Source: Acholeplasmatales bacterium
Lineage (GTDB): Bacteria; Bacillota_I; Bacilli_A; Acholeplasmatales; JAEDCM01
Reading direction: 5' to 3'
DNA: 64,000 nucleotides
Assembly (NCBI GenBank): GCA_017961685.1
Contig: JAGCWW010000084.1
Span: 8,450-72,449 of the forward strand
Below are positions 1 to 64,000 of this stretch, piece after piece. Every line of letters starts with the position of its first letter. Positions within the stretch are counted from its first letter, which is position 1. Both the position numbers and the translations under genes were made by a program. The notes below the pieces were generated by a model. That model saw nothing but the letters and a program-made list of their open reading frames with translations. It did not search any database and was not told where the DNA came from.

Positions 1-1
1 T

Positions 2-1567
2 AGATATTATAACACAGAACATGCTCAATCTTCTAGAACTCAACTTTTATATAGTCAATATTTTGAAACCTATCCAGCAAGTTGTGAGAAGTTTAATAAA
101 GAAGAAAGAGAGTTTTTTAAGAGAAATTCTGTAAGTATTTCTGAAGGTAACAATAACCTGTTTGAAGTTTGGCATGTTGTTTGGAGAGGAGAAGCTCGTA
201 GAGGTATTCTTACTTATATCAATGAAGTAGGCTTTCAAACACAAAGAGTAGTTGATGAAGGATATACTTTAAATAAAGAAGCTGGTGATATATCTATAGA
301 ATGGGCTTATGAACCTCAAGTTTATGAAGGTTATCGCATAGGAACACGTTATACAGGAATTTATCCTATTAAAGCTAGACCTTTACCTTATGAACGTAAT
401 GGTAAATTACCTTATAATGGTATAATGGAAGTGCTTCCTTTTATGGGTAAATTTAGTATTATTAAACTTGTTTCTCCATATCAGATTATGAGAAATATTA
501 TATTTTATCATCGTGAGATGGTTATAGCTAAAAATAAAATGCTTATTCTTTTATTACCTGAATCTCTTATTGCTTCTAATACTGAAGATAAGCTTTATAA
601 AATGGCTGCTGATAATGTTCTTCTTGTTGATGATACAGAAGATTCTAATAGTTTAAAGATGCAACAAGTTCGTCTTTTAAATGCTAATTTAGGAGATTAT
701 ATCAAACAACTTACAGACCTTATTGAGTCTATTAAACTTGAAGCAAGAGAAATGGTAGATATGAATATGCAACGATATGGTGAAATTGCTCAATCTGCTG
801 GTAATGCTACAACTCAAGAAGCTATTACACGTTCTTCTATGGGCAGTGTAATAATTGTAACAATGTTTGACGAAATGCGTAAACGTGATTATCAACGTGA
901 TATTGATTTTGCCAAACTTGCATATATTGATGGTTTACAAACTTCTTTCTTTGATGACAAAGATAATCGTCGTTATATAAGTCTTGATGTAAATTCTTTT
1001 ATATGGGGAGATTATTCTGCTTTTGTTAAGAATGACCAAAAAGAAATTGATAAACTTAATGAACTTAAACAATGGGCTTTTTCTGCTGCACAAAATGGTG
1101 ATTTAGATATGGCTATTGCAGCTATAACTGGAAATAATGTTACACAGATTAAAGATACTGTTAATAAGTTTATGGAAATTAAACGTCAGCATGAAGAGCA
1201 AATGAAACAAGCAGAACAAATGTTGAAGCAAGAAGAACTGCAAGCTAAGATTGCTGAGATTCAAGCTAAGGGAGAAGAAGATAGAAAAACAGAAGCTCTT
1301 AAATATCAATATGAGATGCAACTTAAATATATTGATGTTGATATGAGTTTACTTGGCACTCCTGCTGAAGATACCGCTGCTCGTGATAGACTTGCTGAAT
1401 TGGCAGAACAAAATAAAACTAATATTGCTCAACAGAAACTTAATCTTGATAGAGAAAAGTTAGTTGGAGATATGTATAATAAAGCTGCTGATAGACAAGT
1501 TAAACGTGAAGAAATGGAGAATCAATTAAAGATTGCTAGAACTAATAAGAATAAATATGATAAGTAA
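2..1567 (+). CDS. portal protein (5'-truncated by window edge)
   Basis: Frame 2 is open from nt 2 and runs into tracked ORF 425..1567. It lies directly upstream of the head genes. The C-terminal E/K/Q-rich helical tail (KQHEEQMKQAEQMLKQEELQAKIAEIQAK) resembles P22/crAss-type portal barrels. Family call is from memory, not a search. Confidence 0.5.
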   Translation, partial: RYYNTEHAQSSRTQLLYSQYFETYPASCEKFNKEEREFFKRNSVSISEGNNNLFEVWHVVWRGEARRGILTYINEVGFQTQRVVDEGYTLNKEAGDISIEWAYEPQVYEGYRIGTRYTGIYPIKARPLPYERNGKLPYNGIMEVLPFMGKFSIIKLVSPYQIMRNIIFYHREMVIAKNKMLILLLPESLIASNTEDKLYKMAADNVLLVDDTEDSNSLKMQQVRLLNANLGDYIKQLTDLIESIKLEAREMVDMNMQRYGEIAQSAGNATTQEAITRSSMGSVIIVTMFDEMRKRDYQRDIDFAKLAYIDGLQTSFFDDKDNRRYISLDVNSFIWGDYSAFVKNDQKEIDKLNELKQWAFSAAQNGDLDMAIAAITGNNVTQIKDTVNKFMEIKRQHEEQMKQAEQMLKQEELQAKIAEIQAKGEEDRKTEALKYQYEMQLKYIDVDMSLLGTPAEDTAARDRLAELAEQNKTNIAQQKLNLDREKLVGDMYNKAADRQVKREEMENQLKIARTNKNKYDK

Positions 1568-1570
1568 ATT

Positions 1571-2437
1571 ATGGCTAAAAAACATTTAGATGAACAAAAA
1601 GGTAAATTTACGTCAATGCCTTATGTTACTTTTCCATCAATAAATATAAATAAAACAAATGTTGCTAATGTAATAAGACAAAGATTGTATGACAATATAA
1701 TACCTTTTAGTTATAATAAACCGATACAAAGACTTTATTCTGCCGTAGTAAAAAATAAACAATCTAAACATGAAATGATGCCAGATTCTGGTAATTATGA
1801 TGTATTAGATGAATTATGGGCTAATTATTTACAAATTCCTGCAAACAAAAGACATTATGATTCAGCATTAAAAGAATCTAAATATAAACCTTCTATTTCC
1901 AAAGATGCTTTTGCCAAATACTATGCACTACCTCTAACTAACGAAGATAAACAACGTTTAGTAACATACGCTATCAGAGGTTCAAACGTAGAAACAAATC
2001 CCGAACTTGGTGAGTATAAACTAGGGCTAGGAGAAGATACAAATGGTAAATATGTATCTTATTATGATGGTTGGGATTTAAATCCATTTAGAGGTGTAAC
2101 TTCTTATGGTAATAAGTTAATTTCTATACTAGGTTTAGATAAAATAGAAGATTTAAGTTTTGGTATAGGTAAACCTTTAGAAGTATATGATAGATTTTAT
2201 TATGATGATAATGGTAAGCTTATAACAGGAAATAATCTATCGAAAAAGTATGGCGGTTCCCTTCGTCGGTCTCTTAAATCTGGTGGTTCAATTTATATCA
2301 AACCTTCTCATAGAGGTCGTCTTACTGAACTTAAAGCTAGAACTGGAAAATCAGAAGCTGAACTTTATAACGATGGTAATCCTGCTCATAAGAAGATGGT
2401 AGTATTTGCAAGAAATGCTCGTAAATGGAAACAGTGA
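1571..2437 (+). CDS. hypothetical virion-module protein with basic C-terminus
   Basis: ATG ORF of 288 aa starting 4 nt after the portal stop. C-terminus reads GGSLRRSLKSGGSIYIKPSHRG...FARNARKWKQ. Confidence 0.7.
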   Translation: MAKKHLDEQKGKFTSMPYVTFPSININKTNVANVIRQRLYDNIIPFSYNKPIQRLYSAVVKNKQSKHEMMPDSGNYDVLDELWANYLQIPANKRHYDSALKESKYKPSISKDAFAKYYALPLTNEDKQRLVTYAIRGSNVETNPELGEYKLGLGEDTNGKYVSYYDGWDLNPFRGVTSYGNKLISILGLDKIEDLSFGIGKPLEVYDRFYYDDNGKLITGNNLSKKYGGSLRRSLKSGGSIYIKPSHRGRLTELKARTGKSEAELYNDGNPAHKKMVVFARNARKWKQ

Positions 2438-2438
2438 T

Positions 2439-2552
2439 ATGAAAGAAGTTGAAATTAAAACAGGTAATGGAATATATGAAAGAAGTAAACATCTTATTCC
2501 TGTTAGTACAGAGAAAATAACTTATGAAAAATTAGTAAATTATTTTAAATAA
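2439..2552 (+). CDS. small hypothetical protein (37 aa)
   Basis: ATG ORF MKEVEIKTGNGIYERSKHLIPVSTEKITYEKLVNYFK fills the gap between neighbouring genes. It is below the ORF-track size cutoff. Confidence 0.25.
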   Translation: MKEVEIKTGNGIYERSKHLIPVSTEKITYEKLVNYFK

Positions 2553-2558
2553 AGCATT

Positions 2559-3296
2559 ATGGATATTCTTTATGTTTTAGGACATCATTCTAAATGGGAA
2601 GATAATGAATTGCGTTATTCACTTAGAAGTTTAGAAAAATATGGTAAAAATATAGACAATATGTATCTTATTGGTTATAATCCTGGATTTCTTTCTGATA
2701 AAATAAATATACTTGATTATACTGATACTTACAAACATATACAAAAACAAAAGAATATTCTTAAAGCCATATGTTATGCTGTAGATTATTTCAAACTTGA
2801 TGAATTTTTATATTCTTCTGATGACCATTTCTATATAAAAGAAACAGATTTTGATAATTATCCTTATTTTAGTAGAGGAGAATTATCTAAAAATCCTGAT
2901 ACAATTAAAGCTGTTGTTTATAGAAAAAGTTTAAAAGATACAAGAAATATACTTGAACATAACGGTTATACTTATTATAACTTTAGTCAACATGGTAATA
3001 CTCATATGTCTAAACAAGCTATATATTATGCTAAACTTATTATAGAAAAGTCATATAGTACCTTATATGGTTGTGAACCTACTTGTATACTTTTAAATGT
3101 TTTATATAAATACAAGAAATTTCCTATAATACAACGAGAAGATGTTAAGATTTTTAAAGATTTTACAACTAAAGAAGACTTACTTAATCGACTTGGAGAT
3201 AGAGAAGTATTTTCTATATCAAATGAAACTTTGAAAGTGGGTATGAAAGAATGTTTACAAGAATTATTCCCATATAAATCAAAGTATGAATTATAA
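2559..3296 (+). CDS. Stealth CR1/CR2-like putative sugar-phosphate/glycosyl transferase
   Basis: N-terminus DILYVLG..SKWEDNELRYSLRSLEKYG..MYLIGYNPGFL and later LYSSDDHF resemble the Stealth-family conserved regions (DxVYTWV, ELRYSLRS, NDD). The match is from memory only. The gene is followed by its own terminator. Confidence 0.4.
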   Translation: MDILYVLGHHSKWEDNELRYSLRSLEKYGKNIDNMYLIGYNPGFLSDKINILDYTDTYKHIQKQKNILKAICYAVDYFKLDEFLYSSDDHFYIKETDFDNYPYFSRGELSKNPDTIKAVVYRKSLKDTRNILEHNGYTYYNFSQHGNTHMSKQAIYYAKLIIEKSYSTLYGCEPTCILLNVLYKYKKFPIIQREDVKIFKDFTTKEDLLNRLGDREVFSISNETLKVGMKECLQELFPYKSKYEL

Positions 3297-3332
3297 CAAA
3301 TAACGTAACTTTAGTGCATTTCCAAGTTACTC

Positions 3333-3370
3333 GTGGTGGTTGTCCTAGTGATAATCACCACTTATTTTAT
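3333..3370 (+). terminator. rho-independent terminator after the Stealth-like gene
   Basis: gtggtggtt / aatcaccac stem (one mismatch) with an 11-nt loop, followed by ttatttta. Confidence 0.6.
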
Positions 3371-3455
3371 ATAATATTTTGAAATTCAATTTAAGCGCAT
3401 CTATTTTGTTTTGTGTGCAATTATACACAAAAGCACTTTTGAATAAACGTAGCTT

Positions 3456-3473
3456 AAAAGGAACAGAAAAATA
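3456..3473 (+). repeat. 18-nt element AAAAGGAACAGAAAAATA (copy 1)
   Basis: Identical 18-mer recurs at 53383-53400. A diverged version (aaaagaaacagagaaaat) lies at 59854-59871. Confidence 0.7.
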
Positions 3474-3597
3474 GGCTTCTTTACATCACAATTTGATAAC
3501 ATTAACCGAAAATTTAAGTGTTGCTCTTTACATTATAAATACTATTGGCAGTAATTAAAATAGAAGTAATTTAACTAATTAAATTATTATAAACGCT

Positions 3598-3628
3598 TTT
3601 GAAGTTATTATTAAAAGTGCTATTTTTG
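3598..3628 (+). promoter_or_regulatory. Bacteroidota-type promoter (TTTG-N19-TATTTTTG)
   Basis: TTTG at 3598-3601 and TAnnTTTG match at 3621-3628, 47 nt upstream of the ATG at 3675. Consensus is taken from published Bacteroides sigma-A promoters. Confidence 0.55.
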
Positions 3629-3674
3629 CAGCAGATATTTAAAGTATTTGTTTAATCATAGTAAAATTAAAATT

Positions 3675-4991
3675 ATGGACATTGATTTTGAAGGAAAAGG
3701 TGCTGTTAATGCACAACCTAATGGTGGACAGCAAGGAACTTCTGGTAATAACGGTAATCCTGCTAATCAGCCTGATACTACTCATTTAAATGGTAGCGAA
3801 ACTGTTGATATTAACGGAGATGATAAAAACAATAATGGTAATACAGGTGAAGGTGCTACTACTGATGATAATAATGGTGGTAGTAATGGAGAAGAAAATA
3901 AGTCCAATAACTCTTCTACGGGGGGTCTAGAGCCTGGTACTGAAATTGAATTTGATGGTATTATTTATACCGTTGATAATGCAGGAAATGTTGTAGATAA
4001 AGAAGGTAAACTTTTTAAAGAAGCTAAAGATGTAAAAGCATGGCTTGAAGAAAATAATGTTGATGATAATAACGAGAATGATACTTTGTCTATAGATTCT
4101 ATTCGTGAAGCTGTAGGTATTGACATTACTGATGAAAACGGGAAACCTGTAGAATTTACTAATGATGCTGCAGGTGTTAAAAGTTATATAGATTCTGTTA
4201 GAAATCTTCAAGCTGCTGAAATAGCACAAGGTGCTGTTAATAAATTGTTTGCAGATAATCCAGTACTTAAACAGTTTATTGATTATGTTGAAATTACTGG
4301 AAGTCCCAAAGGTTTTGGTGACATTCCCGATAGAAGTGGTATTCAGCTTGATAAAGATAATGAATCTCAGCTTGAAGCTATTGTAAGAATGGCAGCTAAA
4401 GAGTTTGGTAATAGGAGTGTGAGTGATTCTTATATCAAATATCTTAAAGAGTCTGGAGGTCTTTATGATGAAGCTAAAACTCAACTTGAAGCTTTAGTTG
4501 GTAAAGATAAGGCTTATCGTAAAGAAATAGAAAATCGTGCTAAAGCTGCTAGAGAACAAGAGGAACAAAGTGTTCGTAATTATTGGCAAAGCGTTAGTGA
4601 TGCTATAGCTAAAAAAGTTATTGGAGGTTATAAACTTCCTGATAGCTTTGTAAAAGAAATTAATGGTCAAAAGATTACTTATACTACAGAAGATTTCTTT
4701 AAATATCTTTCTGAGCCTGCTGTTAAAGACGAAGATGGTAATGTTTTGACTGGTTATCAAAGAGATTTAGCTAAATTAACTGACGAAGAAGCTTTAAATA
4801 AAGAGCTTCTTGATGCTTGGCTTACATTTACAGGCGGAAGTTATAAAGATTTGATTGACATGGCTATTAAAGAAGATGCTGTTCGCAAATTAGTTATTAA
4901 GTCTAAACAACAACGTTCTGCACATACTGTTAAGATTAATAAGCCAGAAGGTAGTAAAAAAGTAGATTTTAATAAGATTCTACTGAACTAA
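3675..4991 (+). CDS. head-module protein, possible scaffolding/decoration protein
   Basis: ATG at 3675; the track start at 3648 is a TTG. It has a G/N/D-rich low-complexity N-terminus followed by a helical K/E-rich body. It sits directly upstream of the MCP candidate and has strongly biased GGT/GCT/CGT/CTT codon use. Function is guessed from position only. Confidence 0.35.
   Translation: MDIDFEGKGAVNAQPNGGQQGTSGNNGNPANQPDTTHLNGSETVDINGDDKNNNGNTGEGATTDDNNGGSNGEENKSNNSSTGGLEPGTEIEFDGIIYTVDNAGNVVDKEGKLFKEAKDVKAWLEENNVDDNNENDTLSIDSIREAVGIDITDENGKPVEFTNDAAGVKSYIDSVRNLQAAEIAQGAVNKLFADNPVLKQFIDYVEITGSPKGFGDIPDRSGIQLDKDNESQLEAIVRMAAKEFGNRSVSDSYIKYLKESGGLYDEAKTQLEALVGKDKAYRKEIENRAKAAREQEEQSVRNYWQSVSDAIAKKVIGGYKLPDSFVKEINGQKITYTTEDFFKYLSEPAVKDEDGNVLTGYQRDLAKLTDEEALNKELLDAWLTFTGGSYKDLIDMAIKEDAVRKLVIKSKQQRSAHTVKINKPEGSKKVDFNKILLN
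3911..3925 (+). repeat. YnTACGn motif copy
   Basis: ctcttcTACGGGGGG, inside ORF 3675..4991 where it is read as S-S-T-G-G. Confidence 0.9.
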
Positions 4992-5020
4992 GATTTATTA
5001 ATTATTAAATTATTTATTTT

Positions 5021-6511
5021 ATGTACAAACTTAGAGAAGTAAGTCGTGGTAATTATGATGACCGTGGTTATTCAAATGAAGAAACTATTGCTCATCTTAT
5101 GCTTACACATCCTGAGGAAATTAATAACACCCTTACCTATACTTTTGGTATGGATGATGATAGGTTTCCTTTAACTTTCCTTACTGAGGGTCAAGGTTCT
5201 GCTGGTGTTGTTGATATTTCTACAGAGCAGTGGACTTGGAAGATTATGGGACGTATGAAGTTTAATGATTACGTTATTTGGTTTAATACAAGTAATACAA
5301 CTCCTGGTAAGGGTGGTGCTATGTTTGATGTTGAGTTTGCTACTCATTGGTTGATTGAGCAGTATGGTTTGATTGCTCCTGATAGTAGGACTCAAGTTCG
5401 TATTATGAAAGACCTTGGAGAAGGTGCTCATGGTGGTTATCTTTATCGTTTGAAGATTACTAGTCCTAATCCTAATGTTTATGTAGATCCTTCTATGCTT
5501 GCTAAGGGTAAGTATTGGAGTATGACTGCACCTACAATTAGTGCTTCTTACAGTAAGGGAAATCGTTCTAATGTTATGGGTCCTGGTAAGATGACTTCTC
5601 AGCTTGAGTATCATCGTTATTCTAAGGAAATTGCTGGTAACATTAGTAATACTATTGTAACTTACGAGTTTAAGACCACTGATGGTGGTACAACAAATCT
5701 TTGGATTAATGAGGAGATGCGTCAGCATAATATTAATATTCGTATTATGGATGAAGAGCGTCTTTGGCTTGCTGAATATAATCGTACTGAAAACGGTGAA
5801 GTAACTCTTGTTGACCCTGATAATGGTCAACCAATTCCTCATACTTCTGGTATGATGGAGATTTGTCGTGAGGCAAATTATGATACTTATGGTGAATATC
5901 TTACATTGAATAAGATTGAACGTACTATTGGTGATGTTTTGGATAAGGATACTGATACTGGTACTATGGAAGTTGTTCTTATGGCTGGTAAGGGCTTTAT
6001 GCAAGATTTTGACCAAGCTATTCGTAATGATGCTAAGTCTGAAGGTTTTGTTACACCTCTTGGTGACAAGATGATTGAAGATTTTGATGGAGGTCTTTCT
6101 TATGGTAAGTATTTCCGTCGTTATAAGACAGTAGATAATCATATTATTACTTTGAAGCATCTTTCTTTCCTTGATAAGGGTACTCTTGCAGACAATGATA
6201 AGGCTAATGGTAACGTACATCCTCGTACAGGTCTTCCAATGTCTTCACATCAGGCTTTCCTTATTGATATGAGTAAGTATAGTAATAAGGATGAAGGTTC
6301 TGTTCGTAATGTTCGTAAGGTTCGTCTGAAGGGTCAGATTTATCTTAGTGGCGTACTTAAAGGTCTTACTCCTATTCCAGCTTCTTGGGGCGGTGTTCCT
6401 CAGAATAGTCTTGGAACAGAGATTGATATGAGTCGTTATGAGATTAAGAATACTTACGGCTTGCAAGTAAACAATAACACAAAGATGTTCCAATTACAGT
6501 GTAAACTCTAA
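5021..6511 (+). CDS. major capsid protein (HK97-fold type) candidate
   Basis: 496-aa ORF in the portal-scaffold-coat position. It has the strongest high-expression codon bias in the window, and its size fits crAss-like MCPs. No search was possible. Confidence 0.55.
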   Translation: MYKLREVSRGNYDDRGYSNEETIAHLMLTHPEEINNTLTYTFGMDDDRFPLTFLTEGQGSAGVVDISTEQWTWKIMGRMKFNDYVIWFNTSNTTPGKGGAMFDVEFATHWLIEQYGLIAPDSRTQVRIMKDLGEGAHGGYLYRLKITSPNPNVYVDPSMLAKGKYWSMTAPTISASYSKGNRSNVMGPGKMTSQLEYHRYSKEIAGNISNTIVTYEFKTTDGGTTNLWINEEMRQHNINIRIMDEERLWLAEYNRTENGEVTLVDPDNGQPIPHTSGMMEICREANYDTYGEYLTLNKIERTIGDVLDKDTDTGTMEVVLMAGKGFMQDFDQAIRNDAKSEGFVTPLGDKMIEDFDGGLSYGKYFRRYKTVDNHIITLKHLSFLDKGTLADNDKANGNVHPRTGLPMSSHQAFLIDMSKYSNKDEGSVRNVRKVRLKGQIYLSGVLKGLTPIPASWGGVPQNSLGTEIDMSRYEIKNTYGLQVNNNTKMFQLQCKL

Positions 6512-6534
6512 TTATTAATTAAAATTATACGGAT

Positions 6535-7653
6535 ATGAATATTACACCTAATACTCCTACACAAAAGGCTGGTGGAAATACAAGTTCACCTGAGGTAAAA
6601 GTTCCTGCTGGAACTACAAATAATACAACTATTTCTAATGATGAATTGAATAGTGAGTATATTGATAAGCGTAGTGTAACTATTAGTCTTGTACACAACT
6701 ATTCTAATTATCGTCGCGTTAATTTAAAAGTCTTAGGTCAGAGAAAAGAAACTATTGGTTCTTCTGTTAAGTCGTGTCAAATTCTTTCCTCTAACGCTGA
6801 AGAAGTAGCAGCTTATTTTCCAGCTCTTATAGGTTTATCACCTACTAATCCTGATTTTATTACTAGAGTTAAAGCTTGGCTTAGTAATATACAGTTTACT
6901 ATTAACGAGAATGATGTAAGTCTTGATACTACATTTATTTATAAGCATAAAGCTGATTATTTAAAGATTCAAGAAGAAGAAGATAGAATTAATAAAGAGT
7001 ATGATAAAGTTGATAGGGCAAATACTGCTGCTATTAAAGAAGCATTAAAGATTAAAATTGATGCTTTAAATACTCTTGAAAGTTCTAAATATAAATACGG
7101 TCATCCTGCTAAACTTGAAGATTATCTTATGTATCGTCATTGTCTTTTATACTCTGATGTTGCAAAAGATATTGCTCTAATTAATTCAGATCCTACTCTT
7201 AGGTTCTATATTAAGGATGAAGCTAGAGAAGCAGAAAAGCAGAAGAAGTTGACGGAACAAAAGACAAAGGCAATGAAGAACTTTGTTGAACTTAACGGTA
7301 CTGAAGCTAAGTTCAATGCAGTTTATGTTGCTATGTGTGTATTCCGTAATGATAATCTTTCTGAAGCTCTTCTTAAATCTCGTAACGAAAAGGTTGCTGC
7401 ACTTATTGATTTTGTTAATACAAATCCTGATAAGTTCAATCGTTTTGTTGAAGATAAGAATGTTCAGCTCAAAGCGTTTATTGAAACATTGATTGTTCGT
7501 GGTGAACTTGTACGTTCTGAGTTTAATCAGCAAATTTCTACAGCTGAAGGAACATTTATTGGTTCTAATATGAACGAAGCTATTGCTTGGTTTGAAAATG
7601 AAGAACATAAAGATGTTCGTGAAGCTTATGAAAATAAAATTAAACTTTTTTAA
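6535..7653 (+). CDS. head/connector-module structural protein, function unknown
   Basis: 372-aa ATG ORF, tightly packed after the MCP candidate. Confidence 0.6.
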   Translation: MNITPNTPTQKAGGNTSSPEVKVPAGTTNNTTISNDELNSEYIDKRSVTISLVHNYSNYRRVNLKVLGQRKETIGSSVKSCQILSSNAEEVAAYFPALIGLSPTNPDFITRVKAWLSNIQFTINENDVSLDTTFIYKHKADYLKIQEEEDRINKEYDKVDRANTAAIKEALKIKIDALNTLESSKYKYGHPAKLEDYLMYRHCLLYSDVAKDIALINSDPTLRFYIKDEAREAEKQKKLTEQKTKAMKNFVELNGTEAKFNAVYVAMCVFRNDNLSEALLKSRNEKVAALIDFVNTNPDKFNRFVEDKNVQLKAFIETLIVRGELVRSEFNQQISTAEGTFIGSNMNEAIAWFENEEHKDVREAYENKIKLF

Positions 7654-7665
7654 TATATTAGAGTT

Positions 7666-8697
7666 ATGACTATAGCTGAGATGCACGTATGGTTTCGACA
7701 GTATGCTCAACAAATGGGTATGCAAAATGTTCGAGCTATTCTTCCAGAACAAATTGACCTAGTCATTAATTCGAGCATTACAGATACAGTCAATCAGATA
7801 ATCACACAAAACATTGGTATAACTAACGATAGAATTATCACAGATAACTCTAAAATTGGTCAAATCAATGCTCTTAGAAGTCTTTACAAAGTTAAAATTG
7901 TAGATACTACTATCAATCCTGATCTTATAGGTCCTGAGCCTGGTAATCCTTTTTCACTTGGTGATGAAGCTTATATAGAACGCATATATGGTAAAATTGC
8001 TGACTTTAATAATAGTTCGTCTAGATATTATGCGATTGTTAGTGAAACAATTAGTGGAGAAGAAGTCTATAATGCTGTAAGAATACCTAAAGACACGTTT
8101 GATAGTTTAACTGATAAAGTAACTGTTACTAGTCTTGATGACATATCTTCTTATGAAACTGTAGATTATAATGGTTATGGTATTGAACTTGAAGCTACTG
8201 AAAATCAATTTGATTATCTTTATCTTGTAGATTTATCATTAAATTATAGAACTGTAAGTAATAAAGTAACAAATTATTTTCCAGTACGTCTTATAGATGA
8301 TATATATCTTGCTGATACACTTAATGATTTTGTTCTTAGACCTAGATTCAGAACTCCTATTGCAGTAGTATACAATAATCAACTTGATTTGTATATTGAT
8401 GTTTTAGAAGGCACTGATGGCAATAAGCATCTTCCTCAAGGACTTAATACCAATAATCTTCGTGTAAGTTATATTGGTAAACCTGCTAAGGTTCAATATT
8501 TAAGTGATATTGATGGTGTTGATGTAAATTGTGATTTACCTGATTATTTACATGTTGATATTCTTAAACATGCTGTAGACCTTTATCGTATTTCTGTTCA
8601 AGGAGGTATGTATAGTGCTCAACAGCAACAACAAGCTCAAAATCAGGAAATAGCTAGAAATAATGTTCGTCCTGATAATGAAGGTTATCAATCTTAA
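7666..8697 (+). CDS. head/connector-module structural protein, function unknown
   Basis: 343-aa ATG ORF with a Q-rich C-terminus (SAQQQQQAQNQE). Confidence 0.6.
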   Translation: MTIAEMHVWFRQYAQQMGMQNVRAILPEQIDLVINSSITDTVNQIITQNIGITNDRIITDNSKIGQINALRSLYKVKIVDTTINPDLIGPEPGNPFSLGDEAYIERIYGKIADFNNSSSRYYAIVSETISGEEVYNAVRIPKDTFDSLTDKVTVTSLDDISSYETVDYNGYGIELEATENQFDYLYLVDLSLNYRTVSNKVTNYFPVRLIDDIYLADTLNDFVLRPRFRTPIAVVYNNQLDLYIDVLEGTDGNKHLPQGLNTNNLRVSYIGKPAKVQYLSDIDGVDVNCDLPDYLHVDILKHAVDLYRISVQGGMYSAQQQQQAQNQEIARNNVRPDNEGYQS

Positions 8698-8718
8698 ATT
8701 TAAATAATTATTATTAAT

Positions 8719-9702
8719 ATGAAACAACTTTTAATTGTAGATAAGGCTAAAGCCCTTAATGCTAATACAGGTACCACTGTTACTCCATACAATTTGAGTG
8801 GTCTTGCTAAAGGTGCTATTTCTTTCTTTGAACTTGGTGCTTCAAGTCTGCTTTCTGCTGCACCTACGAAGAATTTCGCTATTGCTCTTGGTCGTGGTAG
8901 TAACAGTCCTGCTTTTGTAATTCCTGAAGTTGATATTGATACACTTCAGATTACTAAAGCTCTTCCCGTACCTGGCAAAGCATTTAGTCGTAAGTTTACT
9001 TTCCCCACTCCTGTAAAAGGTAAAGATTATAGTATTATGTTTATTAAGTGTGCTACTGTACCTCATGAACGTAATACTTGGACTTGTACTGTAACTGCTA
9101 GTGGAACTACTGCTTCTACTGAAGCTACTGCAATGAAAACCGCTATTGAAGCAAAGCTTGGCGATAAGTTTACTGTAAGTGTCGCTACTGCTGCTGTTAC
9201 TATTACAGCTAAAACTGTTGGTGAGCAGTGGGAAGCTAAGTTTGCTGATGAACTTACTGGTACTTCTTGGGCTGGTAGTACAGATTATGTGAATGCTGAA
9301 CCTACTATTGGTGATAAAGCTTATGTTCAGCATCTTGCTTCTATGTGTGCTGCTGGTAAGGGCTTTACAGACACATATCGTGATGGTGATACTATCTATC
9401 CTGGTTATCCTGAAGTTGTCGAAGATTTGACTCCAAATACTTCTGGTGATGCTGGCGCTAGTACATCTGGTTATGCAGTATTTACTCTTCGTTTCCAAGT
9501 AGGACGCGATGCTGCTAAAACTCGTGATGAAAAAGTATGGCAAGTAGTTCATATTGCAGTACCTGTTGATAGTGGTTCTGCTTATGCTGCAATTTCTTCA
9601 ATTCTTCCTGAAGGAAATTTTAAGGATGCTAAGACTGCTGCTATTGCTGCAGAAGTTGTAGAAGAAATGGTTAATAGTAGTGACCTTAATGAAAGTGCTT
9701 AA
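8719..9702 (+). CDS. abundant virion protein, possible auxiliary capsid protein
   Basis: 327-aa ORF rich in A/T/G residues, with the same high-expression codon bias as the MCP candidate. It is followed by a hairpin. Confidence 0.4.
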   Translation: MKQLLIVDKAKALNANTGTTVTPYNLSGLAKGAISFFELGASSLLSAAPTKNFAIALGRGSNSPAFVIPEVDIDTLQITKALPVPGKAFSRKFTFPTPVKGKDYSIMFIKCATVPHERNTWTCTVTASGTTASTEATAMKTAIEAKLGDKFTVSVATAAVTITAKTVGEQWEAKFADELTGTSWAGSTDYVNAEPTIGDKAYVQHLASMCAAGKGFTDTYRDGDTIYPGYPEVVEDLTPNTSGDAGASTSGYAVFTLRFQVGRDAAKTRDEKVWQVVHIAVPVDSGSAYAAISSILPEGNFKDAKTAAIAAEVVEEMVNSSDLNESA

Positions 9703-9712
9703 TATGATTATA

Positions 9713-9747
9713 AATCCCAACATCTCCTTTACGGGGGTGCTGGGATT
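9713..9747 (+). promoter_or_regulatory. 7-bp hairpin presenting the YnTACGn motif in its loop
   Basis: aatccca (9713-9719) pairs with tgggatt (9741-9747). The loop is acatctcctttacgggggtgc. It lies between the stop at 9702 and the ATG at 9760. Confidence 0.6.
9723..9737 (+). repeat. YnTACGn motif copy (intergenic)
   Basis: tctccttTACGGGGG, followed 7 nt later by ATTAAACTTAAT (9745-9756). Confidence 0.9.
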
Positions 9748-9759
9748 AAACTTAATACT

Positions 9760-10383
9760 ATGAATGATTTACAGACAATCAATGAGATTGTCAATGAAAG
9801 TGTTAGAAATTCTTCCTATGTAACTGTAATTATTTCTAGTTGTATTTTTATTATTTATACTATTATTGTAAGACTTATTGATTATTTTAAAGCTAAAAAT
9901 AAAAATAAAAGTCTTTATGAAATGGCAATAGCAATTAAAGAAAATACAGCTAATGTAATTAAACTTAATAGCATTTTAGATAAAACATTAAAAGATGCTG
10001 AGAAGAAAGAACTTCGTCAATGTGAAAGAGCTATTGATTTAAGTTTTAAGGCTTTTGGATATAGACTTGCTCAAGAGTGTTCTGCTGTTATAGCTTATAA
10101 TAACATTGATGATAATAAAGAATTAATAGTTGGCAATATAAATAAATTAGTTAGTGCCGAATATTATAAATTATATTCTACTCTTTCAACTTACGAAATA
10201 AATGAAATAAATGTTTCAAACAAACTTAAAGAAGAATGGATAAAAGAAGTAGCTGATAGTCTTATAGCTATTGTCTATGATGGACAAGACGCTATTAATA
10301 GAATAACTCAAATTAACAATAGACTTAACATCTATATTAATGAGTATTCTACTTTTATTAACAATAAAGTTTTTAACACATAA
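9760..10383 (+). CDS. hypothetical protein with N-terminal transmembrane helix
   Basis: 207-aa ORF with a hydrophobic segment VTVIISSCIFIIYTIIVRLI. Confidence 0.6.
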   Translation: MNDLQTINEIVNESVRNSSYVTVIISSCIFIIYTIIVRLIDYFKAKNKNKSLYEMAIAIKENTANVIKLNSILDKTLKDAEKKELRQCERAIDLSFKAFGYRLAQECSAVIAYNNIDDNKELIVGNINKLVSAEYYKLYSTLSTYEINEINVSNKLKEEWIKEVADSLIAIVYDGQDAINRITQINNRLNIYINEYSTFINNKVFNT

Positions 10384-10388
10384 AGTTT

Positions 10389-10625
10389 ATGTTGTATGAT
10401 AAAGCCTTAAAACAAGCAATGCTTGATGTTCTTAATAATAGAGCGTCAAGCATTGCTAATTGTATTCAAGCATTGTTTGATGAAGGTTATATACCTAATA
10501 AAAATAAATTTACTATTCTTGATTGGTCTTCTATTCTTATAGATGCTTATGAAAACATAGATGTTTTGTCAAAAGAACAACACCAAAAACTTGATATTAT
10601 TTTTAATAGAGTATTAAAACTATGA
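10389..10625 (+). CDS. hypothetical protein
   Basis: 78-aa ATG ORF whose stop overlaps the next start (ATGA). Confidence 0.55.
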   Translation: MLYDKALKQAMLDVLNNRASSIANCIQALFDEGYIPNKNKFTILDWSSILIDAYENIDVLSKEQHQKLDIIFNRVLKL

Positions 10626-11380
10626 GTACAAATCTTCAACAAATAGAACCTGAATATATATATGTAACTATACCTGCTGAGTATATATGTGTATATCATC
10701 GTATTCTTGCAATGCTTGCAGATTATGGTGAAGATATGCTTAAAGATTGTAAAGCATCGTGTAAAGATAGGAATGTAAATGTTATTGAATGTTTTAATAT
10801 GTTTAATGCAGCTGTTGCTGCAAGAAAATTAAGTAAAGATAAACTTGCTGAAACTCTTATTAAATATATTAAAGCTAAAATAAATCAAATTTATAAAGGA
10901 CATGATAATTCTACATCTTTTGTATTTCCTATTGATGAAAATGGACAAATTAAAGCTTTTGTATCATGTGGAGAAAGACCTCGTTTTGAAATAAATCCTG
11001 ATGATGGTGCTTTATATGAACATAAGTTTAATAATGGATTTGATGAGCATTTTAAACTTGGTCCAGAAGATGAATCTACCGATGGAGAAGATGTAACACC
11101 CCCCGTAGAAGAAATTGGTTTAGTAATAGATTTTACTCCTGAATATCATCTTGTTGATGGCGAATATAAGCCTTGTGGTGATTTAGTTGTTAGATATAAT
11201 GGAGAATATATTGATCCTAATACTTGTATTATTCAATATTATTTTGATGACATTGTAGTATTAAGATTTAATGATGTTACTGGTTTAACAACAGGAACTC
11301 ATAACTTTAAAGTTGTTGTTACTTATAATAATGAAACTAAAATAGTAAATAAAGATTTATATTATGCAGCTATCAGTTGA
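10622..11380 (+). CDS. hypothetical tail-fibre-module protein
   Basis: 252-aa ORF translationally coupled to its neighbours. Confidence 0.6.
   Translation: MSTNLQQIEPEYIYVTIPAEYICVYHRILAMLADYGEDMLKDCKASCKDRNVNVIECFNMFNAAVAARKLSKDKLAETLIKYIKAKINQIYKGHDNSTSFVFPIDENGQIKAFVSCGERPRFEINPDDGALYEHKFNNGFDEHFKLGPEDESTDGEDVTPPVEEIGLVIDFTPEYHLVDGEYKPCGDLVVRYNGEYIDPNTCIIQYYFDDIVVLRFNDVTGLTTGTHNFKVVVTYNNETKIVNKDLYYAAIS
11099..11113 (-). repeat. YnTACGn motif copy
   Basis: CCCCCCGTAgaagaa, inside ORF 10622..11380 where it is read as T-P-P-V-E-E. Confidence 0.9.
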
Positions 11381-12341
11381 TAAATTAGGTAAAGTTGCTA
11401 TAACTGTAGAAGAAAATTATTGGTCTTTAGAAAAAGACTATGATAAACTTACTATAGTTGAGCAAGAAGGAGTTTTTGGTACTTTTATTAGTAGAAAGCC
11501 AGTTCCTGCTGGTACAGTTCTTACTAATAGAAAATATTGGATTCCTTTTAGTAGTTTAAAAGAAGAAATTGTATTACAATTTAATGAAATTGTAAATGAA
11601 GTCAGAGAGTTAGAAGTTAGTGTAGATGAAAAAGAAGCTGAAATATATAAAGCTATAGCTTCTATTGTTGCTGGTGGTGTAGCTCTTAAACAAAGTTTTG
11701 GAAATTCTGAAGAGTTTGGTATTAGTCAGAAAGTTCTTACAGAAAGTAGAGATGCTTTGCAGGCTCAGATAGATGCTATAATTAGTGATAAGGCTACCGT
11801 TAGTCTTGCTGTTTCTACTAGTACATTTATTGTTGGTGAAAGGACTTTTATTCTTACGGCAAGCACTAATACTAATGCTGAAACTATAGCCATTTATCAA
11901 AGTAATGTTGGTATTGCTATTGGTAGTGGAAAAACTTTGGTAAAAGAAGTTACAGTTAATCAAGCTACTGCTGGAAGTATTGGTTATACAGCTGAGTTTA
12001 CTTTTGCTGGAAATAATAAAAGAACTGCTAATGTTACGGTTTATTTTGTGAACAAAATTTATGTAGGAAGTGGAGCTGTTTATACAGATATTACTACAGA
12101 CTCTTATGCTGTTAGTGCTCGTAGGAGTCCTGCTGGTACATATAATGTTACTGTTGAACAGAATGGTCAATATATATTCTTTGTTATTCCTGCTACAATG
12201 AGTATTACCAAAGCCACTTTAAGTGGATTTGATTTCCCCTTAGAATCTCCTGTAACTGAAACTATAGACAATGTTTCGTATAAAGTTTACAAAAGTAGTA
12301 ATACTATTGATGCAGGTACTTATCAAATTGTAATTTCTTAA
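11364..12341 (+). CDS. tail fibre / Ig-like-repeat protein candidate
   Basis: 325-aa ORF. The beta-rich T/S/V/A sequence is typical of fibre or Ig-like domains, and it sits directly upstream of the large fibre gene. Confidence 0.45.
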   Translation: MQLSVDKLGKVAITVEENYWSLEKDYDKLTIVEQEGVFGTFISRKPVPAGTVLTNRKYWIPFSSLKEEIVLQFNEIVNEVRELEVSVDEKEAEIYKAIASIVAGGVALKQSFGNSEEFGISQKVLTESRDALQAQIDAIISDKATVSLAVSTSTFIVGERTFILTASTNTNAETIAIYQSNVGIAIGSGKTLVKEVTVNQATAGSIGYTAEFTFAGNNKRTANVTVYFVNKIYVGSGAVYTDITTDSYAVSARRSPAGTYNVTVEQNGQYIFFVIPATMSITKATLSGFDFPLESPVTETIDNVSYKVYKSSNTIDAGTYQIVIS

Positions 12342-12353
12342 ATACAAATAAAT

Positions 12354-15320
12354 ATGGCTGAAAATAAAAATATTGAAGTAGGAGGTCGTCTTCATAGTAT
12401 TGCTAGTGGCAATGTTCTTGCAGGTGCCGATGAAATATTTGATGATGCCAAGAATAAGAAACAAAGTGTAATAAACGCTGAAGTTGATAGTATACTTTCA
12501 ACTCATTCTAGTGTTATTGCTGGTCTTAATACTCAAAATTATGTTACTGTTACTGCAACAGAAGAAACAATGGATGTAACTGATGTTCTTCCTTCTGAAG
12601 ACCAAGCTACTGACACTGTTTACAGAGTTGGTTGTTGGAATGGTACAGAGTTTGATGAAAGTTCCTATAGTGAATATGCTTGGAACGGTTCTGCTTATGT
12701 TCATGTTAGTACAAAGACTCAAATAAGTGAAGTCTTTGATATTTCTGCGTATCACGCTAGTGGTGGTGAACTTGCTACTTATGATGATTTGACTGATGCT
12801 CTTGATGGTGGTAATAATATTCCACAATCTCTAAGAAAAGGTGGAATGGAGATTCGTTTCGTACAGACTTCTGACAATAAGTATGTGCAGTTCCGCTATA
12901 TGAGTTCTTCAACCGATGTCGCTGATTTTACAAATGTTGATAATTGGCAGAAGCAAGGCGCAGAAGTGACCATATCTCCAAATAGCCAATTAGGTGGATA
13001 TGACATAAATATCGGAGGTGATTCTACCAATGTTGCACCACAAACTATGATGAACATGTCTGATGGTGCTCTTTACAATGAATTTCCGATAGAGACTGGA
13101 GCCATTAGTAATACAACAGGTAAAGATTACGATTTAGCAAGAAGATGCAGGACGAAGAATTATTTACACACACCTTTTAACATTACTACAAAAGATGGTT
13201 ATATAATAAAGTCTGCTTATAGATATAGCAAATATGATTTGTCTTTTGTTGATTATATAGCAATAGAATCATCTATAGCAAGTATCACTAATAATAATTA
13301 TATATATCGAATTACTTTTGCGAAGTCCGACAACACAGATTTTGATGGAGAAACTTATGACGACATAATTAACGGTTTTAATGGTATAATCGGAATAATT
13401 ACACAAAATATAAGTACTAATGAAAGACAGATTGAATCTAACAATAAAGATACTTTCGGAGTTAAATTGTCGGGAACAGGCAATAATGACACTATAGTTG
13501 ATTTGGCTGTCAATTATCAAGTAGTCATTGGAAAAACATACGCGGTAAAGATAAAAGCATTAGATGATAGCGGAGTGACAGATGGGAAAAACATCTTCTT
13601 TATCCAAAACGCTGACTATTCTCAAACACTCGCATCAATAGTTAAAGGTAGCGGTGTAACATATCTTACATTTATGCCTGATGTGAATGTTATAAATATC
13701 CGATGCCGCGCTACAGTATCAACTGATGTTGGGGTTATTTTCGGAGGTTTGGATATTGAGGTTAAAAATAATACTCAAAGAATCCAAAACTTAGAAAGTA
13801 ATGTAAATTCCGTTAAGACATCTGTCAATGGTCTTTCCAACACAGTAGATGGATTGTTGGTAGATGGTACAGGTGCAGGAGACAGTCCTGTGACATTGTT
13901 GCAAGCATCTACAATAGCTGGAAAGAAATACTTCATAAAGATAAAAACTCTTGATGATAGTGGTGTTGGTAATGGCAAAAATAAATTGTTTGTTCAAAAT
14001 AGTGACTACCAACAAACAATATTGGGTGTTCCCAAAGGAGATACAGATACATTATTCTCTTTTGTTGCTATTGATAGTACGTCTTATATTAGATGCCGTG
14101 CTACAAATGGCACAAAAGTTGAGATACTGTATGACGGTCTTAAATACCATGTAAATGACAATACCGAAGAAATTGAATCGTTAAACCTTCATGTGAGTGG
14201 TAAAGAGGTAAAAGGCACTGGTGTTGGTGATAGTCCTGTAACATTGTATTCAGCAGACACTGTGGCTGGACATCAATATCTCTTGAAGATAATATCACTT
14301 AACGGAACTGGTATCACAGATGGTAAAAATGTGCTATATGTACAAGATAAAACGCATCAGACAACTCTTGCAGCCGTTCAAAAAGGAGTATCTGCTCAGT
14401 TTGTTGCGTTTACAGCAATAAACGAAATATCACATATTAAATGCCGTGCTACAAATGGGACAACTGTAAAATTAATATATGGTGGACTTGAGATAAGTAT
14501 TGATGAGAGGTTTGATAATATCAGCAAACAAATATCTATTGATAATTTAGATAAATTGCCGTCATTATCTGATATAATCCAGCCATCATTTGCCTTGAGT
14601 TTTGCAAGAATAATTACAGATTGGGGATTTGTTGGTGCAAGTTATGATAGTGGTGTCTTTGAGGATTACTCCACAAATCCAGTATCTTATGTTACAGATT
14701 ATTCAAAGTCTGTATGGCAGATATTCTGTAGTATTAACAATGTTCAAGGCTATAATTTCAGTGTAGGTGGACAAACAGCAAAGGGTTGGTGTACAAATCA
14801 AAATGAAAGGGCTTGGTATGGTGCGCAAAGTAGCCCCAAAAAAGGTTATACTATACAATTAGGTGGTAATGACTTGACAAATTATGACAAAGGAGATATT
14901 GGTTCATATCCTGTAGGAGACCCATCAACAGATATTGATTTTGCGGATTGGAATAACAACGCTGATACCTATTGTGGGTGGATAGCGGGAGTAATCCAAC
15001 GTATAAAGAGTATTGCACCATTGGCACCAATATTTATGCTCTCTATTAATAATAGACTATCTGGTAGTCATGATGTAGTCGGGTGGAATGCGGCACTACA
15101 GACTGTTATAAGTATGTGTAATACTCAGTTTGGTCAAGTTTACTATGTTGACCAGTTTGGTTATCCCGATTGGAGAAATGCCGAAGTTGCAAGACGTTAC
15201 TTGGTTGGTGGTCATCCAAATTTTGCTGGATATGTCTATCTTGCAGGTATGTTCAACAAACTTATAGATAACACCATTCGAGATAATATTTATGAATTTA
15301 GACTGATTCAATTTAATTAG
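12354..15320 (+). CDS. tail fibre/spike with three tandem domains and a C-terminal SGNH/GDSL-like esterase domain
   Basis: 988 aa. Three roughly 115-aa tandem repeats share KIK.LDDSG..DGKN..VQ...Q.T......G.......IRCRATNGT. The C-terminal blocks FVGASYDSG, LGGNDL (14862-14873 region) and GGHPNFAGY (His codon 15213-15215) match SGNH blocks I, III and V, recalled from memory. Confidence 0.6.
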   Translation: MAENKNIEVGGRLHSIASGNVLAGADEIFDDAKNKKQSVINAEVDSILSTHSSVIAGLNTQNYVTVTATEETMDVTDVLPSEDQATDTVYRVGCWNGTEFDESSYSEYAWNGSAYVHVSTKTQISEVFDISAYHASGGELATYDDLTDALDGGNNIPQSLRKGGMEIRFVQTSDNKYVQFRYMSSSTDVADFTNVDNWQKQGAEVTISPNSQLGGYDINIGGDSTNVAPQTMMNMSDGALYNEFPIETGAISNTTGKDYDLARRCRTKNYLHTPFNITTKDGYIIKSAYRYSKYDLSFVDYIAIESSIASITNNNYIYRITFAKSDNTDFDGETYDDIINGFNGIIGIITQNISTNERQIESNNKDTFGVKLSGTGNNDTIVDLAVNYQVVIGKTYAVKIKALDDSGVTDGKNIFFIQNADYSQTLASIVKGSGVTYLTFMPDVNVINIRCRATVSTDVGVIFGGLDIEVKNNTQRIQNLESNVNSVKTSVNGLSNTVDGLLVDGTGAGDSPVTLLQASTIAGKKYFIKIKTLDDSGVGNGKNKLFVQNSDYQQTILGVPKGDTDTLFSFVAIDSTSYIRCRATNGTKVEILYDGLKYHVNDNTEEIESLNLHVSGKEVKGTGVGDSPVTLYSADTVAGHQYLLKIISLNGTGITDGKNVLYVQDKTHQTTLAAVQKGVSAQFVAFTAINEISHIKCRATNGTTVKLIYGGLEISIDERFDNISKQISIDNLDKLPSLSDIIQPSFALSFARIITDWGFVGASYDSGVFEDYSTNPVSYVTDYSKSVWQIFCSINNVQGYNFSVGGQTAKGWCTNQNERAWYGAQSSPKKGYTIQLGGNDLTNYDKGDIGSYPVGDPSTDIDFADWNNNADTYCGWIAGVIQRIKSIAPLAPIFMLSINNRLSGSHDVVGWNAALQTVISMCNTQFGQVYYVDQFGYPDWRNAEVARRYLVGGHPNFAGYVYLAGMFNKLIDNTIRDNIYEFRLIQFN
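13473..14515 (+). repeat. three tandem ~350-bp domain repeats inside the fibre gene
   Basis: Repeat units begin near 13473 (GTGNNDTIV), 13863 (DGTGAGDSPV) and 14211 (KGTGVGDSPV). They are diverged at the DNA level. Confidence 0.8.
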
Positions 15321-15323
15321 TAA

Positions 15324-15381
15324 AGAGTTATTGTAATAACTCTGTACGAAAAGTGGGTATGATTTAATATTGTACCCACTT
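15324..15381 (+). terminator. two stem-loops after the fibre gene (putative terminator)
   Basis: agagttatt..aataactct (15324-15343) and aagtgggta..tacccactt (15351-15381). There is no clear T tract. Confidence 0.4.
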
Positions 15382-15628
15382 ATAAACAAAATTATATGAC
15401 TGAGTCTGTCGGTATTACTGCGCGTAATAAAGATAATACTTTTTATTAAATACTTTAGAATATGACATACAAAGAAGAAACTTATGTTCTTGATACTCTT
15501 AAAGAGATACAAGAATTTATTAGAAGTCCAGCATATAACAATATATAAAAAGTTCATGAGAATAATGGTATGTTAAAACAACTTTTGGCACTTGAGTTGT
15601 AAATACTAATTAATTAAAATTTAAAATT

Positions 15629-16033
15629 ATGGAAACAAAAGAAAATAAATCTATTACGTCTTGTTTTGTAACTAATTACATTTTACGAAAAACTGGAGAA
15701 CAAGTTGAAGTTATTGCTCATTATTCAGAAGAAAATGGCGCTAGAAGTGTAAACGATTGGGTTAGCTATATTGACTCAAAGGGTGTAGAACATATTAAAG
15801 AAAATCTTAATATCAGTTTTGACTTTATTGTTAAACCTGATATGCCAGAGTTTATAAAAAAGATATTTAACACACCTTCTGTTCCAGCTATGCCTGATAC
15901 AAATAATTATAGAATATTTGACCTGGCTAAAGAACTATATTTTAAACGTTACCTTCTCGCAAGAGAAGCAATAACTACTGCCAAAGAATTTGTTGAAACT
16001 TTTAATAGTATTATTGATGAAAAGTCAAAGTAA
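15629..16033 (+). CDS. hypothetical protein
   Basis: 134-aa ATG ORF, the first gene of the small-gene island. Confidence 0.6.
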   Translation: METKENKSITSCFVTNYILRKTGEQVEVIAHYSEENGARSVNDWVSYIDSKGVEHIKENLNISFDFIVKPDMPEFIKKIFNTPSVPAMPDTNNYRIFDLAKELYFKRYLLAREAITTAKEFVETFNSIIDEKSK

Positions 16034-16175
16034 ACTTATTGGTAATATAGCTCGTAGGGTAAATATTCCCTATTCTAAAGCAGTTGTTCTTCTTAGACAA
16101 TTAAGTAATAATAAAGACATTCAAACTAAATTGAGAGAGCAAAATGAAAAACAAATAGAACCGATTATATTCTAG
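16017..16175 (+). CDS. small hypothetical protein (52 aa)
   Basis: ATG at 16017; the track start at 15990 is a TTG. It overlaps the previous stop and ends at a TAG inside a 9-nt tandem duplication. Confidence 0.4.
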   Translation: MKSQSKLIGNIARRVNIPYSKAVVLLRQLSNNKDIQTKLREQNEKQIEPIIF

Positions 16176-16219
16176 ATATTCTAGAACGAATTAGAGATGA
16201 AACTCATCAAAATAATATT

Positions 16220-16357
16220 ATGTTGAAACAAATAATTAAAGCTATAAATACATATATTTCTAGACATCATCAAGAAAACGAAGATGATTTTATGAGAAAT
16301 GTTTTAGCTAATTTAATAAGTAGTGGATTTGATATTAAAAGAATTATTAAAAAATAA
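16220..16357 (+). CDS. small hypothetical protein (45 aa)
   Basis: ATG ORF MLKQIIKAINTYISRHHQENEDDF...KRIIKK. The stop abuts the next ATG, and the frame is open upstream to 16150 without an ATG. Confidence 0.3.
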   Translation: MLKQIIKAINTYISRHHQENEDDFMRNVLANLISSGFDIKRIIKK

Positions 16358-16678
16358 ATGGAAATTATTAATAATATTATAGAAACTACAATAAATAGTT
16401 TTGATTTTGTTTATTGTTTAATTGTCAATATTCTTACATATACTGTAATTAAAGTTATTGATGAACTTAATGGTAATAAGCCTATTAGTGTTTGGACTAA
16501 ACGTATAGTGTTATTAATCTGCATCCTCTTTACGGGGGGTCTATATTATACTATAGGCAAAGATTCAGAACTTCTTATAAATAGTGCTATTCTTACTCCT
16601 GTTAGTTGGTCTTGGATATTTAAACCTTTATGTATTAAATTTAATATTGACTATAAACAATTAAAAGAATTAGATTAA
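16358..16678 (+). CDS. small membrane protein (holin-like topology)
   Basis: 106 aa with 2-3 hydrophobic helices (FVYCLIVNILTYTVIKVI, IVLLICILFTGGLYYTI). Confidence 0.5.
   Translation: MEIINNIIETTINSFDFVYCLIVNILTYTVIKVIDELNGNKPISVWTKRIVLLICILFTGGLYYTIGKDSELLINSAILTPVSWSWIFKPLCIKFNIDYKQLKELD
16524..16539 (+). repeat. YnTACGn motif copy
   Basis: tcctcttTACGGGGGG, inside ORF 16358..16678 where it is read as L-F-T-G-G. Confidence 0.9.
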
Positions 16679-16721
16679 CAATTTTTAATATAAATAATTT
16701 TATATTATAGTGAAAATTGTT

Positions 16722-16729
16722 TAATTTTG
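16722..16729 (+). promoter_or_regulatory. possible -7 box TAATTTTG
   Basis: Matches TAnnTTTG 31 nt upstream of the ATG at 16760. No good TTTG -33 element is present. Confidence 0.3.
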
Positions 16730-16759
16730 CAAAGTATTAATTTTTAAATTATTAAGTTT

Positions 16760-16894
16760 ATGGCTAAATCAAGTAGTAAAAGTTCATCTAAAAGTAGTAG
16801 TTCTACTAAAAGTGCAAATAAACCTAAACCTATGACACCAAGAGCAGGTTTTACAGCTAATAGACGTCGTTATGGAGAAGGTGGAAAAGCATAA
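16760..16894 (+). CDS. small Ser/Lys-rich basic protein (44 aa)
   Basis: ATG ORF MAKSSSKSSSKSSSSTKSANKPKPMTPRAGFTANRRRYGEGGKA. It is below the track cutoff and is preceded by a -7-like box. Confidence 0.35.
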   Translation: MAKSSSKSSSKSSSSTKSANKPKPMTPRAGFTANRRRYGEGGKA

Positions 16895-17255
16895 ATATTT
16901 ATACAAGTTGGAATTAGTGTTACTAAAGATAATACCTATGCTTCTAGCATTGTGTTACTTTAGTAACACTATTCTTTCTATTTATGGGTATGATATACCA
17001 ATATTTTCAATATTTGCTGGTATGTCTATTTTTCCTATGATATTTTTATATATTTCTTCTTATGTTTTTAGATTTTGTGAATATCATAGAATGTTTTTAC
17101 ATTATGTAGTATTTAATGATGTGTTTGCTTGGATTGATTTTTATTACGATTTTCCATTTGAAAATAGAGATTATATAGCAATTCATCTTTCTATAGCTTG
17201 TATTTTCTTATTTATTATATTATACTTAAAGGTAAAAGTATGCAAAAAGTTTTAA
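16872..17255 (+). CDS. multi-pass membrane protein
   Basis: 127 aa with 3-4 hydrophobic helices. The true start may be an internal Met (MLLALCYF). Confidence 0.5.
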   Translation: MEKVEKHKYLYKLELVLLKIIPMLLALCYFSNTILSIYGYDIPIFSIFAGMSIFPMIFLYISSYVFRFCEYHRMFLHYVVFNDVFAWIDFYYDFPFENRDYIAIHLSIACIFLFIILYLKVKVCKKF

Positions 17256-17524
17256 CTAAACTTCTTACTAGAACTATGAGAGAAATAGCAGATAAAATTG
17301 ATGCTGGTAATTCTCATTTATCTGAAGAAGAACAATCTGAAATTCTTGCTATGCTTACACATACTGCTATGAGTGCTGAAGAAGTTTGTGAATATTTAAA
17401 TATATCTAGACCTACTTTAACTAATCATATTAGAGATGGACTTATTCCTAAAGGACGTAAACTTCGAGGTAGAAAAGAATTGATTTGGTATAAAGACGAA
17501 CTTATCAATGTAATTAAAAGCTAA
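17240..17524 (+). CDS. HTH (MerR/excisionase-type, HTH_17-like) DNA-binding protein
   Basis: ATG at 17240 (MQKVLTK). The C-terminal SAEEVCEYLNISRPTLTNHIRDGLIPKGRKLRGRKELIWYKDEL fits the excisionase-type HTH pattern. Confidence 0.55.
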   Translation: MQKVLTKLLTRTMREIADKIDAGNSHLSEEEQSEILAMLTHTAMSAEEVCEYLNISRPTLTNHIRDGLIPKGRKLRGRKELIWYKDELINVIKS

Positions 17525-17546
17525 CTTATTAAAAGTTAGCTTTTTC
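17519..17546 (+). terminator. rho-independent terminator
   Basis: agctaactt / aagttagct 9-bp stem with a 5-nt loop, followed by ttttt. Confidence 0.7.
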
Positions 17547-17567
17547 TGTTTTTATTTATCATTGTTT

Positions 17568-17596
17568 TATCTTTGTTAATATCAGTTATATCTTTG
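17568..17596 (+). promoter_or_regulatory. two tandem TATCTTTG (-7-type) boxes
   Basis: TAnnTTTG matches at 17568-17575 and 17589-17596, upstream of the ATG at 17665. The -33 elements are imperfect. Confidence 0.45.
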
Positions 17597-17664
17597 CAAT
17601 ATCTTCTTATTGCGCAATAGATGTAACTAATTTTATTTATTAACAAATTTAAAACAATGTTATT

Positions 17665-18633
17665 ATGGATAAAGACAATGTTCTTGTTTTTCCTGATGCA
17701 CTATCAAGAGGTGCTGTTGGTGGTATTGACCCTGCTCTTATGCTCGCTATTAATAACAATGGTGGTTTCGGTAACAATGGGTATTGGGTTTGGATACTCC
17801 TTATGTGGATGATGTATGGTAATAATGGTTGGGGTAATGGTTTTGGTGGAAACAATGGTACAGGTTTCCTTGCAAATCAACTCAACAACGATGCTGGTCG
17901 TGACCTTCTGCTTCAGGCTATTAATGGTCGTGCTGATGCTGCTGCTCAGATTGCACAGATTACTAATAATAGTGTAGAAAGTGTTAAAAATGCTTTGTTT
18001 ACTATTCAGTCTGCTATTCAGAGTGTTGGTGCTCAGGTTGGTATGAGTGGTCTTGAAACTATCAACGCTCTTCAGCTTGGTAATGCTACTCTTTCTCGTC
18101 AGATTTGTGAGTGTTGTTGCGAAAATCGTCTTGCTATTTGTCAGCAGACTAATGCTCTTCAGAGTACTATGGCAGCTAATCATGCTGAAGATATTCTTCG
18201 TTCCTCTCAAGCTCATGCTGAAGACCGTCTTGATGTTTGTCAGCAAACTAATGACCTTAAAACTCAAAGTATTGTAAATACTCAAGGTATTAAGGATATG
18301 ATTAATCAGCAGACTATCATGATTAATGATAAGTTCTGTGAGTTAGAAAAGAGGGAAATGCAGAATAAGATTGCTACTCAAGGTGATATTATAACTCAGC
18401 TTCGCAATCAGATTAGTAATGACCATCAGACACTTCAATTTAATAGTGCTTTCCATGCTCTTGATGACAAAATTGACGCTATTGCTGCAAAACAGCCTAA
18501 TACTGTTCCTGTACAGTGGCCTAATCTTGTAGCTGCAAATGCTACTCCTTATGTAGGTCAAAGCTATTATCCTGGCTTTTATGGTAATTATGGTGGCTGG
18601 GGTTCTGGTGTTAATGGTGGTGTAATACTTTAA
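17665..18633 (+). CDS. Gly/Asn/Trp-rich, Cys-containing coiled-coil protein of unknown function
   Basis: 322 aa. Termini are GNNGWGNGFGGNNGTGF and YYPGFYGNYGGWGSGVNGG. The core carries a repeated RL.(I/V)CQQTN.L motif and CECCCE. Codon bias suggests high expression. Confidence 0.65.
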   Translation: MDKDNVLVFPDALSRGAVGGIDPALMLAINNNGGFGNNGYWVWILLMWMMYGNNGWGNGFGGNNGTGFLANQLNNDAGRDLLLQAINGRADAAAQIAQITNNSVESVKNALFTIQSAIQSVGAQVGMSGLETINALQLGNATLSRQICECCCENRLAICQQTNALQSTMAANHAEDILRSSQAHAEDRLDVCQQTNDLKTQSIVNTQGIKDMINQQTIMINDKFCELEKREMQNKIATQGDIITQLRNQISNDHQTLQFNSAFHALDDKIDAIAAKQPNTVPVQWPNLVAANATPYVGQSYYPGFYGNYGGWGSGVNGGVIL

Positions 18634-18640
18634 TACGGAT

Positions 18641-18646
18641 AGGAGG
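18641..18646 (+). promoter_or_regulatory. strong Shine-Dalgarno AGGAGG
   Basis: aggagg lies 7 nt upstream of the ATG at 18654. Other genes in the window lack an obvious SD sequence. Confidence 0.6.
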
Positions 18647-18653
18647 TAAAAGT

Positions 18654-18992
18654 ATGAATTGTTGTAATCCAGTTATAGCAACTAATGCAGGTGGTATTCC
18701 GTATATTGTTTCCACTAATACTACTATAGGTACAGAAACTATTAATATTGCTCTTGGTGCTCGTAGAATTCAGCCTATTGGATATATGTCAATTATGATA
18801 AGTGATGTTATTCCAGCTGATGCAACTACAACATTACCTGTAAATCTTACGCTTAATGATGTTACCAAAGCATTAACTTTACCTAATGGTACTCCAGTTA
18901 CAGCTGCTGAACTTTTAAATGTTGGTAATATTCTTGTGTTCAATGATAGAACTAGAGGTTTACTTACATTAATGTCTAGAACGATAGCATAA
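18654..18992 (+). CDS. small beta-rich protein, unknown function
   Basis: 112 aa, starting MNCCNPVIATNAGGIPYIV. It appears co-transcribed with 17665..18633. Confidence 0.6.
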   Translation: MNCCNPVIATNAGGIPYIVSTNTTIGTETINIALGARRIQPIGYMSIMISDVIPADATTTLPVNLTLNDVTKALTLPNGTPVTAAELLNVGNILVFNDRTRGLLTLMSRTIA

Positions 18993-19019
18993 AATATTAA
19001 TCATTAAATTATTAAAACT

Positions 19020-19511
19020 ATGTTTTCAAATTTAAGTAAAGGAAATGTTCTATACGGACTTGATAGACGAGATAAAGTTAAATGGTTTACTGCGTCTATA
19101 AAAGAAGTTATTCCTGCGTATGGTAAAAATAATCCAAATATGTTTGGACAAATACCAGAGCTTAGACTTAATATTATAGTGGATATAAATGGCGAACAAA
19201 GAGAGTTCCAACAAGTGCCCAGTAATAATGCTATTGCTGATTTTGGAGATAAAGCCTTTGTAATTGCTGATAATAAAGATTCACTTTACAATTACATTAA
19301 AACTCTTTCTCAACAGAGTGAAGATATTGTTAAAAGTGCTCCTTATCATGAGTCTTTAATTCCCCAGTATAAGAGTGTTATGAATGAACTTATACCTGGT
19401 AGTGCAGGAAGTGATGAAGTTAAAGAACTTAAAAGTGAAGTAGGAAGTCTTAAAGCACAACTCGCTGAAGCTATTGCTTTACTTAAAGAGAAAACATCTA
19501 AAACTGAATAA
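19020..19511 (+). CDS. hypothetical protein
   Basis: 163-aa ATG ORF with a C-terminal coiled coil (VKELKSEVGSLKAQLAEAIALLKEK). Confidence 0.6.
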   Translation: MFSNLSKGNVLYGLDRRDKVKWFTASIKEVIPAYGKNNPNMFGQIPELRLNIIVDINGEQREFQQVPSNNAIADFGDKAFVIADNKDSLYNYIKTLSQQSEDIVKSAPYHESLIPQYKSVMNELIPGSAGSDEVKELKSEVGSLKAQLAEAIALLKEKTSKTE

Positions 19512-19517
19512 ATTATT

Positions 19518-19748
19518 ATGATGGTAGTTAGATTTCGTAGTGAGTCTGAAGGTAAAGACACACTAAAAAAGTTGAAAAAGATGAAGATGTTCATCAAAGA
19601 TATGATTGAGTGCTTTGAAGATAAAATGGAGGCTGAAGAAGATGATGAAGATTATCGTTATGATGAAGATTATGACGATGATGAAATGGAGCACATGAAC
19701 AAACGAAATGCTCGTTATCGCAGAGGTCGTTATCGTAGAAGTATGTAA
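19518..19748 (+). CDS. small acidic protein with Arg-rich tail
   Basis: 76 aa, containing EAEEDDEDYRYDEDYDDDEMEH followed by RNARYRRGRYRRSM. Confidence 0.5.
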   Translation: MMVVRFRSESEGKDTLKKLKKMKMFIKDMIECFEDKMEAEEDDEDYRYDEDYDDDEMEHMNKRNARYRRGRYRRSM

Positions 19749-19760
19749 ATTGTTTAACTA

Positions 19761-19786
19761 ATAGGAGTGGCTTATGTCGCTCCTAT
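19761..19786 (+). terminator. putative terminator hairpin
   Basis: ataggag / ctcctat stem followed by ttaatttc. Confidence 0.45.
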
Positions 19787-19802
19787 TTAATTTCTTATAA
19801 TT

Positions 19803-20213
19803 ATGTCTAGAAGAGAGAACTTTACAGCATATGAAACTATGCCTGAAGATTTAGCTATTTATATGAGCCATAATGGTCCTCATTTTAATAAAGCTGCTTG
19901 TACGTTTGCTGTTGAAAATATGTTTAACGAAGAAGGTGATGCAATTACACCTTATACTAAAAAAGATGTTGAAAATATTTTAAATAGCAACAATGTAAAA
20001 GTTAAAAATACTAAACTTTATGATGCTATTTATGTAGCTAATATGTGCAAAGCCGATTATTTAAATAGTAGTATTACTAGTGAACAATCACTTGCCAAGT
20101 ATATTAAAGATACTTTAGACGATCCTGATGGTTGTGAAGGTCTTACTTTTAATCGTTGGATTGCTGATATGAAATGGCTTGGTGTACCTATTCCATGGGA
20201 TGAGTTTATATGA
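19803..20213 (+). CDS. hypothetical protein
   Basis: 136-aa ATG ORF whose stop overlaps the next start (ATGA). Confidence 0.6.
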   Translation: MSRRENFTAYETMPEDLAIYMSHNGPHFNKAACTFAVENMFNEEGDAITPYTKKDVENILNSNNVKVKNTKLYDAIYVANMCKADYLNSSITSEQSLAKYIKDTLDDPDGCEGLTFNRWIADMKWLGVPIPWDEFI

Positions 20214-20590
20214 TTAAACAAGTGTTTAAAGTTGAACATTATTGGAAGGTTATAGTCTATTATAATATAGATTATAACCTTTTTTATTATATTGAACGAG
20301 ATTTAATTATTGCTAATATATCTAATAAAACTATAAATAATGTGTATAACAACATGGTTACACATAAAGCTAAAGCTGTTACAATTAGTAATATAAAAAA
20401 TCACATTAGTATTGTTCTTTTTAATAATCATAAATCTATATATGATTATATTAATTCTATAGTACATGAAGCAGAACATATAAAACAAGCTATGCTTGAA
20501 TGTTATAATGTTAAAGATATTGGTGAACCTCCAGCATATACTATTGGTTATTTAGCTATGAAAATGTTAATGGTGTTAAAACATTTATAA
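20210..20590 (+). CDS. minimal HExxH (zincin-like) protein
   Basis: 126 aa. HEAEH is encoded at 20465-20479 (SIVHEAEHIKQAM). Confidence 0.45.
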   Translation: MIKQVFKVEHYWKVIVYYNIDYNLFYYIERDLIIANISNKTINNVYNNMVTHKAKAVTISNIKNHISIVLFNNHKSIYDYINSIVHEAEHIKQAMLECYNVKDIGEPPAYTIGYLAMKMLMVLKHL

Positions 20591-20719
20591 ATTTAACTAT
20601 ATTTTTTAATATTTAAAAATCATCATAAAACGATTTTATTTTCAAATAGTTATAATTGTTCACAAGGCTTAAAATAAGCCAAATTTAGCCGATATGAACA
20701 GGAAAAACGGCATAGTCGA

Positions 20720-20751
20720 TTTGCATACTTAGATAAAATGTTTTATCTTTG
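20720..20751 (+). promoter_or_regulatory. Bacteroidota-type promoter (TTTG-N20-TATCTTTG)
   Basis: TTTG at 20720-20723 and TATCTTTG at 20744-20751. This is the best consensus match in the window, about 227 nt upstream of the ATG at 20978. Confidence 0.6.
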
Positions 20752-20821
20752 TCATTGTTAATCATAGTAATAAATATTATATTATTATAATTATTAATAA
20801 ACAAAGAGTTAATTATAAGAA

Positions 20822-20834
20822 CCCCCGTAAAGGA
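20822..20834 (-). repeat. YnTACGn motif copy (intergenic, left member of inverted pair)
   Basis: CCCCCGTAaagga. Confidence 0.9.
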
Positions 20835-20922
20835 CTGTGAATGTTGCTTTTCGTTTTGTTTACAGATTAGTTATGATTATTTTGGTTAATAATGTTTTAT
20901 TTAGTGTATTTATTATCATCCA

Positions 20923-20936
20923 CCTCCTTACGGGGG
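20923..20936 (+). repeat. YnTACGn motif copy (intergenic, right member of inverted pair)
   Basis: cctcctTACGGGGG, followed 7 nt later by ATTAAACTTAAT (20944-20955). Confidence 0.9.
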
Positions 20937-20977
20937 TTTTATAATTAAACTTAATCCTTATAATTTAATATATAAAG

Positions 20978-21664
20978 ATGGCTAGCATTTCTCAAATAGT
21001 TTCTGAATTTGCTCATAGTGTTGGACAACCTAACAATAAAGCACTTAGAGAAAATATTAAATCTTTAATTATTCACACTCGTAATGAAATTATACGAAGA
21101 AGTTATGAGAATCATGGATATATAGATAAAGGTTTAGTTCAAAGATTTAAAGTTAGTTTAATTACAGTAAATGACGGAGAAGTTATATTGCCTGAAGGTA
21201 TAGAAGATACAGACATTGATAAAATTCTTCGTACAGAACAACAAGTTCCAAGACCTGTTAGATTAACTAACAATCTTCCTTTTGATAGAGTTAGTACTGT
21301 TGGGTTTAAAACTAATTTAGAAATTCCATTTATAAAAGAAACTACTGCAAGATTTAGAACTTTTGTTCCTGGTTTAAAAGGACTTCCTTGTTATGATTAT
21401 ATTAACGGGTTTATTTATGTATTTCCAGCAGATAATAGACCTCTTTCTTTTGGTAAACTAGTTATAGAATCTGCTTTTGAAAATCCTACTCCTATAGAAA
21501 TCGCTAATGGTACTATATCAGAGTGGGATTCTTTTATGGATACTAATGAATGGCTTTTATCTGAAGATATGATTGGTCAAATTAAAGATATTATTTATAA
21601 AAGAGATTTACTTAATCAATATAGAGAAACAAATGAAATACCTGCGACTGTAAAATTTAATTAA
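20978..21664 (+). CDS. tail/adaptor-module structural protein, function unknown
   Basis: 228-aa ATG ORF, the first gene after the promoter and leader. Confidence 0.6.
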   Translation: MASISQIVSEFAHSVGQPNNKALRENIKSLIIHTRNEIIRRSYENHGYIDKGLVQRFKVSLITVNDGEVILPEGIEDTDIDKILRTEQQVPRPVRLTNNLPFDRVSTVGFKTNLEIPFIKETTARFRTFVPGLKGLPCYDYINGFIYVFPADNRPLSFGKLVIESAFENPTPIEIANGTISEWDSFMDTNEWLLSEDMIGQIKDIIYKRDLLNQYRETNEIPATVKFN

Positions 21665-21670
21665 TGAATT

Positions 21671-22624
21671 ATGGCACTTAAAGAAACTCCTATAGGTTAT
21701 CGTGTGTATTATAAAAAACTTAGAGAAGATTATACACAAAGAAAAGAAGAGGCTCTTTCTGTTTTAGACGATTTAAAACTTTCTGTAAACGCTTTACATG
21801 AAGATATTAAATCTAATGCAGAACGATACAAAAATGAATTTAATATAAATCTTTTTGACTATAAAGAATTTGTTGAAAATACTTATATAGACGGATTGTT
21901 TATTCGTTTAGCAAAAGGAGCTTTTATTAATCGTAAAGGTAATCATGTTTTAGTAGCTGATTTATTTGATTTATATAATTTAGCTAAAAAACAAAAACAA
22001 ATTTATGATTTAAATGAAGATATAAGATTATATGATAAAATTCTCTTATTAACAATAAAACAATATCATACTATTCTATTAACTTTTTATAATGAAGTAC
22101 ATAAAAAAATGATTATTAAAGGTTATGGGTATGTATTTGAAGGTGATTTAGGTTGGACTTGTATAAATAGATGCAGGCTTAATAAAGTTAAACGACATAT
22201 AGATTTTGCTGCTACAAGAAAAAAGAAAGAAGACATTATTGCTAGAGGTGGAAAACCTTATAATAAAGAAGAAGCAGAATGGTGTGAAAAGAATGGTTTA
22301 CCTTATGATGGTGAACCTTATACTGTTTTACAACATATAGAATCTTGTTATGAAGTTCCTCTTATAGATTGTAAATTACCTAATGGTAGAAAATTTAAAT
22401 TTGAAGCTGCTGATACTAGAGGCTTAGAAGGAAGAGGTAAAACAAATGAAGAACTTAGAGAAATAGCAAAAGATGATCTTGAAGCTATTTGTAATATGCA
22501 AATAGGTCTTAAAACTAAAATAAGTTTATGTAATAATATAGATAAAACTCTTTATACTAATTTTATAAGAAATGAAAATCAAGAACCAATTAACGCTGTC
22601 AAGATTAATAGGAAAAATAGATAA
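21671..22624 (+). CDS. tail-module protein, function unknown
   Basis: 317-aa ATG ORF. Confidence 0.6.
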   Translation: MALKETPIGYRVYYKKLREDYTQRKEEALSVLDDLKLSVNALHEDIKSNAERYKNEFNINLFDYKEFVENTYIDGLFIRLAKGAFINRKGNHVLVADLFDLYNLAKKQKQIYDLNEDIRLYDKILLLTIKQYHTILLTFYNEVHKKMIIKGYGYVFEGDLGWTCINRCRLNKVKRHIDFAATRKKKEDIIARGGKPYNKEEAEWCEKNGLPYDGEPYTVLQHIESCYEVPLIDCKLPNGRKFKFEAADTRGLEGRGKTNEELREIAKDDLEAICNMQIGLKTKISLCNNIDKTLYTNFIRNENQEPINAVKINRKNR

Positions 22625-23312
22625 TGATTTTAATATTAGTGAAAGCGATTGGATACCTAGAGTTGCAGCTTGGGTTACAGATGCTCTTTCACAGATGCAA
22701 ATTCTTCCTATGGAGCGTAAACAAAGAGAATTAGAAGTAAGTGATAAAATTGCTCAATTTCCTTGTTGTATAAATCCTACTGAATTAAAAGTTTTTACTA
22801 CTGATGGTTGTGAAATTCCAGAATTAAATTCTAATAAAGGTTCTTGTGGTTGTGCACTTTATAGTCCAACACAAGAATTTGCTGTTATAGATAATAATGA
22901 TAAAACAGGTTCTAACTATATGAAAATAGTTAGAAATAGACAAGGTTTTAATAGAAATTTTGTTTTAGACGGAAATAAAATTGAACTTAATTTTAACACA
23001 AATAGAATTATTATAGAAAGTTACGAAACTGCTACATATTTTGATGATTATTATCAATGTGAATGTCCTTATATTTATGATAATGGACTTTTACTTGAAG
23101 CTTTAGCTTGGTATTGTTTATTTAAATATCTCAGTAGAGGTAGTAAACATCAAATATATGATTTAAAAAGTCAAAATCCAGCTATTAATCCTTTTATACA
23201 ATGGAATAGTATTAAAAATAAAGCAGCAACATCTGTTAAAATAGAAATTAATAATACTGTTAATGGTTGGAATAATTTCTTTTATAATAGTACATTTTTA
23301 CCTAGAGGATAA
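22572..23312 (+). CDS. tail-module protein, function unknown
   Basis: 246-aa ORF that overlaps the previous gene by 53 nt. The start is uncertain. Confidence 0.55.
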   Translation: MKIKNQLTLSRLIGKIDNDFNISESDWIPRVAAWVTDALSQMQILPMERKQRELEVSDKIAQFPCCINPTELKVFTTDGCEIPELNSNKGSCGCALYSPTQEFAVIDNNDKTGSNYMKIVRNRQGFNRNFVLDGNKIELNFNTNRIIIESYETATYFDDYYQCECPYIYDNGLLLEALAWYCLFKYLSRGSKHQIYDLKSQNPAINPFIQWNSIKNKAATSVKIEINNTVNGWNNFFYNSTFLPRG

Positions 23313-23315
23313 ATT

Positions 23316-26300
23316 ATGGCTCGTATTATTCCGAAATTAAACCTTAATAAAACTCCACAAGTTGTAGATAATAATAGTCTTATATTTGCTAAAAATGTAA
23401 GATTGTTAAAAGACAATACTATAAGTAGAGATAGTGGTATTGATAAAATAGACTTTCCAAGTGATTTAGATGGTTATACTTTAGTTGGATATATTCCTTA
23501 TAATACTAAAGTATATTTATTTTTTTATAATAATACTAACAATTTATCGGTTATCTATGAATATGATGAACAAAAAGAAACTGATAAATTTACAAAATGC
23601 CATACAGGTTGGAAGTATAGTGGAGGAACTATAGAAGGTGTTGTTACTGTTAATTTAAGAAATGACACTCTTATTACTATAACTGAATATTTTGAAAATT
23701 TTGATGAAGAAACTAAACCTTTAATACCTATTAAAACTATAAATTTATCAATATCTACTGATAATGATGATGAATCTATTTATAGCAATGCTCCTATTAT
23801 TCCTGTTTTAAACTTAGTTACAGAAGGAACTTATAATGCTACTATACCTAATGGTGTATATCAATTTTTTGTAAGATATGAAATTGTAAAAGATTATTTT
23901 ACATCATGGTTTCCATGTAGTGAAGAATTGTTTACTGCAAATATTTATCAATCTGATACTACACAAGGTACTGTTAGATATATAAAACCTAATGTAGATA
24001 GTAACGAAAGTTTTGTATTTGCTGTCGACAAGCTTAATAATGATTTTGATACAATTTATAAAGGTTTTCAAATAGGTTATATATTATCACATGACGATAC
24101 AATTAAAGCAAAATCTTGGAAGAAATTTCCAATGACTACTACTAGTATTAAATTTGATTACGATAAAGCTTATACTGAAGACATTGACATATCTGAAATT
24201 ATTAGACCTGTATTAAATCTTTATAATGTTAAAAATATTACTAATTTTAAAAATAAATTTTATATTAGTAATTATATAGAAAGCGATTATAATAAAGATT
24301 TAGCAGAATATGCTAAAAACTGGATAATTCAAGAAGAAGGACAATCTACAGAAGGCATTGGAAGTTATTTATATGATAAAATGGTTGCTAATTATATAAA
24401 TATAGCATACAATACAGATAATATTACAAACTATACAGATATAATACAAAGTTTCGGAGAATATAATACTATTAATTCTATACTTTCCAATAGAGATACA
24501 TTATTAGACAACGGTACTGCATTAGCTCCAGACCCTTGTGAAGAATCTAATTTTCATATATGTACAAGTATACAAACTACAACAGGTCCTGATGGTTGGT
24601 TTGACGATACAGTAGATGATGGAGCTACTGATTATTTAATTGAAGGATGTGATTCTGGTTATACATATAATACTTCTGAAGATTTAGCTGCCGTTAAAAA
24701 TTATGCTATAAATACTCTATATAAATTAACTAATGCTAATGATTCTATATATGTACCTAATAGGTATATTATAGTAAACGAAGAAGATTATAGTACATAT
24801 AGTAGTGCTATAAGTAGTGCAGGTGGCATTAAAGATTGTGATATTTATAGTATTTATTCAGATACACATCCTACTTCTATTTTGATTTCAAATGATTTAA
24901 CTCCAAAGGCTACTTATATATTTAAAAATATTGATGATAGACAGACTTTAGCTAGAGAACAGTTTGGTGGTGTAATACAAGGTTTTGATGTAAATAATCC
25001 AAGTAGTCCTATAGTGAAATATAATGGCTATATTGATGACACTACAGAAGATACTATAGAAAAAACAGAAAAAGCTTTATATTTTAGAGAATATTTTACT
25101 GAATTTAAGATAACAGGAGTTACTGGATATAGTGAATCTCCTAGAAAATATAAGATAAATATTACAAGAAGATATTTATATAAAACATATAGATATAATC
25201 TTATAAATGGTAAAATTGTAAGAGGGAGTAATTTTGAAACAACTAATGTAAAGACATTGATACCCTTTCAGTCTTATAATTTTTATATACATTTTGTAAA
25301 AGATACTGGAGAAATTACAAATGGTTATATAATTAATAATGGTAATTCTTATACTCAAAGATATGACAGTTTTGCGAAAGACCATTATAAGTTATTACCC
25401 AAGTTTGTATATAATAGTGGTAATAGTGATTACACTAATTATACTAATTATAAAAATAAATTAAAACGATACGGATATTCTTATTATTTCTTTAGTATAG
25501 CAAAAGTTGAAAATAGAGTTGTAGAACTTATTAATCCTAAGAACATAGATATGGATTATAAAAAAACTGATGGTGTAACAAATCCTGCTACAGCATTAGC
25601 TTTTGATGCCATTGACGTTGATACATTACAAGTACCTCTTGTTTATAATATTCCTATTTATAAATTAACCAATAGTGACTATAATAAAATCAGTCCATCT
25701 AATATCACAACAAAACTTAATGGACTTTATGTAGATAGCGGACAAGTTGAAGATCAGCTTGTTACTTTATTTGGAGCTTCTGGTAAAGTAGTAGTAAAAG
25801 ATACTTCTGAAGGTGGTGACATACCAGATAGTTATAAATGGTATATAATTCTTCCTACTCAAGCTAATACAGATAATCTTGAATTAATTAAATGTACTAA
25901 ATATTTTAAAATTGCAGATTCTATACAAAATAATAAATTAGAAATTATAGATTATTTTGCTAATTTACAGGATTATATTTGTACTATTTCTAAAAAAGTT
26001 GAAGATGAATATAGTACATTCATTAGCTCTACTGACTATTATGACAAAGATAAAGCGCAAATAAATTCTAATAATTATACTATAACTTTGTCTGAAATAG
26101 AAAGCAAAATGCCATACAGACATAATGATACAATAAAAATTTATTCTAATTTTAATCTTAATTTTCTTGAATTAACTAATGATATTAAGAGACTTGTAAG
26201 AAGATATACAGAATATGAAATAAATTATTATGATTCTGAAACAGGAGATCCTGTATATGTTACAGATGAGAATAATCAAAAAGTTGTTTCTGAAGCTGGT

Positions 26301-27767
26301 CGTCAACTTACTTCCTGTTTTGATTCTTTAACTCTTTCTGATTTATATACATTCCCTTCTATGTTTAAAAATTATACTAGAAGATATTATAGTGTATACG
26401 ATAAAGAAAGCATTGTAGTATATAATAATACATTAAGAGCTTCTGAACTCGAAGGTGATGAAGAAAAAACTTTTGTATATAAATTTTTAGCAGAAGTTAC
26501 TTATAACATTCCTACTGATAAAGGTATAATAACAAATCTTATAAGTGTTGGTGATGCTGTTTTAGTTCACACACAAGATAGTATTTACAAGTTTACAGGT
26601 AAAGTTGCATTAAGTTCTGCTGATACAAATGTACAAACAGTAGAAAGTGATATTTTTGATACTGGTGTTCAAGAAGTTGTTGGTTCTAAATATGGTTTTG
26701 CAGGATTAAAAAATAAACATCATTCTTTATTATCTCAATTTGGTTATATGTTTTGGGATGCAGATGTTAATGTTATTTATGCCTATACCGGTGAAGGTCA
26801 AATGGCTCCAATATCTGACCCAATTAATAAACTTCTTAAATATTTTCCAATAGAAACTATTAATTTCTGTGAAGATTATTATAATGATAGATTTTTTATT
26901 CAAATAACTTATAAACAAGCAATTATTGAAGATAATGTTATTATTGGATATAATTATCCTAAAGTTATTTTAAGTTATAATATTAAAGCTAAATCGTTTG
27001 TAAGTCTCCACGATTTTAGTTTTGAAAAAACATTTAACACAAAAACCAATACATATTTTACACAAATTATAAATGATAAACGAAAACTATATAAACTTAT
27101 AGAAGGTGAAAACAATAATTATGCAGGATATGGAGATTTGCTTACAGTAGATAATATTTATCCTACATTTAAAATTAATACTAAACCTACTAAACCTTGT
27201 GCAGTAATAGATATTATTTATAATAATGATTATGAATTTATTAAAACTCTTGATTCTATTAGTTGGATTTGCAGTGAAATAGATAGTTTACATATTGTTC
27301 CTAATAACAACGGCTATTTATTCTTAGCAGAAGAAGCCCTTGACAGAACATATCCTGGTACACAACTTATGATATATACTGATACTTGTGCTTCTGAATT
27401 ATTAGAAATTATTAAATCTTCTAATGATTATCCTTTTTATAAAAGACTTATTGATAATAATTGGACAGATGTTAAACAAGATGATATATCTCCTAAGAAT
27501 ACAAGTCGTGATGAAACAACTGCTATTTCTACTTCTTATAAATATCCTAGATACAATCTTGGAAAATGGAGTTTTAATTACTTCAGAAACATACTTAATA
27601 ATAAAGATATAAGTATGGCTGAAGCAAATAGAAATTTTGGTAGGTCAGATAATAATAGTCTTATATATGGTAAATACTTTGTATTTAGATTTATTTTTGA
27701 TGTTGATGTAAACTTTAAATTTGAAAATTTGACAATTAATATAAATAATAATTATGGCAATAATTAA
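23316..27767 (+). CDS. large tail (hub/muzzle-like) structural protein
   Basis: 1483-aa ORF rich in N/Y/T. Its position between the tail adaptor genes and the internal-protein genes matches the crAss-like layout. This is inference only. Confidence 0.45.
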   Translation: MARIIPKLNLNKTPQVVDNNSLIFAKNVRLLKDNTISRDSGIDKIDFPSDLDGYTLVGYIPYNTKVYLFFYNNTNNLSVIYEYDEQKETDKFTKCHTGWKYSGGTIEGVVTVNLRNDTLITITEYFENFDEETKPLIPIKTINLSISTDNDDESIYSNAPIIPVLNLVTEGTYNATIPNGVYQFFVRYEIVKDYFTSWFPCSEELFTANIYQSDTTQGTVRYIKPNVDSNESFVFAVDKLNNDFDTIYKGFQIGYILSHDDTIKAKSWKKFPMTTTSIKFDYDKAYTEDIDISEIIRPVLNLYNVKNITNFKNKFYISNYIESDYNKDLAEYAKNWIIQEEGQSTEGIGSYLYDKMVANYINIAYNTDNITNYTDIIQSFGEYNTINSILSNRDTLLDNGTALAPDPCEESNFHICTSIQTTTGPDGWFDDTVDDGATDYLIEGCDSGYTYNTSEDLAAVKNYAINTLYKLTNANDSIYVPNRYIIVNEEDYSTYSSAISSAGGIKDCDIYSIYSDTHPTSILISNDLTPKATYIFKNIDDRQTLAREQFGGVIQGFDVNNPSSPIVKYNGYIDDTTEDTIEKTEKALYFREYFTEFKITGVTGYSESPRKYKINITRRYLYKTYRYNLINGKIVRGSNFETTNVKTLIPFQSYNFYIHFVKDTGEITNGYIINNGNSYTQRYDSFAKDHYKLLPKFVYNSGNSDYTNYTNYKNKLKRYGYSYYFFSIAKVENRVVELINPKNIDMDYKKTDGVTNPATALAFDAIDVDTLQVPLVYNIPIYKLTNSDYNKISPSNITTKLNGLYVDSGQVEDQLVTLFGASGKVVVKDTSEGGDIPDSYKWYIILPTQANTDNLELIKCTKYFKIADSIQNNKLEIIDYFANLQDYICTISKKVEDEYSTFISSTDYYDKDKAQINSNNYTITLSEIESKMPYRHNDTIKIYSNFNLNFLELTNDIKRLVRRYTEYEINYYDSETGDPVYVTDENNQKVVSEAGRQLTSCFDSLTLSDLYTFPSMFKNYTRRYYSVYDKESIVVYNNTLRASELEGDEEKTFVYKFLAEVTYNIPTDKGIITNLISVGDAVLVHTQDSIYKFTGKVALSSADTNVQTVESDIFDTGVQEVVGSKYGFAGLKNKHHSLLSQFGYMFWDADVNVIYAYTGEGQMAPISDPINKLLKYFPIETINFCEDYYNDRFFIQITYKQAIIEDNVIIGYNYPKVILSYNIKAKSFVSLHDFSFEKTFNTKTNTYFTQIINDKRKLYKLIEGENNNYAGYGDLLTVDNIYPTFKINTKPTKPCAVIDIIYNNDYEFIKTLDSISWICSEIDSLHIVPNNNGYLFLAEEALDRTYPGTQLMIYTDTCASELLEIIKSSNDYPFYKRLIDNNWTDVKQDDISPKNTSRDETTAISTSYKYPRYNLGKWSFNYFRNILNNKDISMAEANRNFGRSDNNSLIYGKYFVFRFIFDVDVNFKFENLTININNNYGNN

Positions 27768-29661
27768 ACGTAAACTTAGAAGTCAAAGACCGAAAGCTCT
27801 TCTTGGTGCAGATGGTGCTTTAATGGCTGCTGCTATTGCATTGCAGACAGCAAATGATACTGCAAATACAATTCTTAATGTTCAGCAAGCAAAACAAAAT
27901 GCTAGAACTACTACACAAAATGCAAGACTTCAAGCTGATGCTATAGATAGACAAGCTCAAGCTCAAACTAGAGCTATGGCTCAGCAAAATGAAAATAATA
28001 ACGCTCTTCAACAGAAAATAATTGAAGCTAATAAAGAAAATTTTGAAGACCAAACAAATGTTCTTAGAGATATGAATTTAAATATGGCTATGGAACAAGG
28101 TCGACAAAATACTGAAACTAGAAGAGAAGCTGCTAAACTAATAGTTAAACATGGTGGTAGTGTAAGACGTAAACTTAGAAGTGCTAAAAGCTCCCCCGTA
28201 GAAGGGAATAATATGCCTTTTATTGTTACTGACGGTGGCGGAGTTATTCCTATTGCTACAACTCCTGAAGGTTATGATTTATATGAAATTGTAGGAAACG
28301 ACCATGAACATTATCATAAAACTAGAGGTGGTAAATATAAGTCTGGTGTAGGTTTTAAGTTTGCTAATGGTGGAACAGTTGAAGGCGAAGGTAATCAACG
28401 TTCTTCTACGGGGGAGCTAGTATTAGTTACACCTGATGACGCACTTTTTATTTCTAAACATTCTATTAAAGGTTTTAATCCTACAAATGCTGTTATGAGA
28501 GGTATGCATCCAGTTAAAGCTTTTAATGTTCAAGAATCATTAAAAAATGGTAATAATTCTAATAAAGTTTTTATTGCAGCATACGGAGGAAATATTTATG
28601 ACCAACAACCTGGTATAACTACAGATACAGTTCAACAAAGAACTAAACTTTTAGGTATGCCAAATAATGAAGATATAGTAAATGGTGGTTATAATATATT
28701 AAATGGACAATTTAATTCTACAGATTTGTCTAGAACTAATGTTATGAAAGCTAGACGAGGTTGTAGTATAAAAAGAACTAAAGCTATCGATGGAAAAGGA
28801 ATTAAACAATTAGGTTGGACTAGTTTAGGTGCTAATACTTTAGGAGCTATTGGAGGAACTGTAGCTAATATTCTCGGAAATAAGTGGATTACTAGTGCTA
28901 ATAATGAAGCTGCTGATATTTTAGGACAAGCTTATGATACTGCTGGTTCTCAAATGGCTGCTGCTTGGAGGAATAGAAAAGGTATTGATGAATCTATAAT
29001 ATCAGATGATGATTATCGTTATGATCCAGCTGTAGCGGTTATTAGAACAGCAAGAGTTAATAAAAATGCAGAATTAGAAGGTTTAAATAGACAAGAACGA
29101 AATGAATTAAATTTAGCTACAAGAGGTACTTTAAGTTCTGCTAAACGTAATATTTTAAGAGATAAAATCGCTGATAAATATAATGCTTTAAGAAGTAATA
29201 TATACCAACAATTAGCTAATGAGTCTGAACAGATTAAACAATCTAATGCTCAAATGCTTAATCAAATGTCTGCACAAAATGCTGAATTAGCACAAAGAAG
29301 TAGACAAGCAAGAAGTGAAGCTAGACTTAATCTTGCTAGATATAATAATGATATAGTTAATGAAAATATAATGGGAGCTGCTGATGCAGAAACTAGTGCT
29401 TTACTAAATAAAACTGGTGTTCAAGCTAGTACATTACAAGCAAATGCTAATTCTAGAGCTTCTATGGCTAGTAATATTGCTAATACTTGGAATAATGCTT
29501 TACAAAGCAGTATTGGCACTATGACTAATTTATATGGTGCTGCATTAGGTGCAGATTCTGATGTTTTAGATAAGTTTAATTTTAGATTATTTGGTAGAAC
29601 TAAATCTAAAAATGGTGGTTCTGCTAGACGTTTTAATCTAAAACAAATAAACGTTTATTAA
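27754..29661 (+). CDS. virion internal/ejected (cargo) protein candidate
   Basis: 635 aa with Q/A/N-rich helical N- and C-terminal regions. The peptide GGS.RR.L(K/R) recurs (KHGGSVRRKLRS, NGGSARRFNLKQ). Confidence 0.4.
   Translation: MAIIKRKLRSQRPKALLGADGALMAAAIALQTANDTANTILNVQQAKQNARTTTQNARLQADAIDRQAQAQTRAMAQQNENNNALQQKIIEANKENFEDQTNVLRDMNLNMAMEQGRQNTETRREAAKLIVKHGGSVRRKLRSAKSSPVEGNNMPFIVTDGGGVIPIATTPEGYDLYEIVGNDHEHYHKTRGGKYKSGVGFKFANGGTVEGEGNQRSSTGELVLVTPDDALFISKHSIKGFNPTNAVMRGMHPVKAFNVQESLKNGNNSNKVFIAAYGGNIYDQQPGITTDTVQQRTKLLGMPNNEDIVNGGYNILNGQFNSTDLSRTNVMKARRGCSIKRTKAIDGKGIKQLGWTSLGANTLGAIGGTVANILGNKWITSANNEAADILGQAYDTAGSQMAAAWRNRKGIDESIISDDDYRYDPAVAVIRTARVNKNAELEGLNRQERNELNLATRGTLSSAKRNILRDKIADKYNALRSNIYQQLANESEQIKQSNAQMLNQMSAQNAELAQRSRQARSEARLNLARYNNDIVNENIMGAADAETSALLNKTGVQASTLQANANSRASMASNIANTWNNALQSSIGTMTNLYGAALGADSDVLDKFNFRLFGRTKSKNGGSARRFNLKQINVY
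28193..28207 (-). repeat. YnTACGn motif copy
   Basis: CCCCCGTAgaaggga, inside ORF 27754..29661 where it is read as S-S-P-V-E-G. Confidence 0.9.
28402..28414 (+). repeat. YnTACGn motif copy
   Basis: tcttcTACGGGGG, in the same ORF where it is read as S-S-T-G-E. Confidence 0.9.
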
Positions 29662-29679
29662 TATTTAATTGTTACAAAT

Positions 29680-30945
29680 ATGCCTAGTAAACAATATAAT
29701 CTTGCACAAATTCCAGTAAATTATGCTCCTGGAGTTTATCAAGGGTTTTCTATGAATTTTAAACCTTTAGATGTAACACCTATTGCACAATCTCTTGATA
29801 AAATTGAAGCTAGAATGAATAGAGCTGCTGAACAGCAAACAGCGGTTGATGTTGCTTTAGCTAAAGTTGAAAGTCAACTTAATCCTGCTGAAAGAGAATG
29901 GTTTGCAGGATATAAACAAGATATTAAAAATCAAATTCAAGGAGATATTGATGCAGGTAATTTTGGTTCAGCTATAAGAAAAGCTACAAAACTAGCTGGA
30001 GATGTAGCTTCTGATAGTAGAATTATTGGAAGAATTGAAGCAAACGCTAAATATCAAGAAGAAATTAAAAAACAAAAAGATAGAGTAGCAAGAAAAGAAG
30101 TATCACAAGATGCTTTTAATTGGTGGCTTAAACAAAATGAATATAATTATGAAGATAAATATGATGCAGCAGGAAATGTTGTAAGCGGTTATGAACAGAA
30201 ATTTACTAATTTGTATAGTCAATTAAATATTCCTGGTCTTGCTGTTGCTGCAGTAAATATGATTAAACCTCAAAAAGGTAGTACATCTACAGACGGTTCA
30301 ACAACAGTTCATAATAATACAACTGGAGTTTTAACTAGAGGCGGTGAAACTTATAAACCTGGGGAAGCTATTAATAAATCAGGTCATAGGTCTACTTCTT
30401 TTGAAAAAATATCTAAGGATGATCTTATTGCCAATATGCAAGAAATAATTGCTCTTACACCTGGTGGTATAGAACAAATTGAACAAGAATATGCGGTAGC
30501 TTTAGACAAATTTAATGATTTTGTAAAACAATACGAAGAAGCTTATAATGCAGACCCTTATAGTGAAGAAACTAAGCGACTTGGACAACAATTAGAAAAA
30601 CGTAAAGACCTTTTATTTAAGAATGGTTCAGAAACAACCTATGATGATTATTTTGCAAAAGTTATAACAGATAATCTTTTTGCACAAAATCTTGCTTATG
30701 ATTGGCGAAATACATCTAGTGGTAATACTAGTTCATATTCTTTAAGTAGTACAAATAATCGAAATACTGGTGGTACCTATGGAAGTTCTTCTACTTATTT
30801 TCCTGGTGCTGTCTACAATTCAAGAACTCAAATGTTTGAAGCTCCTATGACTCAACAAAAAACTAATGCAGAAGAAATAGAAAGTGAAAATGTTGCGGCT
30901 AGTGATGGTATTTTAAAAGCTTTACAAGTTTCAGGTATTAAATAA
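29680..30945 (+). CDS. virion internal/ejected protein candidate
   Basis: 421-aa ATG ORF. Confidence 0.4.
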   Translation: MPSKQYNLAQIPVNYAPGVYQGFSMNFKPLDVTPIAQSLDKIEARMNRAAEQQTAVDVALAKVESQLNPAEREWFAGYKQDIKNQIQGDIDAGNFGSAIRKATKLAGDVASDSRIIGRIEANAKYQEEIKKQKDRVARKEVSQDAFNWWLKQNEYNYEDKYDAAGNVVSGYEQKFTNLYSQLNIPGLAVAAVNMIKPQKGSTSTDGSTTVHNNTTGVLTRGGETYKPGEAINKSGHRSTSFEKISKDDLIANMQEIIALTPGGIEQIEQEYAVALDKFNDFVKQYEEAYNADPYSEETKRLGQQLEKRKDLLFKNGSETTYDDYFAKVITDNLFAQNLAYDWRNTSSGNTSSYSLSSTNNRNTGGTYGSSSTYFPGAVYNSRTQMFEAPMTQQKTNAEEIESENVAASDGILKALQVSGIK

Positions 30946-30957
30946 AATTATATTATT

Positions 30958-32796
30958 ATGAGAATACAATTTGATAGTTACGAATATTTTGATGCTAATT
31001 CAAAAGATAGAAATACCTATATTGCTGGTACTAATCCTAGTTACCAGCAATATGCTTTTGATGCTGCTAAATATAAAGATTTAATAGCTCATCGTAGATA
31101 TGATGAAGCTGCAGATTATGCAGAAAAGTTTATTCCAACAGATATAAGTAAGCAAGATGCTTTTAGAAGTAATATTGAAACCTTACGTCGTACAGGTAGA
31201 CAACTTTCTGCCATTTACAGTAGAATAACAAATAAGGATGATTTAGCTCAAGTTGAATTAGCAAGTACAGTTTTTGAAGATGGAGGTCTTGAAAAACTTA
31301 ATACATTTGATATATCTGCTGGAAATTATAATAGGTATGCTAAAGAACTTATAGATTTAAAAGATTATATTGGTAGCTATCACGAGGGAAACAATACATC
31401 AGATAGTTATAGGAATGATAATCTTAAAAAAGTAAATACCATAGGAATTGTATTTAAACCAAAAGAAAGAAGATTTCTTGGTGTAGATTTTATAGCTAGA
31501 GATAATCCATGGAATGTTGAAGTATTTTATGAAAATCTTGGTATTTCAAAAGAAGAACTTAGAAATTCTGGTATACAAGTTATAGAACAAGACGGAAATA
31601 CTGAAATTAAATTTGATAAAAATCATCCTCTTGCAAATAAAATAATGTATGCTGTTCCTGATTTTTATGAAGGTGTAAATAGAGAATATGGTCGTACTCC
31701 TGCGGCTAGAAGTTTGTTTACACTAGGGGTTCTTGCTGGACATAATTATCAACCTTCTGTTGTACCATATGATGAAAATGGAAATAGGCGTGCAGATAAA
31801 GAATATATTACAAGTTTTAGCGGATTTAAAGATATAATAAATAACGCTAAAGATGCCAAAGATGCTGCTTTTAAAAAAGTAAATGTAGATGAACGTAATT
31901 ATTCTTCTACTGTTATTGCGGGAGTTAGTCCATTTTTAGACGAACTTAATGCTCAAGGTTTACCTGAAGAAGAGTATAATACTAAAGCTATGTTTGCTGC
32001 TCCAGAAATATTTAATGCTATTAAAAATTTTAATTCTGCAAATTGTGAAATTTATAGCAATATAAATAATAAAGAAGGAGATGAATTACTGATTCCTTTA
32101 GATAATGCTGATAGAAATGTAGCAGCAAATATTCTTAGTGGAGCTAAACCGAGTGACATGACACTTAATACTATGGTTTCTAATGGAAAAATTGGTCTTC
32201 TTGTTGGAGTTAATGCAAAATATGATAAAGACGGTGATTTAATACAAGAGCGACAACAATTTTTTATTACTGGATTAAAAGGTCTTACAGATGTTCTCCA
32301 AGAAAGAATTAATAAAGATACTTCGTCTAGAGCTACACAAGAAGCTAATAGTATGAATGATTGGGGCTATGAATATAAATGTCAAGACGGTACTATATTA
32401 AAACCTGTTGTTGATGGATTTTCTCGTAATGGCGAATTAATAACTAAAACTGAAGCAATTAGGGACATAAATCGTGATATGGCGATGAGAGATTTAAGTA
32501 GAGGAATGAAACTTAAATATACTAATAACAACGGACAACTTATAAATCTTGATGCTTATGAACGACAAGCTAAATATTCATCATTAGCTATTGCGGCAGA
32601 TTTATATAACGGACAAGTTATACAAACTGATAATACAGGTGATAATTTTGCTATAAATGGTAATAATTTTACAATATTTGATATATTTAATAAAAATATA
32701 GATACAAGTGTTGTAGATTGGCAAACAAATATAATACTGAAGGATATATATTCAATGTATGATAAAATAATGAGTGATTTAATTTATTATAAATAA
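30958..32796 (+). CDS. virion internal/ejected protein candidate
   Basis: 612-aa ATG ORF. Confidence 0.4.
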   Translation: MRIQFDSYEYFDANSKDRNTYIAGTNPSYQQYAFDAAKYKDLIAHRRYDEAADYAEKFIPTDISKQDAFRSNIETLRRTGRQLSAIYSRITNKDDLAQVELASTVFEDGGLEKLNTFDISAGNYNRYAKELIDLKDYIGSYHEGNNTSDSYRNDNLKKVNTIGIVFKPKERRFLGVDFIARDNPWNVEVFYENLGISKEELRNSGIQVIEQDGNTEIKFDKNHPLANKIMYAVPDFYEGVNREYGRTPAARSLFTLGVLAGHNYQPSVVPYDENGNRRADKEYITSFSGFKDIINNAKDAKDAAFKKVNVDERNYSSTVIAGVSPFLDELNAQGLPEEEYNTKAMFAAPEIFNAIKNFNSANCEIYSNINNKEGDELLIPLDNADRNVAANILSGAKPSDMTLNTMVSNGKIGLLVGVNAKYDKDGDLIQERQQFFITGLKGLTDVLQERINKDTSSRATQEANSMNDWGYEYKCQDGTILKPVVDGFSRNGELITKTEAIRDINRDMAMRDLSRGMKLKYTNNNGQLINLDAYERQAKYSSLAIAADLYNGQVIQTDNTGDNFAINGNNFTIFDIFNKNIDTSVVDWQTNIILKDIYSMYDKIMSDLIYYK

Positions 32797-32799
32797 ACT

Positions 32800-35700
32800 A
32801 TGGATATATTTAGTTTTTTAAATAATAGTGGAACAATACAAGTTCCTAATCCAAATTATAAGCCTAAGTCTAAAAATAACATAGAACCTCCTTATATAAC
32901 AGTACCTAGTATACATACTAGACCTAATGCTGCTGTTGAATTAGCGAAAGAATCTGGATTTAATCAATATAGTGTTACATCAAGTGAAGTAGAAAAATAT
33001 CGCAATTATGGTTTAAATTGGAATCCTAGAGATGCTGCCAATGGCAGTCTTGATAGACAACTAGCAGAATCACAGTCTGCTAGTTCTAAATTTATGCACG
33101 CCTTGGAGCAAGCTATTGTTTCTGAAGTTGGTATAGGTACATTAAAAGGTATATCTGATTTAATTGATGGTATAGGTCAAGCTATTGGAGCTTCTGACCA
33201 CGATTATTCTAATCCTGTTAGTCGTAAATTAGAAGAATGGCAAGAAACTTTTAATAATGATATAGCTCCTATTTATACTACTCCTGGTGTTGATATTAGT
33301 AATGGAGGATTACTTGATGCTGGTTGGTGGGCAAGTAATATTCCAAGTGTTATGTCATCACTAACATTATTAATCCCTTCTACGGGGGTTGTTAAAGGTG
33401 TTAGTTATCTTGGAAAACTTGCTAAAGTTGGTCAAGGTGCATCTAAACTTGGAAGAATAACAGCTAGTTCTGCAAAATGGGCTGCTAGAGCAACTAGATT
33501 AAGTAAATCCGCTGCTGCTCAAAAAGCTTATGCTGGACTTAGAAATTTAACAGAATTAAGTAGTGGTACAAAAGCAACTCTTGGAGTTATGGCTGAAAAT
33601 GGTGTTACTGCTCTTTTAAGTCGTACTATGGAAAATTATCAAGAAGCTCGTCAAACATACGATGATATGTATGAACATGCTTCTGATGCTATAAATAAAA
33701 TGAAGCCTGAAGAATATGATAATTTTCTTCGTAGAAATGCGTATTTCCTAGAAGGTGTTGATACTAATAATAAAGATGAAGTAGCAAAAGCTGTTGCAAA
33801 AGAGTCTGCTGATAAAACCTTTGCAATGGATTTTGCTAATATTGGTTTTGATATTCTTCAGCTTTATGCTCTTCGTAATATGACTTTTAAAGGTTTTAGA
33901 AATCAGCCTTCTAGAGCTTCTATTCGCAGAAAACATCTTAACAGTATTAAATATGCTGGTATGGATGATGCTGAAATTGCTGCTAAAAGAGCAGAAATGA
34001 GTTTTCTTGAAAAATCTAAAGATAAACTTGGCGATTGGTTTTATGGCGGTAGATTAGCTGTAGGAGCTCAACTTAGTGAAGGTGTTGAAGAAGCTGTTAA
34101 CTATGTTGCTCAACAAGAGGGCATGAATCTTGGTCATGTTATGTTGGGTGAAATTGAAGATAATACATTTGCTCGTAGACTTGCTGAGTATGCTAAAGCT
34201 CCTGGACTTTGGGAAAGTGCATTTTGGGGAACTCTTGGAGGTATTGTTTTCCAAGAGTTAGGTAGTGGTTTTAATAGAGCACAGAATGCTATTGCTAAAT
34301 ATAATGATAGAAAAAAGTATAAAGAGGATGCTAAAACTAAAGAAAAAGTAGAGAAACCTACTTGGAAAGAACTTTGGCAAACTCCTGAACTGAAACGTCG
34401 TATTGGAGATGTTGAAGCTAGAAATGGAGATTTACAAGATTTTCTTAATAAACTTGATATGATTGAAAATAAATCTCTTAATCCATATGAAACTGATGAA
34501 AATGGTCAAGCTAGAGGCATTTCTAATAACGAGAAACAAATGCTCAAAGAAAAAGCATATACTGATATGCTTAATAAAATGACTCTTAGAGCATTAGATA
34601 GTGGTAATTTTGATTTACTCAAAGAGTATCTTTCTTCAGATGAAATCAAACAAGTTATAATTAATTCTGGAGCTGTTTCTGCTAGTGATGCTACTAGATA
34701 CCAACAAGATGCTATTAAAAACATGGAAGCTATTGAGAAACAATATGATGCTAATGTTATAACTCTCAATAATCTTACCAAAAAACTTAATACTAATAGA
34801 AAAGAACCAATTCCTGTAGAATATATTCAACTTATTGCAAGAAATAATATTGAGCATCAACTTCAAATTAAAGATTGGGAAGCTCAACTTGCTGCTTGGG
34901 AGATTGAAGGAAATGAACAACAAGAACAATTTAGAGATAAACTTGACCCAAATGTTAATTATAAATCTGCAGTAAGACTTGTATTTCTTAGTAATCAACT
35001 TGGAGAACTAGAAAATCAAAAAAGAAAACTTCTTGCTGATAAGAAATTTATTAATAGTGTTTCTGGTCAACAAGAATTAGATTTTCTTAATAATCAGATT
35101 GAAGCAATTCGAGATATGATTTATAATCTCGAGCCTGATAACGCTGTTGGTAATCTTCTTTTTACAATTCAAAATGCTTTAGCTTATGAGAAAGATGATA
35201 CTGGTGTTGCAAGACATAATTGGACAAATGCTGATTATCTTACTTTCAGAACTAATATTATTGAATTAGAAAATACAGAAGATGCTGCTACCATTGAAAG
35301 AATTGATAAATATCTTGCAGAATTAGACCCAAGACTTGCTGGTGTAGGCAAAAATGATATTATGCGTCATAAACTTCTAGATGATAATATTCGAAGAGCT
35401 TATGATGATAACCGCGGTCTTACTAAAATATCTCAAGATTTACATGATACATTCTTTAGGATTGCTGATTTACAAACAGCTATCGCATTAGAAAGAAATC
35501 AAATTAAACTTACTGAAGATGAAGTATTAAATGAAGTAAGTGCTATTCATAATTTTTTAAATGAAGCTCGTAAAAAAGCCATCGATGATGCAAATGCAAC
35601 ACTTGCTGGTTTAGCTAAAACTTATGGCAGCGATGTTGTTCGTCAAGCTCTTTATGATAGATATCAAAATAATACTGTAAAAGAAGATTATTTTGGTACA

Positions 35701-38700
35701 GAAGGTAAAGCTATATCAGATGCAAGAACGTTTAATGATGCTTTAGATATTCTTAATCTTGATTCTGCTGCCAATAGAAATCTTTTTGGTTATATTGATG
35801 AATTACTTAAATTACAAGATGCTATTAGTGCTGCACAAGGAGAAAATTCTTCCACATCTGAAGAAACAATTTCAGCCACTCAAACTGAGCAAGCGGACAA
35901 TACATTATCAGAGCAAGTTGAAAGTGACACAAAGCAAAAGGAACAGATAAAACCCACTATTCCACAAAGTGAAACACCTTTACAAAAACAATCACAAACG
36001 AGCCAAAATGGAGTTATTACTCTTAAAGAAAATGGAGTAGAATATGCTACTCTTATTCCTAATTCTGATATAGATGGATCTTATACATTAAATATACTTA
36101 ATAACAATCCTTCTAGTCTTGCCTATTTAAATAATGAAGATTTTTATACAAAAGACGGCGTTAGTCTTACTGAAGATTACATTATTAGTGAAAAGCCTGT
36201 AGTTAGAAGAAATAAAGATGGCTCTCTGACCCCCGTAAGGAAAGGATTGATTATTAAAGCTAGTGAAGATAATATTGCTAAAGAAGAAGAAAAACAAGTT
36301 GCTCAAGCTGAAGCTGAGGCTGCATCTCCTTCCTCTACGGGGGGTGTTGTGCAAACTGAAATACCTATTGCTCCTATTCCTGTAGCTACTAATGTTGCTG
36401 CTACTAATGAATATGTTTCTAATCAAACTCAATCTAATGCAGATGTTGTTTCTGGTAATGCTGCTAATGAAATTGGAGCTGAAGTACGAGACGCTCTTAA
36501 GAAAGGTAGTGCTATTGATTGGAATAATTTAAGAGAACGAATGATGAATAAATATCTGCCATCAGCAGAAGATAAAGCAGATACTGAAAGATTAATTGAT
36601 ACTGCTATTCGTTCTTGGAAAGGAATATATGAACGCAAAATAAGTAATAAATCTAATGTTGTTGATGATGCTTTAGTTATGAATAGTTCTATTACTGAGA
36701 AAACTAGAACTAATAAAGCATTGCTTGACGATTTTTATAAAGCTATAGATAAACTTGTTGAGAAATATATAAAAGATGTTGCTGCTGACAAGAGTGATGG
36801 TAAATATTATGTTAGAGTAGAAGATTTACTTCGTTATTGTAATAATGCAACTGAAACTCAAACTACTGCTCAACTATTATTTAATAATCTTGTTGAATAT
36901 ATGAATTCTTCTGATAAATATATTGTTATTGATGGAAATTTATCAGATGCTATAAATAAAGCTAATCAATCTGCTCGTACAAGAATAAATCAATTAAGTA
37001 CTAGAAATGGACTTTATGGCATAAACTTTGAAGGCTTTGTTTCAACTCTTGTTGGTGATGATTTAAAGAAAGTTTTAGATGTTGTTAATAATCTTAATTT
37101 AGGAGATAAAATAGCATTTACTACTACTCCTTCGGGTATACGATTTACAGTAAATGATGTTATGATTGGTTCTTTACCTATTCCTAAAATAGGTAGTAAA
37201 GGAGAACATTGGCAATATAATGACGGTTGGAAAACTGATATTCTTGATGTTAAAGGAACTAAAGTAAGTGCTCTCAAAGATTTGTTTAAAAAATGGATTT
37301 TAAATCCTGATAATAACGTTGACATTCAAGAATTAAACGATATTGTTATTCAGGCTGCTTTTGATAAACTTGAACAATCAGATTTAAACAATCTTGCAAA
37401 ACAACTTTTAAAGAATAAAGAATTTCTTAAAGCCAAAAAAGCAGGATTTGTTTCAGATACTGCTGAATCTTATATATTATTAAATGGTCTTGCTAAACTT
37501 TGGGGATATACTCGTCAAGCTAATGGTCTTACTAAAGAAGAAACTACTGAACTTAGAGAACTTAGTGTAGACAAATGGTTTGATGATGAAGTTGCTCCAA
37601 GTTTTGATATGGCTGAGGCTCTTGCTGCAAAAGATAACGGAGAAGTTATAGTTGGAAAAATAAGTGAAGGAGAACTTATTAGAATTGACGATGAAAAAGA
37701 TGCTATACCAGTATTTGATGCAATAGGTGAAAAACATAAAGGACAAATTAAAATAGCTGCTGCAGAAAAAATAGGTAAATTATCTGTTGCAGGAAAAGGA
37801 ATAAATGGTCAAATATCTTTAGATTATATAGGTATTGCTGGTGGTATTGGATATGGAAATAGTATAGTTGTAATTCCTTCTAGAAGTGGAAATCACGGAT
37901 ATGTTCACGCTTTTCCTCAACCTATTTCATCTAGTCAATTTACTCCAAAAATAAAAGAGATAGTTGCTGCTGTCTTTGCTGAAATAGATAGAATTGGAGA
38001 AGAAGGAACAGTAGACGAAATATATGATAATTTAGAAAAATTTATTACTTATTTACTAAATAAACCTCGTAATGCAAATACTCCTTTATTTAGAGTTCTA
38101 GGAGAAGGAATTTCTATTTATAGAGATAGAGCTACTGGAGAAAAATTAGGTTTTAGTATTGTTTATAAGAAAAGAAATAAAGATGGTTCAGTAGTAAAAC
38201 ATATTGTAACTATAACAAATAAAGGTAGAAAAGATGGTAAGATTTATAAAAGGTCTGGATTAACAGCTTTTGTTGATGGAACTCATATTTCTGATAATAC
38301 AAAGGAATCAATTAATGCTTTAGAAGATTTTATTAAAAAACGGGCTGTATTTAATATAGGCTTTAATTTTATCAATTCAGACAATAATACATCATTACAA
38401 TTTAATAGTTTAGCATATAGAGATAAAGATACTGGAGAATTTATTATAGAAATTCCCAATCAAGGAAAATTTACTTTTGATTCTTTTAATAGTTTTGTTA
38501 TTGATAATAATTTAATATCTTTAACAACTAGACCTGCTCCTGACGGAACTAATTATAGAAAAGGTGCTAGTGTCGGTAATCAAGCTGCTAATCAAGTATT
38601 GAAAGTAAAACTAAAAGTTGACACATCCACCCTCGTAGAGGAAGGTAATAATGAACCTCCTTCTGCTACACAAACCACTGTTGCTAAAGTTTTAGATATT

Positions 38701-39702
38701 CTTGCTAATAGTAAAAATAGTACTACTACAGGTAGAAGAATTGCTAAACTTATTCTTGGGAATAAGGTTAAAAATCTTAAAATTAACAATAAAATTTTGG
38801 ATTTATTCCCGCAAAATCTTATCTTTGTAGATGAAAATATTGGATATAATGCTATAACAAATATTAGAAATAAAGCAATTCCTCTAGGAAATGGTTCTAG
38901 TATAATAATTCAACCAGGACAAGTTGTTGTTGGCAGAGAATGGTTTAATCTTCTTAATGGAACTATTGCTCAAAGAGAAGAAGCTGTTAGAAAACTTGTT
39001 CATGAAAGATTACATTTAATACTACACAGTAACGGAAACGAAAAATATATTGAACAAATAAGAGATATATTCAATGAATTTGTTGCTAAAAGTACAAATG
39101 AAAATCTTAATAAGTACAAGTTTAATGATACTGCTGAACAAGAAGCTAGATATCGGACTGATGGTAAACTCAATGAAGAAGGTTTTGAAGAGTTCTTAGT
39201 TGAAACTTTAACTTCTAAAGAACTTGCTGAAGAATTAAATAGTATTCAAGTAGAAGAAATAGTAGATAATAAACCTATTAAAAAGAGTCTTCTTCAAAAG
39301 ATTATGGAACGCCTTGCTAATATATTCGGTTGGAATATAAAAGAAGGTAGTCTTTATGAAAAAGAATTTAATGTTCTTAGAAATTTCTTTGAAGAAACTA
39401 AAACTGGAGAAGATATTACTACTGGTACACAAACTGCTACTCAACTAGAATTTAATTTTGATGAACCTGTTACTGAGAAAAAAATAGAACAAGAAGAAGA
39501 AATAAAAGAAACACCTACTGAAGAAAAGAAAGAAAATAGAAGAAGAAGGAGTAATTTCTCTAAATTGTATAGTTCTATTCAAGAAAGTCAATCAAATACC
39601 TTTGCAAATACTAGTTCTTTTATTAATAAATTACCTTTTAATCAACAAGCTGAAGTTATAGATAAACTAGATAAAGGTGAAATTCAAACAAGTTGTAGAT
39701 GA
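32800..39702 (+). CDS. giant virion protein with C-terminal HExxH zincin-like motif
   Basis: 2300 aa. HERLH is encoded at 39001-39015 (aa 2068-2072). It has a hydrophobic segment near aa 170-200 and a low-complexity S/T/Q/E linker near aa 1000-1050. Confidence 0.5.
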   Translation: MDIFSFLNNSGTIQVPNPNYKPKSKNNIEPPYITVPSIHTRPNAAVELAKESGFNQYSVTSSEVEKYRNYGLNWNPRDAANGSLDRQLAESQSASSKFMHALEQAIVSEVGIGTLKGISDLIDGIGQAIGASDHDYSNPVSRKLEEWQETFNNDIAPIYTTPGVDISNGGLLDAGWWASNIPSVMSSLTLLIPSTGVVKGVSYLGKLAKVGQGASKLGRITASSAKWAARATRLSKSAAAQKAYAGLRNLTELSSGTKATLGVMAENGVTALLSRTMENYQEARQTYDDMYEHASDAINKMKPEEYDNFLRRNAYFLEGVDTNNKDEVAKAVAKESADKTFAMDFANIGFDILQLYALRNMTFKGFRNQPSRASIRRKHLNSIKYAGMDDAEIAAKRAEMSFLEKSKDKLGDWFYGGRLAVGAQLSEGVEEAVNYVAQQEGMNLGHVMLGEIEDNTFARRLAEYAKAPGLWESAFWGTLGGIVFQELGSGFNRAQNAIAKYNDRKKYKEDAKTKEKVEKPTWKELWQTPELKRRIGDVEARNGDLQDFLNKLDMIENKSLNPYETDENGQARGISNNEKQMLKEKAYTDMLNKMTLRALDSGNFDLLKEYLSSDEIKQVIINSGAVSASDATRYQQDAIKNMEAIEKQYDANVITLNNLTKKLNTNRKEPIPVEYIQLIARNNIEHQLQIKDWEAQLAAWEIEGNEQQEQFRDKLDPNVNYKSAVRLVFLSNQLGELENQKRKLLADKKFINSVSGQQELDFLNNQIEAIRDMIYNLEPDNAVGNLLFTIQNALAYEKDDTGVARHNWTNADYLTFRTNIIELENTEDAATIERIDKYLAELDPRLAGVGKNDIMRHKLLDDNIRRAYDDNRGLTKISQDLHDTFFRIADLQTAIALERNQIKLTEDEVLNEVSAIHNFLNEARKKAIDDANATLAGLAKTYGSDVVRQALYDRYQNNTVKEDYFGTEGKAISDARTFNDALDILNLDSAANRNLFGYIDELLKLQDAISAAQGENSSTSEETISATQTEQADNTLSEQVESDTKQKEQIKPTIPQSETPLQKQSQTSQNGVITLKENGVEYATLIPNSDIDGSYTLNILNNNPSSLAYLNNEDFYTKDGVSLTEDYIISEKPVVRRNKDGSLTPVRKGLIIKASEDNIAKEEEKQVAQAEAEAASPSSTGGVVQTEIPIAPIPVATNVAATNEYVSNQTQSNADVVSGNAANEIGAEVRDALKKGSAIDWNNLRERMMNKYLPSAEDKADTERLIDTAIRSWKGIYERKISNKSNVVDDALVMNSSITEKTRTNKALLDDFYKAIDKLVEKYIKDVAADKSDGKYYVRVEDLLRYCNNATETQTTAQLLFNNLVEYMNSSDKYIVIDGNLSDAINKANQSARTRINQLSTRNGLYGINFEGFVSTLVGDDLKKVLDVVNNLNLGDKIAFTTTPSGIRFTVNDVMIGSLPIPKIGSKGEHWQYNDGWKTDILDVKGTKVSALKDLFKKWILNPDNNVDIQELNDIVIQAAFDKLEQSDLNNLAKQLLKNKEFLKAKKAGFVSDTAESYILLNGLAKLWGYTRQANGLTKEETTELRELSVDKWFDDEVAPSFDMAEALAAKDNGEVIVGKISEGELIRIDDEKDAIPVFDAIGEKHKGQIKIAAAEKIGKLSVAGKGINGQISLDYIGIAGGIGYGNSIVVIPSRSGNHGYVHAFPQPISSSQFTPKIKEIVAAVFAEIDRIGEEGTVDEIYDNLEKFITYLLNKPRNANTPLFRVLGEGISIYRDRATGEKLGFSIVYKKRNKDGSVVKHIVTITNKGRKDGKIYKRSGLTAFVDGTHISDNTKESINALEDFIKKRAVFNIGFNFINSDNNTSLQFNSLAYRDKDTGEFIIEIPNQGKFTFDSFNSFVIDNNLISLTTRPAPDGTNYRKGASVGNQAANQVLKVKLKVDTSTLVEEGNNEPPSATQTTVAKVLDILANSKNSTTTGRRIAKLILGNKVKNLKINNKILDLFPQNLIFVDENIGYNAITNIRNKAIPLGNGSSIIIQPGQVVVGREWFNLLNGTIAQREEAVRKLVHERLHLILHSNGNEKYIEQIRDIFNEFVAKSTNENLNKYKFNDTAEQEARYRTDGKLNEEGFEEFLVETLTSKELAEELNSIQVEEIVDNKPIKKSLLQKIMERLANIFGWNIKEGSLYEKEFNVLRNFFEETKTGEDITTGTQTATQLEFNFDEPVTEKKIEQEEEIKETPTEEKKENRRRRSNFSKLYSSIQESQSNTFANTSSFINKLPFNQQAEVIDKLDKGEIQTSCR
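33375..33388 (+). repeat. YnTACGn motif copy
   Basis: cccttcTACGGGGG, read as P-S-T-G-V. Confidence 0.9.
36230..36245 (-). repeat. YnTACGn motif copy
   Basis: CCCCCGTAaggaaagg, read as T-P-V-R-K-G. Confidence 0.9.
36325..36344 (+). repeat. YnTACGn motif copy
   Basis: tctccttcctcTACGGGGGG, read as S-P-S-S-T-G-G. Confidence 0.9.
38628..38646 (-). repeat. decayed YnTACGn motif copy
   Basis: ccaCCCTCGTAgaggaagg. The reverse complement is ccttcctcTACGAGGGtgg. Confidence 0.5.
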
Positions 39703-39720
39703 TTATAAATTATAAGTATT

Positions 39721-42700
39721 ATGGATTGTATTTTTTCTGTAGACATTTCAAAGTCTAAAGCACTACAAGCTCTTAAAGATTATTGTGGTGAAAATAGTGA
39801 ACAATTTTTAACGTATATTAATTCTGTAGTAAAGGAACAAGCTGCTGATGGCAGTCTTGTTCCTTCTGCTCATTTTGTAGAATGGTGGAAACAGCGTTTT
39901 AAAAATGAACCTAATTTTAATGCTGGTACTGGTTCTCAAATGAGAGATAGAATTATTAGATATTTTAAAGAAATAAAAGGAGATGTTGAAAGTACTTATA
40001 GAGATGGAGCAACCGCTCAAATACTTTCCACATATGGTTATACTTCTCCGTCTTCTAGAGATTTTTGTAAAAGAATTACAGCAAATTATGTATTAGATGC
40101 TTATAAAAAGAATAGATATATACTTATAAAAGACCCTCAAGTATATAAAGATATACAAGATGCAATAAAAGAACAAGGTGCTAAAACTTTTTATTTTAAT
40201 ATTGCCTTTGATAAACTTAGAGAAGAATTAGCTATAAGAATACTTAAAGCACAAGGTATAAGCAATCCATCAGATGATGACATAGATAATATTTTGGATA
40301 TTATAGAAGATGGTAATAGAAAGTATGTAGAAGATGCTTTAGGGGGTAAAAATATTTCTGTAGAAAATTCTAATCTTATTGCAGTAGTTTATGAATTTCA
40401 AACTTCTCCTGCTTCATTTGTAGAAGAAGTGTCTAGAGATAGTAGACTTTATAAAATATTTAATAAAGATGATGAGTTTGATGACAATAATCAGCCTGAT
40501 GCAGAAGGAGAAAATAATCCTGAAAATGAGGCTGATGAAGATAATGAAGATTTTCTGAATACTACTATTTCAATGTATGACCATACTGGTACATATACTA
40601 GTGCTATGATGCATGTTGATGGTGGTATTAGAGCATATTTAAGTAGTCTTAAGAAATTAAATAGTGGTGTTGGTCTAGATAAAAATCAACCAGATTTGGA
40701 TTTAAATAATCCTCTTGGTATTGCTGACACAATGAACACTGATGAATGTGTAACAATACTTTATCATTATGGCAACTATGACAATGTAGATTCTATGATA
40801 GAATCTATTAAAGCTATTGCTAATAATATTCCTGGATTTGCTGCTTTTCATCAGTTGGCTAAAGACCTTGAAGCTGATAGTGATATTGCTTATCAGTTTT
40901 ATACTACTTTTGGTAAAACAATTATTTCCAAAGTTGAAACTACTGTAAAGGGTTCGATAACAAGAACTAGAATAAGTAATAATCGTAGTAATAAACTTGA
41001 AGCGTTAGGTTTTGAGTTTATGAATTCTGTCAAAACTACAGCTATTGATACTGATTTAGATTTTGCTACAGATGAACTTGCTAATTTAAGAGATAGATTA
41101 AAAACTACTAAACAAGAAATTCTTAAATCTCTTGATAATAAATTTAGAAAAGCTGCTATTGCTGAACTTGCTAAACAACTTAGAAGATATTATCCTACTA
41201 TTTCTGATTATGCTGTAGAAAATTATATTAATAATCATAAGGAAAATGGCATTACTGTAGATGTTGATAAAAACTTTGGAAATCTTATAACTATTTTAGA
41301 AAATACTATAAAATATTCTGAAGGAACTAAAATAGAATATGAAAATAGACAATTAGATATAAATGAAGCTTATAATCATAATAGAAGTTTAGAAAGAAAA
41401 CAATTAGAAACAAATGCTTATGTTCCTGCTTCTGCGTTTATTGATTTAGCTCCATTATATGCCAAACCTTATATAACAAAAGAACAAAAAGGCACAGCTT
41501 TAGAATTAGCTAAAGCTTTAGTTGATTATAGTTTAGTTAGAGTAGAAAATAATTCTAGAACTATACATGGTAATCAATCTTCTGATGTTATAAATAATAG
41601 CTATATTACCAATATTCTCAAAACTTTACAAAATGATACATCTCTTGCAAATTATGGTAAATATAGAGCAAACTCTCATCAATATGATTTCAGTAGAATA
41701 ATGATTGAACATGTTGAAGATGGTGTTGTTGTTAATAAAGGTTTGTTTAGATATAATGATGATGGAGAACTAGTTCAAACAGAATATGCTAAAGACCTTC
41801 TCAAGATTAATCTTTTCAATGGAGCTTCTAATTTAGATACTGATACCAATGTAGCTTATAATCAAATGAGTCAAGGTGATTATATTGGTACAGGTTTTAT
41901 TAATTTCTTTAACGCAGAAGATAAAACCACTGCTAACTATTTTATGCGAGTTCCTTCTGATGCTCCAAGAAATTTTTCAATTAAAGCTCCAAGATATTCA
42001 ATAGCAGGATTATTCAGTATTGCTAATCAATCTGAAGTAACTGCTGCTAAATCTGCTATTCGTAAAAAGGTTACAGAAAAAGGTCTTGTTGAAGACGCAA
42101 TAGACTGGGGAGTAAATGATAAACCATTTGATATTTATTATAGTGATCAAGCTATTCGTCATATGACATCAGATGCTGGAGAAGTATCTGTTAAACTTCC
42201 TGACTTTGTAAAAGGAAATAAAAATTATAAAGAAGGTGAAGAAATAACTGTTAAGTTTAAGTATAAATCTGATAATGCTGAAGATAACCGAGATGTTTAT
42301 CTTATAAGAGGTACTGTCGAAAATGGAAGAATTGTTAATGGTACTTTCTTAGGCGTTATTGGAAATAATTTCTCTTCTGAATTATCTGACGCCTTCGATA
42401 GATATACTGATAGAACTCTAGAAAGACAAGGTATTATTAAATATGCAATAAATAGAAATCATTCTCTTTTTAAACAATTTAGAAATGCTTTCAAACAAGA
42501 ACTTCTTGATGCTGCTGTTGGTATAAATAAATTTTTTGTAACTAATGATGATGGTCTTGTTCAAAGATATTCTGAAAACGAAGCCAAAATGCTTGGTGTA
42601 GAAGAAAAGGCTATTAAATGGAAAGATGGTGTTTCTAAAAATGGAAGAGAAGTATCTGGAGCCTATGAAAATTATCATCATAAAAAAGGAAAAATTGTTG

Positions 42701-45700
42701 AAAAGAAAGAAGGTAAAGAAACATTAGTTGGTAATGTTTTCCATAGTGATAGATTTGTTATATTTGATAAAAATGATAATGAAGTAAGAAATTATGGAGA
42801 AGAGTTACTAGAAGAAGTATTTTCTCTCCTCTACGGGGGGGATGATAATACTTATTTGCATTTTACTAAAAATGCAGATGGTAGCGTAAAAAGAGTAAAT
42901 CTTACTGATACTCAACAAGAAGCGGTTGACAACAAAATTGAAGAATTTATTGTTAATTATATAGAACAAGGTTTCAATAGATTATCTAATGTTGAAGGTT
43001 CTTTAAAAGGTACTGAATTAACTCATAATACTGCTGCCGAATTTTTATTAAACTATCACATGATGTATATCAACTTCAATGACTTGTTTGAAGGTGATAC
43101 AAAGTTTTATGGTACTAGTAGAGATTTCTTAAAGCGTGCTAAAGAAGTACAAGGTAGTGGTGTACCTTATGGTCTTGTAGAATACAATGCTAATCTTGGA
43201 GCTGATAAAACTGAAGTTACAAGAAGTATTCTTACTGGCACTGTGTTTGCTAATGGATATAAAGTAAAACAATATAATAAGTTTAGTGCTGTAACTGTTG
43301 TCAATACAATTATGACAAATGAATCAGCTATTAAAACTTTAAGAAATAAACTTATTAAAGATTGTAAATTATCTGAAGAAGATGCAGATGGATTACTTGC
43401 AGGTTATACTCAAGGAACAAAAGTTAATGATGCTCAGTCTTATATTACTTTTGATGAATGGATTAGACGAATTGCTGCTCGTGGTCAACTTATGAGATAT
43501 AAACCTCTTATAGATAAAATTCTTAATGAAGAAGAACTTAATGCTGAAGAACTTTCAGAGTTTGTTCAAGTTCAAAAGAACTTCTATTATGACCAATATT
43601 ATGATAAGAATGCTGGAGTTTTAGTTCCTCGTCAAATTAAGAATGCTGAATTTGTACTTATTCCTCAACTTATTAAAGGTACAGAACTTGAAGCTGTGGC
43701 TGCTATAATGAATAAGTATGACATCGACCAACTTAATACTGTAGAAACAACTAAGGCAGGTAAAACTGATATTCTTGAAATATTTGATGCTAAAACAGGA
43801 GAAGTTAAACAAGACATTATTGATGAAGTAAATGGCAAGGGTATAAGTAGTTTTGGTAAAAAAGCTACTGCTGCTTCTGAATTATTTAGTTACAATTATT
43901 TGTATACTCAGCAAGAAACTCCCCAACATGTTAATACTGAGAATAAAGCTGGTATTCAAATAATGAAGAAAATACTTGATAATAGTACTCCTGATAGTAA
44001 ACTTTGGGAAACTAAACAAAGATTCTTTAGACTTTATTCTGCAAATATCAGAGATAGTTTCCAAAATCTTATGCAAGAATTGAATCTTGAAGTTGATGAA
44101 AATGGTAATTTAGTTCTTGAAGAAGATGCAGATGGAAATAAAACTATTAAAGGTTTAAATGTTGAGTTATTTTGTCAAAGACTTAAAGAAGAATGTATGC
44201 GTTTAGGTCTTGATAGCAATATGCTTGATTATGTAACTCTTGATGCAACTAGGATGGCAGAAAATGGTTTTAATACTATTATGCCAAACTATATGAGTAT
44301 GGTTTCTCAAAAACTTGAAAGTATTGCTCAAAGTTTGTTTAATAGTAGAATTACAAGACAAAAACTTCCAGGTTTCCATGCTGCTCAGATTACTAATGTA
44401 GGATTTAAAGCTCTTGCTTCGTCTAAAGAACAAGTTTCTTATTCTAAAGAATTAAAATATCATCAAGATGAAAATGGAAAGTATGTTCCTTATGTAGAAA
44501 TAATGCTTCCTGCTTCTGCTTTTGGATTTAAGAGAACTAACGAAGATGAAACTCTTAAGACAAAAGAAGAACTTCTTAAAGAACTTCAAGATGCAGGTCT
44601 TGATGAAATTATAGGTTATCGTATTCCTACTGAAGGTAAACAATCTGTTTGTAGAATGAAAGTTGTAGGCTTTATTGATGATGCTTATGGCTCTACAATA
44701 GTTGTTCCTAATGATTGGGTTACTCAAACAGGTTCTGACTTTGATATTGACTCTGTATATGGTATTCAGTTTGAAACTTATATTGACAAAGAAGGACATA
44801 TAAGAAAAACAGAAAAAATAGATGATTTAGAAATATTATATAAATCCTATGTTCTAAAACATCTTACTAAAGAAGAAAGAATTAAAGCTTTTGAAGACGC
44901 AAAAGCAGGAGAAGCAGTAATAAATGAAATAAAGAATAGAAATAAAGATGAAGATACTAATTATTTCAATAGAGAAAAGTTTATTGCTGAATTAAAACAA
45001 TATTCTACTGAAGCATTATTTGGTGTATTAGAAGATATTGCTGAAGAAAAAGGACTTAAAAGTTTTGAAGAATATTCTAAAGAAGATATTGATGAATTAA
45101 ATTCTCGTGCTTCTAGAAATAATGGAATTCTTCAATGTATGCTTGATATTCTTGGCAGTAATGAAGCTCTTGAAGAAAATCTTTCTCGTTCTAATTTTGA
45201 TGATATAACTAATGCTATTATCAAAAATATGAGTGCTAAAGCTAAATTAGAAAGAGAAAATCGTAGTGCTTATAATTTCTTAGACCAAGCAGCATATCAA
45301 GAAGATGCCATGAGTGGTGCTAGACTTAAAGGCTATAGTGTTACTCGTGATACATTCTGTTCTATTTGTAATACTGTTAGACCTACTATTTCTAAGCAGC
45401 ATCAAGTTAAAGTTGTTTATTCAACTGATATGATTTCTTATAACAAAGCTGTTGAAAGATTTGGAAAAGAAAATGTTGAAAAACAAGGTGATGATAAAAT
45501 TGTTATTACACATGATAGATTAGGTTGGACTAATGATAATAAAAATGTTGTAGGTAAGATTTTAACAGCTTATTCTTCTCAAACTACTGCTCATATTCTC
45601 GATGCTATCAAAGAAGGTGCTGTACCAAATGTAAATGAACTTACTTTTGCAGTATTTAAAATATTCCCAGATTTAGGTATTGACTATGATACTGCTGTTG

Positions 45701-48700
45701 CATTTATGATGCAAGACGGTGTTCGTAGAATTGTTGATGCTTATAATTCTACTAATTCTATTTATCAAGAAAGTAGAGGAAATTATATCAACAAAGCTAT
45801 TCGTGATATAGCTAGAGAATTAGGAATGAATATTTCTGGAGTTTCCAATATATTAGATGTTATATCTGCTCTACAAAAAAGATTTGGTGCTGATTTTGCT
45901 AAAATATTTGGAAAAGATGCAGAAATAACTCTTAATGATGATAAGATTGCTCAAACTGCTATAGATGGAGAACAACTTCAAGATGAAATATTAACCCCCC
46001 GTAGGGGAAAGGATAAACTTCTTTTTGATTTAGGAGTTATACTTCAATATTCTAAACTTAGTCATTTTGGAAATTCTATTACTGCTCTTACTAGAGTTTG
46101 TAATCCTGATAAGTTTGGTGCAAAACAAACAATCTTTGCAACAAATAAAATCTTTGATGACATAAAAGATATACTTAATAGTGATAATCCTATTCCTCTT
46201 GAAGTTAAAAGAACAAATTTCCTTGAAGCTATTTATCCTGATGTAGATAAAACTCTTGATGATTTTATTACAGCTCCTAGAAAAGAATCTGCTTATCCTT
46301 CTCTTTATAATTTCTTAAAATATGCTACTGCTACAAGTATTAAAATTAATAGAAGTTTGTTTACTACACAATCTCCTGAATTTATTAATGCTGTTCGTAG
46401 CATAGAAAGACTTTTAAGTGATAATGGTAAACTTACAGAGAAACAATATAAAGACATTGAGAAATACATCATTGGTCATCTTTATAATACTTGTCAAAGT
46501 ATTATGCGTCCTCTTACTTTCGCGGTCAATGGGGATATTGGGTTTGTACCTATTGCGTTAGAGAATGAAAATAGTCTTTCTCAGCAACAAATGTTTGATG
46601 AAGAACGTCGTCGTATATTTGGATATGGTGCTTCTCCAGAAATAAAACTTGAAGTTGCTAATGTACATGAGCCTACTCAAGATGAAGTTAATGCTTTTGC
46701 AAAGTTAACTCCTGCTCAAAAAGTTGCATACATTCAAGGACATTTTTCTAGTGCCGGTGTATTTAATTATATTCGTACAAATTTATTTAATGAGCGTGCA
46801 GCTAGAAGAACTGGAGCTAGTGGTCAAACTATTGAATTTATTGATACATTAGTAAATGTTGAAGATGTATATCAAGCTTTTGTTAATGCCTTTTCTAGTA
46901 CTAATCCTTTGGTAGCTTTAACTGCTTATGATGTTATTAAATATGCATTTGCTGTTGAAGGTTATAAACTTAAGAGAAATGGTGTTAGCAAAATGATTCC
47001 AAATAGTGTTCTTTATAATGACTTCGGAATATATGGAACAGGAATTGTTCAAGAATTAGATGGAAAAGTTCGTAATATTGGTAAAATATTGGCTGATGAT
47101 ATAGAAAAGATTCAAGAAGATTATATTAGAGGTCATAATATGTATCAAATTCCATCTATTAAAGTTCAAAAACCTAAAGGTAAAGGATATGAACTTGTTT
47201 CAAGAAGCAATGGTATTATTCAACTCGGAAAAGATGACGATAGTATTGCTATAGCTGAAAAGTATAGGATTGTTTATAGACGAGGACAAAACGAAGCTCC
47301 TACGGCAAATGCTTATGTTAGATTAACATTCGGCAAAAGAACTGCTCTGTATAAAATAGATGAAAGAAATAATTCATATTACTTATATCCTCTTAATAAT
47401 CTTGAAGAGAATGAACATGGAGAATTTAGTTCTAATGTAGGAAATAATGTATATCCAAAAGAAGATTATTATCTTAGAATTATTAATGAGTATGAATCTC
47501 AATTCTATGATTTTGATGCTAGTAAATTTAGAGAAATAGCAGATAAATATGATGTTGAAGAATTTAAAGCACCAAAAGAAGAAAAAGTTAAAATCAGTCA
47601 TGCTGCTAAAGAATTTAGTCTTGAACATCCAGCAGATAATATGATAGGTGCTGTTGATAAACTTAAGAAAGATGTACAAAGACATTTTGGCGATGAAGAA
47701 CTTAATAATCCTCTATATATTATAAATGCAGGTTTACATAATGCTATAACTCATCCTGGTTATGCTAATGGTACTACTAAATTATTTACAATTAACAAAG
47801 GAACTGCTAATGAAAGAGTTGTAAGACTTAATGTTTATGGTTTAGAGTATAGTATTCTTGAAAGACTTGCAAATAGGTATCTTGATAAAAATACAGGTAA
47901 ACAAATTAGTAAAGGCGATGAAAAATATACTAATATAATAAAATTCTTTAGAGATAATGGTATTGTTAATATTTCTAAAAATCATCCAACTGTTTTTGTA
48001 GTAAGACCTGCTGCTATTGAAGATGATGGTTTACGTAGGTCTAGTCTTGTTGAAACTGGTACTACTGCTTATAAAGCTATAAATCGTAGATTATCATCTG
48101 TTGAAGATGAAGCTGCAATTAACGCTAATCAAAGACTTAGAGATAAAGGTATTACAACTGATAAGAATTCTGTTGCTAATCATATTGATGAAGTAATTAG
48201 AACAACTGCTGAATATGTTGCAACTGTAACAGAAAAAACTGTTAATGGCCTTAAGTATTTTGCTGAAGACCCAAATGGTAATGGGTATTTATCTGTAACA
48301 GACCCTGGTGTAATTGATTTAATTAAAAACGATCCTGCTCTTATAAGAAAGTTCCTAAAGATTATTCTTGATGCTGAGGCTATTGTAAGTAATTTTAAGA
48401 CTATAAATGAACTTGATATTAAATCTCAAGACCCTGAACTTCAAAGATATCTTAATAAGATTAAAGAGTGTGTCAATGATTTACAAAATAATGCTTTAAT
48501 TCGTGGTGCTAAAGAATTATTTGCAAATAATTATCTTGCAAAGCTAAGTAGTGACCCTCTTATTCAACAAGATATTCTTAACATTCTTGATGGTTATCAT
48601 TCTACAAATTCATTTACTGCTTGGGTTAATGACTTACAAGAAACAACTAATCCGTTTATTCAAGTTTTAAGTAAACAAGTAATCGCTGATATTAGAGCTA

Positions 48701-51700
48701 AAGAATTTGAAGCTGTTCGTAGAGTTCGTGCTTGGCAATCATTTGTAAAAGGAATTAAAGCTAAAGCTGCTGCAGCAGGTAAAACTATAAATTGGGATAA
48801 TATCATTGATGAAGACGGTAGATTTATTCAAGAATATACTCAATCTTTAGTAGATGATATGAATCAAATGCGTGATGCTATTGCATCAGCTAAAGCTACT
48901 TATGGAGAAGGAAGTATTGAACACCTTGAAGCTCAACTTAAATACAATAAGTGGAAACTTGAACATATCAATCAAGAACTTGAAGATGACTATTATCGTA
49001 AGAGAATAGAACTTGATGAAGCTATGCTTCATGGTGTAAGAACTTCTTACATAGATGAAAGAACTGGAATGGTTGTTGAAAGTGAAGAACTTAGTGGAGG
49101 TTATCCAATAGTATTCACTGAATATAAGAAACTTGAAGCTAGACGTAGAGATATTTTAAGTCATGTAGTAAATGGAGTTCTTGATGATTATTGGAAACAA
49201 CAATTAGATGAAGTTAATAGTAAAATAAATGATTTAACTAATCAACTTTATCATGATCCTGTTACTGGTGATCTTATTAGTCGTACAGAATATGATAAAT
49301 ATTTAAATCCTGTTTCTGGTACCGAAGAAGAAAAACGACAAAAACTTCTATATTCTGCTGCTAGTCAAAGAGCTATCGCTAAATACATAAAAGATGTAAG
49401 AGAACTTAATACTGAATATTATGGTTATGATGTAGAATTTGGTTTTGAAGAGGAACTTCAGAGAAATCTTCATATAGTTGAAAGCTATGAGAAGCGTGAT
49501 GCTAATGGAAACATTAGTACTCCTATGAACTTACTTATGGAAAATGATGAGTATGTTCGTGCTAAAGAATGGCTTGCTTCTAACGCTAGATTTGTTGTAT
49601 CTCTTGCTGATGATTCAGAACTTGCTAGAAAACTTAATGAGGCTTATAATGTATTAAGAAGAAGTGATAATACTAAAGAAAATTCTTATGGTCTTGTTAT
49701 AGCTAGAAAAGCTAAAGACAGAAATGCTTATGATAATCGTGGTGTAATAGACGGTACAAAGTTTACAGATGACGATATAAAAGCTATCAAAGCTGACCAA
49801 CAAGCAGCATATAGTTTCAGAGAAGATGCTCCATTCTCGGATAAGGGACTTATAAGCAATGCTTCTCCTACGGGGGAGATATATACATCTGAGTTCTACA
49901 AAGGTATGACTTCTAATGGTACTTCTAATCCAGAATGGATTAAAAAAGTACATGAAATAAATGAACTTCTTGCTCCATACTATGATAATGGTACTAAAAC
50001 TATTAGATTTGACCTTATACCAAACACTGACGAGGGCAGAGCTGTTTATACTAAACTTGAACAACTTTATAAGGATTTAGCCGAAATTAAGAAAACAGTT
50101 GATGGAGATAATGGTAAAGAAATTGCACAATTTATTGAAAAGAACGTTGATTTTAACATCGATAAAGATGAATTTAATAAACAAAAAAGTCTTGCTGAAG
50201 AAAAAGGTAAACTATATTATAGTTTCTGGGTTAAAGCTAATATGGAAATAGTTGATGATGAAGCTGTTCCAAATCATTATATTTATGGTTACACTACACC
50301 TAAAGCAGAAATTAAAGAAAAGTATTTAGATAAGAAAAAGACTGAAGCTCTTCAACTTATTAATAAAATTTATACTACAGTACCTACGGAATACTATTAT
50401 CAAAAAGTTCAAGAAGTTAAACAACAAGGCAAAGAAGCTTATGATAAATGGTATCATGAAAATCATATTTATAATCCATATACTCATACTTATGAACCTC
50501 TTCGTTGTTGGACTAAAAGAACATTCAGAGATACTTCTTCTGCTGTAGGTAAATGGGAAGCTGCAATGAGTAAAAGAACTAGAAAAGCAAAACAAGAATA
50601 TATTAATCCTAATTATAAACCTGAAGTAGGTAATGCTCTTAATTATAAGAAAGGTAGTGGATATGATAATTCTAGAATAAACGATGCAAATGAATTTGAA
50701 AATGAACTTAAACTAGAAATGCAAAAACTTCTTTCTGACCTTGTTAAAACTAAATTTGGAAGAAGATTTATTGATAAAGGTTATCTTCCTGTTAGACGTA
50801 AAGCAGAAGAGCATGATGCTAAGTTTTGGGGAAAAGAACTTCTTAAAACTATCGGTTGGGTTGAAGGACATTCTGGTGAAGAACCTTTCTATGAGGATTT
50901 AGATTATGCTAGAGATAAAACTATTTCAATGCCTATGCTTTCTCTTATTGGTCAAAAAACTCTTGAAAGTTTAAATATAAAAGAACCAAAACGAGAAGAA
51001 TATAATACTGACGCTGAGTATGCAGCTGCTGTAGATAAGTATAATAAAGATGTTGCAGAACTTAAAGAAAATAATAAGCAAGCACATCAGGATGCTATTG
51101 ATAGAAATTGGGAAGAAGTTATAAAAGATTTTATTCTTCAAGCTTCTCATTTCAATGCAGTTCAAGATAACAAATATATGCTATTCTATGGAAAGTCTAT
51201 GCTTGAGAATATGGGTGTTTATCAAAGAAGATATGGTTTCTTTGGAGATTATAAGAAAGACTATATAAATTCTGATGATACTACAACTGAATATATCAAG
51301 CGTAAAGATGAAAATCTTCTTAAACAATATGAAAATTGGATTCGTAGAATAGTTTATGACCAGTGGAAAGAGTCTAATGGAATGTTTACTAAATGGGCTT
51401 CTAGACTTCAAAGTATAACATCTGCTCAATACATGATGATGAATATTAGAGGTGGTATTGCTAATGTTACTTTAGGTGAAACTAACATTCTTGCTGAAGC
51501 TTTTGCTAAAGAATACTTTGGAACAAAAGATTGGCTTGCAGGTAAATCATATTGGATGGCTGGTATTCCAAGTTATTTTGCTAATGCACATAAACCAATT
51601 TCTACTAGTGTTGCAGACGCTATTATTAAATTCTTTAATGTAGTTGACTTTGATGAACTTACTGGTAAATCTAGAATTATAGAGAATCCTGTTAGTGAAG

Positions 51701-53115
51701 GAATGAGGAGATTTACAGGTGCTATGTATAGTCCTCAAAATATTGGTGAAAACTTCATGCAAAATGGTGCTATGTTTAGTATGATGATGAGTCATCGTCT
51801 ATATGAAATAGAAGACCCTGAAACTCATGAAAAGACTATTGTCTTTAAGAATGAACATGAAGCTATGCGGGATGCAGAAATTCAAGCTCTTAGAGATGTT
51901 ATTAAAGATTCCCCCTTAGAGGAAAGATTTAATGATTTCATTAAAAATATTAAAGAAGATGCCAATAAGATGAAAGATTATGCTTGGCGAAGAAAAGATT
52001 TTATAACTCAATTTGCTAAACAATATCTTACTAAAGCACAACAACAAGAATATGTTACTAAACGTAAGGCTCGTCAAGTTGAATATAAACAAGAGTTTTA
52101 TAATGATGAAGCTCATCCTAGATTAATTGACCAATTTGCTCTTGGTGATGACCAACAATTAAGTTTCAAGAAAGATAGCAAACTTGCAGAATATGATATT
52201 CCTAATCAAAATGGTGAACCTAGTGAAGCTTATAAACTTCTTGCAAACTTTAGAGGAAGAGTTATTTCTGTAAACAAAAAGATACATGGTATTTATGATA
52301 GACTTGGTCAAGCACAACTTGAAAAACTATGGTATGGTAGTTTAGTTATGCAATATCATAAACACATGTATACAGGAATACTTAAACGTTGGAGAAGAGA
52401 AGGTTCTTATAATGAAGAAAGAGGTACTATTGAAAAAGGTTGTTATATAGCTCTTATGGACTTCCTTGCAACTCCTTGGCAACAATATAAAGAAAAACTT
52501 GGTATGAATGATGCTCAAGTTGAAACTATGGAAGGAACTCAAAATCTTCTTGGAGAAATAGTTGATTTTGTTACAAACATTCAACTTAATTGGAATCTTC
52601 TTCCTGAACATGAAAGAGCTAATATTCGTAGATGTCTTGGTGATGTATGTGGTGTTCTAAGCGCATTATTTATGGCTATTGCACTTCGTGCTATGATGGA
52701 TGACGATGATGAAGATAGCATCTTATTCAATCTAGGTCTTTATGAAGCTGATAGACTTGCATCTGAAAGTTTCCAATTTAATCCTCTTGGTATGTATAGT
52801 GAAGCAAAGAAACTTTGGAGTACTCCTATTGCTGCTCAAAGCGGATTACAAGATATTATACAAAGTTGTGGACTTCTGTCTAAAATGATTATTGAAGGAG
52901 AAGATTTTGACCCTTATTATCATAGTGGACGATTTGCTGGAGAACATAAGTTAAGTGTATATGTTCAACGTCGTATTCCAATTTGGAGAGGCATTAAGAC
53001 TGGATTTATTGATATTGTAGATAGTAATTCATATTACAAAATGGGAGATAATATGCTTGGCATACTTCCTGTAAATCATTGGTCTAATCTTATTAAAGGT
53101 GTAGAGGATAAATAA
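39721..53115 (+). CDS. giant virion-packaged RNA polymerase candidate (crAss-like two-barrel RNAP fusion protein)
   Basis: 4464-aa uninterrupted ORF. GYRIPTEGKQS...TGSDFDIDSVYG carries the aspartate triad DFDID at 44737-44751 (aa 1673-1677), which resembles the NADFDGD metal-binding motif of double-psi-beta-barrel RNAPs. It is the last gene of the virion block, as in crAss-like phages. Confidence 0.55.
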   Translation: MDCIFSVDISKSKALQALKDYCGENSEQFLTYINSVVKEQAADGSLVPSAHFVEWWKQRFKNEPNFNAGTGSQMRDRIIRYFKEIKGDVESTYRDGATAQILSTYGYTSPSSRDFCKRITANYVLDAYKKNRYILIKDPQVYKDIQDAIKEQGAKTFYFNIAFDKLREELAIRILKAQGISNPSDDDIDNILDIIEDGNRKYVEDALGGKNISVENSNLIAVVYEFQTSPASFVEEVSRDSRLYKIFNKDDEFDDNNQPDAEGENNPENEADEDNEDFLNTTISMYDHTGTYTSAMMHVDGGIRAYLSSLKKLNSGVGLDKNQPDLDLNNPLGIADTMNTDECVTILYHYGNYDNVDSMIESIKAIANNIPGFAAFHQLAKDLEADSDIAYQFYTTFGKTIISKVETTVKGSITRTRISNNRSNKLEALGFEFMNSVKTTAIDTDLDFATDELANLRDRLKTTKQEILKSLDNKFRKAAIAELAKQLRRYYPTISDYAVENYINNHKENGITVDVDKNFGNLITILENTIKYSEGTKIEYENRQLDINEAYNHNRSLERKQLETNAYVPASAFIDLAPLYAKPYITKEQKGTALELAKALVDYSLVRVENNSRTIHGNQSSDVINNSYITNILKTLQNDTSLANYGKYRANSHQYDFSRIMIEHVEDGVVVNKGLFRYNDDGELVQTEYAKDLLKINLFNGASNLDTDTNVAYNQMSQGDYIGTGFINFFNAEDKTTANYFMRVPSDAPRNFSIKAPRYSIAGLFSIANQSEVTAAKSAIRKKVTEKGLVEDAIDWGVNDKPFDIYYSDQAIRHMTSDAGEVSVKLPDFVKGNKNYKEGEEITVKFKYKSDNAEDNRDVYLIRGTVENGRIVNGTFLGVIGNNFSSELSDAFDRYTDRTLERQGIIKYAINRNHSLFKQFRNAFKQELLDAAVGINKFFVTNDDGLVQRYSENEAKMLGVEEKAIKWKDGVSKNGREVSGAYENYHHKKGKIVEKKEGKETLVGNVFHSDRFVIFDKNDNEVRNYGEELLEEVFSLLYGGDDNTYLHFTKNADGSVKRVNLTDTQQEAVDNKIEEFIVNYIEQGFNRLSNVEGSLKGTELTHNTAAEFLLNYHMMYINFNDLFEGDTKFYGTSRDFLKRAKEVQGSGVPYGLVEYNANLGADKTEVTRSILTGTVFANGYKVKQYNKFSAVTVVNTIMTNESAIKTLRNKLIKDCKLSEEDADGLLAGYTQGTKVNDAQSYITFDEWIRRIAARGQLMRYKPLIDKILNEEELNAEELSEFVQVQKNFYYDQYYDKNAGVLVPRQIKNAEFVLIPQLIKGTELEAVAAIMNKYDIDQLNTVETTKAGKTDILEIFDAKTGEVKQDIIDEVNGKGISSFGKKATAASELFSYNYLYTQQETPQHVNTENKAGIQIMKKILDNSTPDSKLWETKQRFFRLYSANIRDSFQNLMQELNLEVDENGNLVLEEDADGNKTIKGLNVELFCQRLKEECMRLGLDSNMLDYVTLDATRMAENGFNTIMPNYMSMVSQKLESIAQSLFNSRITRQKLPGFHAAQITNVGFKALASSKEQVSYSKELKYHQDENGKYVPYVEIMLPASAFGFKRTNEDETLKTKEELLKELQDAGLDEIIGYRIPTEGKQSVCRMKVVGFIDDAYGSTIVVPNDWVTQTGSDFDIDSVYGIQFETYIDKEGHIRKTEKIDDLEILYKSYVLKHLTKEERIKAFEDAKAGEAVINEIKNRNKDEDTNYFNREKFIAELKQYSTEALFGVLEDIAEEKGLKSFEEYSKEDIDELNSRASRNNGILQCMLDILGSNEALEENLSRSNFDDITNAIIKNMSAKAKLERENRSAYNFLDQAAYQEDAMSGARLKGYSVTRDTFCSICNTVRPTISKQHQVKVVYSTDMISYNKAVERFGKENVEKQGDDKIVITHDRLGWTNDNKNVVGKILTAYSSQTTAHILDAIKEGAVPNVNELTFAVFKIFPDLGIDYDTAVAFMMQDGVRRIVDAYNSTNSIYQESRGNYINKAIRDIARELGMNISGVSNILDVISALQKRFGADFAKIFGKDAEITLNDDKIAQTAIDGEQLQDEILTPRRGKDKLLFDLGVILQYSKLSHFGNSITALTRVCNPDKFGAKQTIFATNKIFDDIKDILNSDNPIPLEVKRTNFLEAIYPDVDKTLDDFITAPRKESAYPSLYNFLKYATATSIKINRSLFTTQSPEFINAVRSIERLLSDNGKLTEKQYKDIEKYIIGHLYNTCQSIMRPLTFAVNGDIGFVPIALENENSLSQQQMFDEERRRIFGYGASPEIKLEVANVHEPTQDEVNAFAKLTPAQKVAYIQGHFSSAGVFNYIRTNLFNERAARRTGASGQTIEFIDTLVNVEDVYQAFVNAFSSTNPLVALTAYDVIKYAFAVEGYKLKRNGVSKMIPNSVLYNDFGIYGTGIVQELDGKVRNIGKILADDIEKIQEDYIRGHNMYQIPSIKVQKPKGKGYELVSRSNGIIQLGKDDDSIAIAEKYRIVYRRGQNEAPTANAYVRLTFGKRTALYKIDERNNSYYLYPLNNLEENEHGEFSSNVGNNVYPKEDYYLRIINEYESQFYDFDASKFREIADKYDVEEFKAPKEEKVKISHAAKEFSLEHPADNMIGAVDKLKKDVQRHFGDEELNNPLYIINAGLHNAITHPGYANGTTKLFTINKGTANERVVRLNVYGLEYSILERLANRYLDKNTGKQISKGDEKYTNIIKFFRDNGIVNISKNHPTVFVVRPAAIEDDGLRRSSLVETGTTAYKAINRRLSSVEDEAAINANQRLRDKGITTDKNSVANHIDEVIRTTAEYVATVTEKTVNGLKYFAEDPNGNGYLSVTDPGVIDLIKNDPALIRKFLKIILDAEAIVSNFKTINELDIKSQDPELQRYLNKIKECVNDLQNNALIRGAKELFANNYLAKLSSDPLIQQDILNILDGYHSTNSFTAWVNDLQETTNPFIQVLSKQVIADIRAKEFEAVRRVRAWQSFVKGIKAKAAAAGKTINWDNIIDEDGRFIQEYTQSLVDDMNQMRDAIASAKATYGEGSIEHLEAQLKYNKWKLEHINQELEDDYYRKRIELDEAMLHGVRTSYIDERTGMVVESEELSGGYPIVFTEYKKLEARRRDILSHVVNGVLDDYWKQQLDEVNSKINDLTNQLYHDPVTGDLISRTEYDKYLNPVSGTEEEKRQKLLYSAASQRAIAKYIKDVRELNTEYYGYDVEFGFEEELQRNLHIVESYEKRDANGNISTPMNLLMENDEYVRAKEWLASNARFVVSLADDSELARKLNEAYNVLRRSDNTKENSYGLVIARKAKDRNAYDNRGVIDGTKFTDDDIKAIKADQQAAYSFREDAPFSDKGLISNASPTGEIYTSEFYKGMTSNGTSNPEWIKKVHEINELLAPYYDNGTKTIRFDLIPNTDEGRAVYTKLEQLYKDLAEIKKTVDGDNGKEIAQFIEKNVDFNIDKDEFNKQKSLAEEKGKLYYSFWVKANMEIVDDEAVPNHYIYGYTTPKAEIKEKYLDKKKTEALQLINKIYTTVPTEYYYQKVQEVKQQGKEAYDKWYHENHIYNPYTHTYEPLRCWTKRTFRDTSSAVGKWEAAMSKRTRKAKQEYINPNYKPEVGNALNYKKGSGYDNSRINDANEFENELKLEMQKLLSDLVKTKFGRRFIDKGYLPVRRKAEEHDAKFWGKELLKTIGWVEGHSGEEPFYEDLDYARDKTISMPMLSLIGQKTLESLNIKEPKREEYNTDAEYAAAVDKYNKDVAELKENNKQAHQDAIDRNWEEVIKDFILQASHFNAVQDNKYMLFYGKSMLENMGVYQRRYGFFGDYKKDYINSDDTTTEYIKRKDENLLKQYENWIRRIVYDQWKESNGMFTKWASRLQSITSAQYMMMNIRGGIANVTLGETNILAEAFAKEYFGTKDWLAGKSYWMAGIPSYFANAHKPISTSVADAIIKFFNVVDFDELTGKSRIIENPVSEGMRRFTGAMYSPQNIGENFMQNGAMFSMMMSHRLYEIEDPETHEKTIVFKNEHEAMRDAEIQALRDVIKDSPLEERFNDFIKNIKEDANKMKDYAWRRKDFITQFAKQYLTKAQQQEYVTKRKARQVEYKQEFYNDEAHPRLIDQFALGDDQQLSFKKDSKLAEYDIPNQNGEPSEAYKLLANFRGRVISVNKKIHGIYDRLGQAQLEKLWYGSLVMQYHKHMYTGILKRWRREGSYNEERGTIEKGCYIALMDFLATPWQQYKEKLGMNDAQVETMEGTQNLLGEIVDFVTNIQLNWNLLPEHERANIRRCLGDVCGVLSALFMAIALRAMMDDDDEDSILFNLGLYEADRLASESFQFNPLGMYSEAKKLWSTPIAAQSGLQDIIQSCGLLSKMIIEGEDFDPYYHSGRFAGEHKLSVYVQRRIPIWRGIKTGFIDIVDSNSYYKMGDNMLGILPVNHWSNLIKGVEDK
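40337..40346 (+). repeat. decayed YnTACGn motif copy
   Basis: gctttaGGGGGt. It lacks the C of TACG and has a weak pyrimidine tract. Confidence 0.35.
42821..42841 (+). repeat. YnTACGn motif copy
   Basis: tttctctcctcTACGGGGGGG (7 G), read as L-L-Y-G-G-D. Confidence 0.9.
45995..46013 (-). repeat. YnTACGn motif copy
   Basis: CCCCCCGTAggggaaagga, read as T-P-R-R-G-K. Confidence 0.9.
49862..49876 (+). repeat. YnTACGn motif copy
   Basis: cttctccTACGGGGG, read as S-P-T-G-E. Confidence 0.9.
51911..51926 (-). repeat. decayed YnTACGn motif copy
   Basis: CCCCCTTAgaggaaag, with G changed to T in the GTA. Confidence 0.45.
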
Positions 53116-53150
53116 TAATTTATAATTATAACAATTCATAATATATTTAT

Positions 53151-53183
53151 AAGAGTCTGTCGTGAGATAGGCTCTTATTTTTG
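53151..53183 (+). terminator. rho-independent terminator of the virion block
   Basis: aagagtct / aggctctt 8-bp stem (one G.U pair) with a 10-nt loop, followed by atttttgttt. Confidence 0.7.
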
Positions 53184-53217
53184 TTTATGTATCGAATGTG
53201 GCGCTAGTAATAAGGAT

Positions 53218-53257
53218 AAAAAAAAGAGATACAACCTATCTTCGCAGATAAGTTGTA
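53218..53257 (-). terminator. rho-independent terminator (minus strand)
   Basis: tacaacctatct / agataagttgta stem (11 of 12 bp) with loop tcgc. On the minus strand it is followed by tctc and T8. Confidence 0.7.
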
Positions 53258-53324
53258 CCAACACACATAACTTAAAACATATATAATAGTATTTTATTTA
53301 ATATTTAAATTTTAATTCTAAGAC

Positions 53325-53402
53325 CTTATTTTCTGATTCCTTGCTTATTATATTACTTTATAGTTTTAAGGCAATACAAAGCAAAAGGAACAGAAAAATA
53401 AG
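53325..53402. repeat. long imperfect inverted repeat containing the 18-nt element (copy 2)
   Basis: cttattttctgattccttgc (53325-53344) against gcaaaaggaacagaaaaataag (53381-53402). The 18-mer is at 53383-53400. Confidence 0.6.
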
Positions 53403-53470
53403 ATTTATAAATAACACAGGAATAATCATTATTTTATCGAAGAATTAAAATAAAATATTAAACAAAATAA

Positions 53471-53502
53471 AATAACTCCCAGTTTCACAACTAAGAGTTA
53501 TT
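53471..53502 (-). terminator. putative terminator of the minus-strand block
   Basis: aataactc / gagttatt 8-bp stem with a 16-nt loop. On the minus strand it is followed by ttattttgttt. Confidence 0.5.
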
Positions 53503-53568
53503 AACATAATACAATGATTAACAATCAAAGTAATTACCAATAATTAAACAAAAATCATGAAAATTATA

Positions 53569-53835
53569 TTACAACCGTACATCAATCCATCTTGCAATAA
53601 TAATAGCGGGTCTAGTTCCTATAAACTTAAATTTAATTGAATTGTCTTTAATTAAAAATGTTGTTGGAAAATCTGTAACATTATTACGTTTAAGCCAATT
53701 TTTATCAACAGATTTAACATCTTCAAAAACAACTTCAACTTCTTTTTTAGTAAGACCTAACGCGGCATTTATAAGTTTTTCTAATCTATAACAACTTTCA
53801 CAACCTTCAGTTGTAATTGTATATATTTTATTCAT
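53569..53835 (-). CDS. thioredoxin-fold protein (glutaredoxin/NrdH-like)
   Basis: 88 aa with the CxxC motif TTEGCESCYRL and a downstream DFPTTFL (cis-Pro region). Confidence 0.6.
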   Translation of the reverse strand: MNKIYTITTEGCESCYRLEKLINAALGLTKKEVEVVFEDVKSVDKNWLKRNNVTDFPTTFLIKDNSIKFKFIGTRPAIIIARWIDVRL

Positions 53836-54136
53836 CTTCTTTAATTGGATGCGTGTTGTCTTGTTTTACACTTTCACTTGAAGTTACAACTTTAGCAATA
53901 GATGCTACTTTTTCATAATATTCACCGTCATCAGTAATTTCGATACCTTGATTTTCAAGACGAGCACGAAGAGCTTCTTCATACTTTTTCATAGCAGTAA
54001 GCTGAATACATTTATTAGCAAATTCAACTTTATTATCATTATCACTCTTTTCACTATAAACATAATCGTGTAAAGCTTGAGTGCGAACAACAAGTTGAGC
54101 ATGTTCTTCAATCATACATTTAACAACATTTTCCAT
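53828..54136 (-). CDS. hypothetical protein
   Basis: 102-aa ATG ORF overlapping the next gene's start by 8 nt. Confidence 0.6.
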   Translation of the reverse strand: MENVVKCMIEEHAQLVVRTQALHDYVYSEKSDNDNKVEFANKCIQLTAMKKYEEALRARLENQGIEITDDGEYYEKVASIAKVVTSSESVKQDNTHPIKEDE

Positions 54137-54169
54137 AATAGTTTAATTTAAATGGTTTTAGAATTATTA

Positions 54170-54337
54170 TTATAACTTTAGATTATCAACAGTAGGTTCA
54201 ATAGTTGTACCTGTAGAGGGATCTTTAGAACTAGGATAAGGATTAGGTTGATTAAGTCTCTTTAAATCCATACCAAGCCACATAACAGCTTCTTGAAGTT
54301 TTATAATACAAATATCAACTTCTTTACAAGAATCCAA
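54170..54337 (-). CDS. small hypothetical protein (TTG start; frame open to 54430 without an ATG)
   Basis: Open frame ...RQKIDNVIQDVKELDSCKEVDICIIKLQEAVMWLGMDLKRLNQPNPYPSSKDPSTGTTIEPTVDNLKL. The first ATG is at 54283, and the first canonical alternative start is the TTG at 54337. Confidence 0.3.
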   Translation of the reverse strand: MDSCKEVDICIIKLQEAVMWLGMDLKRLNQPNPYPSSKDPSTGTTIEPTVDNLKL

Positions 54338-54434
54338 CTCCTTAACATCTTGAATAACATTATCAATTTTTTGTCTTAGTCCTTTAATAGCAGGAACTTC
54401 TCTTGTTATATCTATATTATTTATATTTATCTAT

Positions 54435-54557
54435 TTAACATTCTAGTATTATATTTTTGTTCATCATCAGGATGATATTTTGGATTTTATTTGATAAACA
54501 CAATTCCTTACAATCATCACAATGAAAATCTTTATCATCAAGAACCTGTTGAGCCAT
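54435..54557 (-). CDS. small Cys-containing hypothetical protein (40 aa)
   Basis: ATG ORF MAQQVLDDKDFHCDDCKELCLSNKIQNIILMMNKNIILEC that overlaps the dUTPase stop. Confidence 0.25.
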   Translation of the reverse strand: MAQQVLDDKDFHCDDCKELCLSNKIQNIILMMNKNIILEC

Positions 54558-54972
54558 GACCACCTGTACCACGTTCACTAGAAGATAATGTTTCTACTTC
54601 AGTAAATACTATTTGAGGATAAGGAAGAATCATAATTTGACCAATACGGTCTCCAATAGCATAAGGCTGCATATCAATCATAAGAGCATCTCTATCTTTA
54701 AATGTAAGCATGATTTCACCACGATATCCGCTATCAATTATACCTACATGATTAGTAAGATAAGCAGAAGTTTTACGATTACTACTACGAGGAAAAACAA
54801 GTCCTACATATCCTTCAGGAATTTCAATAGCAAGACCTGTACCATAAATGTGATTTTTATGATTTTCGTCATATTCGTAAGAAGTAGCAGTTAAATCCAT
54901 TCCAGCATCACCTTTTTTAGCATAAGAAGGAATTACTGCATTTTCATTAAGTTTTTTAATTTTAACAATCAT
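54538..54972 (-). CDS. dut: dUTP diphosphatase (trimeric dUTPase)
   Basis: Canonical motifs are present: GDAGMDL, VFPRSS, GIIDSGYRGEI, GDRIGQM and SERGTGGHGSTG. Confidence 0.9.
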   Translation of the reverse strand: MIVKIKKLNENAVIPSYAKKGDAGMDLTATSYEYDENHKNHIYGTGLAIEIPEGYVGLVFPRSSNRKTSAYLTNHVGIIDSGYRGEIMLTFKDRDALMIDMQPYAIGDRIGQIMILPYPQIVFTEVETLSSSERGTGGHGSTGS

Positions 54973-55492
54973 TTTTATTTGTTTTAATTAAATAGTTTAT
55001 ACTACCATTATACATATAAGCAGGATTTACAAAATATTCATATTTACTAAACATTGTATCATTTTCATAACCTTTAATTGTACACATACGACGAAGTATT
55101 GCGTTAAGCGATATTTGTTCTTTTTCTTCTTCTGTCTTTGCAGCATCTATTTCATCTTTAAAACAAAGAATATTAATGGCTTTTGTAACATCTCCTGGAA
55201 ATACACCAGTTTCTTGAGAAATATCTTTATTTATAAGTTCGATAACTGTTTGATTGTAAACAAGATGTTCTGTAATATAAGTTACAACTTGTCTAACATA
55301 TTTAGGTTGGGTTTCAAGAAATGATAGAAGTTTAGTTCCAATAGTTATACTGTTAGGCATATATTTAATAGTTTTACGATATTGAGTTCCTTCATCATCT
55401 TCATCTATAAATGTAACTCTTTTTAGAAATAAATTACAATTAATTCTTTTACCTCTTTTTACGTTTATCGTATAAATAGGTGTATATTTCAT
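54962..55492 (-). CDS. hypothetical protein, possible winged-helix DNA-binding/initiator-like protein
   Basis: ATG at 55492 (MKYTPIYTINVKRGKR). The track extends to a TTG at 55552, but that extension overlaps direct repeats. It is downstream of an iteron-like region, and the function is a guess. Confidence 0.5.
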   Translation of the reverse strand: MKYTPIYTINVKRGKRINCNLFLKRVTFIDEDDEGTQYRKTIKYMPNSITIGTKLLSFLETQPKYVRQVVTYITEHLVYNQTVIELINKDISQETGVFPGDVTKAINILCFKDEIDAAKTEEEKEQISLNAILRRMCTIKGYENDTMFSKYEYFVNPAYMYNGSINYLIKTNKNDC

Positions 55493-55532
55493 ACATTTAT
55501 CAATTATTTTATTACATAAGACAAAGATACGC

Positions 55533-55575
55533 ATTTTTAGTGAATACACCAAATTTTTAGTAAAAAATTAGTAAA
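55533..55575. repeat. short direct repeats ATTTTTAGT x2 and TTAGTAAA x2
   Basis: atttttagt at 55533-55541 and 55553-55561. ttagtaaa at 55557-55564 and 55568-55575. Confidence 0.7.
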
Positions 55576-55620
55576 TAGACAAAAAATAAGCCTTATAACT
55601 AATTGTAAACCAACCACATA

Positions 55621-55655
55621 AAAGTCTAATATAAAGGTTATAGCAAAGTCTAATA
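55621..55655. repeat. 11-nt direct repeat AAAGTCTAATA x2 (24-bp period)
   Basis: Copies at 55621-55631 and 55645-55655. Confidence 0.8.
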
Positions 55656-55710
55656 ACACCATATTTAATAATATCAATTTTATATGTATTAAGATAAGTT
55701 AGAATATATC

Positions 55711-55727
55711 TATCTCCTTTACGGGGG
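55711..55727 (+). repeat. YnTACGn motif copy (intergenic, left member of inverted pair)
   Basis: tatctccttTACGGGGG. Confidence 0.9.
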
Positions 55728-55778
55728 TGTTTTAATAAACAATATCTTGTATTACATTAATAAAGTTTTGCTCTCAAT

Positions 55779-55796
55779 CCCCCGTAAGAGGAGATA
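55779..55796 (-). repeat. YnTACGn motif copy (intergenic, right member of inverted pair)
   Basis: CCCCCGTAagaggagata. Together with 55711-55727 it forms a 17-bp inverted repeat with one bulge. Confidence 0.9.
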
Positions 55797-55827
55797 GTGA
55801 TATATGACTTTTACTATATTATTGATA

Positions 55828-56895
55828 TTAAGCAGCATTTATAAGTTCATAAGCTTGATTTAAGGCTTTATTCATAACATTATTAGCATTACCATATAAT
55901 ATACTATCCATACGTTTAGTTCCTGATAGATTAGCAACATTAGAATAAAAACCTGTAACAGCATTATAAGCACCCCAAGAAGTACCAGCTATTTCTTTTT
56001 GACCAACACCATCCATATAATATTCAAACATATTTACAATTTGATTTATCTTACGAGTACTTATACCAGTGCGTTCCATTGTAAGATAATCTCTTGCATA
56101 TAGTTTTTTATATCCATTTTTTTCATCAAATAGATTAAGCTGTGTAATTTCAGCTTCAGTAAGATTTAAATCAGCAAGATACTTCATAACTTGTTCATCA
56201 GAAACTTTTATATTAGCAAGAGCTTCATAAAGTTGTTTAGCATCTTCAGCATAATTACAAGCTATTTTAAGGATTTCACTACCTTGTTGTAATCTTTCTT
56301 TAATTGTCTTTGTATGACGAAGTCTAATATAAGAATCTGCTTTGTTAAAAGCAGCATTTAAACAATTAGTACAAAATACTCTAACAGGTGTAAATAATAT
56401 GTTTATGCTGCAACTACCATCATGAGAATTGCTAAATACAAGATAATTATCAACAGGATCATGATTCACATCAAAAGATACAGGAATTTTTGCAGAAACA
56501 AATATACGTTGACCATAACCAAACATTCCAGCATATTGCCAAATAGCTTTATCAGGTCCAATTGCATCATTAAAGAAATTAAAAGCATCTACATTTTGAA
56601 CAACTTCATATTTATCTTTAACAACGCCTAAAGGTATATTTTCGTCTGTACGATAAGTAGCATACCCGTTAGGACAAGGTCTATAAATATTACCGCTTTG
56701 TGCAAATTCTCCGTTTCTTGTATCAATTATATTACTACCATTAAGATTAAATGGCATTTTTGCATATAATTCGCATTTTTCAACAGTAAAATTAAGGCCT
56801 GCTTTTTCCATAACTTCTTTAGATGTAGTACAATCTGAAACATCTACACCAATACCGTGACTCCAAGGAAAGCCGTTAACTGTATATTTACTCAT
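55828..56895 (-). CDS. DUF932 / TIGR03299-like phage-plasmid protein
   Basis: 355 aa. The N-terminus FPWSHGIGVDVSDCTTSKEVMEKAGLNFTVEK matches the remembered DUF932 pattern (PWHGLG...AGLDWTVEK). Confidence 0.55.
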   Translation of the reverse strand: MSKYTVNGFPWSHGIGVDVSDCTTSKEVMEKAGLNFTVEKCELYAKMPFNLNGSNIIDTRNGEFAQSGNIYRPCPNGYATYRTDENIPLGVVKDKYEVVQNVDAFNFFNDAIGPDKAIWQYAGMFGYGQRIFVSAKIPVSFDVNHDPVDNYLVFSNSHDGSCSINILFTPVRVFCTNCLNAAFNKADSYIRLRHTKTIKERLQQGSEILKIACNYAEDAKQLYEALANIKVSDEQVMKYLADLNLTEAEITQLNLFDEKNGYKKLYARDYLTMERTGISTRKINQIVNMFEYYMDGVGQKEIAGTSWGAYNAVTGFYSNVANLSGTKRMDSILYGNANNVMNKALNQAYELINAA

Positions 56896-57617
56896 TTTAT
56901 TTGAATTGATTTGTTAATTGTAATATGAGCAAGATTGGGTGCACAAGCACCATTTTCTTCAAGCTCTTTCTTAATCTCAGATTTAGATACTACAGGAGTT
57001 AAACTAAAATTATCAGTATATTTAGCAAGTTCTCTTACTACATTGTATCCATTACTTTTAACAATATCAGATACAGGTATTCTAACATTTACTTCTAGTT
57101 TAGTATGAAGAACATCATCGTCTATTGCTATACCTTCAAGAATGCTAGTAATATCATCTATATTTAATCTATCTATAGCATCAAGTTGATTATTTTCTTT
57201 ATTATACAATATAGTATCATCAATAGCACAAGCTATACTTTTAAGTACTTCATCGTTTACAGAAACAGCTTTAGTTTGTCTTATAGATACTATACCAGTA
57301 CCATAATCTAAATATTTAACTCCAGTTTTCTTAATATCTCCAAATTGTTCAATAGCTGAAATTAAAATATTATTAAGATTTTCTATAACTTTTTGCTTTC
57401 TATCAGCTAAATCTTTAAGACGTTTTTGTTCTTGTTTAATAGCATCAATATCAGATTCTAAAAGTTTTATAACTTCAGCATAAGATTTGACTTTATCTTT
57501 AAAATCAGCTTCAGTGATTTGTAAAAGACGTTCAAGTTCAGGAGTTAATTCTCCACCATTTTCTTCTATTTCATCAAAAATAGAAATAAGGGATTGTTGA
57601 ATTTGATAAATGTTCAT
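56892..57617 (-). CDS. Gp157-like (Sipho_Gp157 family) protein
   Basis: 241 aa. The N-terminal MNIYQIQQSLISIFDEIEENGGELTPELERLLQITEADFKDKV...IKQEQKRLKD resembles the Gp157 family pattern. Confidence 0.5.
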   Translation of the reverse strand: MNIYQIQQSLISIFDEIEENGGELTPELERLLQITEADFKDKVKSYAEVIKLLESDIDAIKQEQKRLKDLADRKQKVIENLNNILISAIEQFGDIKKTGVKYLDYGTGIVSIRQTKAVSVNDEVLKSIACAIDDTILYNKENNQLDAIDRLNIDDITSILEGIAIDDDVLHTKLEVNVRIPVSDIVKSNGYNVVRELAKYTDNFSLTPVVSKSEIKKELEENGACAPNLAHITINKSIQIK

Positions 57618-57835
57618 AGGAATATAAAATTATGTTGTACTCTATCTTTAACAACAACAGGTATTGTTTGACCAGGTAAAAAAGAAATAACAAAAAACTC
57701 TCCATCTACAAAAAGAGTACCATTGTCATTTTCAAGAATAAGTAGTTTTTTAAACTTATCTTTAGGATTAAGTTTAACTTGTGCAGTATAAACTCTTGTA
57801 GGTAATCTAGTTACCTTTGTTTTATTTTTTGTCAT
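57614..57835 (-). CDS. hypothetical protein
   Basis: 73-aa ATG ORF with a coupled overlap (ATGA). Confidence 0.55.
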   Translation of the reverse strand: MTKNKTKVTRLPTRVYTAQVKLNPKDKFKKLLILENDNGTLFVDGEFFVISFLPGQTIPVVVKDRVQHNFIFL

Positions 57836-58016
57836 AACTAAAATAATGGTTTTTTATAAGTTTTTTAGCAAGTATTGCCTTATGAAGAGTAGTAACAGGA
57901 ATTTTACAACATCTTGCACAAGTTCTTAGACTTGTATAAGTAGTAATATAATTCCAATCATTATCGTAACATCTTACAAGTTTAGGTTGATTAATACCTA
58001 TTATATTTGTACCCAT
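57822..58016 (-). CDS. small putative DNA-binding protein (NUMOD1-like HTH?)
   Basis: ATG at 58016 (MGTNIIGINQ...); the track start at 58070 is a TTG. The sequence YTSLRTCARCCKIPVTTLHKAI looks HTH-like. Confidence 0.4.
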   Translation of the reverse strand: MGTNIIGINQPKLVRCYDNDWNYITTYTSLRTCARCCKIPVTTLHKAILAKKLIKNHYFSYDKK

Positions 58017-58017
58017 A

Positions 58018-58311
58018 TTAACAAGAGTTTTTAAATAAATTATTAAATTCGCTTGATTCCATATAAGCAAAATCTTTTACTTTTACATTAATATATTCTC
58101 TTTTTATAAATCCTCTATTTCCTGTAGGCTTATTATCTTTAATTTCTAAAATTGTAATATATTCTTTTTTACATTCATCACATAGTTCTCCATACATTTG
58201 CCTGGGTGCTTCTTTTCCACCATTAGCTCCAAGTAAAGCAATAGCTGTATCTTTACAAATAGGACAAACAAGTATAGAAGGATTTACTCCGTATTTTTTA
58301 GATATTCTCAT
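58018..58311 (-). CDS. zinc-ribbon-like hypothetical protein
   Basis: 97 aa with CPICKD...CDECKK (two CxxC pairs). Confidence 0.55.
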   Translation of the reverse strand: MRISKKYGVNPSILVCPICKDTAIALLGANGGKEAPRQMYGELCDECKKEYITILEIKDNKPTGNRGFIKREYINVKVKDFAYMESSEFNNLFKNSC

Positions 58312-59333
58312 TGTTGCATATTTTTTAGAAAAATATTAAATTCTTTAAGTAATTTATCTGCTACAAGTTTTGCATTTGGATGAGGAGCACCGCTTACTCC
58401 TTCTGAACGAAGTTTAAAGAAATGCTTCCAATCATCTTCAAATGCAGTATGAATTAGTTGAGATTTTGTTGCAAGAGGAAGAACCTCTCTAGCCATTTGT
58501 GCAGTCCAGCCTTTAGCAATAAGCATATTATAACACCATTGAGAAAAAGTAATAGAACAAAGATAGAAATCCATATCACACCACGTATTAACAATTTCAT
58601 TATCTTCTTGAGATAAAATACCTTGAGCATAGTCACCAACAGTATCATAAGTATGTCCTTCTAAATAAGGAAGATGTTCTTCGTCTAAAAACCAAGCAGG
58701 AAGTCCTATTTTAAGTTGACCATCATTCCTTTTATTATAATTACAATATCTTGTACTCTCTTCTGCAATAGAATCAACTCTATGACGATTAAATTCACGA
58801 GAAACTCCTATATTAGTAATAAAAGATACAGTAATACGTTTGATATGATAAACAGTTGGAGCACAAATGAATTGAATATCATCAAGCCAATTATTTTCTA
58901 TTATTACTCTAAAATTAGTAGTTATATAAGTTCTACGAACGGCTTTATTATCTTTTGTAATAATTGTTATTGCTTTAGAATAATTATTTGTTCTGTATTT
59001 TGCAGCAATATGTCCTACAACATCTGACCAATTATAATGTGCAGTAAATAGCGCTGAAGGATAATTAAATGATTTAAATGCATTCTCTGGATTAACTTCG
59101 AGATATAAATAAACCGTTCCATTTTCAAGTACAGATAAATGATTAGCTTCACTAGACCAAGGTTCTTTACGAAGAATAACTCTTTTTACAAAATCTTCAT
59201 CAGTTTCCTTATTATCTTTCTTTTCAGATTGATAACAAACACGAGTACAACGAGCAATATGTTTATACATATCTTCTACGGGATTATCATATTTTTGTTC
59301 CCATATTTCAAATGATGGTCTTATAAGTTCCAT
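58308..59333 (-). CDS. thyX: FAD-dependent thymidylate synthase
   Basis: ThyX signature RHRxxSxxxxSxR is present as FNRHRVDSIAEESTRYC. The protein is 341 aa. Confidence 0.85.
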   Translation of the reverse strand: MELIRPSFEIWEQKYDNPVEDMYKHIARCTRVCYQSEKKDNKETDEDFVKRVILRKEPWSSEANHLSVLENGTVYLYLEVNPENAFKSFNYPSALFTAHYNWSDVVGHIAAKYRTNNYSKAITIITKDNKAVRRTYITTNFRVIIENNWLDDIQFICAPTVYHIKRITVSFITNIGVSREFNRHRVDSIAEESTRYCNYNKRNDGQLKIGLPAWFLDEEHLPYLEGHTYDTVGDYAQGILSQEDNEIVNTWCDMDFYLCSITFSQWCYNMLIAKGWTAQMAREVLPLATKSQLIHTAFEDDWKHFFKLRSEGVSGAPHPNAKLVADKLLKEFNIFLKNMQQ

Positions 59334-59335
59334 AA

Positions 59336-59551
59336 TTATCTTTCGTTTAAGTTAAATAAAATATTACCTTCGCTAGATTCAAGAGTTACATAATAATCAA
59401 GATTACCAGGAGCAATATTTACATCTTTCATAGTTTTAACATCTATAAATCTTGTAATATTAGCTTTACGATTTATTATCTGAATACCTTTTTTAAAAGT
59501 TTTAATTCCTTTAATTCTATATTGCACAGGACATACTTTAACTTGTATCAT
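59336..59551 (-). CDS. hypothetical protein
   Basis: 71-aa ATG ORF. Confidence 0.55.
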   Translation of the reverse strand: MIQVKVCPVQYRIKGIKTFKKGIQIINRKANITRFIDVKTMKDVNIAPGNLDYYVTLESSEGNILFNLNER

Positions 59552-59554
59552 AAT

Positions 59555-59722
59555 TTATAAATCTTCAATAGTTAATTTTTCATCAGTAACCATAAAACTT
59601 AATTGATTACTTTTAAGTCCATAAGTTTCACAAAGATATGATTCAATATCTTCTACATCTTCAGGTAGTTTAATGTGATATATAGATGCAGAAGTAAAAT
59701 CAAATATATAACAATGTTCCAT
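59555..59722 (-). CDS. small hypothetical protein (55 aa)
   Basis: ATG ORF MEHCYIFDFTSASIYHIKLPEDVEDIESYLCETYGLKSNQLSFMVTDEKLTIEDL, lying directly downstream of a consensus promoter. Confidence 0.45.
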   Translation of the reverse strand: MEHCYIFDFTSASIYHIKLPEDVEDIESYLCETYGLKSNQLSFMVTDEKLTIEDL

Positions 59723-59731
59723 AATTACTTG

Positions 59732-59763
59732 CAAATATACAAATTATTTGTTACAGTACCAAA
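59732..59763 (-). promoter_or_regulatory. Bacteroidota-type promoter (TTTG-N20-TATATTTG) on the minus strand
   Basis: The minus strand reads aaTTTGgtactgtaacaaataatttgTATATTTGcaagtaattATG. Confidence 0.6.
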
Positions 59764-59850
59764 TTTTATTTAATTTTTTGAAAATTGATTTAAGAGCCTA
59801 AAATTTCTTTGATAGACAATTATTCACTTAAGCATATAAAATCGCTTACA

Positions 59851-59897
59851 ACAAAAAGAAACAGAGAAAATGAGATTTTAATACTCATTATTCTCTG
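59851..59897 (-). terminator. rho-independent terminator (minus strand)
   Basis: The minus strand reads cagagaataatgag-loop-ctcattttctctg followed by tttctttttg, downstream of the TAG stop at 59926. Confidence 0.65.
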
Positions 59898-59925
59898 CTC
59901 CAAATTGCTAAACGTCGAAATTCGA

Positions 59926-60279
59926 CTATAAATCTAATTTATATACATCACCATCATCAAAATGTTCAATATGATTAATAGTTATATTAATATCTTTATC
60001 TAGTGAACTTAAATATGTTTCATCCCATATCCATTTAAGACTTATTTTAATTCTGCCATAAGTATCATATTTTGTTTTATATGTTACAGCAGCATCTTGT
60101 TTATTATCAAGCATGGCTATATAATAGTCAAATTCTTGAGTTTCTGTATTAAATCTTTTACCTATTGTATAATAAAGTCTGAATTTAATTTCTCTAGATA
60201 ATAATTCATTACGTTTGATATTTGTCCAAGTAGTATTTTTATCTATTTTAGGAATAGTATCATAAGCACTAAGATTCAT
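59926..60279 (-). CDS. hypothetical protein
   Basis: 117-aa ATG ORF. Confidence 0.6.
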   Translation of the reverse strand: MNLSAYDTIPKIDKNTTWTNIKRNELLSREIKFRLYYTIGKRFNTETQEFDYYIAMLDNKQDAAVTYKTKYDTYGRIKISLKWIWDETYLSSLDKDINITINHIEHFDDGDVYKLDL

Positions 60280-60887
60280 TATTTTATATTACATTTTAAT
60301 CTATTTAATTTATCATTATATCTATTATATACTTTTAAAGCATTATATTTCTTTACATATTCTATTTTAGCATAATCACCTAATATTTTAATAAAATGTC
60401 CAGTATTAACATATTTATAAAATGTATTACTAGCTTTATGATTCTTTCTACAAAAATCACTAATTGAATCATATATTTCTATACAATCTCCATTCTTATT
60501 TATCTTTTTAATTTGAATAGGTTTATAACCAGAAATATGTTTTTTCTTATGACGTTCATTATATAGTCTAGTACACCATTCTAAATTACCTAAAGAATTA
60601 TTTTTCTTATTACCATCTATATGATTTACTTCCAGTAAATTATTTGGATTTGGAATAAAAGTTTCAGCAACTAAACGATGAACATATTTTCTAGTAGGTT
60701 TATTATTTTTCCATAAATATACAAATTTATAACCACTACCATTATCTCCAGGAGAAATAAATTTCTCCTTTATAGGTTTTACATCACCATTAGAACAAAT
60801 AACACTTCTAGATAAAGATTTAATTTCTCCTTTAGTATTAATTGCATACAACCCTTCAAAACCTTTTATATTAATAAAATCATCCAT
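60279..60887 (-). CDS. HNH homing endonuclease (NUMOD4 + HNH_3 type)
   Basis: IKGFEGLYAINTKGEIKSL (NUMOD4-like) and EVNHIDGNKKNNSLGNLEWCT (HNH). Confidence 0.85.
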   Translation of the reverse strand: MDDFINIKGFEGLYAINTKGEIKSLSRSVICSNGDVKPIKEKFISPGDNGSGYKFVYLWKNNKPTRKYVHRLVAETFIPNPNNLLEVNHIDGNKKNNSLGNLEWCTRLYNERHKKKHISGYKPIQIKKINKNGDCIEIYDSISDFCRKNHKASNTFYKYVNTGHFIKILGDYAKIEYVKKYNALKVYNRYNDKLNRLKCNIK

Positions 60888-60889
60888 TG

Positions 60890-62089
60890 CTAAATAAATA
60901 TTTTCAATAATTTGGCGTGAAACGGGACTTCTTTCTTACCACTCCTCTCTCTGTACTCTACTAATCCCATTTTACCTATTAAATATTGTTTCATGTTTAA
61001 TTGTTTCTTTTGTTCTTCTTGAGGGAGATTAATAGTACATTCAAATGTTTCATCATTTATATCATTTATAAGAGTATAAATAGGAAGACCACGTTTATCT
61101 TCTTGTATATCTATGATTATAAATTTACCATCAAGTTTCTTTTTATATTTGAACATACTACTATTTCGTTTACCAAAAGCATATTCTGCTTCTGGATTAC
61201 GAACAATTAAACCTTCAAAACCCAAGTCAATAAATAGATTTCTACGGTCAGTAGCAGTAGTAATATTGTCAATATTATATGATGGAATAACAAGAAATTG
61301 TTTCTTATTATCCAAATGTTGAGCTTTCGTAACAAATCCTGTGGTTCCACCTTTAATAGCTTTTTCAAGTTCTTCATTTCGTGTATAAGCTGTTATTGCT
61401 TCCATTGTTAAATCGTAACACCAATATTGGAGTTGATAATGCTGAAGAAGAGTATTATTTTTAACAAAAGAGTTAATATCATTAACAGAATATCCTGGAA
61501 GATACAATTCTCCGTCTAAACATACACCTTCCTCAATCATCATATTAATCATATCATCAGACAATTGAGAAGTAATAATTTCATCCATCCATTCAAGATT
61601 CCAACGAGTACCTTCTCTAGATGTATAAGTTAAGCGAAAATTATTGAATAAATCTCCAACAATTTTTTCTGCACCAACTATACAACGAAGACCATTAATT
61701 TTATATTGTCCAAGCATAGTACCACACTTCTCGAAAGGTTTATTATCTTCTAATGTTTTAGCAAGCATTGGAAGCACAAACCCTTCGGAAGTCGTATTAT
61801 ATTTAGGCAAATAAGTTTTTAGATATGTATAAGTATATTGGTCATCAAATATTTTATCAGGAGAATTATCCCATAAATCTTCTATTGCTTTGTATCCTTC
61901 TTTTCGTTTAGCATTAATTCTAGATTGTACTTCATTTGCTTTTTTCATTGTAGGATTAATAAATTCTACATGAGGTTTATGAGCAAATATACCATGTGCG
62001 ATAGAAATAGTACCATCATCTAGTTGATTAATTTGCCAACGAAGAATATTATTTCTAGCATCTCTTTTATATAATGTTACAGGTATCAT
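60890..62089 (-). CDS. ATP-dependent DNA ligase
   Basis: Nucleotidyltransferase motifs are present: KINGLR (motif I, KxDG-like), LDGELY (III), EGLIVRN (IV) and MFKYKKK (V). Confidence 0.75.
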   Translation of the reverse strand: MIPVTLYKRDARNNILRWQINQLDDGTISIAHGIFAHKPHVEFINPTMKKANEVQSRINAKRKEGYKAIEDLWDNSPDKIFDDQYTYTYLKTYLPKYNTTSEGFVLPMLAKTLEDNKPFEKCGTMLGQYKINGLRCIVGAEKIVGDLFNNFRLTYTSREGTRWNLEWMDEIITSQLSDDMINMMIEEGVCLDGELYLPGYSVNDINSFVKNNTLLQHYQLQYWCYDLTMEAITAYTRNEELEKAIKGGTTGFVTKAQHLDNKKQFLVIPSYNIDNITTATDRRNLFIDLGFEGLIVRNPEAEYAFGKRNSSMFKYKKKLDGKFIIIDIQEDKRGLPIYTLINDINDETFECTINLPQEEQKKQLNMKQYLIGKMGLVEYRERSGKKEVPFHAKLLKIFI

Positions 62090-62091
62090 AA

Positions 62092-62577
62092 TTATTTAAT
62101 ATTAAATTTAAGTAAATTAAGTTTAGCAACTTTATTAGCAAGTTTAATCTCTTTAGCAGTAGGTTCAATATTATTCTTCTCCCTACGGGGGGTTGATTGT
62201 TTTGTAGTTCCAGACTTACTTTTAGCTTTTGGTTTACATGCATCATAATCTACAGGAGGAGTAGTCTTTTCAAATTCTAAATTAGCCTTGTGTTGAGTAA
62301 GAAGATTATTAAACCATGTATCCCTATCAGATTCATCTACATAAGTATTGATTGTATAAACTATTTCTGTGATAGCCCTAACATAAATATAACTTATTGT
62401 TTGAATTGGTCTTAAACCATCTTCCCAAACTTTACTTGCATTTAATGAAGCAATACTTAAATGAAGAAATTTATCTAATCCTAGTCTGCTAATTTCATGA
62501 GGAATATAATTAATCATAAAATTATCTGGTTCTTCGATATACCTACTAAGACATTTTAATTGTTCTGGTATAGTCAT
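62092..62577 (-). CDS. hypothetical protein
   Basis: 161-aa ATG ORF with a basic C-terminal tail. Confidence 0.6.
   Translation of the reverse strand: MTIPEQLKCLSRYIEEPDNFMINYIPHEISRLGLDKFLHLSIASLNASKVWEDGLRPIQTISYIYVRAITEIVYTINTYVDESDRDTWFNNLLTQHKANLEFEKTTPPVDYDACKPKAKSKSGTTKQSTPRREKNNIEPTAKEIKLANKVAKLNLLKFNIK
62174..62192 (+). repeat. YnTACGn motif copy
   Basis: ttcttctcccTACGGGGGG, antisense to ORF 62092..62577 (codons S-T-P-R-R-E-K). Confidence 0.9.
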
Positions 62578-63055
62578 AGTTTATTTTTAAAAAAATATGT
62601 TTAAAAAGTACAATTCTTTCAGGCTTATCTATACTAGCATAAGCGTATTGTGCAAGTTCAGCAGAATTAAAGGTTTCTGTCCAACGAATTCTATTGCTAG
62701 GAGATTTACATTGATGCGTTTTAAAATTATAATCAGAAGGTATAGAAATTCCAGAAGAACTAAGATAATTTAGAAAATCAAAGTCTTCTATTATATTATA
62801 ATCACTGCTATCAGTATTAAAATCTACTACACCATAACAATAAACATTAATAGGTTCTATTGTAAAACTCATATCACCTCTTTCAAGATTTAATGTTTTA
62901 TTATTATCCAATTCGTGTTCTTCCTCTTCAGTAATATATGTCATAAAAGTAGCAATAGTAGTTTTATTAGGCGCTAATCTTTTATTCAACATATAGTAAT
63001 CCTTCGTAATTGGCATAGGAATAATCGTCATTGGTTTCATACTTGATTCTAACAT
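62546..63055 (-). CDS. hypothetical protein
   Basis: 169-aa ORF. It overlaps the primase 3' end, so the true start may be the internal ATG at 62992. Confidence 0.5.
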   Translation of the reverse strand: MLESSMKPMTIIPMPITKDYYMLNKRLAPNKTTIATFMTYITEEEEHELDNNKTLNLERGDMSFTIEPINVYCYGVVDFNTDSSDYNIIEDFDFLNYLSSSGISIPSDYNFKTHQCKSPSNRIRWTETFNSAELAQYAYASIDKPERIVLFKHIFLKINYDYTRTIKMS

Positions 63056-64000
63056 AAATTAAAGTTTCTTTAATAAATTGATTAATAACATCTATTGAAT
63101 ATATATCGTGTAAGTCTGCAAAGTCTTTAGCTTTATAATTATATAAACCAAATTCTCCTCTAGTTATAAAAAGATATGGTATATTGTAAGTTTCTTGTAA
63201 GTACTTAGCACCATGTCTACCAGCTTTATCAAAATCTAATAAACTTAATATTATACCACTAGGCGTAAGTTTATTGAGTAAATAATCATATTCTTGTTGT
63301 GTAAGTTTATAACTTTCACTAGGAAGGTTTACAACTCCTATATTAAGTTTATTTCCAGCTCCCCCGTAAAGAAGATGGTTAGCTAAATGTGAACCTATAC
63401 TAAGTCTATCTTTGCTGCTTTTAGTAATAAGTATATAATCATAATTATCAAGTTCTAAATTTAATAAACCTTCTATTACATTACAATTAGTAATAAATTT
63501 TTGTTCTCGTTTATTTCTATCTCTTAAAGGAAAATAAAGTTTAATAAGATAAATTCCAGCTCTATTTTGACCAAGCATATAAGCATAACAAGGATCTTTA
63601 ATATTATATTTATATACAGGTTCACTATTAATACCTCTATTTACATAATATTGGTCAACAGCAAAAACAAAGTGAGTATTAAGGTATTGAAGGTTAATAC
63701 CCCAATGTTCCCATATATTTTTATCTTGTTTATTCCAACTTCTTGGAAGAAATTCAATAATAGCTTTATGCTTTTGACCTTTTCTAAGTGCGTCTTGTAT
63801 TATAGAATCTATATTTTCATCTATTTCTTTTCCATCTATTATATTACTAAAAGTTTCAGCAATATGTTTAAGTATGAAATAAAAATCTTGTTTATTATTA
63901 GGTTCTATTTTTCTATTATATACAAGGCTTAATACATGTGCTACAACATCATACACATCACCAAAAAAGCCAAAACCTCCAAAATCTCTAACTTTTAATC
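62982..64000 (-). CDS. DnaG-like primase (Toprim domain), 5' end beyond the window
   Basis: The frame stays open to nt 64000; the track start at 63956 is a GTG. Toprim-like ILITKSSKDRL and LDFDKAGRHG (DxD) are present. Confidence 0.5.
   Translation of the reverse strand, partial: LKVRDFGGFGFFGDVYDVVAHVLSLVYNRKIEPNNKQDFYFILKHIAETFSNIIDGKEIDENIDSIIQDALRKGQKHKAIIEFLPRSWNKQDKNIWEHWGINLQYLNTHFVFAVDQYYVNRGINSEPVYKYNIKDPCYAYMLGQNRAGIYLIKLYFPLRDRNKREQKFITNCNVIEGLLNLELDNYDYILITKSSKDRLSIGSHLANHLLYGGAGNKLNIGVVNLPSESYKLTQQEYDYLLNKLTPSGIILSLLDFDKAGRHGAKYLQETYNIPYLFITRGEFGLYNYKAKDFADLHDIYSIDVINQFIKETLIYVRIKYETNDDYSYANYEGLLYVE
63361..63375 (-). repeat. YnTACGn motif copy
   Basis: CCCCCGTAaagaaga. It is sense to the primase ORF, where it is read as L-L-Y-G-G-A. 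Confidence 0.9.

What the first reader, a model, noticed from the sequence alone, without database searches (positions are those of the whole stretch)
3911..63375. Dispersed pyrimidine-tract/TACG/G-run motif (YnTACGGGGG): 18 canonical copies on both strands, in ORFs and intergenic hairpins
I scanned both strands by eye and found 20 runs of 5 or more G (or C) in the 64 kb; all sit in the same context. Eighteen are canonical: a 6-10 nt pure pyrimidine tract, then TAC, then G5-7. Examples are ctcttcTACGGGGGG at 3911-3925, tatctccttTACGGGGG at 55711-55727 and the reverse form CCCCCGTAgaaggga at 28193-28207. The other two runs (40342, 51911), plus 38628-38646, look like decayed copies (one or two changes). 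Eleven copies read forward on the plus strand and seven on the minus strand. Thirteen are inside ORFs and five are intergenic. Inside ORFs the motif is translated in many different ways (SSTGG, FTGG, SSTGE, PSTGV, LLYGG, TPPVEE, SSPVEG, TPVRKG, TPRRGK). It uses ACG, GGG, CCC and CGT codons that these AT-rich genes otherwise avoid in favour of GGT/GGA and ACT/ACA. The copies mostly fall in linker or low-complexity parts of the proteins. The constraint therefore appears to act on the nucleotides, not the protein. As a rough expectation, with A and T near 0.35 and G and C near 0.15 (eyeballed, not computed), TACGGGGG should occur about 0.2 times on both strands. The loci are fairly evenly spaced at roughly 3-7 kb: 3.9, 9.7/11.1, 16.5, 20.9, 28.3, 33.4, 36.3, 42.8, 46.0, 49.9, 55.75 and 62.2/63.4 kb. 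Four loci are tight inverted pairs. As RNA or ssDNA, the forward strand could fold into a mini-hairpin. C(UACG)G is a UNCG-class tetraloop, and a C/U tract can pair with a G run through C-G and U.G pairs. That would explain why any pyrimidine is tolerated 5' while TACG and the G run are invariant. Candidate roles include single-strand-initiation (priming) hairpins for the phage primase and site-specific nick sites as in T5/phiKMV-type phages. Other options are binding sites for packaged or nucleoid proteins, phage-RNAP promoter/pause/termination signals, and RNA-processing sites. I know of no described element with this sequence.
Basis: partly seen in the sequence, partly recalled or inferred. 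Interest (0 to 1): 0.85.

Follow-up and report, generated by a model that had tools for sequence, protein, structure and literature searches.

The report
Evenly spaced strand-specific crAss-phage DNA motif
This crAss-like gut phage, like its relatives including the prototypic crAssphage, carries about 20-30 copies of a short pyrimidine-tract/TAC/G-run DNA signal, spaced evenly every 5-7 kb on each strand and written even through protein-coding genes, which points to an undescribed strand-reading step in how these very abundant viruses handle their DNA.

Summary
TACGGGGG occurs 18 times against 0.02-0.06 expected. All 18 copies follow a pure pyrimidine tract, and 18 of the 20 G/C runs of 5 or more lie in this context.

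The motif is not private to this phage. Prototypic crAssphage has 32 copies, crAss002 has 31 and ctcc615 has 19. Each lineage has its own 'dialect', and copies sit at orthologous positions.

Inside genes the constraint acts on the nucleotides. Rare codons are fixed, and amino-acid changes keep the pyrimidines.

New findings:
- Orientation is unrelated to transcription (57 sense, 43 antisense).
- Copies on one strand are evenly spaced (4-8 kb, almost never under 1 kb apart).
- Opposite-strand copies often lie within 300 bp of each other, mostly as 5'-C5GTAR…YTACG5-3' pairs.
- The motif is not abundant in Bacteroidales DNA.
- It is not a stable ssDNA hairpin, and the UNCG loop is not conserved among relatives.

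Best reading (about 0.3): a polar signal read on one DNA strand by a co-evolving phage enzyme, most likely a start site for new DNA strands (priming). Site-specific nicking is the main rival. I found no description of it in the literature I could search.

The parts
3911..3925 (+). motif copy ctcttcTACGGGGGG, sense, in the gene upstream of the major capsid gene (reads SSTGG)
   Evidence: orthologous copy in most relatives
9723..9737 (+). motif copy tctccttTACGGGGG, intergenic, nested in the inverted repeat AATCCCA…TGGGATT, 23 nt before the ATG at 9760
   Evidence: orthologous copy about +4.4 kb from the MCP start in many relatives
11099..11114 (-). motif copy, antisense in ORF 10622-11380 (reads TPPVEE)
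16524..16539 (+). motif copy, sense in small ORF 16358-16678 (reads ILFTGGL)
20822..20834 (-). motif copy, intergenic; left arm of tight (-,+) pair
20923..20936 (+). motif copy, intergenic; right arm of tight (-,+) pair, 42 nt before the ATG at 20978
28193..28208 (-). motif copy, antisense in ORF 27754-29661; left arm of (-,+) pair
28401..28414 (+). motif copy, sense in ORF 27754-29661; right arm of (-,+) pair
33374..33388 (+). motif copy, sense in the 2300-aa ORF
36230..36246 (-). motif copy, antisense in the 2300-aa ORF; left arm of (-,+) pair
36325..36344 (+). motif copy, sense in the 2300-aa ORF; right arm of (-,+) pair
38628..38646 (-). decayed copy cctcTACGAGGG, lying in the longest minus-strand gap
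42820..42841 (+). motif copy (G7), sense in the 4464-aa ORF
45995..46013 (-). motif copy, antisense in the 4464-aa ORF
49862..49876 (+). motif copy, sense in the 4464-aa ORF
51911..51927 (-). variant copy tctttcctcTAAGGGGG (TAA loop, as in crAss002); restores the +/- alternation
55713..55727 (+). motif copy, intergenic; left arm of (+,-) pair whose arms are mutually complementary
55779..55794 (-). motif copy, intergenic; right arm of (+,-) pair
62174..62192 (+). motif copy, antisense in ORF 62092-62577 (between the ligase and primase genes)
63361..63375 (-). motif copy, sense inside the DNA primase gene (62982-63956)

Best explanation
The motif is a polar, cis-acting DNA signal of Intestiviridae (crAss-like) phages. 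It is read on one strand at a time by a phage-encoded enzyme whose specificity co-evolves with the sites.

The most likely role is a dedicated start site for new DNA strands, that is, an entry or start signal for the phage DnaG-family primase/helicase. Each strand needs one site about every 5-7 kb, whichever way a fork travels. Close back-to-back pairs on opposite strands would act as bidirectional start modules.

In this model the motif strand is the template. The invariant A is the uncopied 3' nucleotide. Synthesis starts opposite the last pyrimidine and copies the pyrimidine tract into an all-purine primer, and the G-rich 3' flank is the docking element.

Shown here: over-representation, nucleotide-level selection, conservation, independence from transcription, even spacing per strand, opposite-strand pairing and lineage dialects.
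For: 1. Extreme enrichment and family-wide conservation. The window has 18 copies against 0.02-0.06 expected. p-crAssphage has 32, crAss002 31 and ctcc615 19, each against under 1 expected. In 80 related IMG/VR loci, 165 G-runs of 5 or more are preceded by YTAC; no other 4-nt context occurs more than 6 times.

2. Selection acts on DNA, not protein.

3. No link to gene direction. I counted 57 sense and 43 antisense copies by hand from the site lists. Copies occur in both early and late regions. This argues against an mRNA or promoter role.

4. Same-strand copies are evenly spaced. CV is 0.22-0.58 in 8 strand sets. Six of the 8 differ significantly from uniform placement. Spacing is still more regular than a model with a 1.9-kb exclusion zone (Fisher p=4e-8). 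In 823 kb of related loci, adjacent pairs closer than 1 kb are 1 same-orientation against 30 opposite, and 48 of 63 same-orientation gaps are 4-8 kb. So orientation matters and each strand is served separately, as expected for a strand-tracking reader.

5. Orientation alternates: 15/18, 21/31 and 26/30.

6. Opposite-strand copies co-locate. The window has 4 pairs within 250 bp against 0.7 expected. Ten of 13 tight pairs in relatives are (-,+). In p-crAssphage two such pairs lie 270-550 bp upstream of the two repL genes, and one of them is where an origin was predicted (PMC10983915).

7. Turnover with compensation. Relatives lacking the '+' copy at -1100 carry a '+' copy 0.5-1.3 kb away, or an inverted one in place.

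8. Dialects change in concert at orthologous sites: TACGGGGGGGCTAG, TACAGGGCGGCTCT and TTCTACGGGGGAGCTAG. This implies a co-evolving phage reader.

9. The features shared by all dialects are the pyrimidine tract, (T/C), A and GGG. The 5'-Y-T/C-A-3' step resembles known DnaG start trinucleotides (CTA/TTA/CTG; from my own knowledge). The phages encode a DnaG-family primase.

10. The motif is not abundant in host-order DNA: 4 copies in 739 kb against about 16 expected.
Against: - There is no direct evidence for priming; everything rests on sequence statistics.
- Known DnaG primases need only a trinucleotide, and no phage is known to depend on 14-25-nt lagging-strand sites.
- Known ssi, sso and G4-type priming signals are large ssDNA hairpins, whereas these copies do not fold as ssDNA.
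- Okazaki fragments of 5-7 kb would be long.
- In ctcc615 the minus strand has only 7 copies, with a 27-kb gap.
- The crassviruses phi14:2 (first 50 kb examined) and crAss001 have primases but lack this motif.
- The (-,+) geometry would make the two primed strands converge at first.
- The repL/origin coincidence rests on two pairs in one genome.
Confidence: 0.3

Rival explanations
1. The copies are site-specific single-strand nick sites. A phage nickase, for example one of the HNH endonucleases, cuts the motif strand in replicating or packaged DNA. This would resemble the localized nicks of T5, phiKMV and tf phages, but on both strands. The nicks could also supply 3'-OH ends for strand-displacement synthesis or recombination.
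For: - The site is long, asymmetric and lineage-specific, as expected for a nicking or homing-type endonuclease.
- Known nick consensuses are of similar size and also contain TAC: phiKMV CGACxxxxxCCTA/CTCCGG and tf TACT/RTGMC, with 14 sites in 46 kb.
- HNH endonuclease and ligase genes are present.
- Spacing by strand fits a strand-specific cut.
Against: - In T5, phiKMV and tf all nicks lie on one strand. Here the strands are used equally.
- Opposite-strand copies are enriched at 17-250 bp. If both were cut, the genome would have staggered double-strand breaks.
- Contig ends of 40 related metagenomic contigs are not enriched at the motif: 2 of 80 ends against 1.2 expected. This is a weak test.
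- No reason is known why nicks should be evenly spaced.
Confidence: 0.2
2. The motif is a Chi-like or KOPS-like polar signal for a helicase-nuclease or translocase. A strand-tracking motor changes activity when it meets a correctly oriented site, for example by stopping degradation or loading a recombinase. Sites in both orientations everywhere would protect or repair the genome from a break at any position.
For: - The motif is G-rich and polar, and both orientations occur at roughly 5-kb density, similar to Chi density in E. coli (my own knowledge).
- Spacing is even per orientation.
- The phages encode RecT, a PD-(D/E)XK exonuclease and an SNF2 ATPase.
Against: - The motif is not over-represented in Bacteroidales chromosomal DNA (4 against about 16 expected in 739 kb), so it is not the host Chi.
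- Dialects differ between phages of the same host genus.
- At 14-25 nt it is much longer than any known Chi or KOPS.
- The phages carry a Gam-like nuclease inhibitor.
- No phage RecBCD/AddAB-type enzyme is annotated.
Confidence: 0.12
3. The motif is an RNA element: a small hairpin in which C/U pairs with the G run (with a UACG-type loop in this phage). It would act in transcripts as a stabiliser, processing site, terminator or pause signal.
For: - Only the motif strand folds well as RNA: -5.7 to -6.9 kcal/mol against about -3 for shuffles and -2.2 to -3.7 for the complement, in four genomes.
- 'Any pyrimidine tolerated' fits G-C/G.U pairing.
- Some intergenic copies sit between genes in the sense orientation and inside larger hairpins.
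Against: - 43% of copies are antisense to the only annotated transcription direction.
- Spacing is set per DNA strand, not per gene.
- The loop varies (TAC, TAT, TAA, ACA), and p-crAssphage GGGGAGT or L064 GGGCGGCT would break the stem.
- There is no Rfam match.
- The fold energy is largely an automatic consequence of a Y-tract lying next to a G-run.
Confidence: 0.08
4. The copies are binding sites for an architectural or packaging protein on double-stranded DNA, for example the phage IHF/HU-like proteins, which would organise or condense the genome.
For: - Copies are dispersed, conserved and numerous.
- The phages encode IHF-like proteins.
- Inverted pairs could bind dimers.
Against: - A duplex-binding architectural role does not explain why spacing is regular only within one orientation. 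Combined CV is 0.67-0.72 against 0.22-0.5 per strand, and opposite-orientation sites can be 17-74 bp apart.
- Accepting any pyrimidine but never a purine at 6-7 positions is unusual for duplex readout.
Confidence: 0.08
5. The motif is a selfish or drive element: a micro-repeat spread and homogenised by gene conversion or a mobile mechanism (REP/REPIN- or MITE-like), with no function for the phage.
For: - Copies evolve in concert within genomes.
- Inverted doublets recall REPINs.
- At one locus the motif is present, absent or inverted in different relatives.
Against: - Positions are conserved across phages with only 62-75% capsid identity.
- Most copies lie in ORFs without disrupting them.
- Even spacing with an upper bound on gaps and compensated turnover indicate selection for presence.
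- No transposase or RAYT is annotated.
Confidence: 0.05

Closest known systems
Localized single-strand nick sites of phages T5, phiKMV-like phages and tf
   Same: Both are a dispersed, asymmetric consensus of 9-19 nt repeated about every 3 kb in a lytic phage genome, placed regardless of genes. The consensuses even share a TAC core (PMC3517423).
   Different: Those sites are all on one strand, whereas here both strands are used equally and often in tight opposite-strand pairs. Nicks have not been shown here. Even spacing and dialects have not been reported for those phages.
Single-strand initiation signals (plasmid ssi/sso, G4-type origins, RSF1010 ssiA/ssiB) and primase recognition sites (T7 GTC-type; DnaG CTG/CTA)
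   Same: Both are orientation-specific signals that work on one strand. RSF1010 has a pair on opposite strands at its origin. The Y-(T/C)-A step resembles DnaG start trinucleotides (my own knowledge).
   Different: ssi and sso elements are 40-150-nt folded hairpins present once or twice per replicon. These are about 15-25-nt unfolded sequences present 20-30 times. Ordinary primase sites are 3-5 nt and not specially conserved.
Chi, KOPS and DNA uptake sequences (USS/DUS)
   Same: All are short over-represented polar or recognition motifs spread through a genome, tolerated inside ORFs at permissive positions and often found as inverted pairs between genes.
   Different: Those are properties of cellular chromosomes read by host machines. 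This motif is absent from host-order DNA, is longer, shows no replication-linked skew, and is evenly spaced per strand.
T7-group phage RNA-polymerase promoters
   Same: Both are about 20-nt consensus sites repeated about 17 times per genome that co-evolve with a phage-encoded reader. crAss-like phages do carry an unusual RNA polymerase that prefers ssDNA and has no known promoter.
   Different: Promoters lie upstream of genes in the sense direction. Here most copies are inside ORFs and nearly half are antisense.

Membership tests
Localized phage nick sites (T5/phiKMV/tf type) | A conserved asymmetric consensus at every site | tested here: met
   18 copies of Y6-12 TACG5-7 in the window, with longer consensuses in relatives
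Localized phage nick sites (T5/phiKMV/tf type) | All sites confined to one DNA strand | tested here: not met
   Strand counts are 11 + / 7 - in the window, 14/18 in p-crAssphage and 17/14 in crAss002. The tf, T5 and phiKMV sites are on one strand
Localized phage nick sites (T5/phiKMV/tf type) | A ligase-repairable interruption physically present in virion DNA | not testable with these tools
   This needs virion DNA. Contig-end enrichment was absent (2 of 80 ends against 1.2 expected), but that is a weak proxy
ssi/sso/G4-type single-strand initiation signals | Works in one orientation only (strand-specific) | tested here: inconclusive
   Spacing is regular per strand and the two strands are independent. 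This is consistent, but function was not assayed
ssi/sso/G4-type single-strand initiation signals | Extensive stable secondary structure of the single-stranded DNA | tested here: not met
   ssDNA folding gives 0 to -2.7 kcal/mol with z-scores near 0 for 12 copies
ssi/sso/G4-type single-strand initiation signals | Primer synthesis starts at the site | not testable with these tools
   This needs primase assays or mapping of RNA-DNA junctions
   TACGGGGG occurs 4 times in 739 kb of Bacteroidales DNA against about 16 expected. The sample is biased to rRNA operon neighbourhoods
Chi/KOPS/USS-type genome motifs | Orientation skewed with the direction of replication | tested here: not met
   Orientations alternate along the whole genome
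UNCG/YNMG tetraloop RNA hairpin | A C(UNCG)G or YNMG loop closed by a stem and conserved among homologues | tested here: not met
   In the window the closing base is C in 10 copies and U in 8. Relatives have UAUG, UAAG or ACAG, and G-run changes that break the stem
UNCG/YNMG tetraloop RNA hairpin | Located on the transcribed (sense) strand | tested here: not met
   57 sense against 43 antisense copies over four genomes
REP/REPIN/MITE-type mobile repeats | Palindromic unit, intergenic location, variable positions, cognate transposase | tested here: not met
   The unit is not palindromic, 13 of 18 copies are in ORFs, positions are conserved, and no transposase is annotated in four genomes
Phage RNA-polymerase promoters | Upstream of genes, in the sense orientation | tested here: not met
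   Most copies are intragenic and nearly half are antisense
Invertible-segment (inverton) repeats | Inverted-repeat pair flanking a switchable segment, with a nearby invertase | tested here: not met
   Only 4 of the 19 sites (18 canonical copies plus the TAA variant at 51911) pair tightly. Two of these pairs are inside ORFs, where inversion would destroy the frame. No recombinase was found among the window genes scanned

The most novel reading that the evidence does not exclude
Intestiviridae phages may use a genome-encoded 'strand-start code'. About 30 dedicated polar sites, one every 5-7 kb on each strand, would be the only or preferred places where a co-evolving phage enzyme starts new DNA strands, making all-purine primers on the pyrimidine tract. 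Back-to-back pairs would serve as bidirectional origins. This would be the first case of lagging-strand or re-start synthesis governed by long, specific and evolutionarily maintained sites written through protein-coding genes.
Probability: 0.2. Interest if true: 0.9.

Novelty: new variant of a known kind. Interest (0 to 1): 0.8.

Why it matters
crAss-like phages are the most abundant viruses of the human gut, yet how they replicate and process their DNA is almost unknown.

A conserved signal of 15-25 nt is maintained against codon preference inside essential genes. It is evenly spaced on each strand and changes in concert with the phage lineage. These properties mark a core cis-acting step that has not been described.

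- It gives experimenters about 30 exact coordinates per genome to test, by nick mapping, Okazaki/primer mapping, or binding assays with primase, HNH enzymes or the RNA polymerase.
- It provides a handle for finding the reader protein by dialect/protein co-variation.
- It constrains genome engineering and recoding of these phages.
- It is a simple sequence signature for recognising and sub-typing Intestiviridae in metagenomes.

Tried and rejected
- Near-identical DNA search of 20 kb against phage records found no match.
- Literature searches for the sequence itself, and for crAss motifs, nicks, hairpins, primase and TSS data, found nothing relevant.
- The Rfam scan of the window gave no family.
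- The ssDNA hairpin idea was rejected on energies.
- Host Chi or uptake-sequence was rejected on host-DNA counts.
- I first read ACG->ACA copies as 'decayed'. I revised this after seeing that whole genomes use the ACA dialect.
- My recollection that phage tf nicks occur on both strands was wrong, and I corrected it from the paper.
- Poxvirus-type topoisomerase IB sites (YCCTT) were considered, but many copies lack CCTT and no such enzyme appeared among the 26 window ORFs scanned (the two largest ORFs, 32800-39702 and 39721-53115, were not scanned).
- An inverton role was rejected because pairs lie inside ORFs.
- A contig-end test for fragile or nicked sites was negative or uninformative.
- An order-wide claim was not established. 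The crAss001 motif CTTCTGGAG is only about 4-fold enriched as an 8-mer under a Markov-2 model, and phi14:2 shows none.

Full report
**1.

The window is 29.8% G+C and has 20 runs of five or more G or C. TACGGGGG occurs 18 times, 11 on the plus strand and 7 on the minus strand. The expectation is 0.06 from dinucleotide-preserving shuffles and 0.02 from a second-order Markov model. In all 18 copies the six bases before TACG are pyrimidines, and the seventh is in 17 of 18. Tract lengths are 5-12 nt. Thirteen copies lie in ORFs and five are intergenic.
- 51911(-) is a TAA-loop variant.
- 38628-38646(-) carries a single G-to-A change.
- 40342 is doubtful.

**2. Context**

The window is a crAss-like phage. 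It encodes a portal and major capsid protein, a tail ring protein and giant 2300- and 4464-aa ORFs. On the minus strand there are dUTPase, DUF932, a Gam-like protein, ThyX, an HNH endonuclease, an ATP-dependent ligase and a DNA primase. The capsid protein is 83% identical to that of Wotdevirus murinus ctcc615 and cr271_1, and 62% identical to that of prototypic crAssphage. That places the phage in the family Intestiviridae.

**3. The motif is a family trait with dialects**

In 80 IMG/VR loci around the capsid gene, 165 G-runs of five or more are preceded by YTAC, and no other 4-nt context occurs more than six times. Complete genomes show the following.

| Genome | Copies | Consensus |
|---|---|---|
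| p-crAssphage | 32 | TCCATCCTCYACGGGGRGT |
| crAss002 | 31 | CTCCTYTAYGGGGGAA |
| ctcc615 | 19 | ayYTTCTACGGGGG(A/T)GST |

Under a Markov model fewer than one copy is expected per genome. Other lineages use TTCTACAGGGGAG (L024) or CCTTTTACAGGGCGGCT (L064). One orthologous site reads TACGGGGGGGCTAG, TACAGGGCGGCTCT or TTCTACGGGGGAGCTAG, depending on the lineage. The copies of a genome therefore change in concert, which implies a reader that co-evolves with them. The shared core is a pyrimidine tract, then T/C, then A, then one or two bases, then GGG.

The Steigviridae phage crAss001 lacks the motif. The first 50 kb of phi14:2 shows no comparable motif.

**4. Selection acts on nucleotides**

The copy at 3917 lies at the junction between a low-complexity N-terminal region and a conserved domain of the gene upstream of the capsid gene. 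About 45 of 58 distinct relatives keep tcT-ACG-GGG there. Residue changes stay within all-pyrimidine codons (S, P, F, L). Two relatives carry the motif inverted at nearly the same place, and relatives without it have a same-strand copy 0.5-1.3 kb away. In this phage ACG, GGG and CCC make up 3-5% of their codon families.

**5. Distribution is the most informative property**

Orientation is unrelated to gene direction. Counting by hand gives 57 sense and 43 antisense copies in four genomes.

Orientation alternates along the genome:

| Genome | Alternations | Permutation p |
|---|---|---|
| window | 15/18 | 0.004 |
| p-crAssphage | 21/31 | 0.04 |
| crAss002 | 26/30 | 5e-5 |

Alternation is not significant in ctcc615.

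Same-strand spacing is regular. The CV is 0.22-0.58, mean gaps are mostly 5.4-7.5 kb, and the minimum gap is about 2-4 kb. Regularity survives a null model that already forbids same-strand gaps below 1.9 kb (Fisher combined p=4e-8). So there is an upper as well as a lower bound on gaps.

In 45 related loci (823 kb), adjacent copies closer than 1 kb are same-orientation once and opposite-orientation 30 times. Of 63 same-orientation gaps, 48 are 4-8 kb. These loci are related to each other, so the counts are not independent events.

Opposite-strand copies co-locate more than chance allows. In the window there are 4 pairs within 250 bp against 0.7 expected. Ten of 13 tight pairs have the (-,+) geometry 5'-C5GTAR…YTACG5-3'.

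**6. Structure**

As single-stranded DNA the copies do not fold (0 to -2.7 kcal/mol, z near 0). As RNA the motif strand forms a 5-7-bp G-C/G.U hairpin (-5.7 to -6.9 kcal/mol). Composition-matched shuffles give about -3 (SD 2), and the complement gives -2.2 to -3.7. Much of this follows automatically from a Y-tract lying next to a G-run. The loop and stem are not preserved across dialects. The window matches no Rfam family.

**7. Not a host motif**

In 739 kb of Bacteroidales chromosomal DNA, retrieved around 16S genes, TACGGGGG occurs 4 times against about 16 expected. A host Chi-like or uptake-type signal is therefore unlikely. The sample is biased to rRNA neighbourhoods.

**8. Interpretation**

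The facts call for a polar signal on DNA that is independent of transcription, needed on each strand every few kilobases, and read by a phage-encoded factor.

I rank dedicated strand-start (priming) sites first, at about 0.3. Forks travelling either way would need sites on both strands. A cost per site combined with a penalty for long gaps would give even spacing. Back-to-back pairs resemble bidirectional start modules, and in p-crAssphage two of them lie just upstream of the two repL genes. One of these is where an origin was predicted. The conserved Y-(T/C)-A step resembles DnaG start trinucleotides, and a pyrimidine template would give an all-purine primer (my own knowledge; inference).

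Points against: no known primase needs such long sites, known single-strand initiation signals are folded, and crassviruses outside this family lack the motif.

Site-specific nicking is the main rival, at about 0.2. It has similar-sized consensuses that contain TAC. However, the known systems nick one strand only, and tight opposite-strand pairs would create staggered breaks.

Four lesser rivals remain:
- a Chi-like signal for a phage motor;
- an RNA hairpin;
- an architectural protein site;
- a selfish repeat.

**9. Novelty**

Nine full-text searches and three papers read gave no description of this motif. That includes a detailed genomic study of prototypic crAssphage. The crAss-like RNA polymerase paper reports that no common motif was found for early transcripts, and host-type promoters for middle and late genes. 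The element belongs to the broad class of dispersed polar genome signals. Its combination of properties appears new: both strands, even per-strand spacing, tight inverted pairs, lineage dialects and placement through ORFs.

Noticed in passing
L085+L086 (crAss001, MH675552 1-100000): crAss001 lacks the Y-tract/TACG/G-run motif but has 27 exact copies of CTTCTGGAG on both strands. There is no sense bias, orientation alternates (19/26, p=0.003) and minus-strand spacing is regular (CV 0.46). Under a Markov-2 model its 8-mers are only about 4-fold enriched, so this may or may not be an analogous system.
   Followed up: partly
L064 3117, 8315, 14550, 18205, 18246; L024 8897, 14362, 19684: Some close relatives have replaced the G-run version by other dialects: CCTTTTACAGGGCGGCT in L064 and TTCTACAGGGGAG in L024. 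L020 has almost no copies in 21 kb.
   Followed up: partly
window 9745-9756, 9958-9969, 20944-20955: The 12-mer ATTAAACTTAAT occurs three times exactly. Two of these lie 7 nt after intergenic motif copies, just upstream of the start codons at 9760 and 20978. It may be part of a promoter or leader. With one mismatch there are 15 matches against 4.7 expected.
   Followed up: partly
window 9713-9747: The intergenic copy at 9723-9737 is nested inside a larger inverted repeat, AATCCCA…TGGGATT, between a stop codon and the next ATG. This looks like an intergenic hairpin.
   Followed up: no
window 3297-3647: There is a gap of about 350 nt without an ORF of 80 aa or more, upstream of ORF 3648-4991. 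That ORF's listed TTG start is probably not the real start, and relatives annotate a gap in the same place.
   Followed up: no
window 62982-63956 (-): The primase ORF matches the phage primase profile only from profile position 96 onward and has a GTG start. The N-terminal part, presumably the zinc-binding part, seems to lie in another frame or beyond the window end.
   Followed up: no
L081 22895-22944, 28087-28173; L082 45755-45865 (= BK010471 95755-95865): In prototypic crAssphage, tight back-to-back motif pairs lie 270-550 bp upstream of both repL genes. One pair has its two arms only 17 bp apart.
   Followed up: partly
window, all motif copies: The motif resembles helix 14 of 16S rRNA, CUCC(UACG)GGAG, which is the target of the 341F primer CCTACGGGNGGCWGCAG that surfaced in the literature search. 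This is probably a coincidence of hairpin-like composition.
   Followed up: no

Follow-up and report, generated by a model that had tools for sequence, protein, structure and literature searches.

The 988-residue open reading frame at 12354-15320 (+ strand), present where the initial annotation had placed it, probably encodes a virion fibre of a crAss-like phage composed of two evolutionary units, most probably a tail fibre or receptor-binding protein; coordinates are those of the window, the whole stretch of 64,000 nucleotides that was analysed. We favour as the probable explanation a resident anchor joined to an exchangeable, esterase-tipped cassette bounded by repeats. The most informative feature is one absent from the initial annotation, namely a nucleotide-invariant 24-nt junction with an inverted partner. 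CrAss-like phages are very abundant gut viruses in which changes of host range are poorly understood. As a receptor-binding protein, a modular fibre with an esterase tip is of an ordinary kind; what is unusual here is the defined junction: a short DNA site in coding sequence, mirrored past the stop codon.

The gene is part of a crAss-like phage's structural block. PHROG 11589 was matched at E = 7e-126, Crass_capsid and CrAss_Ring_2 genes occur nearby, matches to PF23898 and PF25702 are present, and the contigs of this phage measure 90.4-90.5 kb, so that capsid, ring proteins and genome length (~90-100 kb) are all those of Crassvirales. The identical protein has been deposited under the name 'hypothetical protein', from a MAG labelled Acholeplasmatales, on phage contigs of ~90 kb. 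The gene sits in a structural module and joins a hypervariable distal part to an N-terminal anchor that is conserved, and the fibre is inferred to have a trimeric geometry. Neither the whole protein (tblastn) nor a 122-nt junction sequence found a match among 50,697 deposited phages, and the fibre family is known from metagenomes only. A PHROG 'DNA polymerase' match (E = 0.0016) was judged spurious.

The gene is a mosaic. Its resident anchor part, sub-domain A (aa 1-125, 12354-12728, + strand), has native codon usage, and the most closely related genome, L006, matches its first 122 nt at 88% identity. Sub-domain B (aa 127-198, VFDIS..GGMEIRFVQTSDNKYVQ..NWQ; 12732-12947, + strand) ends at an invariant tryptophan, W198, and also stands alone in numerous phage fibre ORFs, where its position varies. 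Over residues 1-198, more than 120 fibre-like proteins with unrelated C-termini show 50-65% identity to the present one; these proteins share aa 1-~210 only and terminate in GDSL, metallophosphatase, M14, CotH, GDPD, GH43, pectate-lyase or deacetylase domains. In two related genomes the proteins flanking the fibre gene are 73-86% (L006) and 45-88% (L004) identical to those of the window, and the distal fibre part is unrelated. The proposal of a resident N-terminus carrying a foreign distal part is borne out by this distribution, and the conserved N-terminal module extends to W198 (nt 12947) rather than to about codon 160 as originally suggested.

A tail location is most probable, judging from synteny and one weak protein match. 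The upstream neighbour and the fibre gene align with the N-termini of large Rudgehvirus proteins that adjoin the capsid block. Two tail-spike genes have reportedly been described in that Rudgehvirus, and the aligned ORFs may be these genes. Domain B (VPMSLRKQGLWITYV..NW) weakly resembles the N-terminus of crAss001 gp24 (15.5 bits only), and gp24 has its place in the crAss001 tail-fibre gene cluster. The gp22-gp26 set of that phage is likewise crAss-like and likewise comprises several large modular fibre proteins with enzymatic domains, but its genome order is different, the likeness is confined to the 15.5-bit match, and no structure is available for the fibre bodies (PMC10172136). That the product is instead a head (capsid) fibre seems improbable. 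Such an assignment would fit the position of the gene downstream of the capsid-protein block, the absence of a match between the N-terminal domain and any solved tail-fibre structure, and the anchoring of crAss001 head fibres through short N-terminal segments (PMC10172136); against it stand the Rudgehvirus alignment beside the capsid block, the gp24 resemblance, and the hypervariable enzymatic tips, which are typical of receptor-binding tail proteins. In a model of aa 1-745 only residues ~30-200 are confident and the middle (aa 200-745) is unreliable (pLDDT 30-45), no solved structure matches the N-terminal domain, and a fold search with the model returned nothing significant in PDB and weak fibre-like matches only in BFVD.

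The two units of the gene also differ in synonymous codon usage. As the initial annotation had described, codon usage in the first ~160 codons is that of the phage at large, with a GC3 of 0.128 in codons 1-164 vs 0.118 in 18,055 background codons. The maximum-likelihood change point falls at codon 164 (12846, + strand), after which GC3 is 0.252, within a few codons of the position of ~12840 first given; the 2-log-likelihood support interval spans codons 72-173 (nt 12570-12873), and the permutation p within the gene is ~0.01. At four-fold sites the distal part has G or C in 0.192 of cases (64/334) vs 0.063 (413/6518) in the background (Fisher p = 2e-14), evenly over three distal sub-regions (0.18, 0.195 and 0.194). 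The shift is limited to third codon positions: bulk G+C is flat, 0.362 for 12354-12845 and 0.355 for 12846-15320, so that a plain GC plot would look flat and the reported rise in G+C from ~12840 did not hold. Among the rare codons said to mark the distal part GCG is indeed enriched (7/46 vs 2%), as are GTG (8/62 vs 2%), ATC (11/74 vs 4%) and TTG (17/47 vs 5%), but only 2 CCG, 2 CGC and 8 GCG codons occur in the whole ORF. The string ccgatgccgcgctaca quoted as an example is present at 13700, but its in-frame reading is CGA TGC CGC GCT ACA. Spurious off-frame ORFs had also been attributed to the shift; ORFs of at least 60 aa show no excess (1.7 per kb in the fibre gene vs 2.0 in the capsid gene and 1.14 window-wide), and the longest example in the gene body, of 109 aa (12498-12827), precedes the shift.

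Instead of a foreign origin, the GC3 step could be put down to translational selection, amino-acid content or chance, given the modest within-gene permutation p and the fact that the capsid gene (5021) and the gene at 17665 also reach a GC3 of ~0.24. We regard this as very improbable and as largely refuted already. Those two genes gain their GC3 through AAG, GAG, CAG and TTC only and lack G/C-ending four-fold codons, whereas the distal part of the fibre gene is raised in every codon family and is equalled by no sizeable gene in the four-fold test. Moreover, most of 29 relatives have a step at the homologous position or close to it, usually downward and with log-likelihood ratios of up to 98. 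Across the family proximal GC3 follows that of the flanking genes (slope 0.76), whereas distal GC3 does not (slope 0.18) and stays at 0.26 +/- 0.05; in loci anchored on the 24-nt core, values of 0.15-0.67 upstream converge to ~0.25 downstream.

The position of the shift coincides with this core. The left arm of an inverted repeat, IR-L (12857-12884, + strand), contains the 24-nt core GTACAGACTTCTGACAATAAGTAT at 12861-12884, codons 170-177, which is nearly invariant, synonymous sites included, across 73 phage loci of 28-55% GC. The near-fixed codons are GTA (48/50), CAG (57/60), AGT (55/57), TCT (62/63), GAC (69/72), AAT (64/71), AAG (62/63) and TAT (65/72), whereas third positions of conserved residues beside the core vary freely. 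An inverted copy, IR-R (15324-15351, - strand), begins 3 nt past the stop codon; it reads GTACAGAGTTATTACAATAACTCT on the - strand, with the core copy at 15324-15347, and holds the dyad AGAGTTATT-GT-AATAACTCT. Each of the two repeats forms a 12-2-12 dyad centred on AC. Over 24 nt the two arms in the window are 88% complementary, and comparable matches arose in 0/200 shuffles. In the family an inverted partner is found with up to 5 mismatches at 27/105 loci and with up to 6 at 49/105, the best shuffled value being 7, and 16 of the 27 closer partners are no more than 50 nt from the stop codon. Inverted repeats with one member in coding sequence at the constant/variable junction are present in the window, and the layout recurs in the family. 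Just outside IR-R is a terminator-like hairpin (15351-15381, + strand; AAGTGGGTA..TACCCACTT), and relatives have equivalent GC-rich hairpins after theirs. Other functions of the core were considered. An internal translation start past it was rejected because codon 178 is GTA in a third of loci, no slippery heptamer is present for a frameshift, and promoter-like matches are at the level of shuffled sequence.

Relatives also carry 5'-truncated cassettes; these are preceded by no coding sequence, and their similarity starts right at the first core base. At one locus (L198), 35-nt inverted repeats, 97% complementary, enclose an M14-type gene of full length together with a GDPD-type cassette that is inverted and truncated at its 5' end; two further loci (L055 and L131) have similar cassettes, and in all three a second cassette is present between the repeats. 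Together the invariant core, its inverted copy, the truncated cassettes and the family GC3 pattern indicate a site of cassette exchange or inversion, and recombination at the repeats is, on these sequence features, most likely. The phage of the window has a single core copy and no second cassette in ~80 of its 90 kb, so a Mu-like switch within its genome was rejected; inversion of a single cassette would merely truncate the fibre, which speaks against recombination of that kind. Precomputed Pfam matches revealed no recombinase gene in ~80 of ~90 kb of the genome, nor was one present among the ORFs checked beside multi-cassette loci. All 17 contigs of the phage have one and the same arrangement with no orientation polymorphism, and IMG/VR does not contain the junction predicted for the inverted state of L198.

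Two readings of the repeats have to be weighed. According to the first, which we put forward tentatively, the core (consensus GTACAGAGTTCTGACAATAAGTAT) and its partner after the stop may be the sites of an undescribed fibre-tip cassette system, widespread in uncultured phages including crAss-like ones and amounting to a natural recombinase-mediated cassette exchange. Enzymatic modules of 1.5-3 kb might be inverted in genomes that keep a second, truncated cassette and swapped between phages of 28-55% G+C, forming a common pool of receptor-modifying modules with its own base composition; the recombinase might be encoded far from the fibre-cassette site or by the host. The second reading, which we hold to be rather unlikely, takes the repeats not for sites of a dedicated recombinase but for short homology anchors, kept identical by homologous, single-strand-annealing or homing-endonuclease-stimulated recombination between co-infecting phages, or for a long-range mRNA stem controlling stability or translation. 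It would accommodate the lack of a recombinase near the loci examined and in ~80 kb of the genome, as well as the missing orientation polymorphism in the 17 contigs and at the L198 junction in IMG/VR; the genome, besides, encodes GIY-YIG and HNH endonucleases and a Sipho_Gp157-family protein, and both repeats lie within the transcript, upstream of the terminator-like hairpin. Homologous recombination, however, leaves the inverted 3' anchor without a reason, and invariance is limited to exactly eight codons while adjoining homologous codons drift. The truncated cassettes starting at the first base of the core, the 35-nt, 97% complementary repeats around convergent cassettes, and the shared dyad symmetry likewise argue against anchors, since inverted repeats flanking convergent alternative cassettes are the classic layout of an invertible fibre segment.

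Searches for a donor of the distal part yielded no close one. A word-indexed search with aa 217-988 returned only the protein itself, and an exhaustive search was needed for relatives. Among 1.84 billion representatives the closest relative of the C-terminal domain is 47% identical and that of the repeated domains ~30%. No relative closer than 42% was found in 185,579 species genomes or among ~190 related loci, and a narrow SGNH alignment retrieved eight loci from the species genomes, none above 42%. The distal GC3 of ~0.25 is the family-wide value and is therefore not usable as a clock. With these distances, and the same arrangement in 17/17 contigs, the earlier description of the module as 'recently swapped' could not be upheld.

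The body of the cassette begins with a spacer (aa 199-369, 12948-13460, + strand) that has no family assignment, although its residues 246-342 (13089-13379) are similar to a repeat unit of other fibre proteins with an SGNH tip. Three tandem domains of ~120 aa each then follow at aa 370-737 (nt 13461-14564), in agreement with the triplication reported initially: repeat 1 (aa 370-496, 13461-13841), in which a beta-rich domain leads into a short heptad-like linker, and repeats 2 (aa 502-618, 13857-14207) and 3 (aa 617-737, 14202-14564), all on the + strand. Their pairwise identity is 34-46% (E-values 1e-22 to 3e-34), and the domain matched no Pfam, NCBIfam or PDB family. At the nucleotide level they are 44-57% identical, and Tandem Repeats Finder detected no DNA-level repeat, which is consistent with an old triplication.

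Motifs, alignment and predicted fold assign the C-terminus (aa ~750-988, 14601-15317, + strand) to the SGNH/GDSL hydrolases. The blocks pointed out in the initial annotation are present, GASYDSG at aa 761-767, GGNDL at 837-841 and GGHPNFAGY at 952-960, and the nucleophile serine, the oxyanion-hole glycine and asparagine and the histidine are conserved. Key residues are S763 (14640-42), G806 (14769-71), N839-D840 (14868-73), D933 (15150-52) and H954 (15213-15). S763 does not vary in alignments of 21 and of 71 relatives, and G806 (in VGGQT), N839-D840 (in GGND) and H954 are invariant as well; the residue preceding the serine is D, A or G within the subfamily, and position H-3 of block V is V here and Asp nowhere in the subfamily. 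The domain has 681 relatives, nearly all with the domain at the protein C-terminus, and its profile reaches stand-alone proteins annotated as SGNH hydrolases (E-values down to 1e-85). Cellular homologues include secreted proteins in Bacteroidales and proteins without an apparent N-terminal signal sequence in Clostridia. The query scores 24.4 bits against Pfam Lipase_GDSL_2, below the gathering cut-off of 32.9, whereas homologues pass it (35.6-57.6 bits) and have precomputed PF13472/PF00657 matches too.

The expected fold was also recovered: an AlphaFold2 model of the domain (pLDDT 84.9, pTM 0.83) is a three-layer alpha/beta/alpha structure. Foldseek against PDB gave 120 matches at E <= 1e-3, with probability 1.0 for GDSL, CE3, CE2, TesA and sialate O-acetylesterase structures; the best 50 of the 120 are nearly all GDSL/SGNH-type esterases, lipases or acyltransferases. 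CE2, CE3 and bacterial GDSL esterases (PDB 2wab, 2wao, 4xvh, 2vpt, 8ik1, 7e16) share the alpha/beta/alpha fold, at a target-normalised TM of 0.45-0.76, and the Ser, Gly, Asn and His blocks; they differ in that identity is 13-17% only and in that the domain is here fused to a fibre and scores below the Pfam gathering threshold. SGNH fold and residues are thereby established for the C-terminus at the level of a predicted structure.

By analogy with known enzymes, the tip would most likely strip a glycan of the host surface of O-acyl (acetyl) groups as the phage adsorbs. SGNH domains are described as frequent among receptor-binding proteins and open to horizontal acquisition, and phages G7C and Possum have fibre-borne SGNH deacetylases (PMC9569702), an analogy that makes the O-acetyl esterase acting on Bacteroides capsule, as first proposed, a reasonable candidate. 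As here, G7C gp63.1 and Possum gp66 place an SGNH hydrolase domain on a modular fibre with a conserved attachment part; in contrast, G7C (Escherichia) and Possum (Pectobacterium) are N4-like phages, the SGNH domain of gp66 is central and not at the extreme C-terminus, and the GAS of block I and the missing DxxH Asp set the present domain apart from both (PMC9569702). The best 50 of 120 PDB fold matches do not include gp63.1. Three features speak against catalysis: block I is GAS and not GDS, the block V Asp is missing subfamily-wide, and the query falls below the Pfam cut-off. The domain might then be a non-catalytic glycan binder, or its target another ester such as O-acetylated peptidoglycan, lipopolysaccharide acyl groups or lipids, in keeping with the cellular homologues and with diverse fold neighbours (lipases and thioesterases such as EstL5 and TesA, CE2, CE3, sialate esterases and the peptidoglycan O-acetyltransferase PatB). 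We consider these alternatives, taken together, unlikely. Ser, Gly, Asn and His are invariant over the 71 aligned relatives, and the serine is never lost even where the preceding position varies between D, A and G. CE2 enzymes, among the best fold matches, work with a Ser-His dyad; the lack of the DxxH Asp might be met in the same way, or by another acid (the invariant D840 or D933). Finally, the fibre-borne SGNH domains assayed so far deacetylate surface polysaccharide (PMC9569702).

In the explanation that we prefer, codons 1-169 would be the resident part that attaches the fibre to the virion. The exchangeable cassette would run from the core at 12861 to the inverted copy at 15324-15347 and comprise the last third of adaptor domain B, the spacer, the three beta-rich domains and the C-terminal SGNH esterase. 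It would have come from a pool of distal modules common to phages of widely differing G+C and, as a member of a shared pool, would keep the synonymous composition of that pool (GC3 ~0.25) within a genome of GC3 0.12. Exchange or inversion of cassettes most likely takes place at the core and its inverted partner, and this phage, with its one cassette, would be fixed in the SGNH state. If real, this arrangement offers a concrete and testable mechanism for fibre-tip exchange, makes cassette boundaries predictable straight from sequence, and explains the near-constant composition of distal fibre modules in any genome; it would also provide a natural docking site for host-range engineering in crAss-like phages.

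Two known systems invite comparison. The G segment of Mu (with Gin) and the C segment of P1 (with Cin) likewise have an inverted repeat inside a fibre gene at the constant/variable junction, a site with 12-2-12 dyad symmetry and, as in L198 and L131, opposite-facing, 5'-truncated distal cassettes without upstream coding sequence between the repeats. Unlike in Mu and P1, no invertase gene was found here, no orientation polymorphism was observed, and the right repeat comes immediately after the stop codon, with no second cassette, in the window and in at least 16 relatives. The gix and hix sequences are not known to be related to the present site. The tail-fibre shufflon of BV01-like Phocaeicola phages spans 1.7 kb, with a 10-bp motif TGGGAGAACT and an adjacent recombinase (PMC13596623), whereas here whole enzymatic modules of 1.5-3 kb are concerned, the core has 24 nt and no recombinase was seen. 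Common to both would be a gut Bacteroidales phage that varies the distal end of its fibre by cassette recombination, a strategy proposed for the BV01-like shufflon as a counter to variable capsules (PMC13596623).

The fibre gene (12354..15320, + strand, 988 aa) lies in DNA of ~30% G+C that also encodes a crAss-type major capsid protein (5021-6511; PHROG 11589, E = 7e-126; Pfam Crass_capsid), a crAss ring protein and, in giant ORFs, proteins of 2300 and 4464 aa. Databases list the 988-aa protein, identical in sequence, as hypothetical and assign it to a MAG labelled Acholeplasmatales. It is encoded on 16 contigs, most of them ~90 kb long, which are plainly those of a phage genome; one source metagenome is ERZ28653446/SAMN15830195. 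That this crAss-like genome was deposited in a MAG named 'Acholeplasmatales bacterium' (J6Y28_09700) probably reflects a binning error and is no guide to the host. Among deposited phages, only Rudgehvirus jaberico (Crassvirales, Intestiviridae) matches at the DNA level: 336 nt of the second gene upstream of the fibre gene align at 76% identity. Contig L215, from the same phage genome, additionally carries free-standing GIY-YIG and HNH/NUMOD4 endonuclease genes (1594-2346 and 11203-11811, the second overlapping the far end of the window), as well as Sipho_Gp157 and DUF932 genes, which could stimulate recombination between co-infecting phages.

The fibre is a new member of the known class of modular, SGNH-tipped receptor-binding proteins. 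Its N-terminal region is two-part and conserved up to W198, itself invariant. Over 120 proteins in the databases, 570-1570 aa long, have only residues 1-~210 in common with it (50-65% identity), and their C-termini belong to GDSL, metallophosphatase, M14 peptidase, CotH, GDPD, GH43, pectate-lyase, polysaccharide-deacetylase and other families. Domain B (aa ~127-199) also occurs alone in many phage ORFs, placed anywhere from ~residue 20 to ~residue 810. Synteny is kept in two related loci, L006 and L004, whose flanking proteins are 73-86% and 45-88% identical to those of the window, and in both the distal part of the fibre is unrelated; in L006 the first 122 nt of the fibre gene are 88% identical to the window. 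The fibre of L006, the closest relative (6993-9869 of IMGVR_UViG_3300021431_000101), contains two near-identical internal copies of ~120 aa (SIPSIAKREYYPFITLGKGLYKMTV...), carries a different insert (aa 62-176) and has a C-terminus resembling a beta-helix, and its distal G+C at third codon positions (GC3) is 0.11.

The N-terminal domain is modelled confidently (pLDDT 80-97); neither a sequence-profile nor a fold search of the PDB gave a significant match. Likeness of sequence lends indirect support to a tail location. The N-terminal end of crAss001 gp24, encoded among the tail-fibre genes (PMC10172136), resembles domain B weakly (15.5 bits), and the N-terminus of the upstream neighbour matches that of a 1499-aa Rudgehvirus protein (E = 7e-14). 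Rudgehvirus reportedly has two tail-spike genes, common to phages of the same host (PMC10569736), which may be the matched ORFs. The fibre might instead sit on the capsid, since crAss001 bears head fibres too (PMC10172136).

The initial annotation had described the gene as a mosaic with a boundary at ~12840, which was largely right: the maximum-likelihood change point falls at codon 164 (nt 12846; 2-log-likelihood interval codons 72-173; permutation p ~0.01). GC3 is 0.128 in codons 1-164, equal to the background of 0.118 (18,055 codons), and 0.252 thereafter. Four-fold degenerate sites are G or C in 19.2% of cases in the distal part vs 6.3% in the background (p = 2e-14), evenly across spacer, repeats and esterase domain. 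Two further genes, that of the capsid protein and one at 17665, likewise have a GC3 of ~0.24, solely through AAG, GAG, CAG and TTC and with zero G/C-ending four-fold codons; unlike these, the distal part of the fibre is raised in every codon family, and its shift is therefore compositional and not expression-linked. In the capsid gene (5021-6511) and the 322-aa gene (17665-18633) AAG, GAG and CAG are strongly preferred and third-position A falls to 0.13, which looks like expression-linked selection. The distal DNA is not, as had been claimed, G+C-rich: bulk G+C within the gene is flat (0.362 before vs 0.355 after the shift), and at codon positions 1 and 2 G+C is higher in the N-terminal part. 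The string quoted as an example of rare codons is present, but the in-frame codons there are not ccg, gcg or cgc, and the spurious ORFs ascribed to the shift amount to no excess of off-frame ORFs. A flat G+C profile, which the annotation listed among its refuting conditions, would thus have counted wrongly against the mosaic.

The upward step in the window is the low-G+C form of a family-wide discontinuity, given that distal GC3 is nearly constant in this family and proximal GC3 follows the genome. Per gene, proximal GC3 tracks that of the flanking genes (slope 0.76) and distal GC3 is independent of it (0.26 +/- 0.05, slope 0.18), with change points mostly -35 to +2 codons from the end of domain B. 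Fibre genes with domain B in 29 IMG/VR loci (L009-L088) have a distal GC3 of 0.26 +/- 0.05 at a flanking-gene GC3 of 0.14-0.75. When loci are anchored on codon 170, upstream GC3 is 0.5-0.67, 0.3-0.5 or 0.15-0.27 depending on the genome, and all groups converge from ~8 codons 5' of this point to reach ~0.25 downstream. The distal modules behave like members of a common pool that has a composition of its own.

Codon 170 opens a 24-nt core (12861-12884, codons 170-177) that is conserved in nucleotides as well as in protein. In blastn of the fibre gene against the fetched loci, 12858-12891 is 94-97% identical to many otherwise dissimilar phages. A codon alignment of 73 unique loci (locus G+C 0.28-0.55), built via a protein profile and hence unbiased for codon choice, shows the core codons to be near-fixed: GTA 48/50, CAG 57/60, AGT 55/57, TCT 62/63, GAC 69/72, AAT 64/71, AAG 62/63 and TAT 65/72. 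Nearby residues conserved to the same degree vary freely between synonymous codons (D129, T 39/C 30; G164, A 28/T 27/C 18; F169, T 36/C 29; V178, G 34/A 21; Q179, A 36/G 35). Some fibre ORFs (L163, 3645-4367; L131, 523-849) contain two in-frame tandem core copies, so that domain B is duplicated within one protein. In a short contig of the window's phage (L217, ERZ28653854 scaffold_11216), the sequence stops after 342 nt of the fibre gene, 56 codons 5' of the core, perhaps because assembly broke off near a variable site, perhaps by coincidence.

Downstream of the core, three tandem repeats (aa 370-496, 502-618 and 617-737) bear out the triplicated domain of the initial annotation and, judging by their pairwise identities (34-46% in protein, 44-57% in DNA), are real and old; Tandem Repeats Finder detected nothing at this region. 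The three SGNH-like motifs lie where they had been reported. As a single sequence the tip matches Pfam Lipase_GDSL_2 under the Pfam cut-off (E = 4.8e-5). An exhaustive search gave 681 relatives of aa 217-988, the best 47% identical; nearly all align to aa ~716-987 only, at the C-termini of 250-1640-aa proteins. A profile built from these domains retrieves ~265-aa proteins annotated as SGNH/GDSL hydrolases above Pfam thresholds, which several fibre-type relatives likewise pass. S763, G806, N839-D840, D933 and H954 are invariant in the subfamily, the residue preceding the Ser is D, A or G, and the Asp of the DxxH motif is absent throughout the aligned sequences. The AlphaFold2 model of the tip (pLDDT 84.9, pTM 0.83) matches GDSL esterases, CE3, CE2, TesA, sialate O-acetylesterases and related enzymes with a Foldseek probability of 1.0. 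Profile matches, invariant residues and the predicted fold together make membership of the SGNH fold well supported, in line with the esterase-like tip first proposed; by analogy with fibre deacetylases (PMC9569702), the tip would act as an esterase on a comparable substrate, the Bacteroides capsule of the initial annotation being a possible one. In species genomes its nearest relatives are 30-42% identical; among them are a fibre-like ORF of 918 aa in a Flavobacterium MAG, ~262-aa proteins of Clostridia and, from Bacteroidales, ~300-aa proteins whose N-termini resemble signal peptides; no recent donor is visible among these genomes (closest 42%).

An inverted copy of the core, IR-R (15324-15347), begins 3 nt past the stop codon, with 4 mismatches to the family core; 200 shuffles gave no comparable match. 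The core and this copy also form the best inverted repeat of the region (24 nt, 88% complementary), and a hairpin (15351-15381) lies directly beyond IR-R. Of the unique cores, 105 are followed by a complete ORF; 27 of these have a partner with <=5 mismatches and 49 with <=6, and shuffled controls were never better than 7; 16 of the 27 partners lie <=50 nt from the stop codon. Both repeats have GTA..AGTT.T.ACAATAA.TATGT in common, with 12-2-12 dyad symmetry around AC. Small genes just 3' of the fibre gene (15629-17255) have a slightly raised four-fold GC3 (0.11-0.18, on small counts) and are 42-64% identical to those of L006, against 73-86% for upstream genes; the variable block may extend past IR-R.

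Some loci hold more than one cassette. On the 92-kb contig L198 (metagenome Ga0247611), inverted repeats of 35 nt, 97% complementary, stand 4.7 kb apart. Within and next to the segment that they bound are a full-length gene with an M14-type C-terminus and a convergent unit, preceded by AT-rich non-coding DNA, that starts precisely with the core and encodes a GDPD-type C-terminus. L055 contains a truncated cassette in direct orientation. In L131 the core occurs three or four times, in two cases with just 16 and 29 open codons upstream. Contigs Ga0247611_10000373 and JAEIGA010034609.1 carry two cores. No recombinase was found beside the multi-cassette loci, nor in the ~80/90 kb covered of the window's phage, whose genome contains a single core, a single partner and a single cassette; 17/17 contigs of this phage are arranged alike, and the inverted junction predicted for L198 is absent from IMG/VR. 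With a single cassette, inversion would only join codon 169 to an 84-codon antisense frame. That frame is the end of a 153-aa antisense ORF (15096-15557, - strand), which overlaps the hairpin, IR-R and the last part of the fibre gene and may have arisen by chance.

Because the window's phage has a single cassette in one arrangement, which inversion would not usefully alter, and no recombinase was found, we favour, at about an even chance, exchange of cassettes between genomes, plus inversion where two cassettes are held. The repeats could otherwise be homology anchors homogenised by repeated recombination, or act at the RNA level. In phages Mu and P1, the G segment and the C segment have the layout seen with the truncated cassettes, and fibre-tip cassette variation has been reported in BV01-like Phocaeicola phages (PMC13596623; see also PMC9881135), whose motif differs from the core and whose recombinase adjoins the cassettes. 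As far as the searched literature shows, a nucleotide-invariant cassette junction bracketed by inverted repeats and common to uncultured phages is undescribed, and it represents a variation on the theme of invertible or exchangeable fibre segments.

Follow-up and report, generated by a model that had tools for sequence, protein, structure and literature searches.

An inverted motif pair ahead of a crAss-like phage tail operon as a possible two-strand node of a genome-wide signal system

The inverted repeat between a host-type promoter and the tail ring protein 2 gene of this crAss-like phage consists of two copies of an oriented motif that recurs along both strands of the genome, and the hairpin that the two copies form at 20806-20952 is possibly an origin-like, two-strand node of that genome-wide signal system. 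The explanation that we prefer as a whole, to which we assign a probability of roughly 0.4, combines a conserved promoter, a leader with two motif copies, and a strand-specific signal that would be read by the phage, with priming as the favored function. A structured leader that had appeared to stand alone would thus become one node of a system whose motif returns at intervals of a few kilobases on each strand in crAss-like phages, among them p-crAssphage, the most abundant human gut virus. Crassvirales dominate the phage community of the human gut, and their replication and gene regulation are almost unknown. If our reading is right, these genomes carry a cis-acting "grammar" for replication or transcription without a described counterpart in tailed phages. 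A literature search with motif strings and crAss-related keywords returned nothing relevant on the motif, and this oriented signal of about 20 bases in crAss-like phages is apparently undescribed. Throughout, the window is the whole stretch of 64,000 nucleotides that was analyzed.

RESULTS

Promoter and leader of the tail operon

The initial annotation had placed a consensus promoter, TTTG-N20-TATCTTTG, some 220 nt ahead of the tail genes, and both the promoter and the leader stand in the sequence at these coordinates (Table 1). TATCTTTG matches the -7 element TAnnTTTG of Bacteroidota primary-sigma promoters, and the -33 TTTG is matched at the 20-nt spacing, so that the element is of the host type and unusual only in its distance of ~215 nt to the gene. 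Transcription is predicted to start at about 20758-20762, just 3' of the -7 box, which would leave a leader of ~215 to 220 nt before the ATG at 20978. The loose promoter pattern alone is not enriched in the window (5 found versus 3.7 expected), and the support for this promoter therefore comes from its conservation: nine related lineages share the N20 spacing, with TTG-N20-TAnnTTTG upstream of the repeat in the window (WIN), L001, L005, L008, L009, L017, L018, L020, and L040, against an expectation of 0.023 per region. In phi14:2, too, a host-polymerase promoter lies upstream of the homologue of gene 20978. This gene, for which tail ring protein 2 is the assignment, opens the tail and cargo block, in line with the earlier view of a leader ahead of tail genes. 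Since a megablast of the locus against phage records gave no match, relatives were found with protein-level searches.

A tiny open reading frame (ORF) had also been pointed out within the leader. It is present, but it lies one base away from the position first given (20873-20944, not 20874-20945), its counterparts in relatives are absent or unrelated, and it is most likely not a gene. No Rfam family matched any part of the window at the gathering score, and a tRNA scan of the window gave no matches.

The hairpin in the leader

Likewise, the inverted repeat that had been described, with CCCCCGTAAAGGA at 20822-20834, CCTCCTTACGGGGG at 20923-20936, and outer ends 115 bp apart, is found as reported but proves to be longer: 20806-20834 pairs with 20923-20952, and part of the ATTAAACTTAAT box therefore falls within the stem. 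The box had been noted at 20944-20955, 7 nt past the G-run, and at the same distance from the copy that ends at 9737, and both occurrences were confirmed. A third near-copy, AATAAACTTAAT, follows the minus-strand site 63361-63371 at equal spacing inside the primase gene, and the box is part of a weak second element (AAACT/TTAAT) downstream of many motif copies.

RNA folding and covariation, the checks that had been proposed, both point to a structure. The leader folds with a predicted energy of -40.9 kcal/mol (z = -4.45 versus shuffles), and compensatory changes are seen among 18 relatives, with 74% of cells paired versus 65% after shuffling and a score of 0.332 versus 0.183; none of 500 shuffles reached either value, although the covariation of the arms is inflated because both follow the motif variant of their own lineage. 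In L002, L018, and L040, an identical noncanonical change is present in both arms while single copies elsewhere in those loci are canonical. The core stem is closed by CCCCC:GGGGG with TTTT directly 3' (20937-20940), a U-run of only four U, and a simple terminator scan scored 20922-20937 plus TTTATAATTA as terminator-like. The interior measures 97 nt in this phage; among relatives its length varies from 3 to about 150 nt (33 to 154 nt in many), and it is compact only in the cr8-like group.

The same position in relatives

The leader of the window is one of several arrangements at this locus. L010 to L012 have the left arm only and L020 and L047 the right arm only, and crAss002 has two motif copies 962 bp apart that flank two genes. 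In the cr8-like group, one continuous hairpin of 29 to 32 bp is located 27 nt before the ATG, and no promoter was found between the upstream gene and this hairpin; because of this arrangement, an efficient terminator would silence the tail operon of these phages. p-crAssphage-like genomes have a textbook terminator followed by a promoter at the locus, which fits an RNA-level role for whatever occupies it. A T-run follows the right arm in most relatives, and the U-run is inconsistent in some lineages, such as crAss002. The hairpin of the leader is conserved, its interior and the small ORF are not, and some relatives retain a motif copy without the hairpin. When relatives are compared, a mosaic junction lies on the upstream side of the pair.

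TABLE 1 Features of the leader and motif copies in the window
Feature	Position	Strand	Remarks
Motif copy	3915-3924	+	In gene 3648-4991 (codes SSTGG); position conserved in cr271_1 and crAss002
Motif copy, intergenic	9728-9737	+	23 nt before ATG 9760; own stem AATCCCA...TGGGATT; then ATTAAACTTAAT box; position conserved in cr8_1
Motif copy	11100-11109	-	In gene 10622-11380, antisense (codes PPVEE)
Motif copy	16529-16538	+	In doubtful ORF 16358-16678
Bacteroidota-type promoter	20720-20751	+	TTTG 20720-20723 (-33), 20-nt spacer, TATCTTTG 20744-20751 (-7)
Hairpin left arm, minus-strand motif copy	20806-20834	-	Core 20822-20831, TTTACGGGGG on minus strand
Hairpin interior, AT-rich	20835-20922		Sequence and length unconserved among relatives
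23-codon ORF (MIILVNNVLFSVFIIIHLLTGVL)	20873-20944	+	From translation; relatives without ORF or with unrelated one
Hairpin right arm, plus-strand motif copy	20923-20952	+	Core 20927-20936, CTTACGGGGG; then TTTT 20937-20940
ATTAAACTTAAT box	20944-20955	+	7 nt past G-run; part within outer stem
Tail ring protein 2 gene	20978-21664	+	Pfam PF25702 CrAss_Ring_2, E = 1.4e-52; 51 homologues found
Motif copy	28189-28204	-	In gene 27754-29661; left arm of perfect 16-bp inverted repeat AGCTCCCCCGTAGAAG; copy at this position in cr271_1 oppositely oriented
Motif copy	28403-28418	+	In gene 27754-29661; right arm of AGCTCCCCCGTAGAAG repeat; codes SSTGE versus SNQGE in cr271_1, no indel
Motif copy	33379-33388	+	In 2300-aa gene 32800-39702
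Motif copy	36230-36239	-	In 2300-aa gene 32800-39702; left member of close pair 36230-36344
Motif copy	36334-36343	+	In 2300-aa gene 32800-39702; right member of pair 36230-36344; position conserved in cr8_1
Motif copy	42830-42839	+	In 4464-aa gene 39721-53115; position and orientation conserved in cr271_1 and cr8_1
Motif copy	45996-46005	-	In 4464-aa gene 39721-53115, antisense; position and orientation conserved in cr271_1 and cr8_1
Motif copy	49867-49876	+	In 4464-aa gene 39721-53115
Degenerate motif copy	51911-51920	-	In 4464-aa gene 39721-53115; TCTAAGGGGG on minus strand
Motif copy, intergenic	55710-55727	+	In minus-strand gene block; left arm of 18-bp inverted repeat
Motif copy, intergenic	55779-55797	-	Right arm of 18-bp inverted repeat begun at 55710
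Motif copy	62182-62191	+	In minus-strand gene 62092-62577, antisense
Motif copy	63361-63370	-	Inside primase gene (codes LYGG); position and orientation conserved in cr271_1 and cr8_1

The dispersed motif in the window

YYTACGGGGG occurs in 18 exact copies in the window, where 0.01 would be expected, and one degenerate copy brings the total to 19. The full motif is oriented, spans ~20 nt, and consists of a pyrimidine tract, TAC, and G5-7 followed by a lineage-specific flank; it accounts for 18 to 19 of the 21 G5/C5 runs in the window. Some 70% of the copies lie within genes, without restriction to one reading frame or one strand, about half of them antisense to the gene. The encoded peptides differ with frame and strand (STGG, LYGG, PVEE, and PRRG), and the codons are rare for a genome of 30% G+C. 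A peptide repeat was rejected since the motif occurs in several frames, on both strands, and in noncoding DNA.

When the G strand of single copies is folded, the mean z is -2.4 in this phage and 0 to -1 in four relatives, so that an RNA or single-strand structural role of single copies is possible in this phage but absent from those four relatives. Close pairs fold strongly, and their complementarity extends beyond the motif itself. No AT-rich unwinding flanks were found around the copies, and the two 115-bp pairs (20822-20936 and 36230-36344) have, by eye, no evident similarity of their interiors and no target-site duplication.

The motif across Crassvirales

Every sampled Intestiviridae genome contains the motif, each with its own consensus that is common to all of its copies: cAT.TCTTCTACGGGGGAGCTA in cr271_1 (17 copies), cATACCTTTTACGGGGSGGCTAGA in cr8_1 (27 copies), CTCCTTTAYGGGGGAA in crAss002 (31 copies), and TCCATCCTCYACGGGGGGTC in p-crAssphage (14 copies). 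crAss001 has a shorter analogue, CTTCTGGAG, with 27 copies (14 versus 0.44 expected in the first 50 kb), and thus the two Bacteroides-infecting phages crAss002 and crAss001 have different motifs. Many copies are conserved in position across genera and subfamilies; between genera, position and orientation are both kept at 37 to 65% of sites (8/19, 7/19, and 11/17). Copies are gained and lost via point substitution, without indels.

Both strands are used. Plus-strand and minus-strand copies number 11 versus 8 in the window, 13 versus 13 in cr8_1, and 17 versus 14 in crAss002, and neighboring copies have opposite orientations at 100 of 132 adjacencies (p = 1e-9). Spacing between copies on the same strand is regular, with coefficients of variation (CV) of 0.22 and 0.26 in the window, 0.41 and 0.41 in cr8_1, and 0.40 and 0.50 in crAss002 (each p < 0.01). 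For p-crAssphage, with copies defined by G5 and an incomplete site list, neither regularity (CV, 0.62 and 0.63) nor alternation (8/14) was significant. In a hand count from site lists and gene tables, intergenic copies were sense to the neighboring gene in 11 cases and antisense in 14. Directly after several copies in crAss002 and p-crAssphage, mini-hairpins of the GCGAAGC type (also GCGGAGC) are found, at 8 sites versus 0.26 expected. Sense copies of crAss002 have TAC and antisense copies TAT. Long-range RNA pairing of neighboring inverted copies was rejected, both on this ground, as C·A mismatches would result, and on reading of the cr8_1 site lists, where variants are not common to neighbors. 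Among IMG/VR loci, no contig ends at the motif were seen; only the cr8_1 record ends in a copy.

DISCUSSION

The motif is, in our judgment, probably a DNA-level, strand-specific signal in the first place, one that would be read by a factor encoded by the phage. A scan of bacterial genomes with a 15-mer gave only scattered single matches, and this result, together with the different motifs of two phages that both infect Bacteroides, indicates that the reader is phage encoded; a host repeat or a host-specified signal was rejected on the same evidence. For the locus at hand, we envisage that the host-type promoter would drive the tail ring protein 2 operon through its ~215-nt leader and that each strand of the genome would hold its own regularly spaced series of copies, one per 5 to 8 kb in the window. 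The copies at 20822 and 20927 would then be members of the minus-strand and plus-strand series that meet back-to-back in a gene-free gap, where selection would have extended their complementarity into a stem of ~27 bp.

The initial annotation had instead proposed that a structured leader serves attenuation, timing control, or processing of tail gene expression. The promoter, the conserved and covarying hairpin, and the four U that follow it hold up, but the arms turn out to be 2 of 19 copies of a dispersed motif. Were the pair primarily an RNA device that sets the amount or timing of tail mRNA, it could work as an attenuator or intrinsic terminator, undergo RNase III-type processing, or form a stabilizing hairpin. 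The position between promoter and gene, the strong fold with its terminator-like segment, the T-run past the right arm in most relatives, the compact hairpin just before the ATG in cr8-like phages, the classical terminator in p-crAssphage-like genomes, and the pair-specific nature of some compensatory changes all speak for such a device, and intrinsic terminators, attenuators, and the RNase III hairpins of T7 likewise have a GC-closed stem followed by a U-run, situated past a promoter or upstream gene and ahead of the gene that comes next. However, the arms here belong to a motif that is mostly intragenic, antisense as often as sense, and largely outside such a context, and a copy is retained without the hairpin in L010 to L012, L020, and crAss002. 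The variable interior, 97 nt in this phage, is not the compact loop of a terminator and, being unconserved, does not resemble a riboswitch either. Neither an antiterminator, a leader peptide, nor a ligand sensor is apparent, with interior and small ORF unconserved and no Rfam family. The inconsistent U-run and the silencing that an efficient terminator would impose on cr8-like phages argue in the same direction. We therefore regard a primary RNA device as unlikely. As a secondary effect, on the other hand, attenuation or processing is plausible though not the main explanation: to judge from the sequence, the chances are about even that the transcribed hairpin, ending in GGGGG-UUUU, attenuates or partially terminates transcription or stabilizes or processes the tail-operon mRNA.

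What the DNA-level signal might do is a more tentative matter. It may mark, though we would not bet on it, the start of RNA synthesis by a phage enzyme on the strand concerned, and the function that we favor is sequence-specific priming of DNA synthesis by the phage DnaG-like primase. In the primases of these phages, which are of the TOPRIM/DnaG-like type, the N-terminal domain is DnaG-like and lacks Cys/His zinc ligands; by sequence, the Intestiviridae primase has no match in PDB or Pfam. To our knowledge, specific priming sites of 20 nt, one per 5 to 8 kb, would be unusual for a DnaG-type primase, which counts against priming. More broadly, and again with some doubt, Crassvirales genomes including that of p-crAssphage may be punctuated on each strand by a regular, lineage-specific signal of ~20 nt that coevolves with the enzyme that starts nucleic acid synthesis there, conceivably a zinc-less DnaG-like primase that acts at dedicated sites only or an injected virion RNA polymerase.

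The closest likeness is to plasmid RSF1010, whose single-strand initiation signals ssiA and ssiB lie on opposite strands, form the arms of a palindrome, and are read by the plasmid's own primase, RepB'. There, as in the back-to-back pair described here, strand-specific signals tens of nucleotides long occur once per strand, and in the phage genomes, too, signals are present on both strands, in separate regular series with back-to-back pairs. The plasmid, however, has two sites at one origin, whereas the phages have 17 to 31 per genome that are evenly spread, mostly intragenic, and mostly without a hairpin of their own, and the crAss primase is TOPRIM/DnaG-like rather than RepB'-like, so that priming is here a proposal from sequence. 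Kindred signals are the ColE2 Rep origin and the complementary-strand origins of G4 and phiX174. The origins of the latter two phages have stable mini-hairpins of the GCGAAGC type, like those that adjoin some copies in crAss002 and p-crAssphage.

That selection maintains a cis-acting signal even in giant structural genes suggests a role in a core step of the life cycle. Since crAss002 and, with a version of its own, crAss001 are cultured phages that carry the signal, the proposal is directly testable. The motif may also serve as a sequence signature for recognizing and subtyping these phages, explaining as it does nearly all G5/C5 runs in their AT-rich genomes, and in recoding or engineering of crAss-like genomes the motif stretches would not be free to change.

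Possibly, the motif marks programmed single-strand nicks in virion DNA, in which case the pair would be two nick sites on opposite strands. The motifs associated with nicks in T5, phiKMV, and the tf/Rembedalsseter group (TACTRTGMC) are short, family-wide, and mostly intragenic, with at least about 13 copies, of which nearly 90% fall in coding sequence, and a function that is unexplained (PMC11780129, PMC3517423). They resemble the present motif in being short, oriented, enriched, and kept throughout a phage family whose nucleotide identity is low; the TAC core is common to our motif and that of tf (PMC11780129), and Intestiviridae encode an ATP-dependent DNA ligase. The known motifs are, however, 9 nt long, almost all on one strand, and clustered near one genome end, whereas the ~20-nt motif described here uses both strands evenly and at regular spacing. 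At close pairs, 35 to 100 bp apart, the two strands would be nicked within a very short distance, and no conserved nicking enzyme is apparent, all of which makes nicking a rather improbable function. The HNH endonuclease gene that adjoins the ligase is a sporadic homing endonuclease, and it was rejected as the motif reader for that reason.

A promoter for the injected two-barrel virion RNA polymerase, which would begin its transcripts at the G-run and might use single-stranded or hairpin DNA as the N4 enzyme does, would account for other features. With ~20 to 23 bp, an asymmetric shape, a G-rich downstream end, tens of copies, conserved positions, and lineage variants, the motif is reminiscent of T7-type promoters. 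Eight sense copies are located ~20 to 80 nt before an ATG, according to site lists and gene tables, and 8 of 10 very close pairs are arranged such that starts at the G-runs would diverge. The virion polymerase of phi14:2 transcribes single-stranded DNA, and the promoter hairpins of N4 are of the GCGAAGC/GCGGAGC type, like the mini-hairpins next to some copies. T7-type promoters, in contrast, are without exception oriented like the genes and serve a single-subunit polymerase, an enzyme that is not annotated in the relatives, while about half of the copies here oppose the genes, including copies inside late structural genes, and intergenic copies show no preference for the sense orientation. Furthermore, copies are found genome-wide rather than in the early region alone, early transcripts of the phi14:2 virion polymerase share no upstream motif, and the host polymerase transcribes the middle and late genes of that phage. 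On balance, we consider a promoter function of this kind improbable.

A Chi-like signal that tames a phage helicase-nuclease, or a recombination hotspot, would need just such regular spacing on each strand separately, with both orientations kept so that any break is soon protected. RecT, a PD-(D/E)XK exonuclease, a Gam-like inhibitor, and RecD/Dda-like helicases are encoded by these phages, and the mosaic junction upstream of the pair would suit recombination. Chi sites, however, have 5 to 8 nt and are set by the host RecBCD or AddAB, whereas this motif has ~20 nt, differs between the Bacteroides phages crAss002 and crAss001, and has only scattered single matches in bacteria, which renders the explanation very improbable.

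A selfish, GC-rich palindromic mini-element that inserts in frame, comparable to the RPEs of Rickettsia, the GC clusters of yeast mitochondria, or MITEs, could be suspected from the GC-rich motif in an AT-rich genome, from close pairs with inverted arms 100 to 220 bp apart, some of them inside ORFs, and from one copy in an indel-bearing linker that is inverted relative to cr271_1, but it is largely refuted and retains next to no probability: single copies predominate, the two 115-bp pairs have no evident similarity of their interiors by eye, copies come and go by substitution at unchanged length and often keep position and orientation between genera, and the stretch between the arms of the in-gene pair at 28189-28418 is not an insertion but the best-conserved part of the protein.

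Locus and promoter

The window has a G+C content of 29.8%, derives from a crAss-like phage and includes ORFs of 2300 and 4464 aa within a plus-strand gene block. Its ATG at 20978, a position that agrees with the sequence, opens a true tail gene, as the initial annotation had proposed: the product is tail ring protein 2 (Pfam CrAss_Ring_2, E 1.4e-52), whose homologues carry the label "IHF subunit" in older records. The closest annotated relatives are found in the Intestiviridae, with identities in this protein of 72% in cr271_1, 65% in cr8_1, and about 47% in p-crAssphage and crAss002.

The promoter elements described ahead of this gene all match the sequence. The loose pattern alone shows no enrichment in the window (5 found versus 3.7 expected). 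TTG-N20-TAnnTTTG nevertheless occurs upstream of the repeat both in the window and at eight homologous loci of relatives (L001, L005, L008, L009, L017, L018, L020, and L040), with a chance expectation of 0.023 per region, and the DNA flanking it cannot be aligned among lineages. Judged by sequence, this is a real, ordinary Bacteroidota promoter; in phi14:2, the homologue of the ring protein 2 gene likewise has host-polymerase promoters upstream. With a start a few bases past the -7 box, the leader would measure about 215 to 220 nt. The 23-codon ORF reported inside it exists, but at 20873-20944.

Read on the minus strand, a second exact promoter copy follows closely downstream of an intergenic pair (55710-55797) and overlaps the TTG at which ORF 54962-55552 is called to start. 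The order there, pair and then promoter, is the reverse of that at 20720-20952. Upstream of the locus, three ordinary terminator-like hairpins lie in or between small genes, one within ORF 20210-20590. The two genes following ring protein 2 (21671-22624 and 22572-23312) overlap by 53 nt. This overlap is conserved, with comparable ones annotated for cr271_1 (33635-33690) and crAss002 (35956-36002), and could reflect a hidden frameshift or simply tight packing.

Feature coordinates and motif copies
Feature	Position	Strand	Details
Promoter upstream of the pair	20720-20723; 20744-20751		TTTG, 20-nt spacer, TATCTTTG
Second exact promoter	55522-55553	-	TTTG-N20-TATCTTTG
Arms first reported	20822-20834; 20923-20936		CCCCCGTAAAGGA; CCTCCTTACGGGGG; outer ends 115 bp apart
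Full complementary stretches	20806-20834; 20923-20952
Ring protein 2 gene	20978-21664
Terminator-like hairpins	19760-19787; 20244-20283; 17516-17544	+	Compact; 12-17 bp stems, T-runs
Intestiviridae primase	62982-63956	-	Homologues L173 (cr271_1) 27614-28843; L175 (cr8_1) 32311-33534; L297 (crAss002) 23959-25092; L300 (p-crAssphage ZA) 15800-17095
GC-rich element, crAss002 (L296+L297), examples	4217-4245; 47847-47875; 86188-86220
GC-rich element, p-crAssphage ZA (L300), examples	5968-6005; 28310-28340; 45061-45090
Motif, cr271_1			17 copies (of 18 G5/C5 runs); cAT.TCTTCTACGGGGGAGCTA
Motif, cr8_1			27 copies; cATACCTTTTACGGGG[C/G]GGCTAGA
Motif, crAss002			31 copies; CTCCTTTAYGGGGGAA
Motif, p-crAssphage ZA			14 copies (of 16 runs); TCCATCCTCYACGGGGGGTC
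Possible counterpart, crAss001 (Steigviridae)	MH675552 1-100000	both	27 copies; CTTCTGGAG

The leader hairpin

The inverted repeat is real and both arms were placed correctly, but its reported extent was too short. As described, the box ATTAAACTTAAT begins 7 nt past the G-run of the right arm and recurs at equal distance past the copy ending at 9737; a near-copy also follows the minus-strand copy at 63361-63371. For 20800-20960, the structure prediction that had been suggested gives an RNA fold of -40.9 kcal/mol (z -4.45) and a DNA fold of -19.5 kcal/mol (z -4.24). Most relatives keep this arrangement ahead of the homologous gene, around an unconserved interior of 3 to about 150 nt.

Among relatives, the arms do pair and covary, but some of this covariation arises by default, as each arm tracks its lineage's version of a single motif. 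In an alignment of 18 lineages, 74% of cells pair, versus 65% after shuffling and 44 to 53% with partners slid, and 19 of 26 pairs have changes on both sides. Some changes, by contrast, are specific to the pair: L002 (GGCGAGG), L018 (TATAGGGG), and L040 (TACTAGGG) carry an identical noncanonical change in both arms, while single copies elsewhere in these loci are canonical. The window pair has 14 more complementary bases beyond the motif.

In the cr8-like loci (L021-L038, L050, and L051), two haplotypes occur on each side of the hairpin, extending about 40 nt either way (left, AAACCC or AGAGCC; right, TTTAACTACTACTGAT or TTCAAATAATACTAYT). They are found in recombinant combinations in L032, L033, and L038, which places the cr8-like hairpin at or close to a crossover.

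A genome-wide motif, tuned to each lineage

Both arms are copies of an oriented motif found throughout the genome, YYTACGGGGG, which occurs 18 times in the window versus 0.01 expected. Together with one degenerate copy, these make up 19 of the 21 runs of five G or C (G5/C5). No more than five or six copies fall between genes, which is nevertheless three to four times the noncoding share. The others are intragenic, in various frames and on both strands, where they encode STGG, LYGG, PVEE, or PRRG. The ACG, GGG, and CCC codons used there are otherwise avoided in this AT-rich genome, so it is the nucleotides, not the protein, that are constrained. In the window phage, single copies fold on the G-strand better than shuffles (mean z, -2.4), an effect absent in four relatives tested.

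Across six genomes, analyzed with regular expressions chosen per lineage, the motif is family-wide and tuned to each lineage (see table); for p-crAssphage the site list is incomplete, more degenerate copies being present. The exact 14-mer matched many other crAss-like contigs (~90 kb) several times each, and a 15-mer gave only scattered single matches in bacterial genomes. The G5 form is absent from crAss001, where CTTCTGGAG is found 14 times in the first 50 kb versus 0.44 expected. Its plus-strand copies are never adjacent to each other. Linked to the G5 motif by resemblance alone, it may be a shortened relative of CTTCTACGGGGGAG and the Steigviridae counterpart. Over all crAss002 sites, copies with the G-strand on the coding strand mostly read TAC and those with it on the template strand mostly TAT, which shows that this position is functionally Y; the split may reflect avoidance of in-frame-independent ATG on the sense strand.

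Strand layout and age

Over the six genomes, 100 of 132 neighboring pairs alternate in orientation (p 1e-9), a consequence of a stronger regularity, the even spacing of same-orientation copies: coefficients of variation (CV) are 0.22 and 0.26 for the window phage (spacings near 5.8 and 7.5 kb), 0.41 and 0.41 in cr8_1, 0.40 and 0.50 in crAss002, 0.43 on one cr271_1 strand, and 0.46 on the minus strand of crAss001, all with p below 0.01 against random placement. With its incomplete site list, p-crAssphage showed no significant evenness of spacing. Counted by hand from site lists and gene tables, 11 intergenic copies are sense to the neighboring gene and 14 against.

Between genera, 8 of 19, 7 of 19, and 11 of 17 copies share homologous position and orientation. 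Examples are a copy at YGG codons of the primase gene, two in the 4464-aa gene, and the pair at 20806-20952; that in gene 3648-4991 is common even to crAss002. Copies are gained and lost by point substitution with length unchanged (SSTGE in the window is SNQGE in cr271_1, and STGE is STEK in cr8_1). A mobile element was rejected, since the copies are old, kept in place, and turn over without length change. The DNA between the in-gene copies at 28189-28418 encodes the most conserved part of that protein. At the homologous spot of this gene, the motif at 28193-28202 is opposite in orientation to that of cr271_1 (L172 39082); it sits in a variable linker with a 7-codon indel (SSPVEG versus NILLRGS).

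Possible functions

Every functional statement on the motif, primase, and hairpin is drawn from sequence. Being asymmetric, lineage-tuned, indifferent to frame and transcription, long fixed, and even on each strand, the motif points to a signal in the DNA that a phage-encoded factor reads on each strand separately, and not to one in mRNA. Such a layout is required by the priming of both template strands, by programmed nicking, and by Chi-like nuclease control. With low confidence, we favor priming over the other two because of the precedent of RSF1010 ssiA/ssiB, the zinc-less DnaG-like phage primases, and mini-hairpins of the GCGAAGC type. In RSF1010, there is one site per strand, as arms of a palindrome. 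The Intestiviridae primase has no sequence match in Pfam or the PDB but retains a DnaG-like N-terminal SPFRxDxHPSFGF segment and has lost all Cys/His zinc ligands of the template-reading domain. In crAss002 and p-crAssphage, a GC-rich element (GAGCGAAGCG, GCGGAGCGAAGCGGAGCG) directly follows several copies and contains very stable mini-hairpin cores (GCGAAGC/GCGGAGC), with GAGCG at 8 sites versus 0.26 expected; degenerate G4 copies adjoin such elements in p-crAssphage.

The system resembles, yet differs from, ssi-type priming signals, which number only two per replicon, T7-type promoters, which all point with the genes, and nick-associated phage motifs, which keep to one strand and are clustered in a single region (PMC11780129). 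A literature search of incomplete coverage, using motif strings and crAss-related keywords, returned no description of it.

At 20806-20952, one copy of each strand's series falls in a gene-free gap, with both shaped into a long stem. Since the conserved promoter reads through the pair, the RNA will form the hairpin and then UUUU. The hairpin probably lowers or stabilizes the tail-operon message. In favor of an RNA-level role, p-crAssphage-like genomes have an ordinary terminator and then a promoter at the same spot; relatives with one arm, or with arms 962 bp apart around two genes, argue against the hairpin being required. As for the attenuation first suggested, the hairpin resembles a terminator or attenuator, but it is not compact and no alternative structure was identified.

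An HNH endonuclease gene (60279-60887, minus strand) adjoins that for the DNA ligase. It is related to homing endonucleases scattered among phages, including those of Enterococcus and Lactococcus, with a close copy among crAss-like phages in cr271_1 only. The cr271_1 DNA polymerase is annotated as two CDS (L173 33336-34385 and 34777-36033; 83336-86033) about 390 bp apart, possibly owing to an intron, an intein, or a sequencing frameshift. Finally, the cr8_1 record NC_055877 starts and stops within a motif copy (L174 1-120 and the end of L175); the two ends share 40 nt that finish in a G7-8 run and adjoin a close inverted pair (46/119), which may reflect either a homopolymer-induced assembly break or a physical DNA feature.
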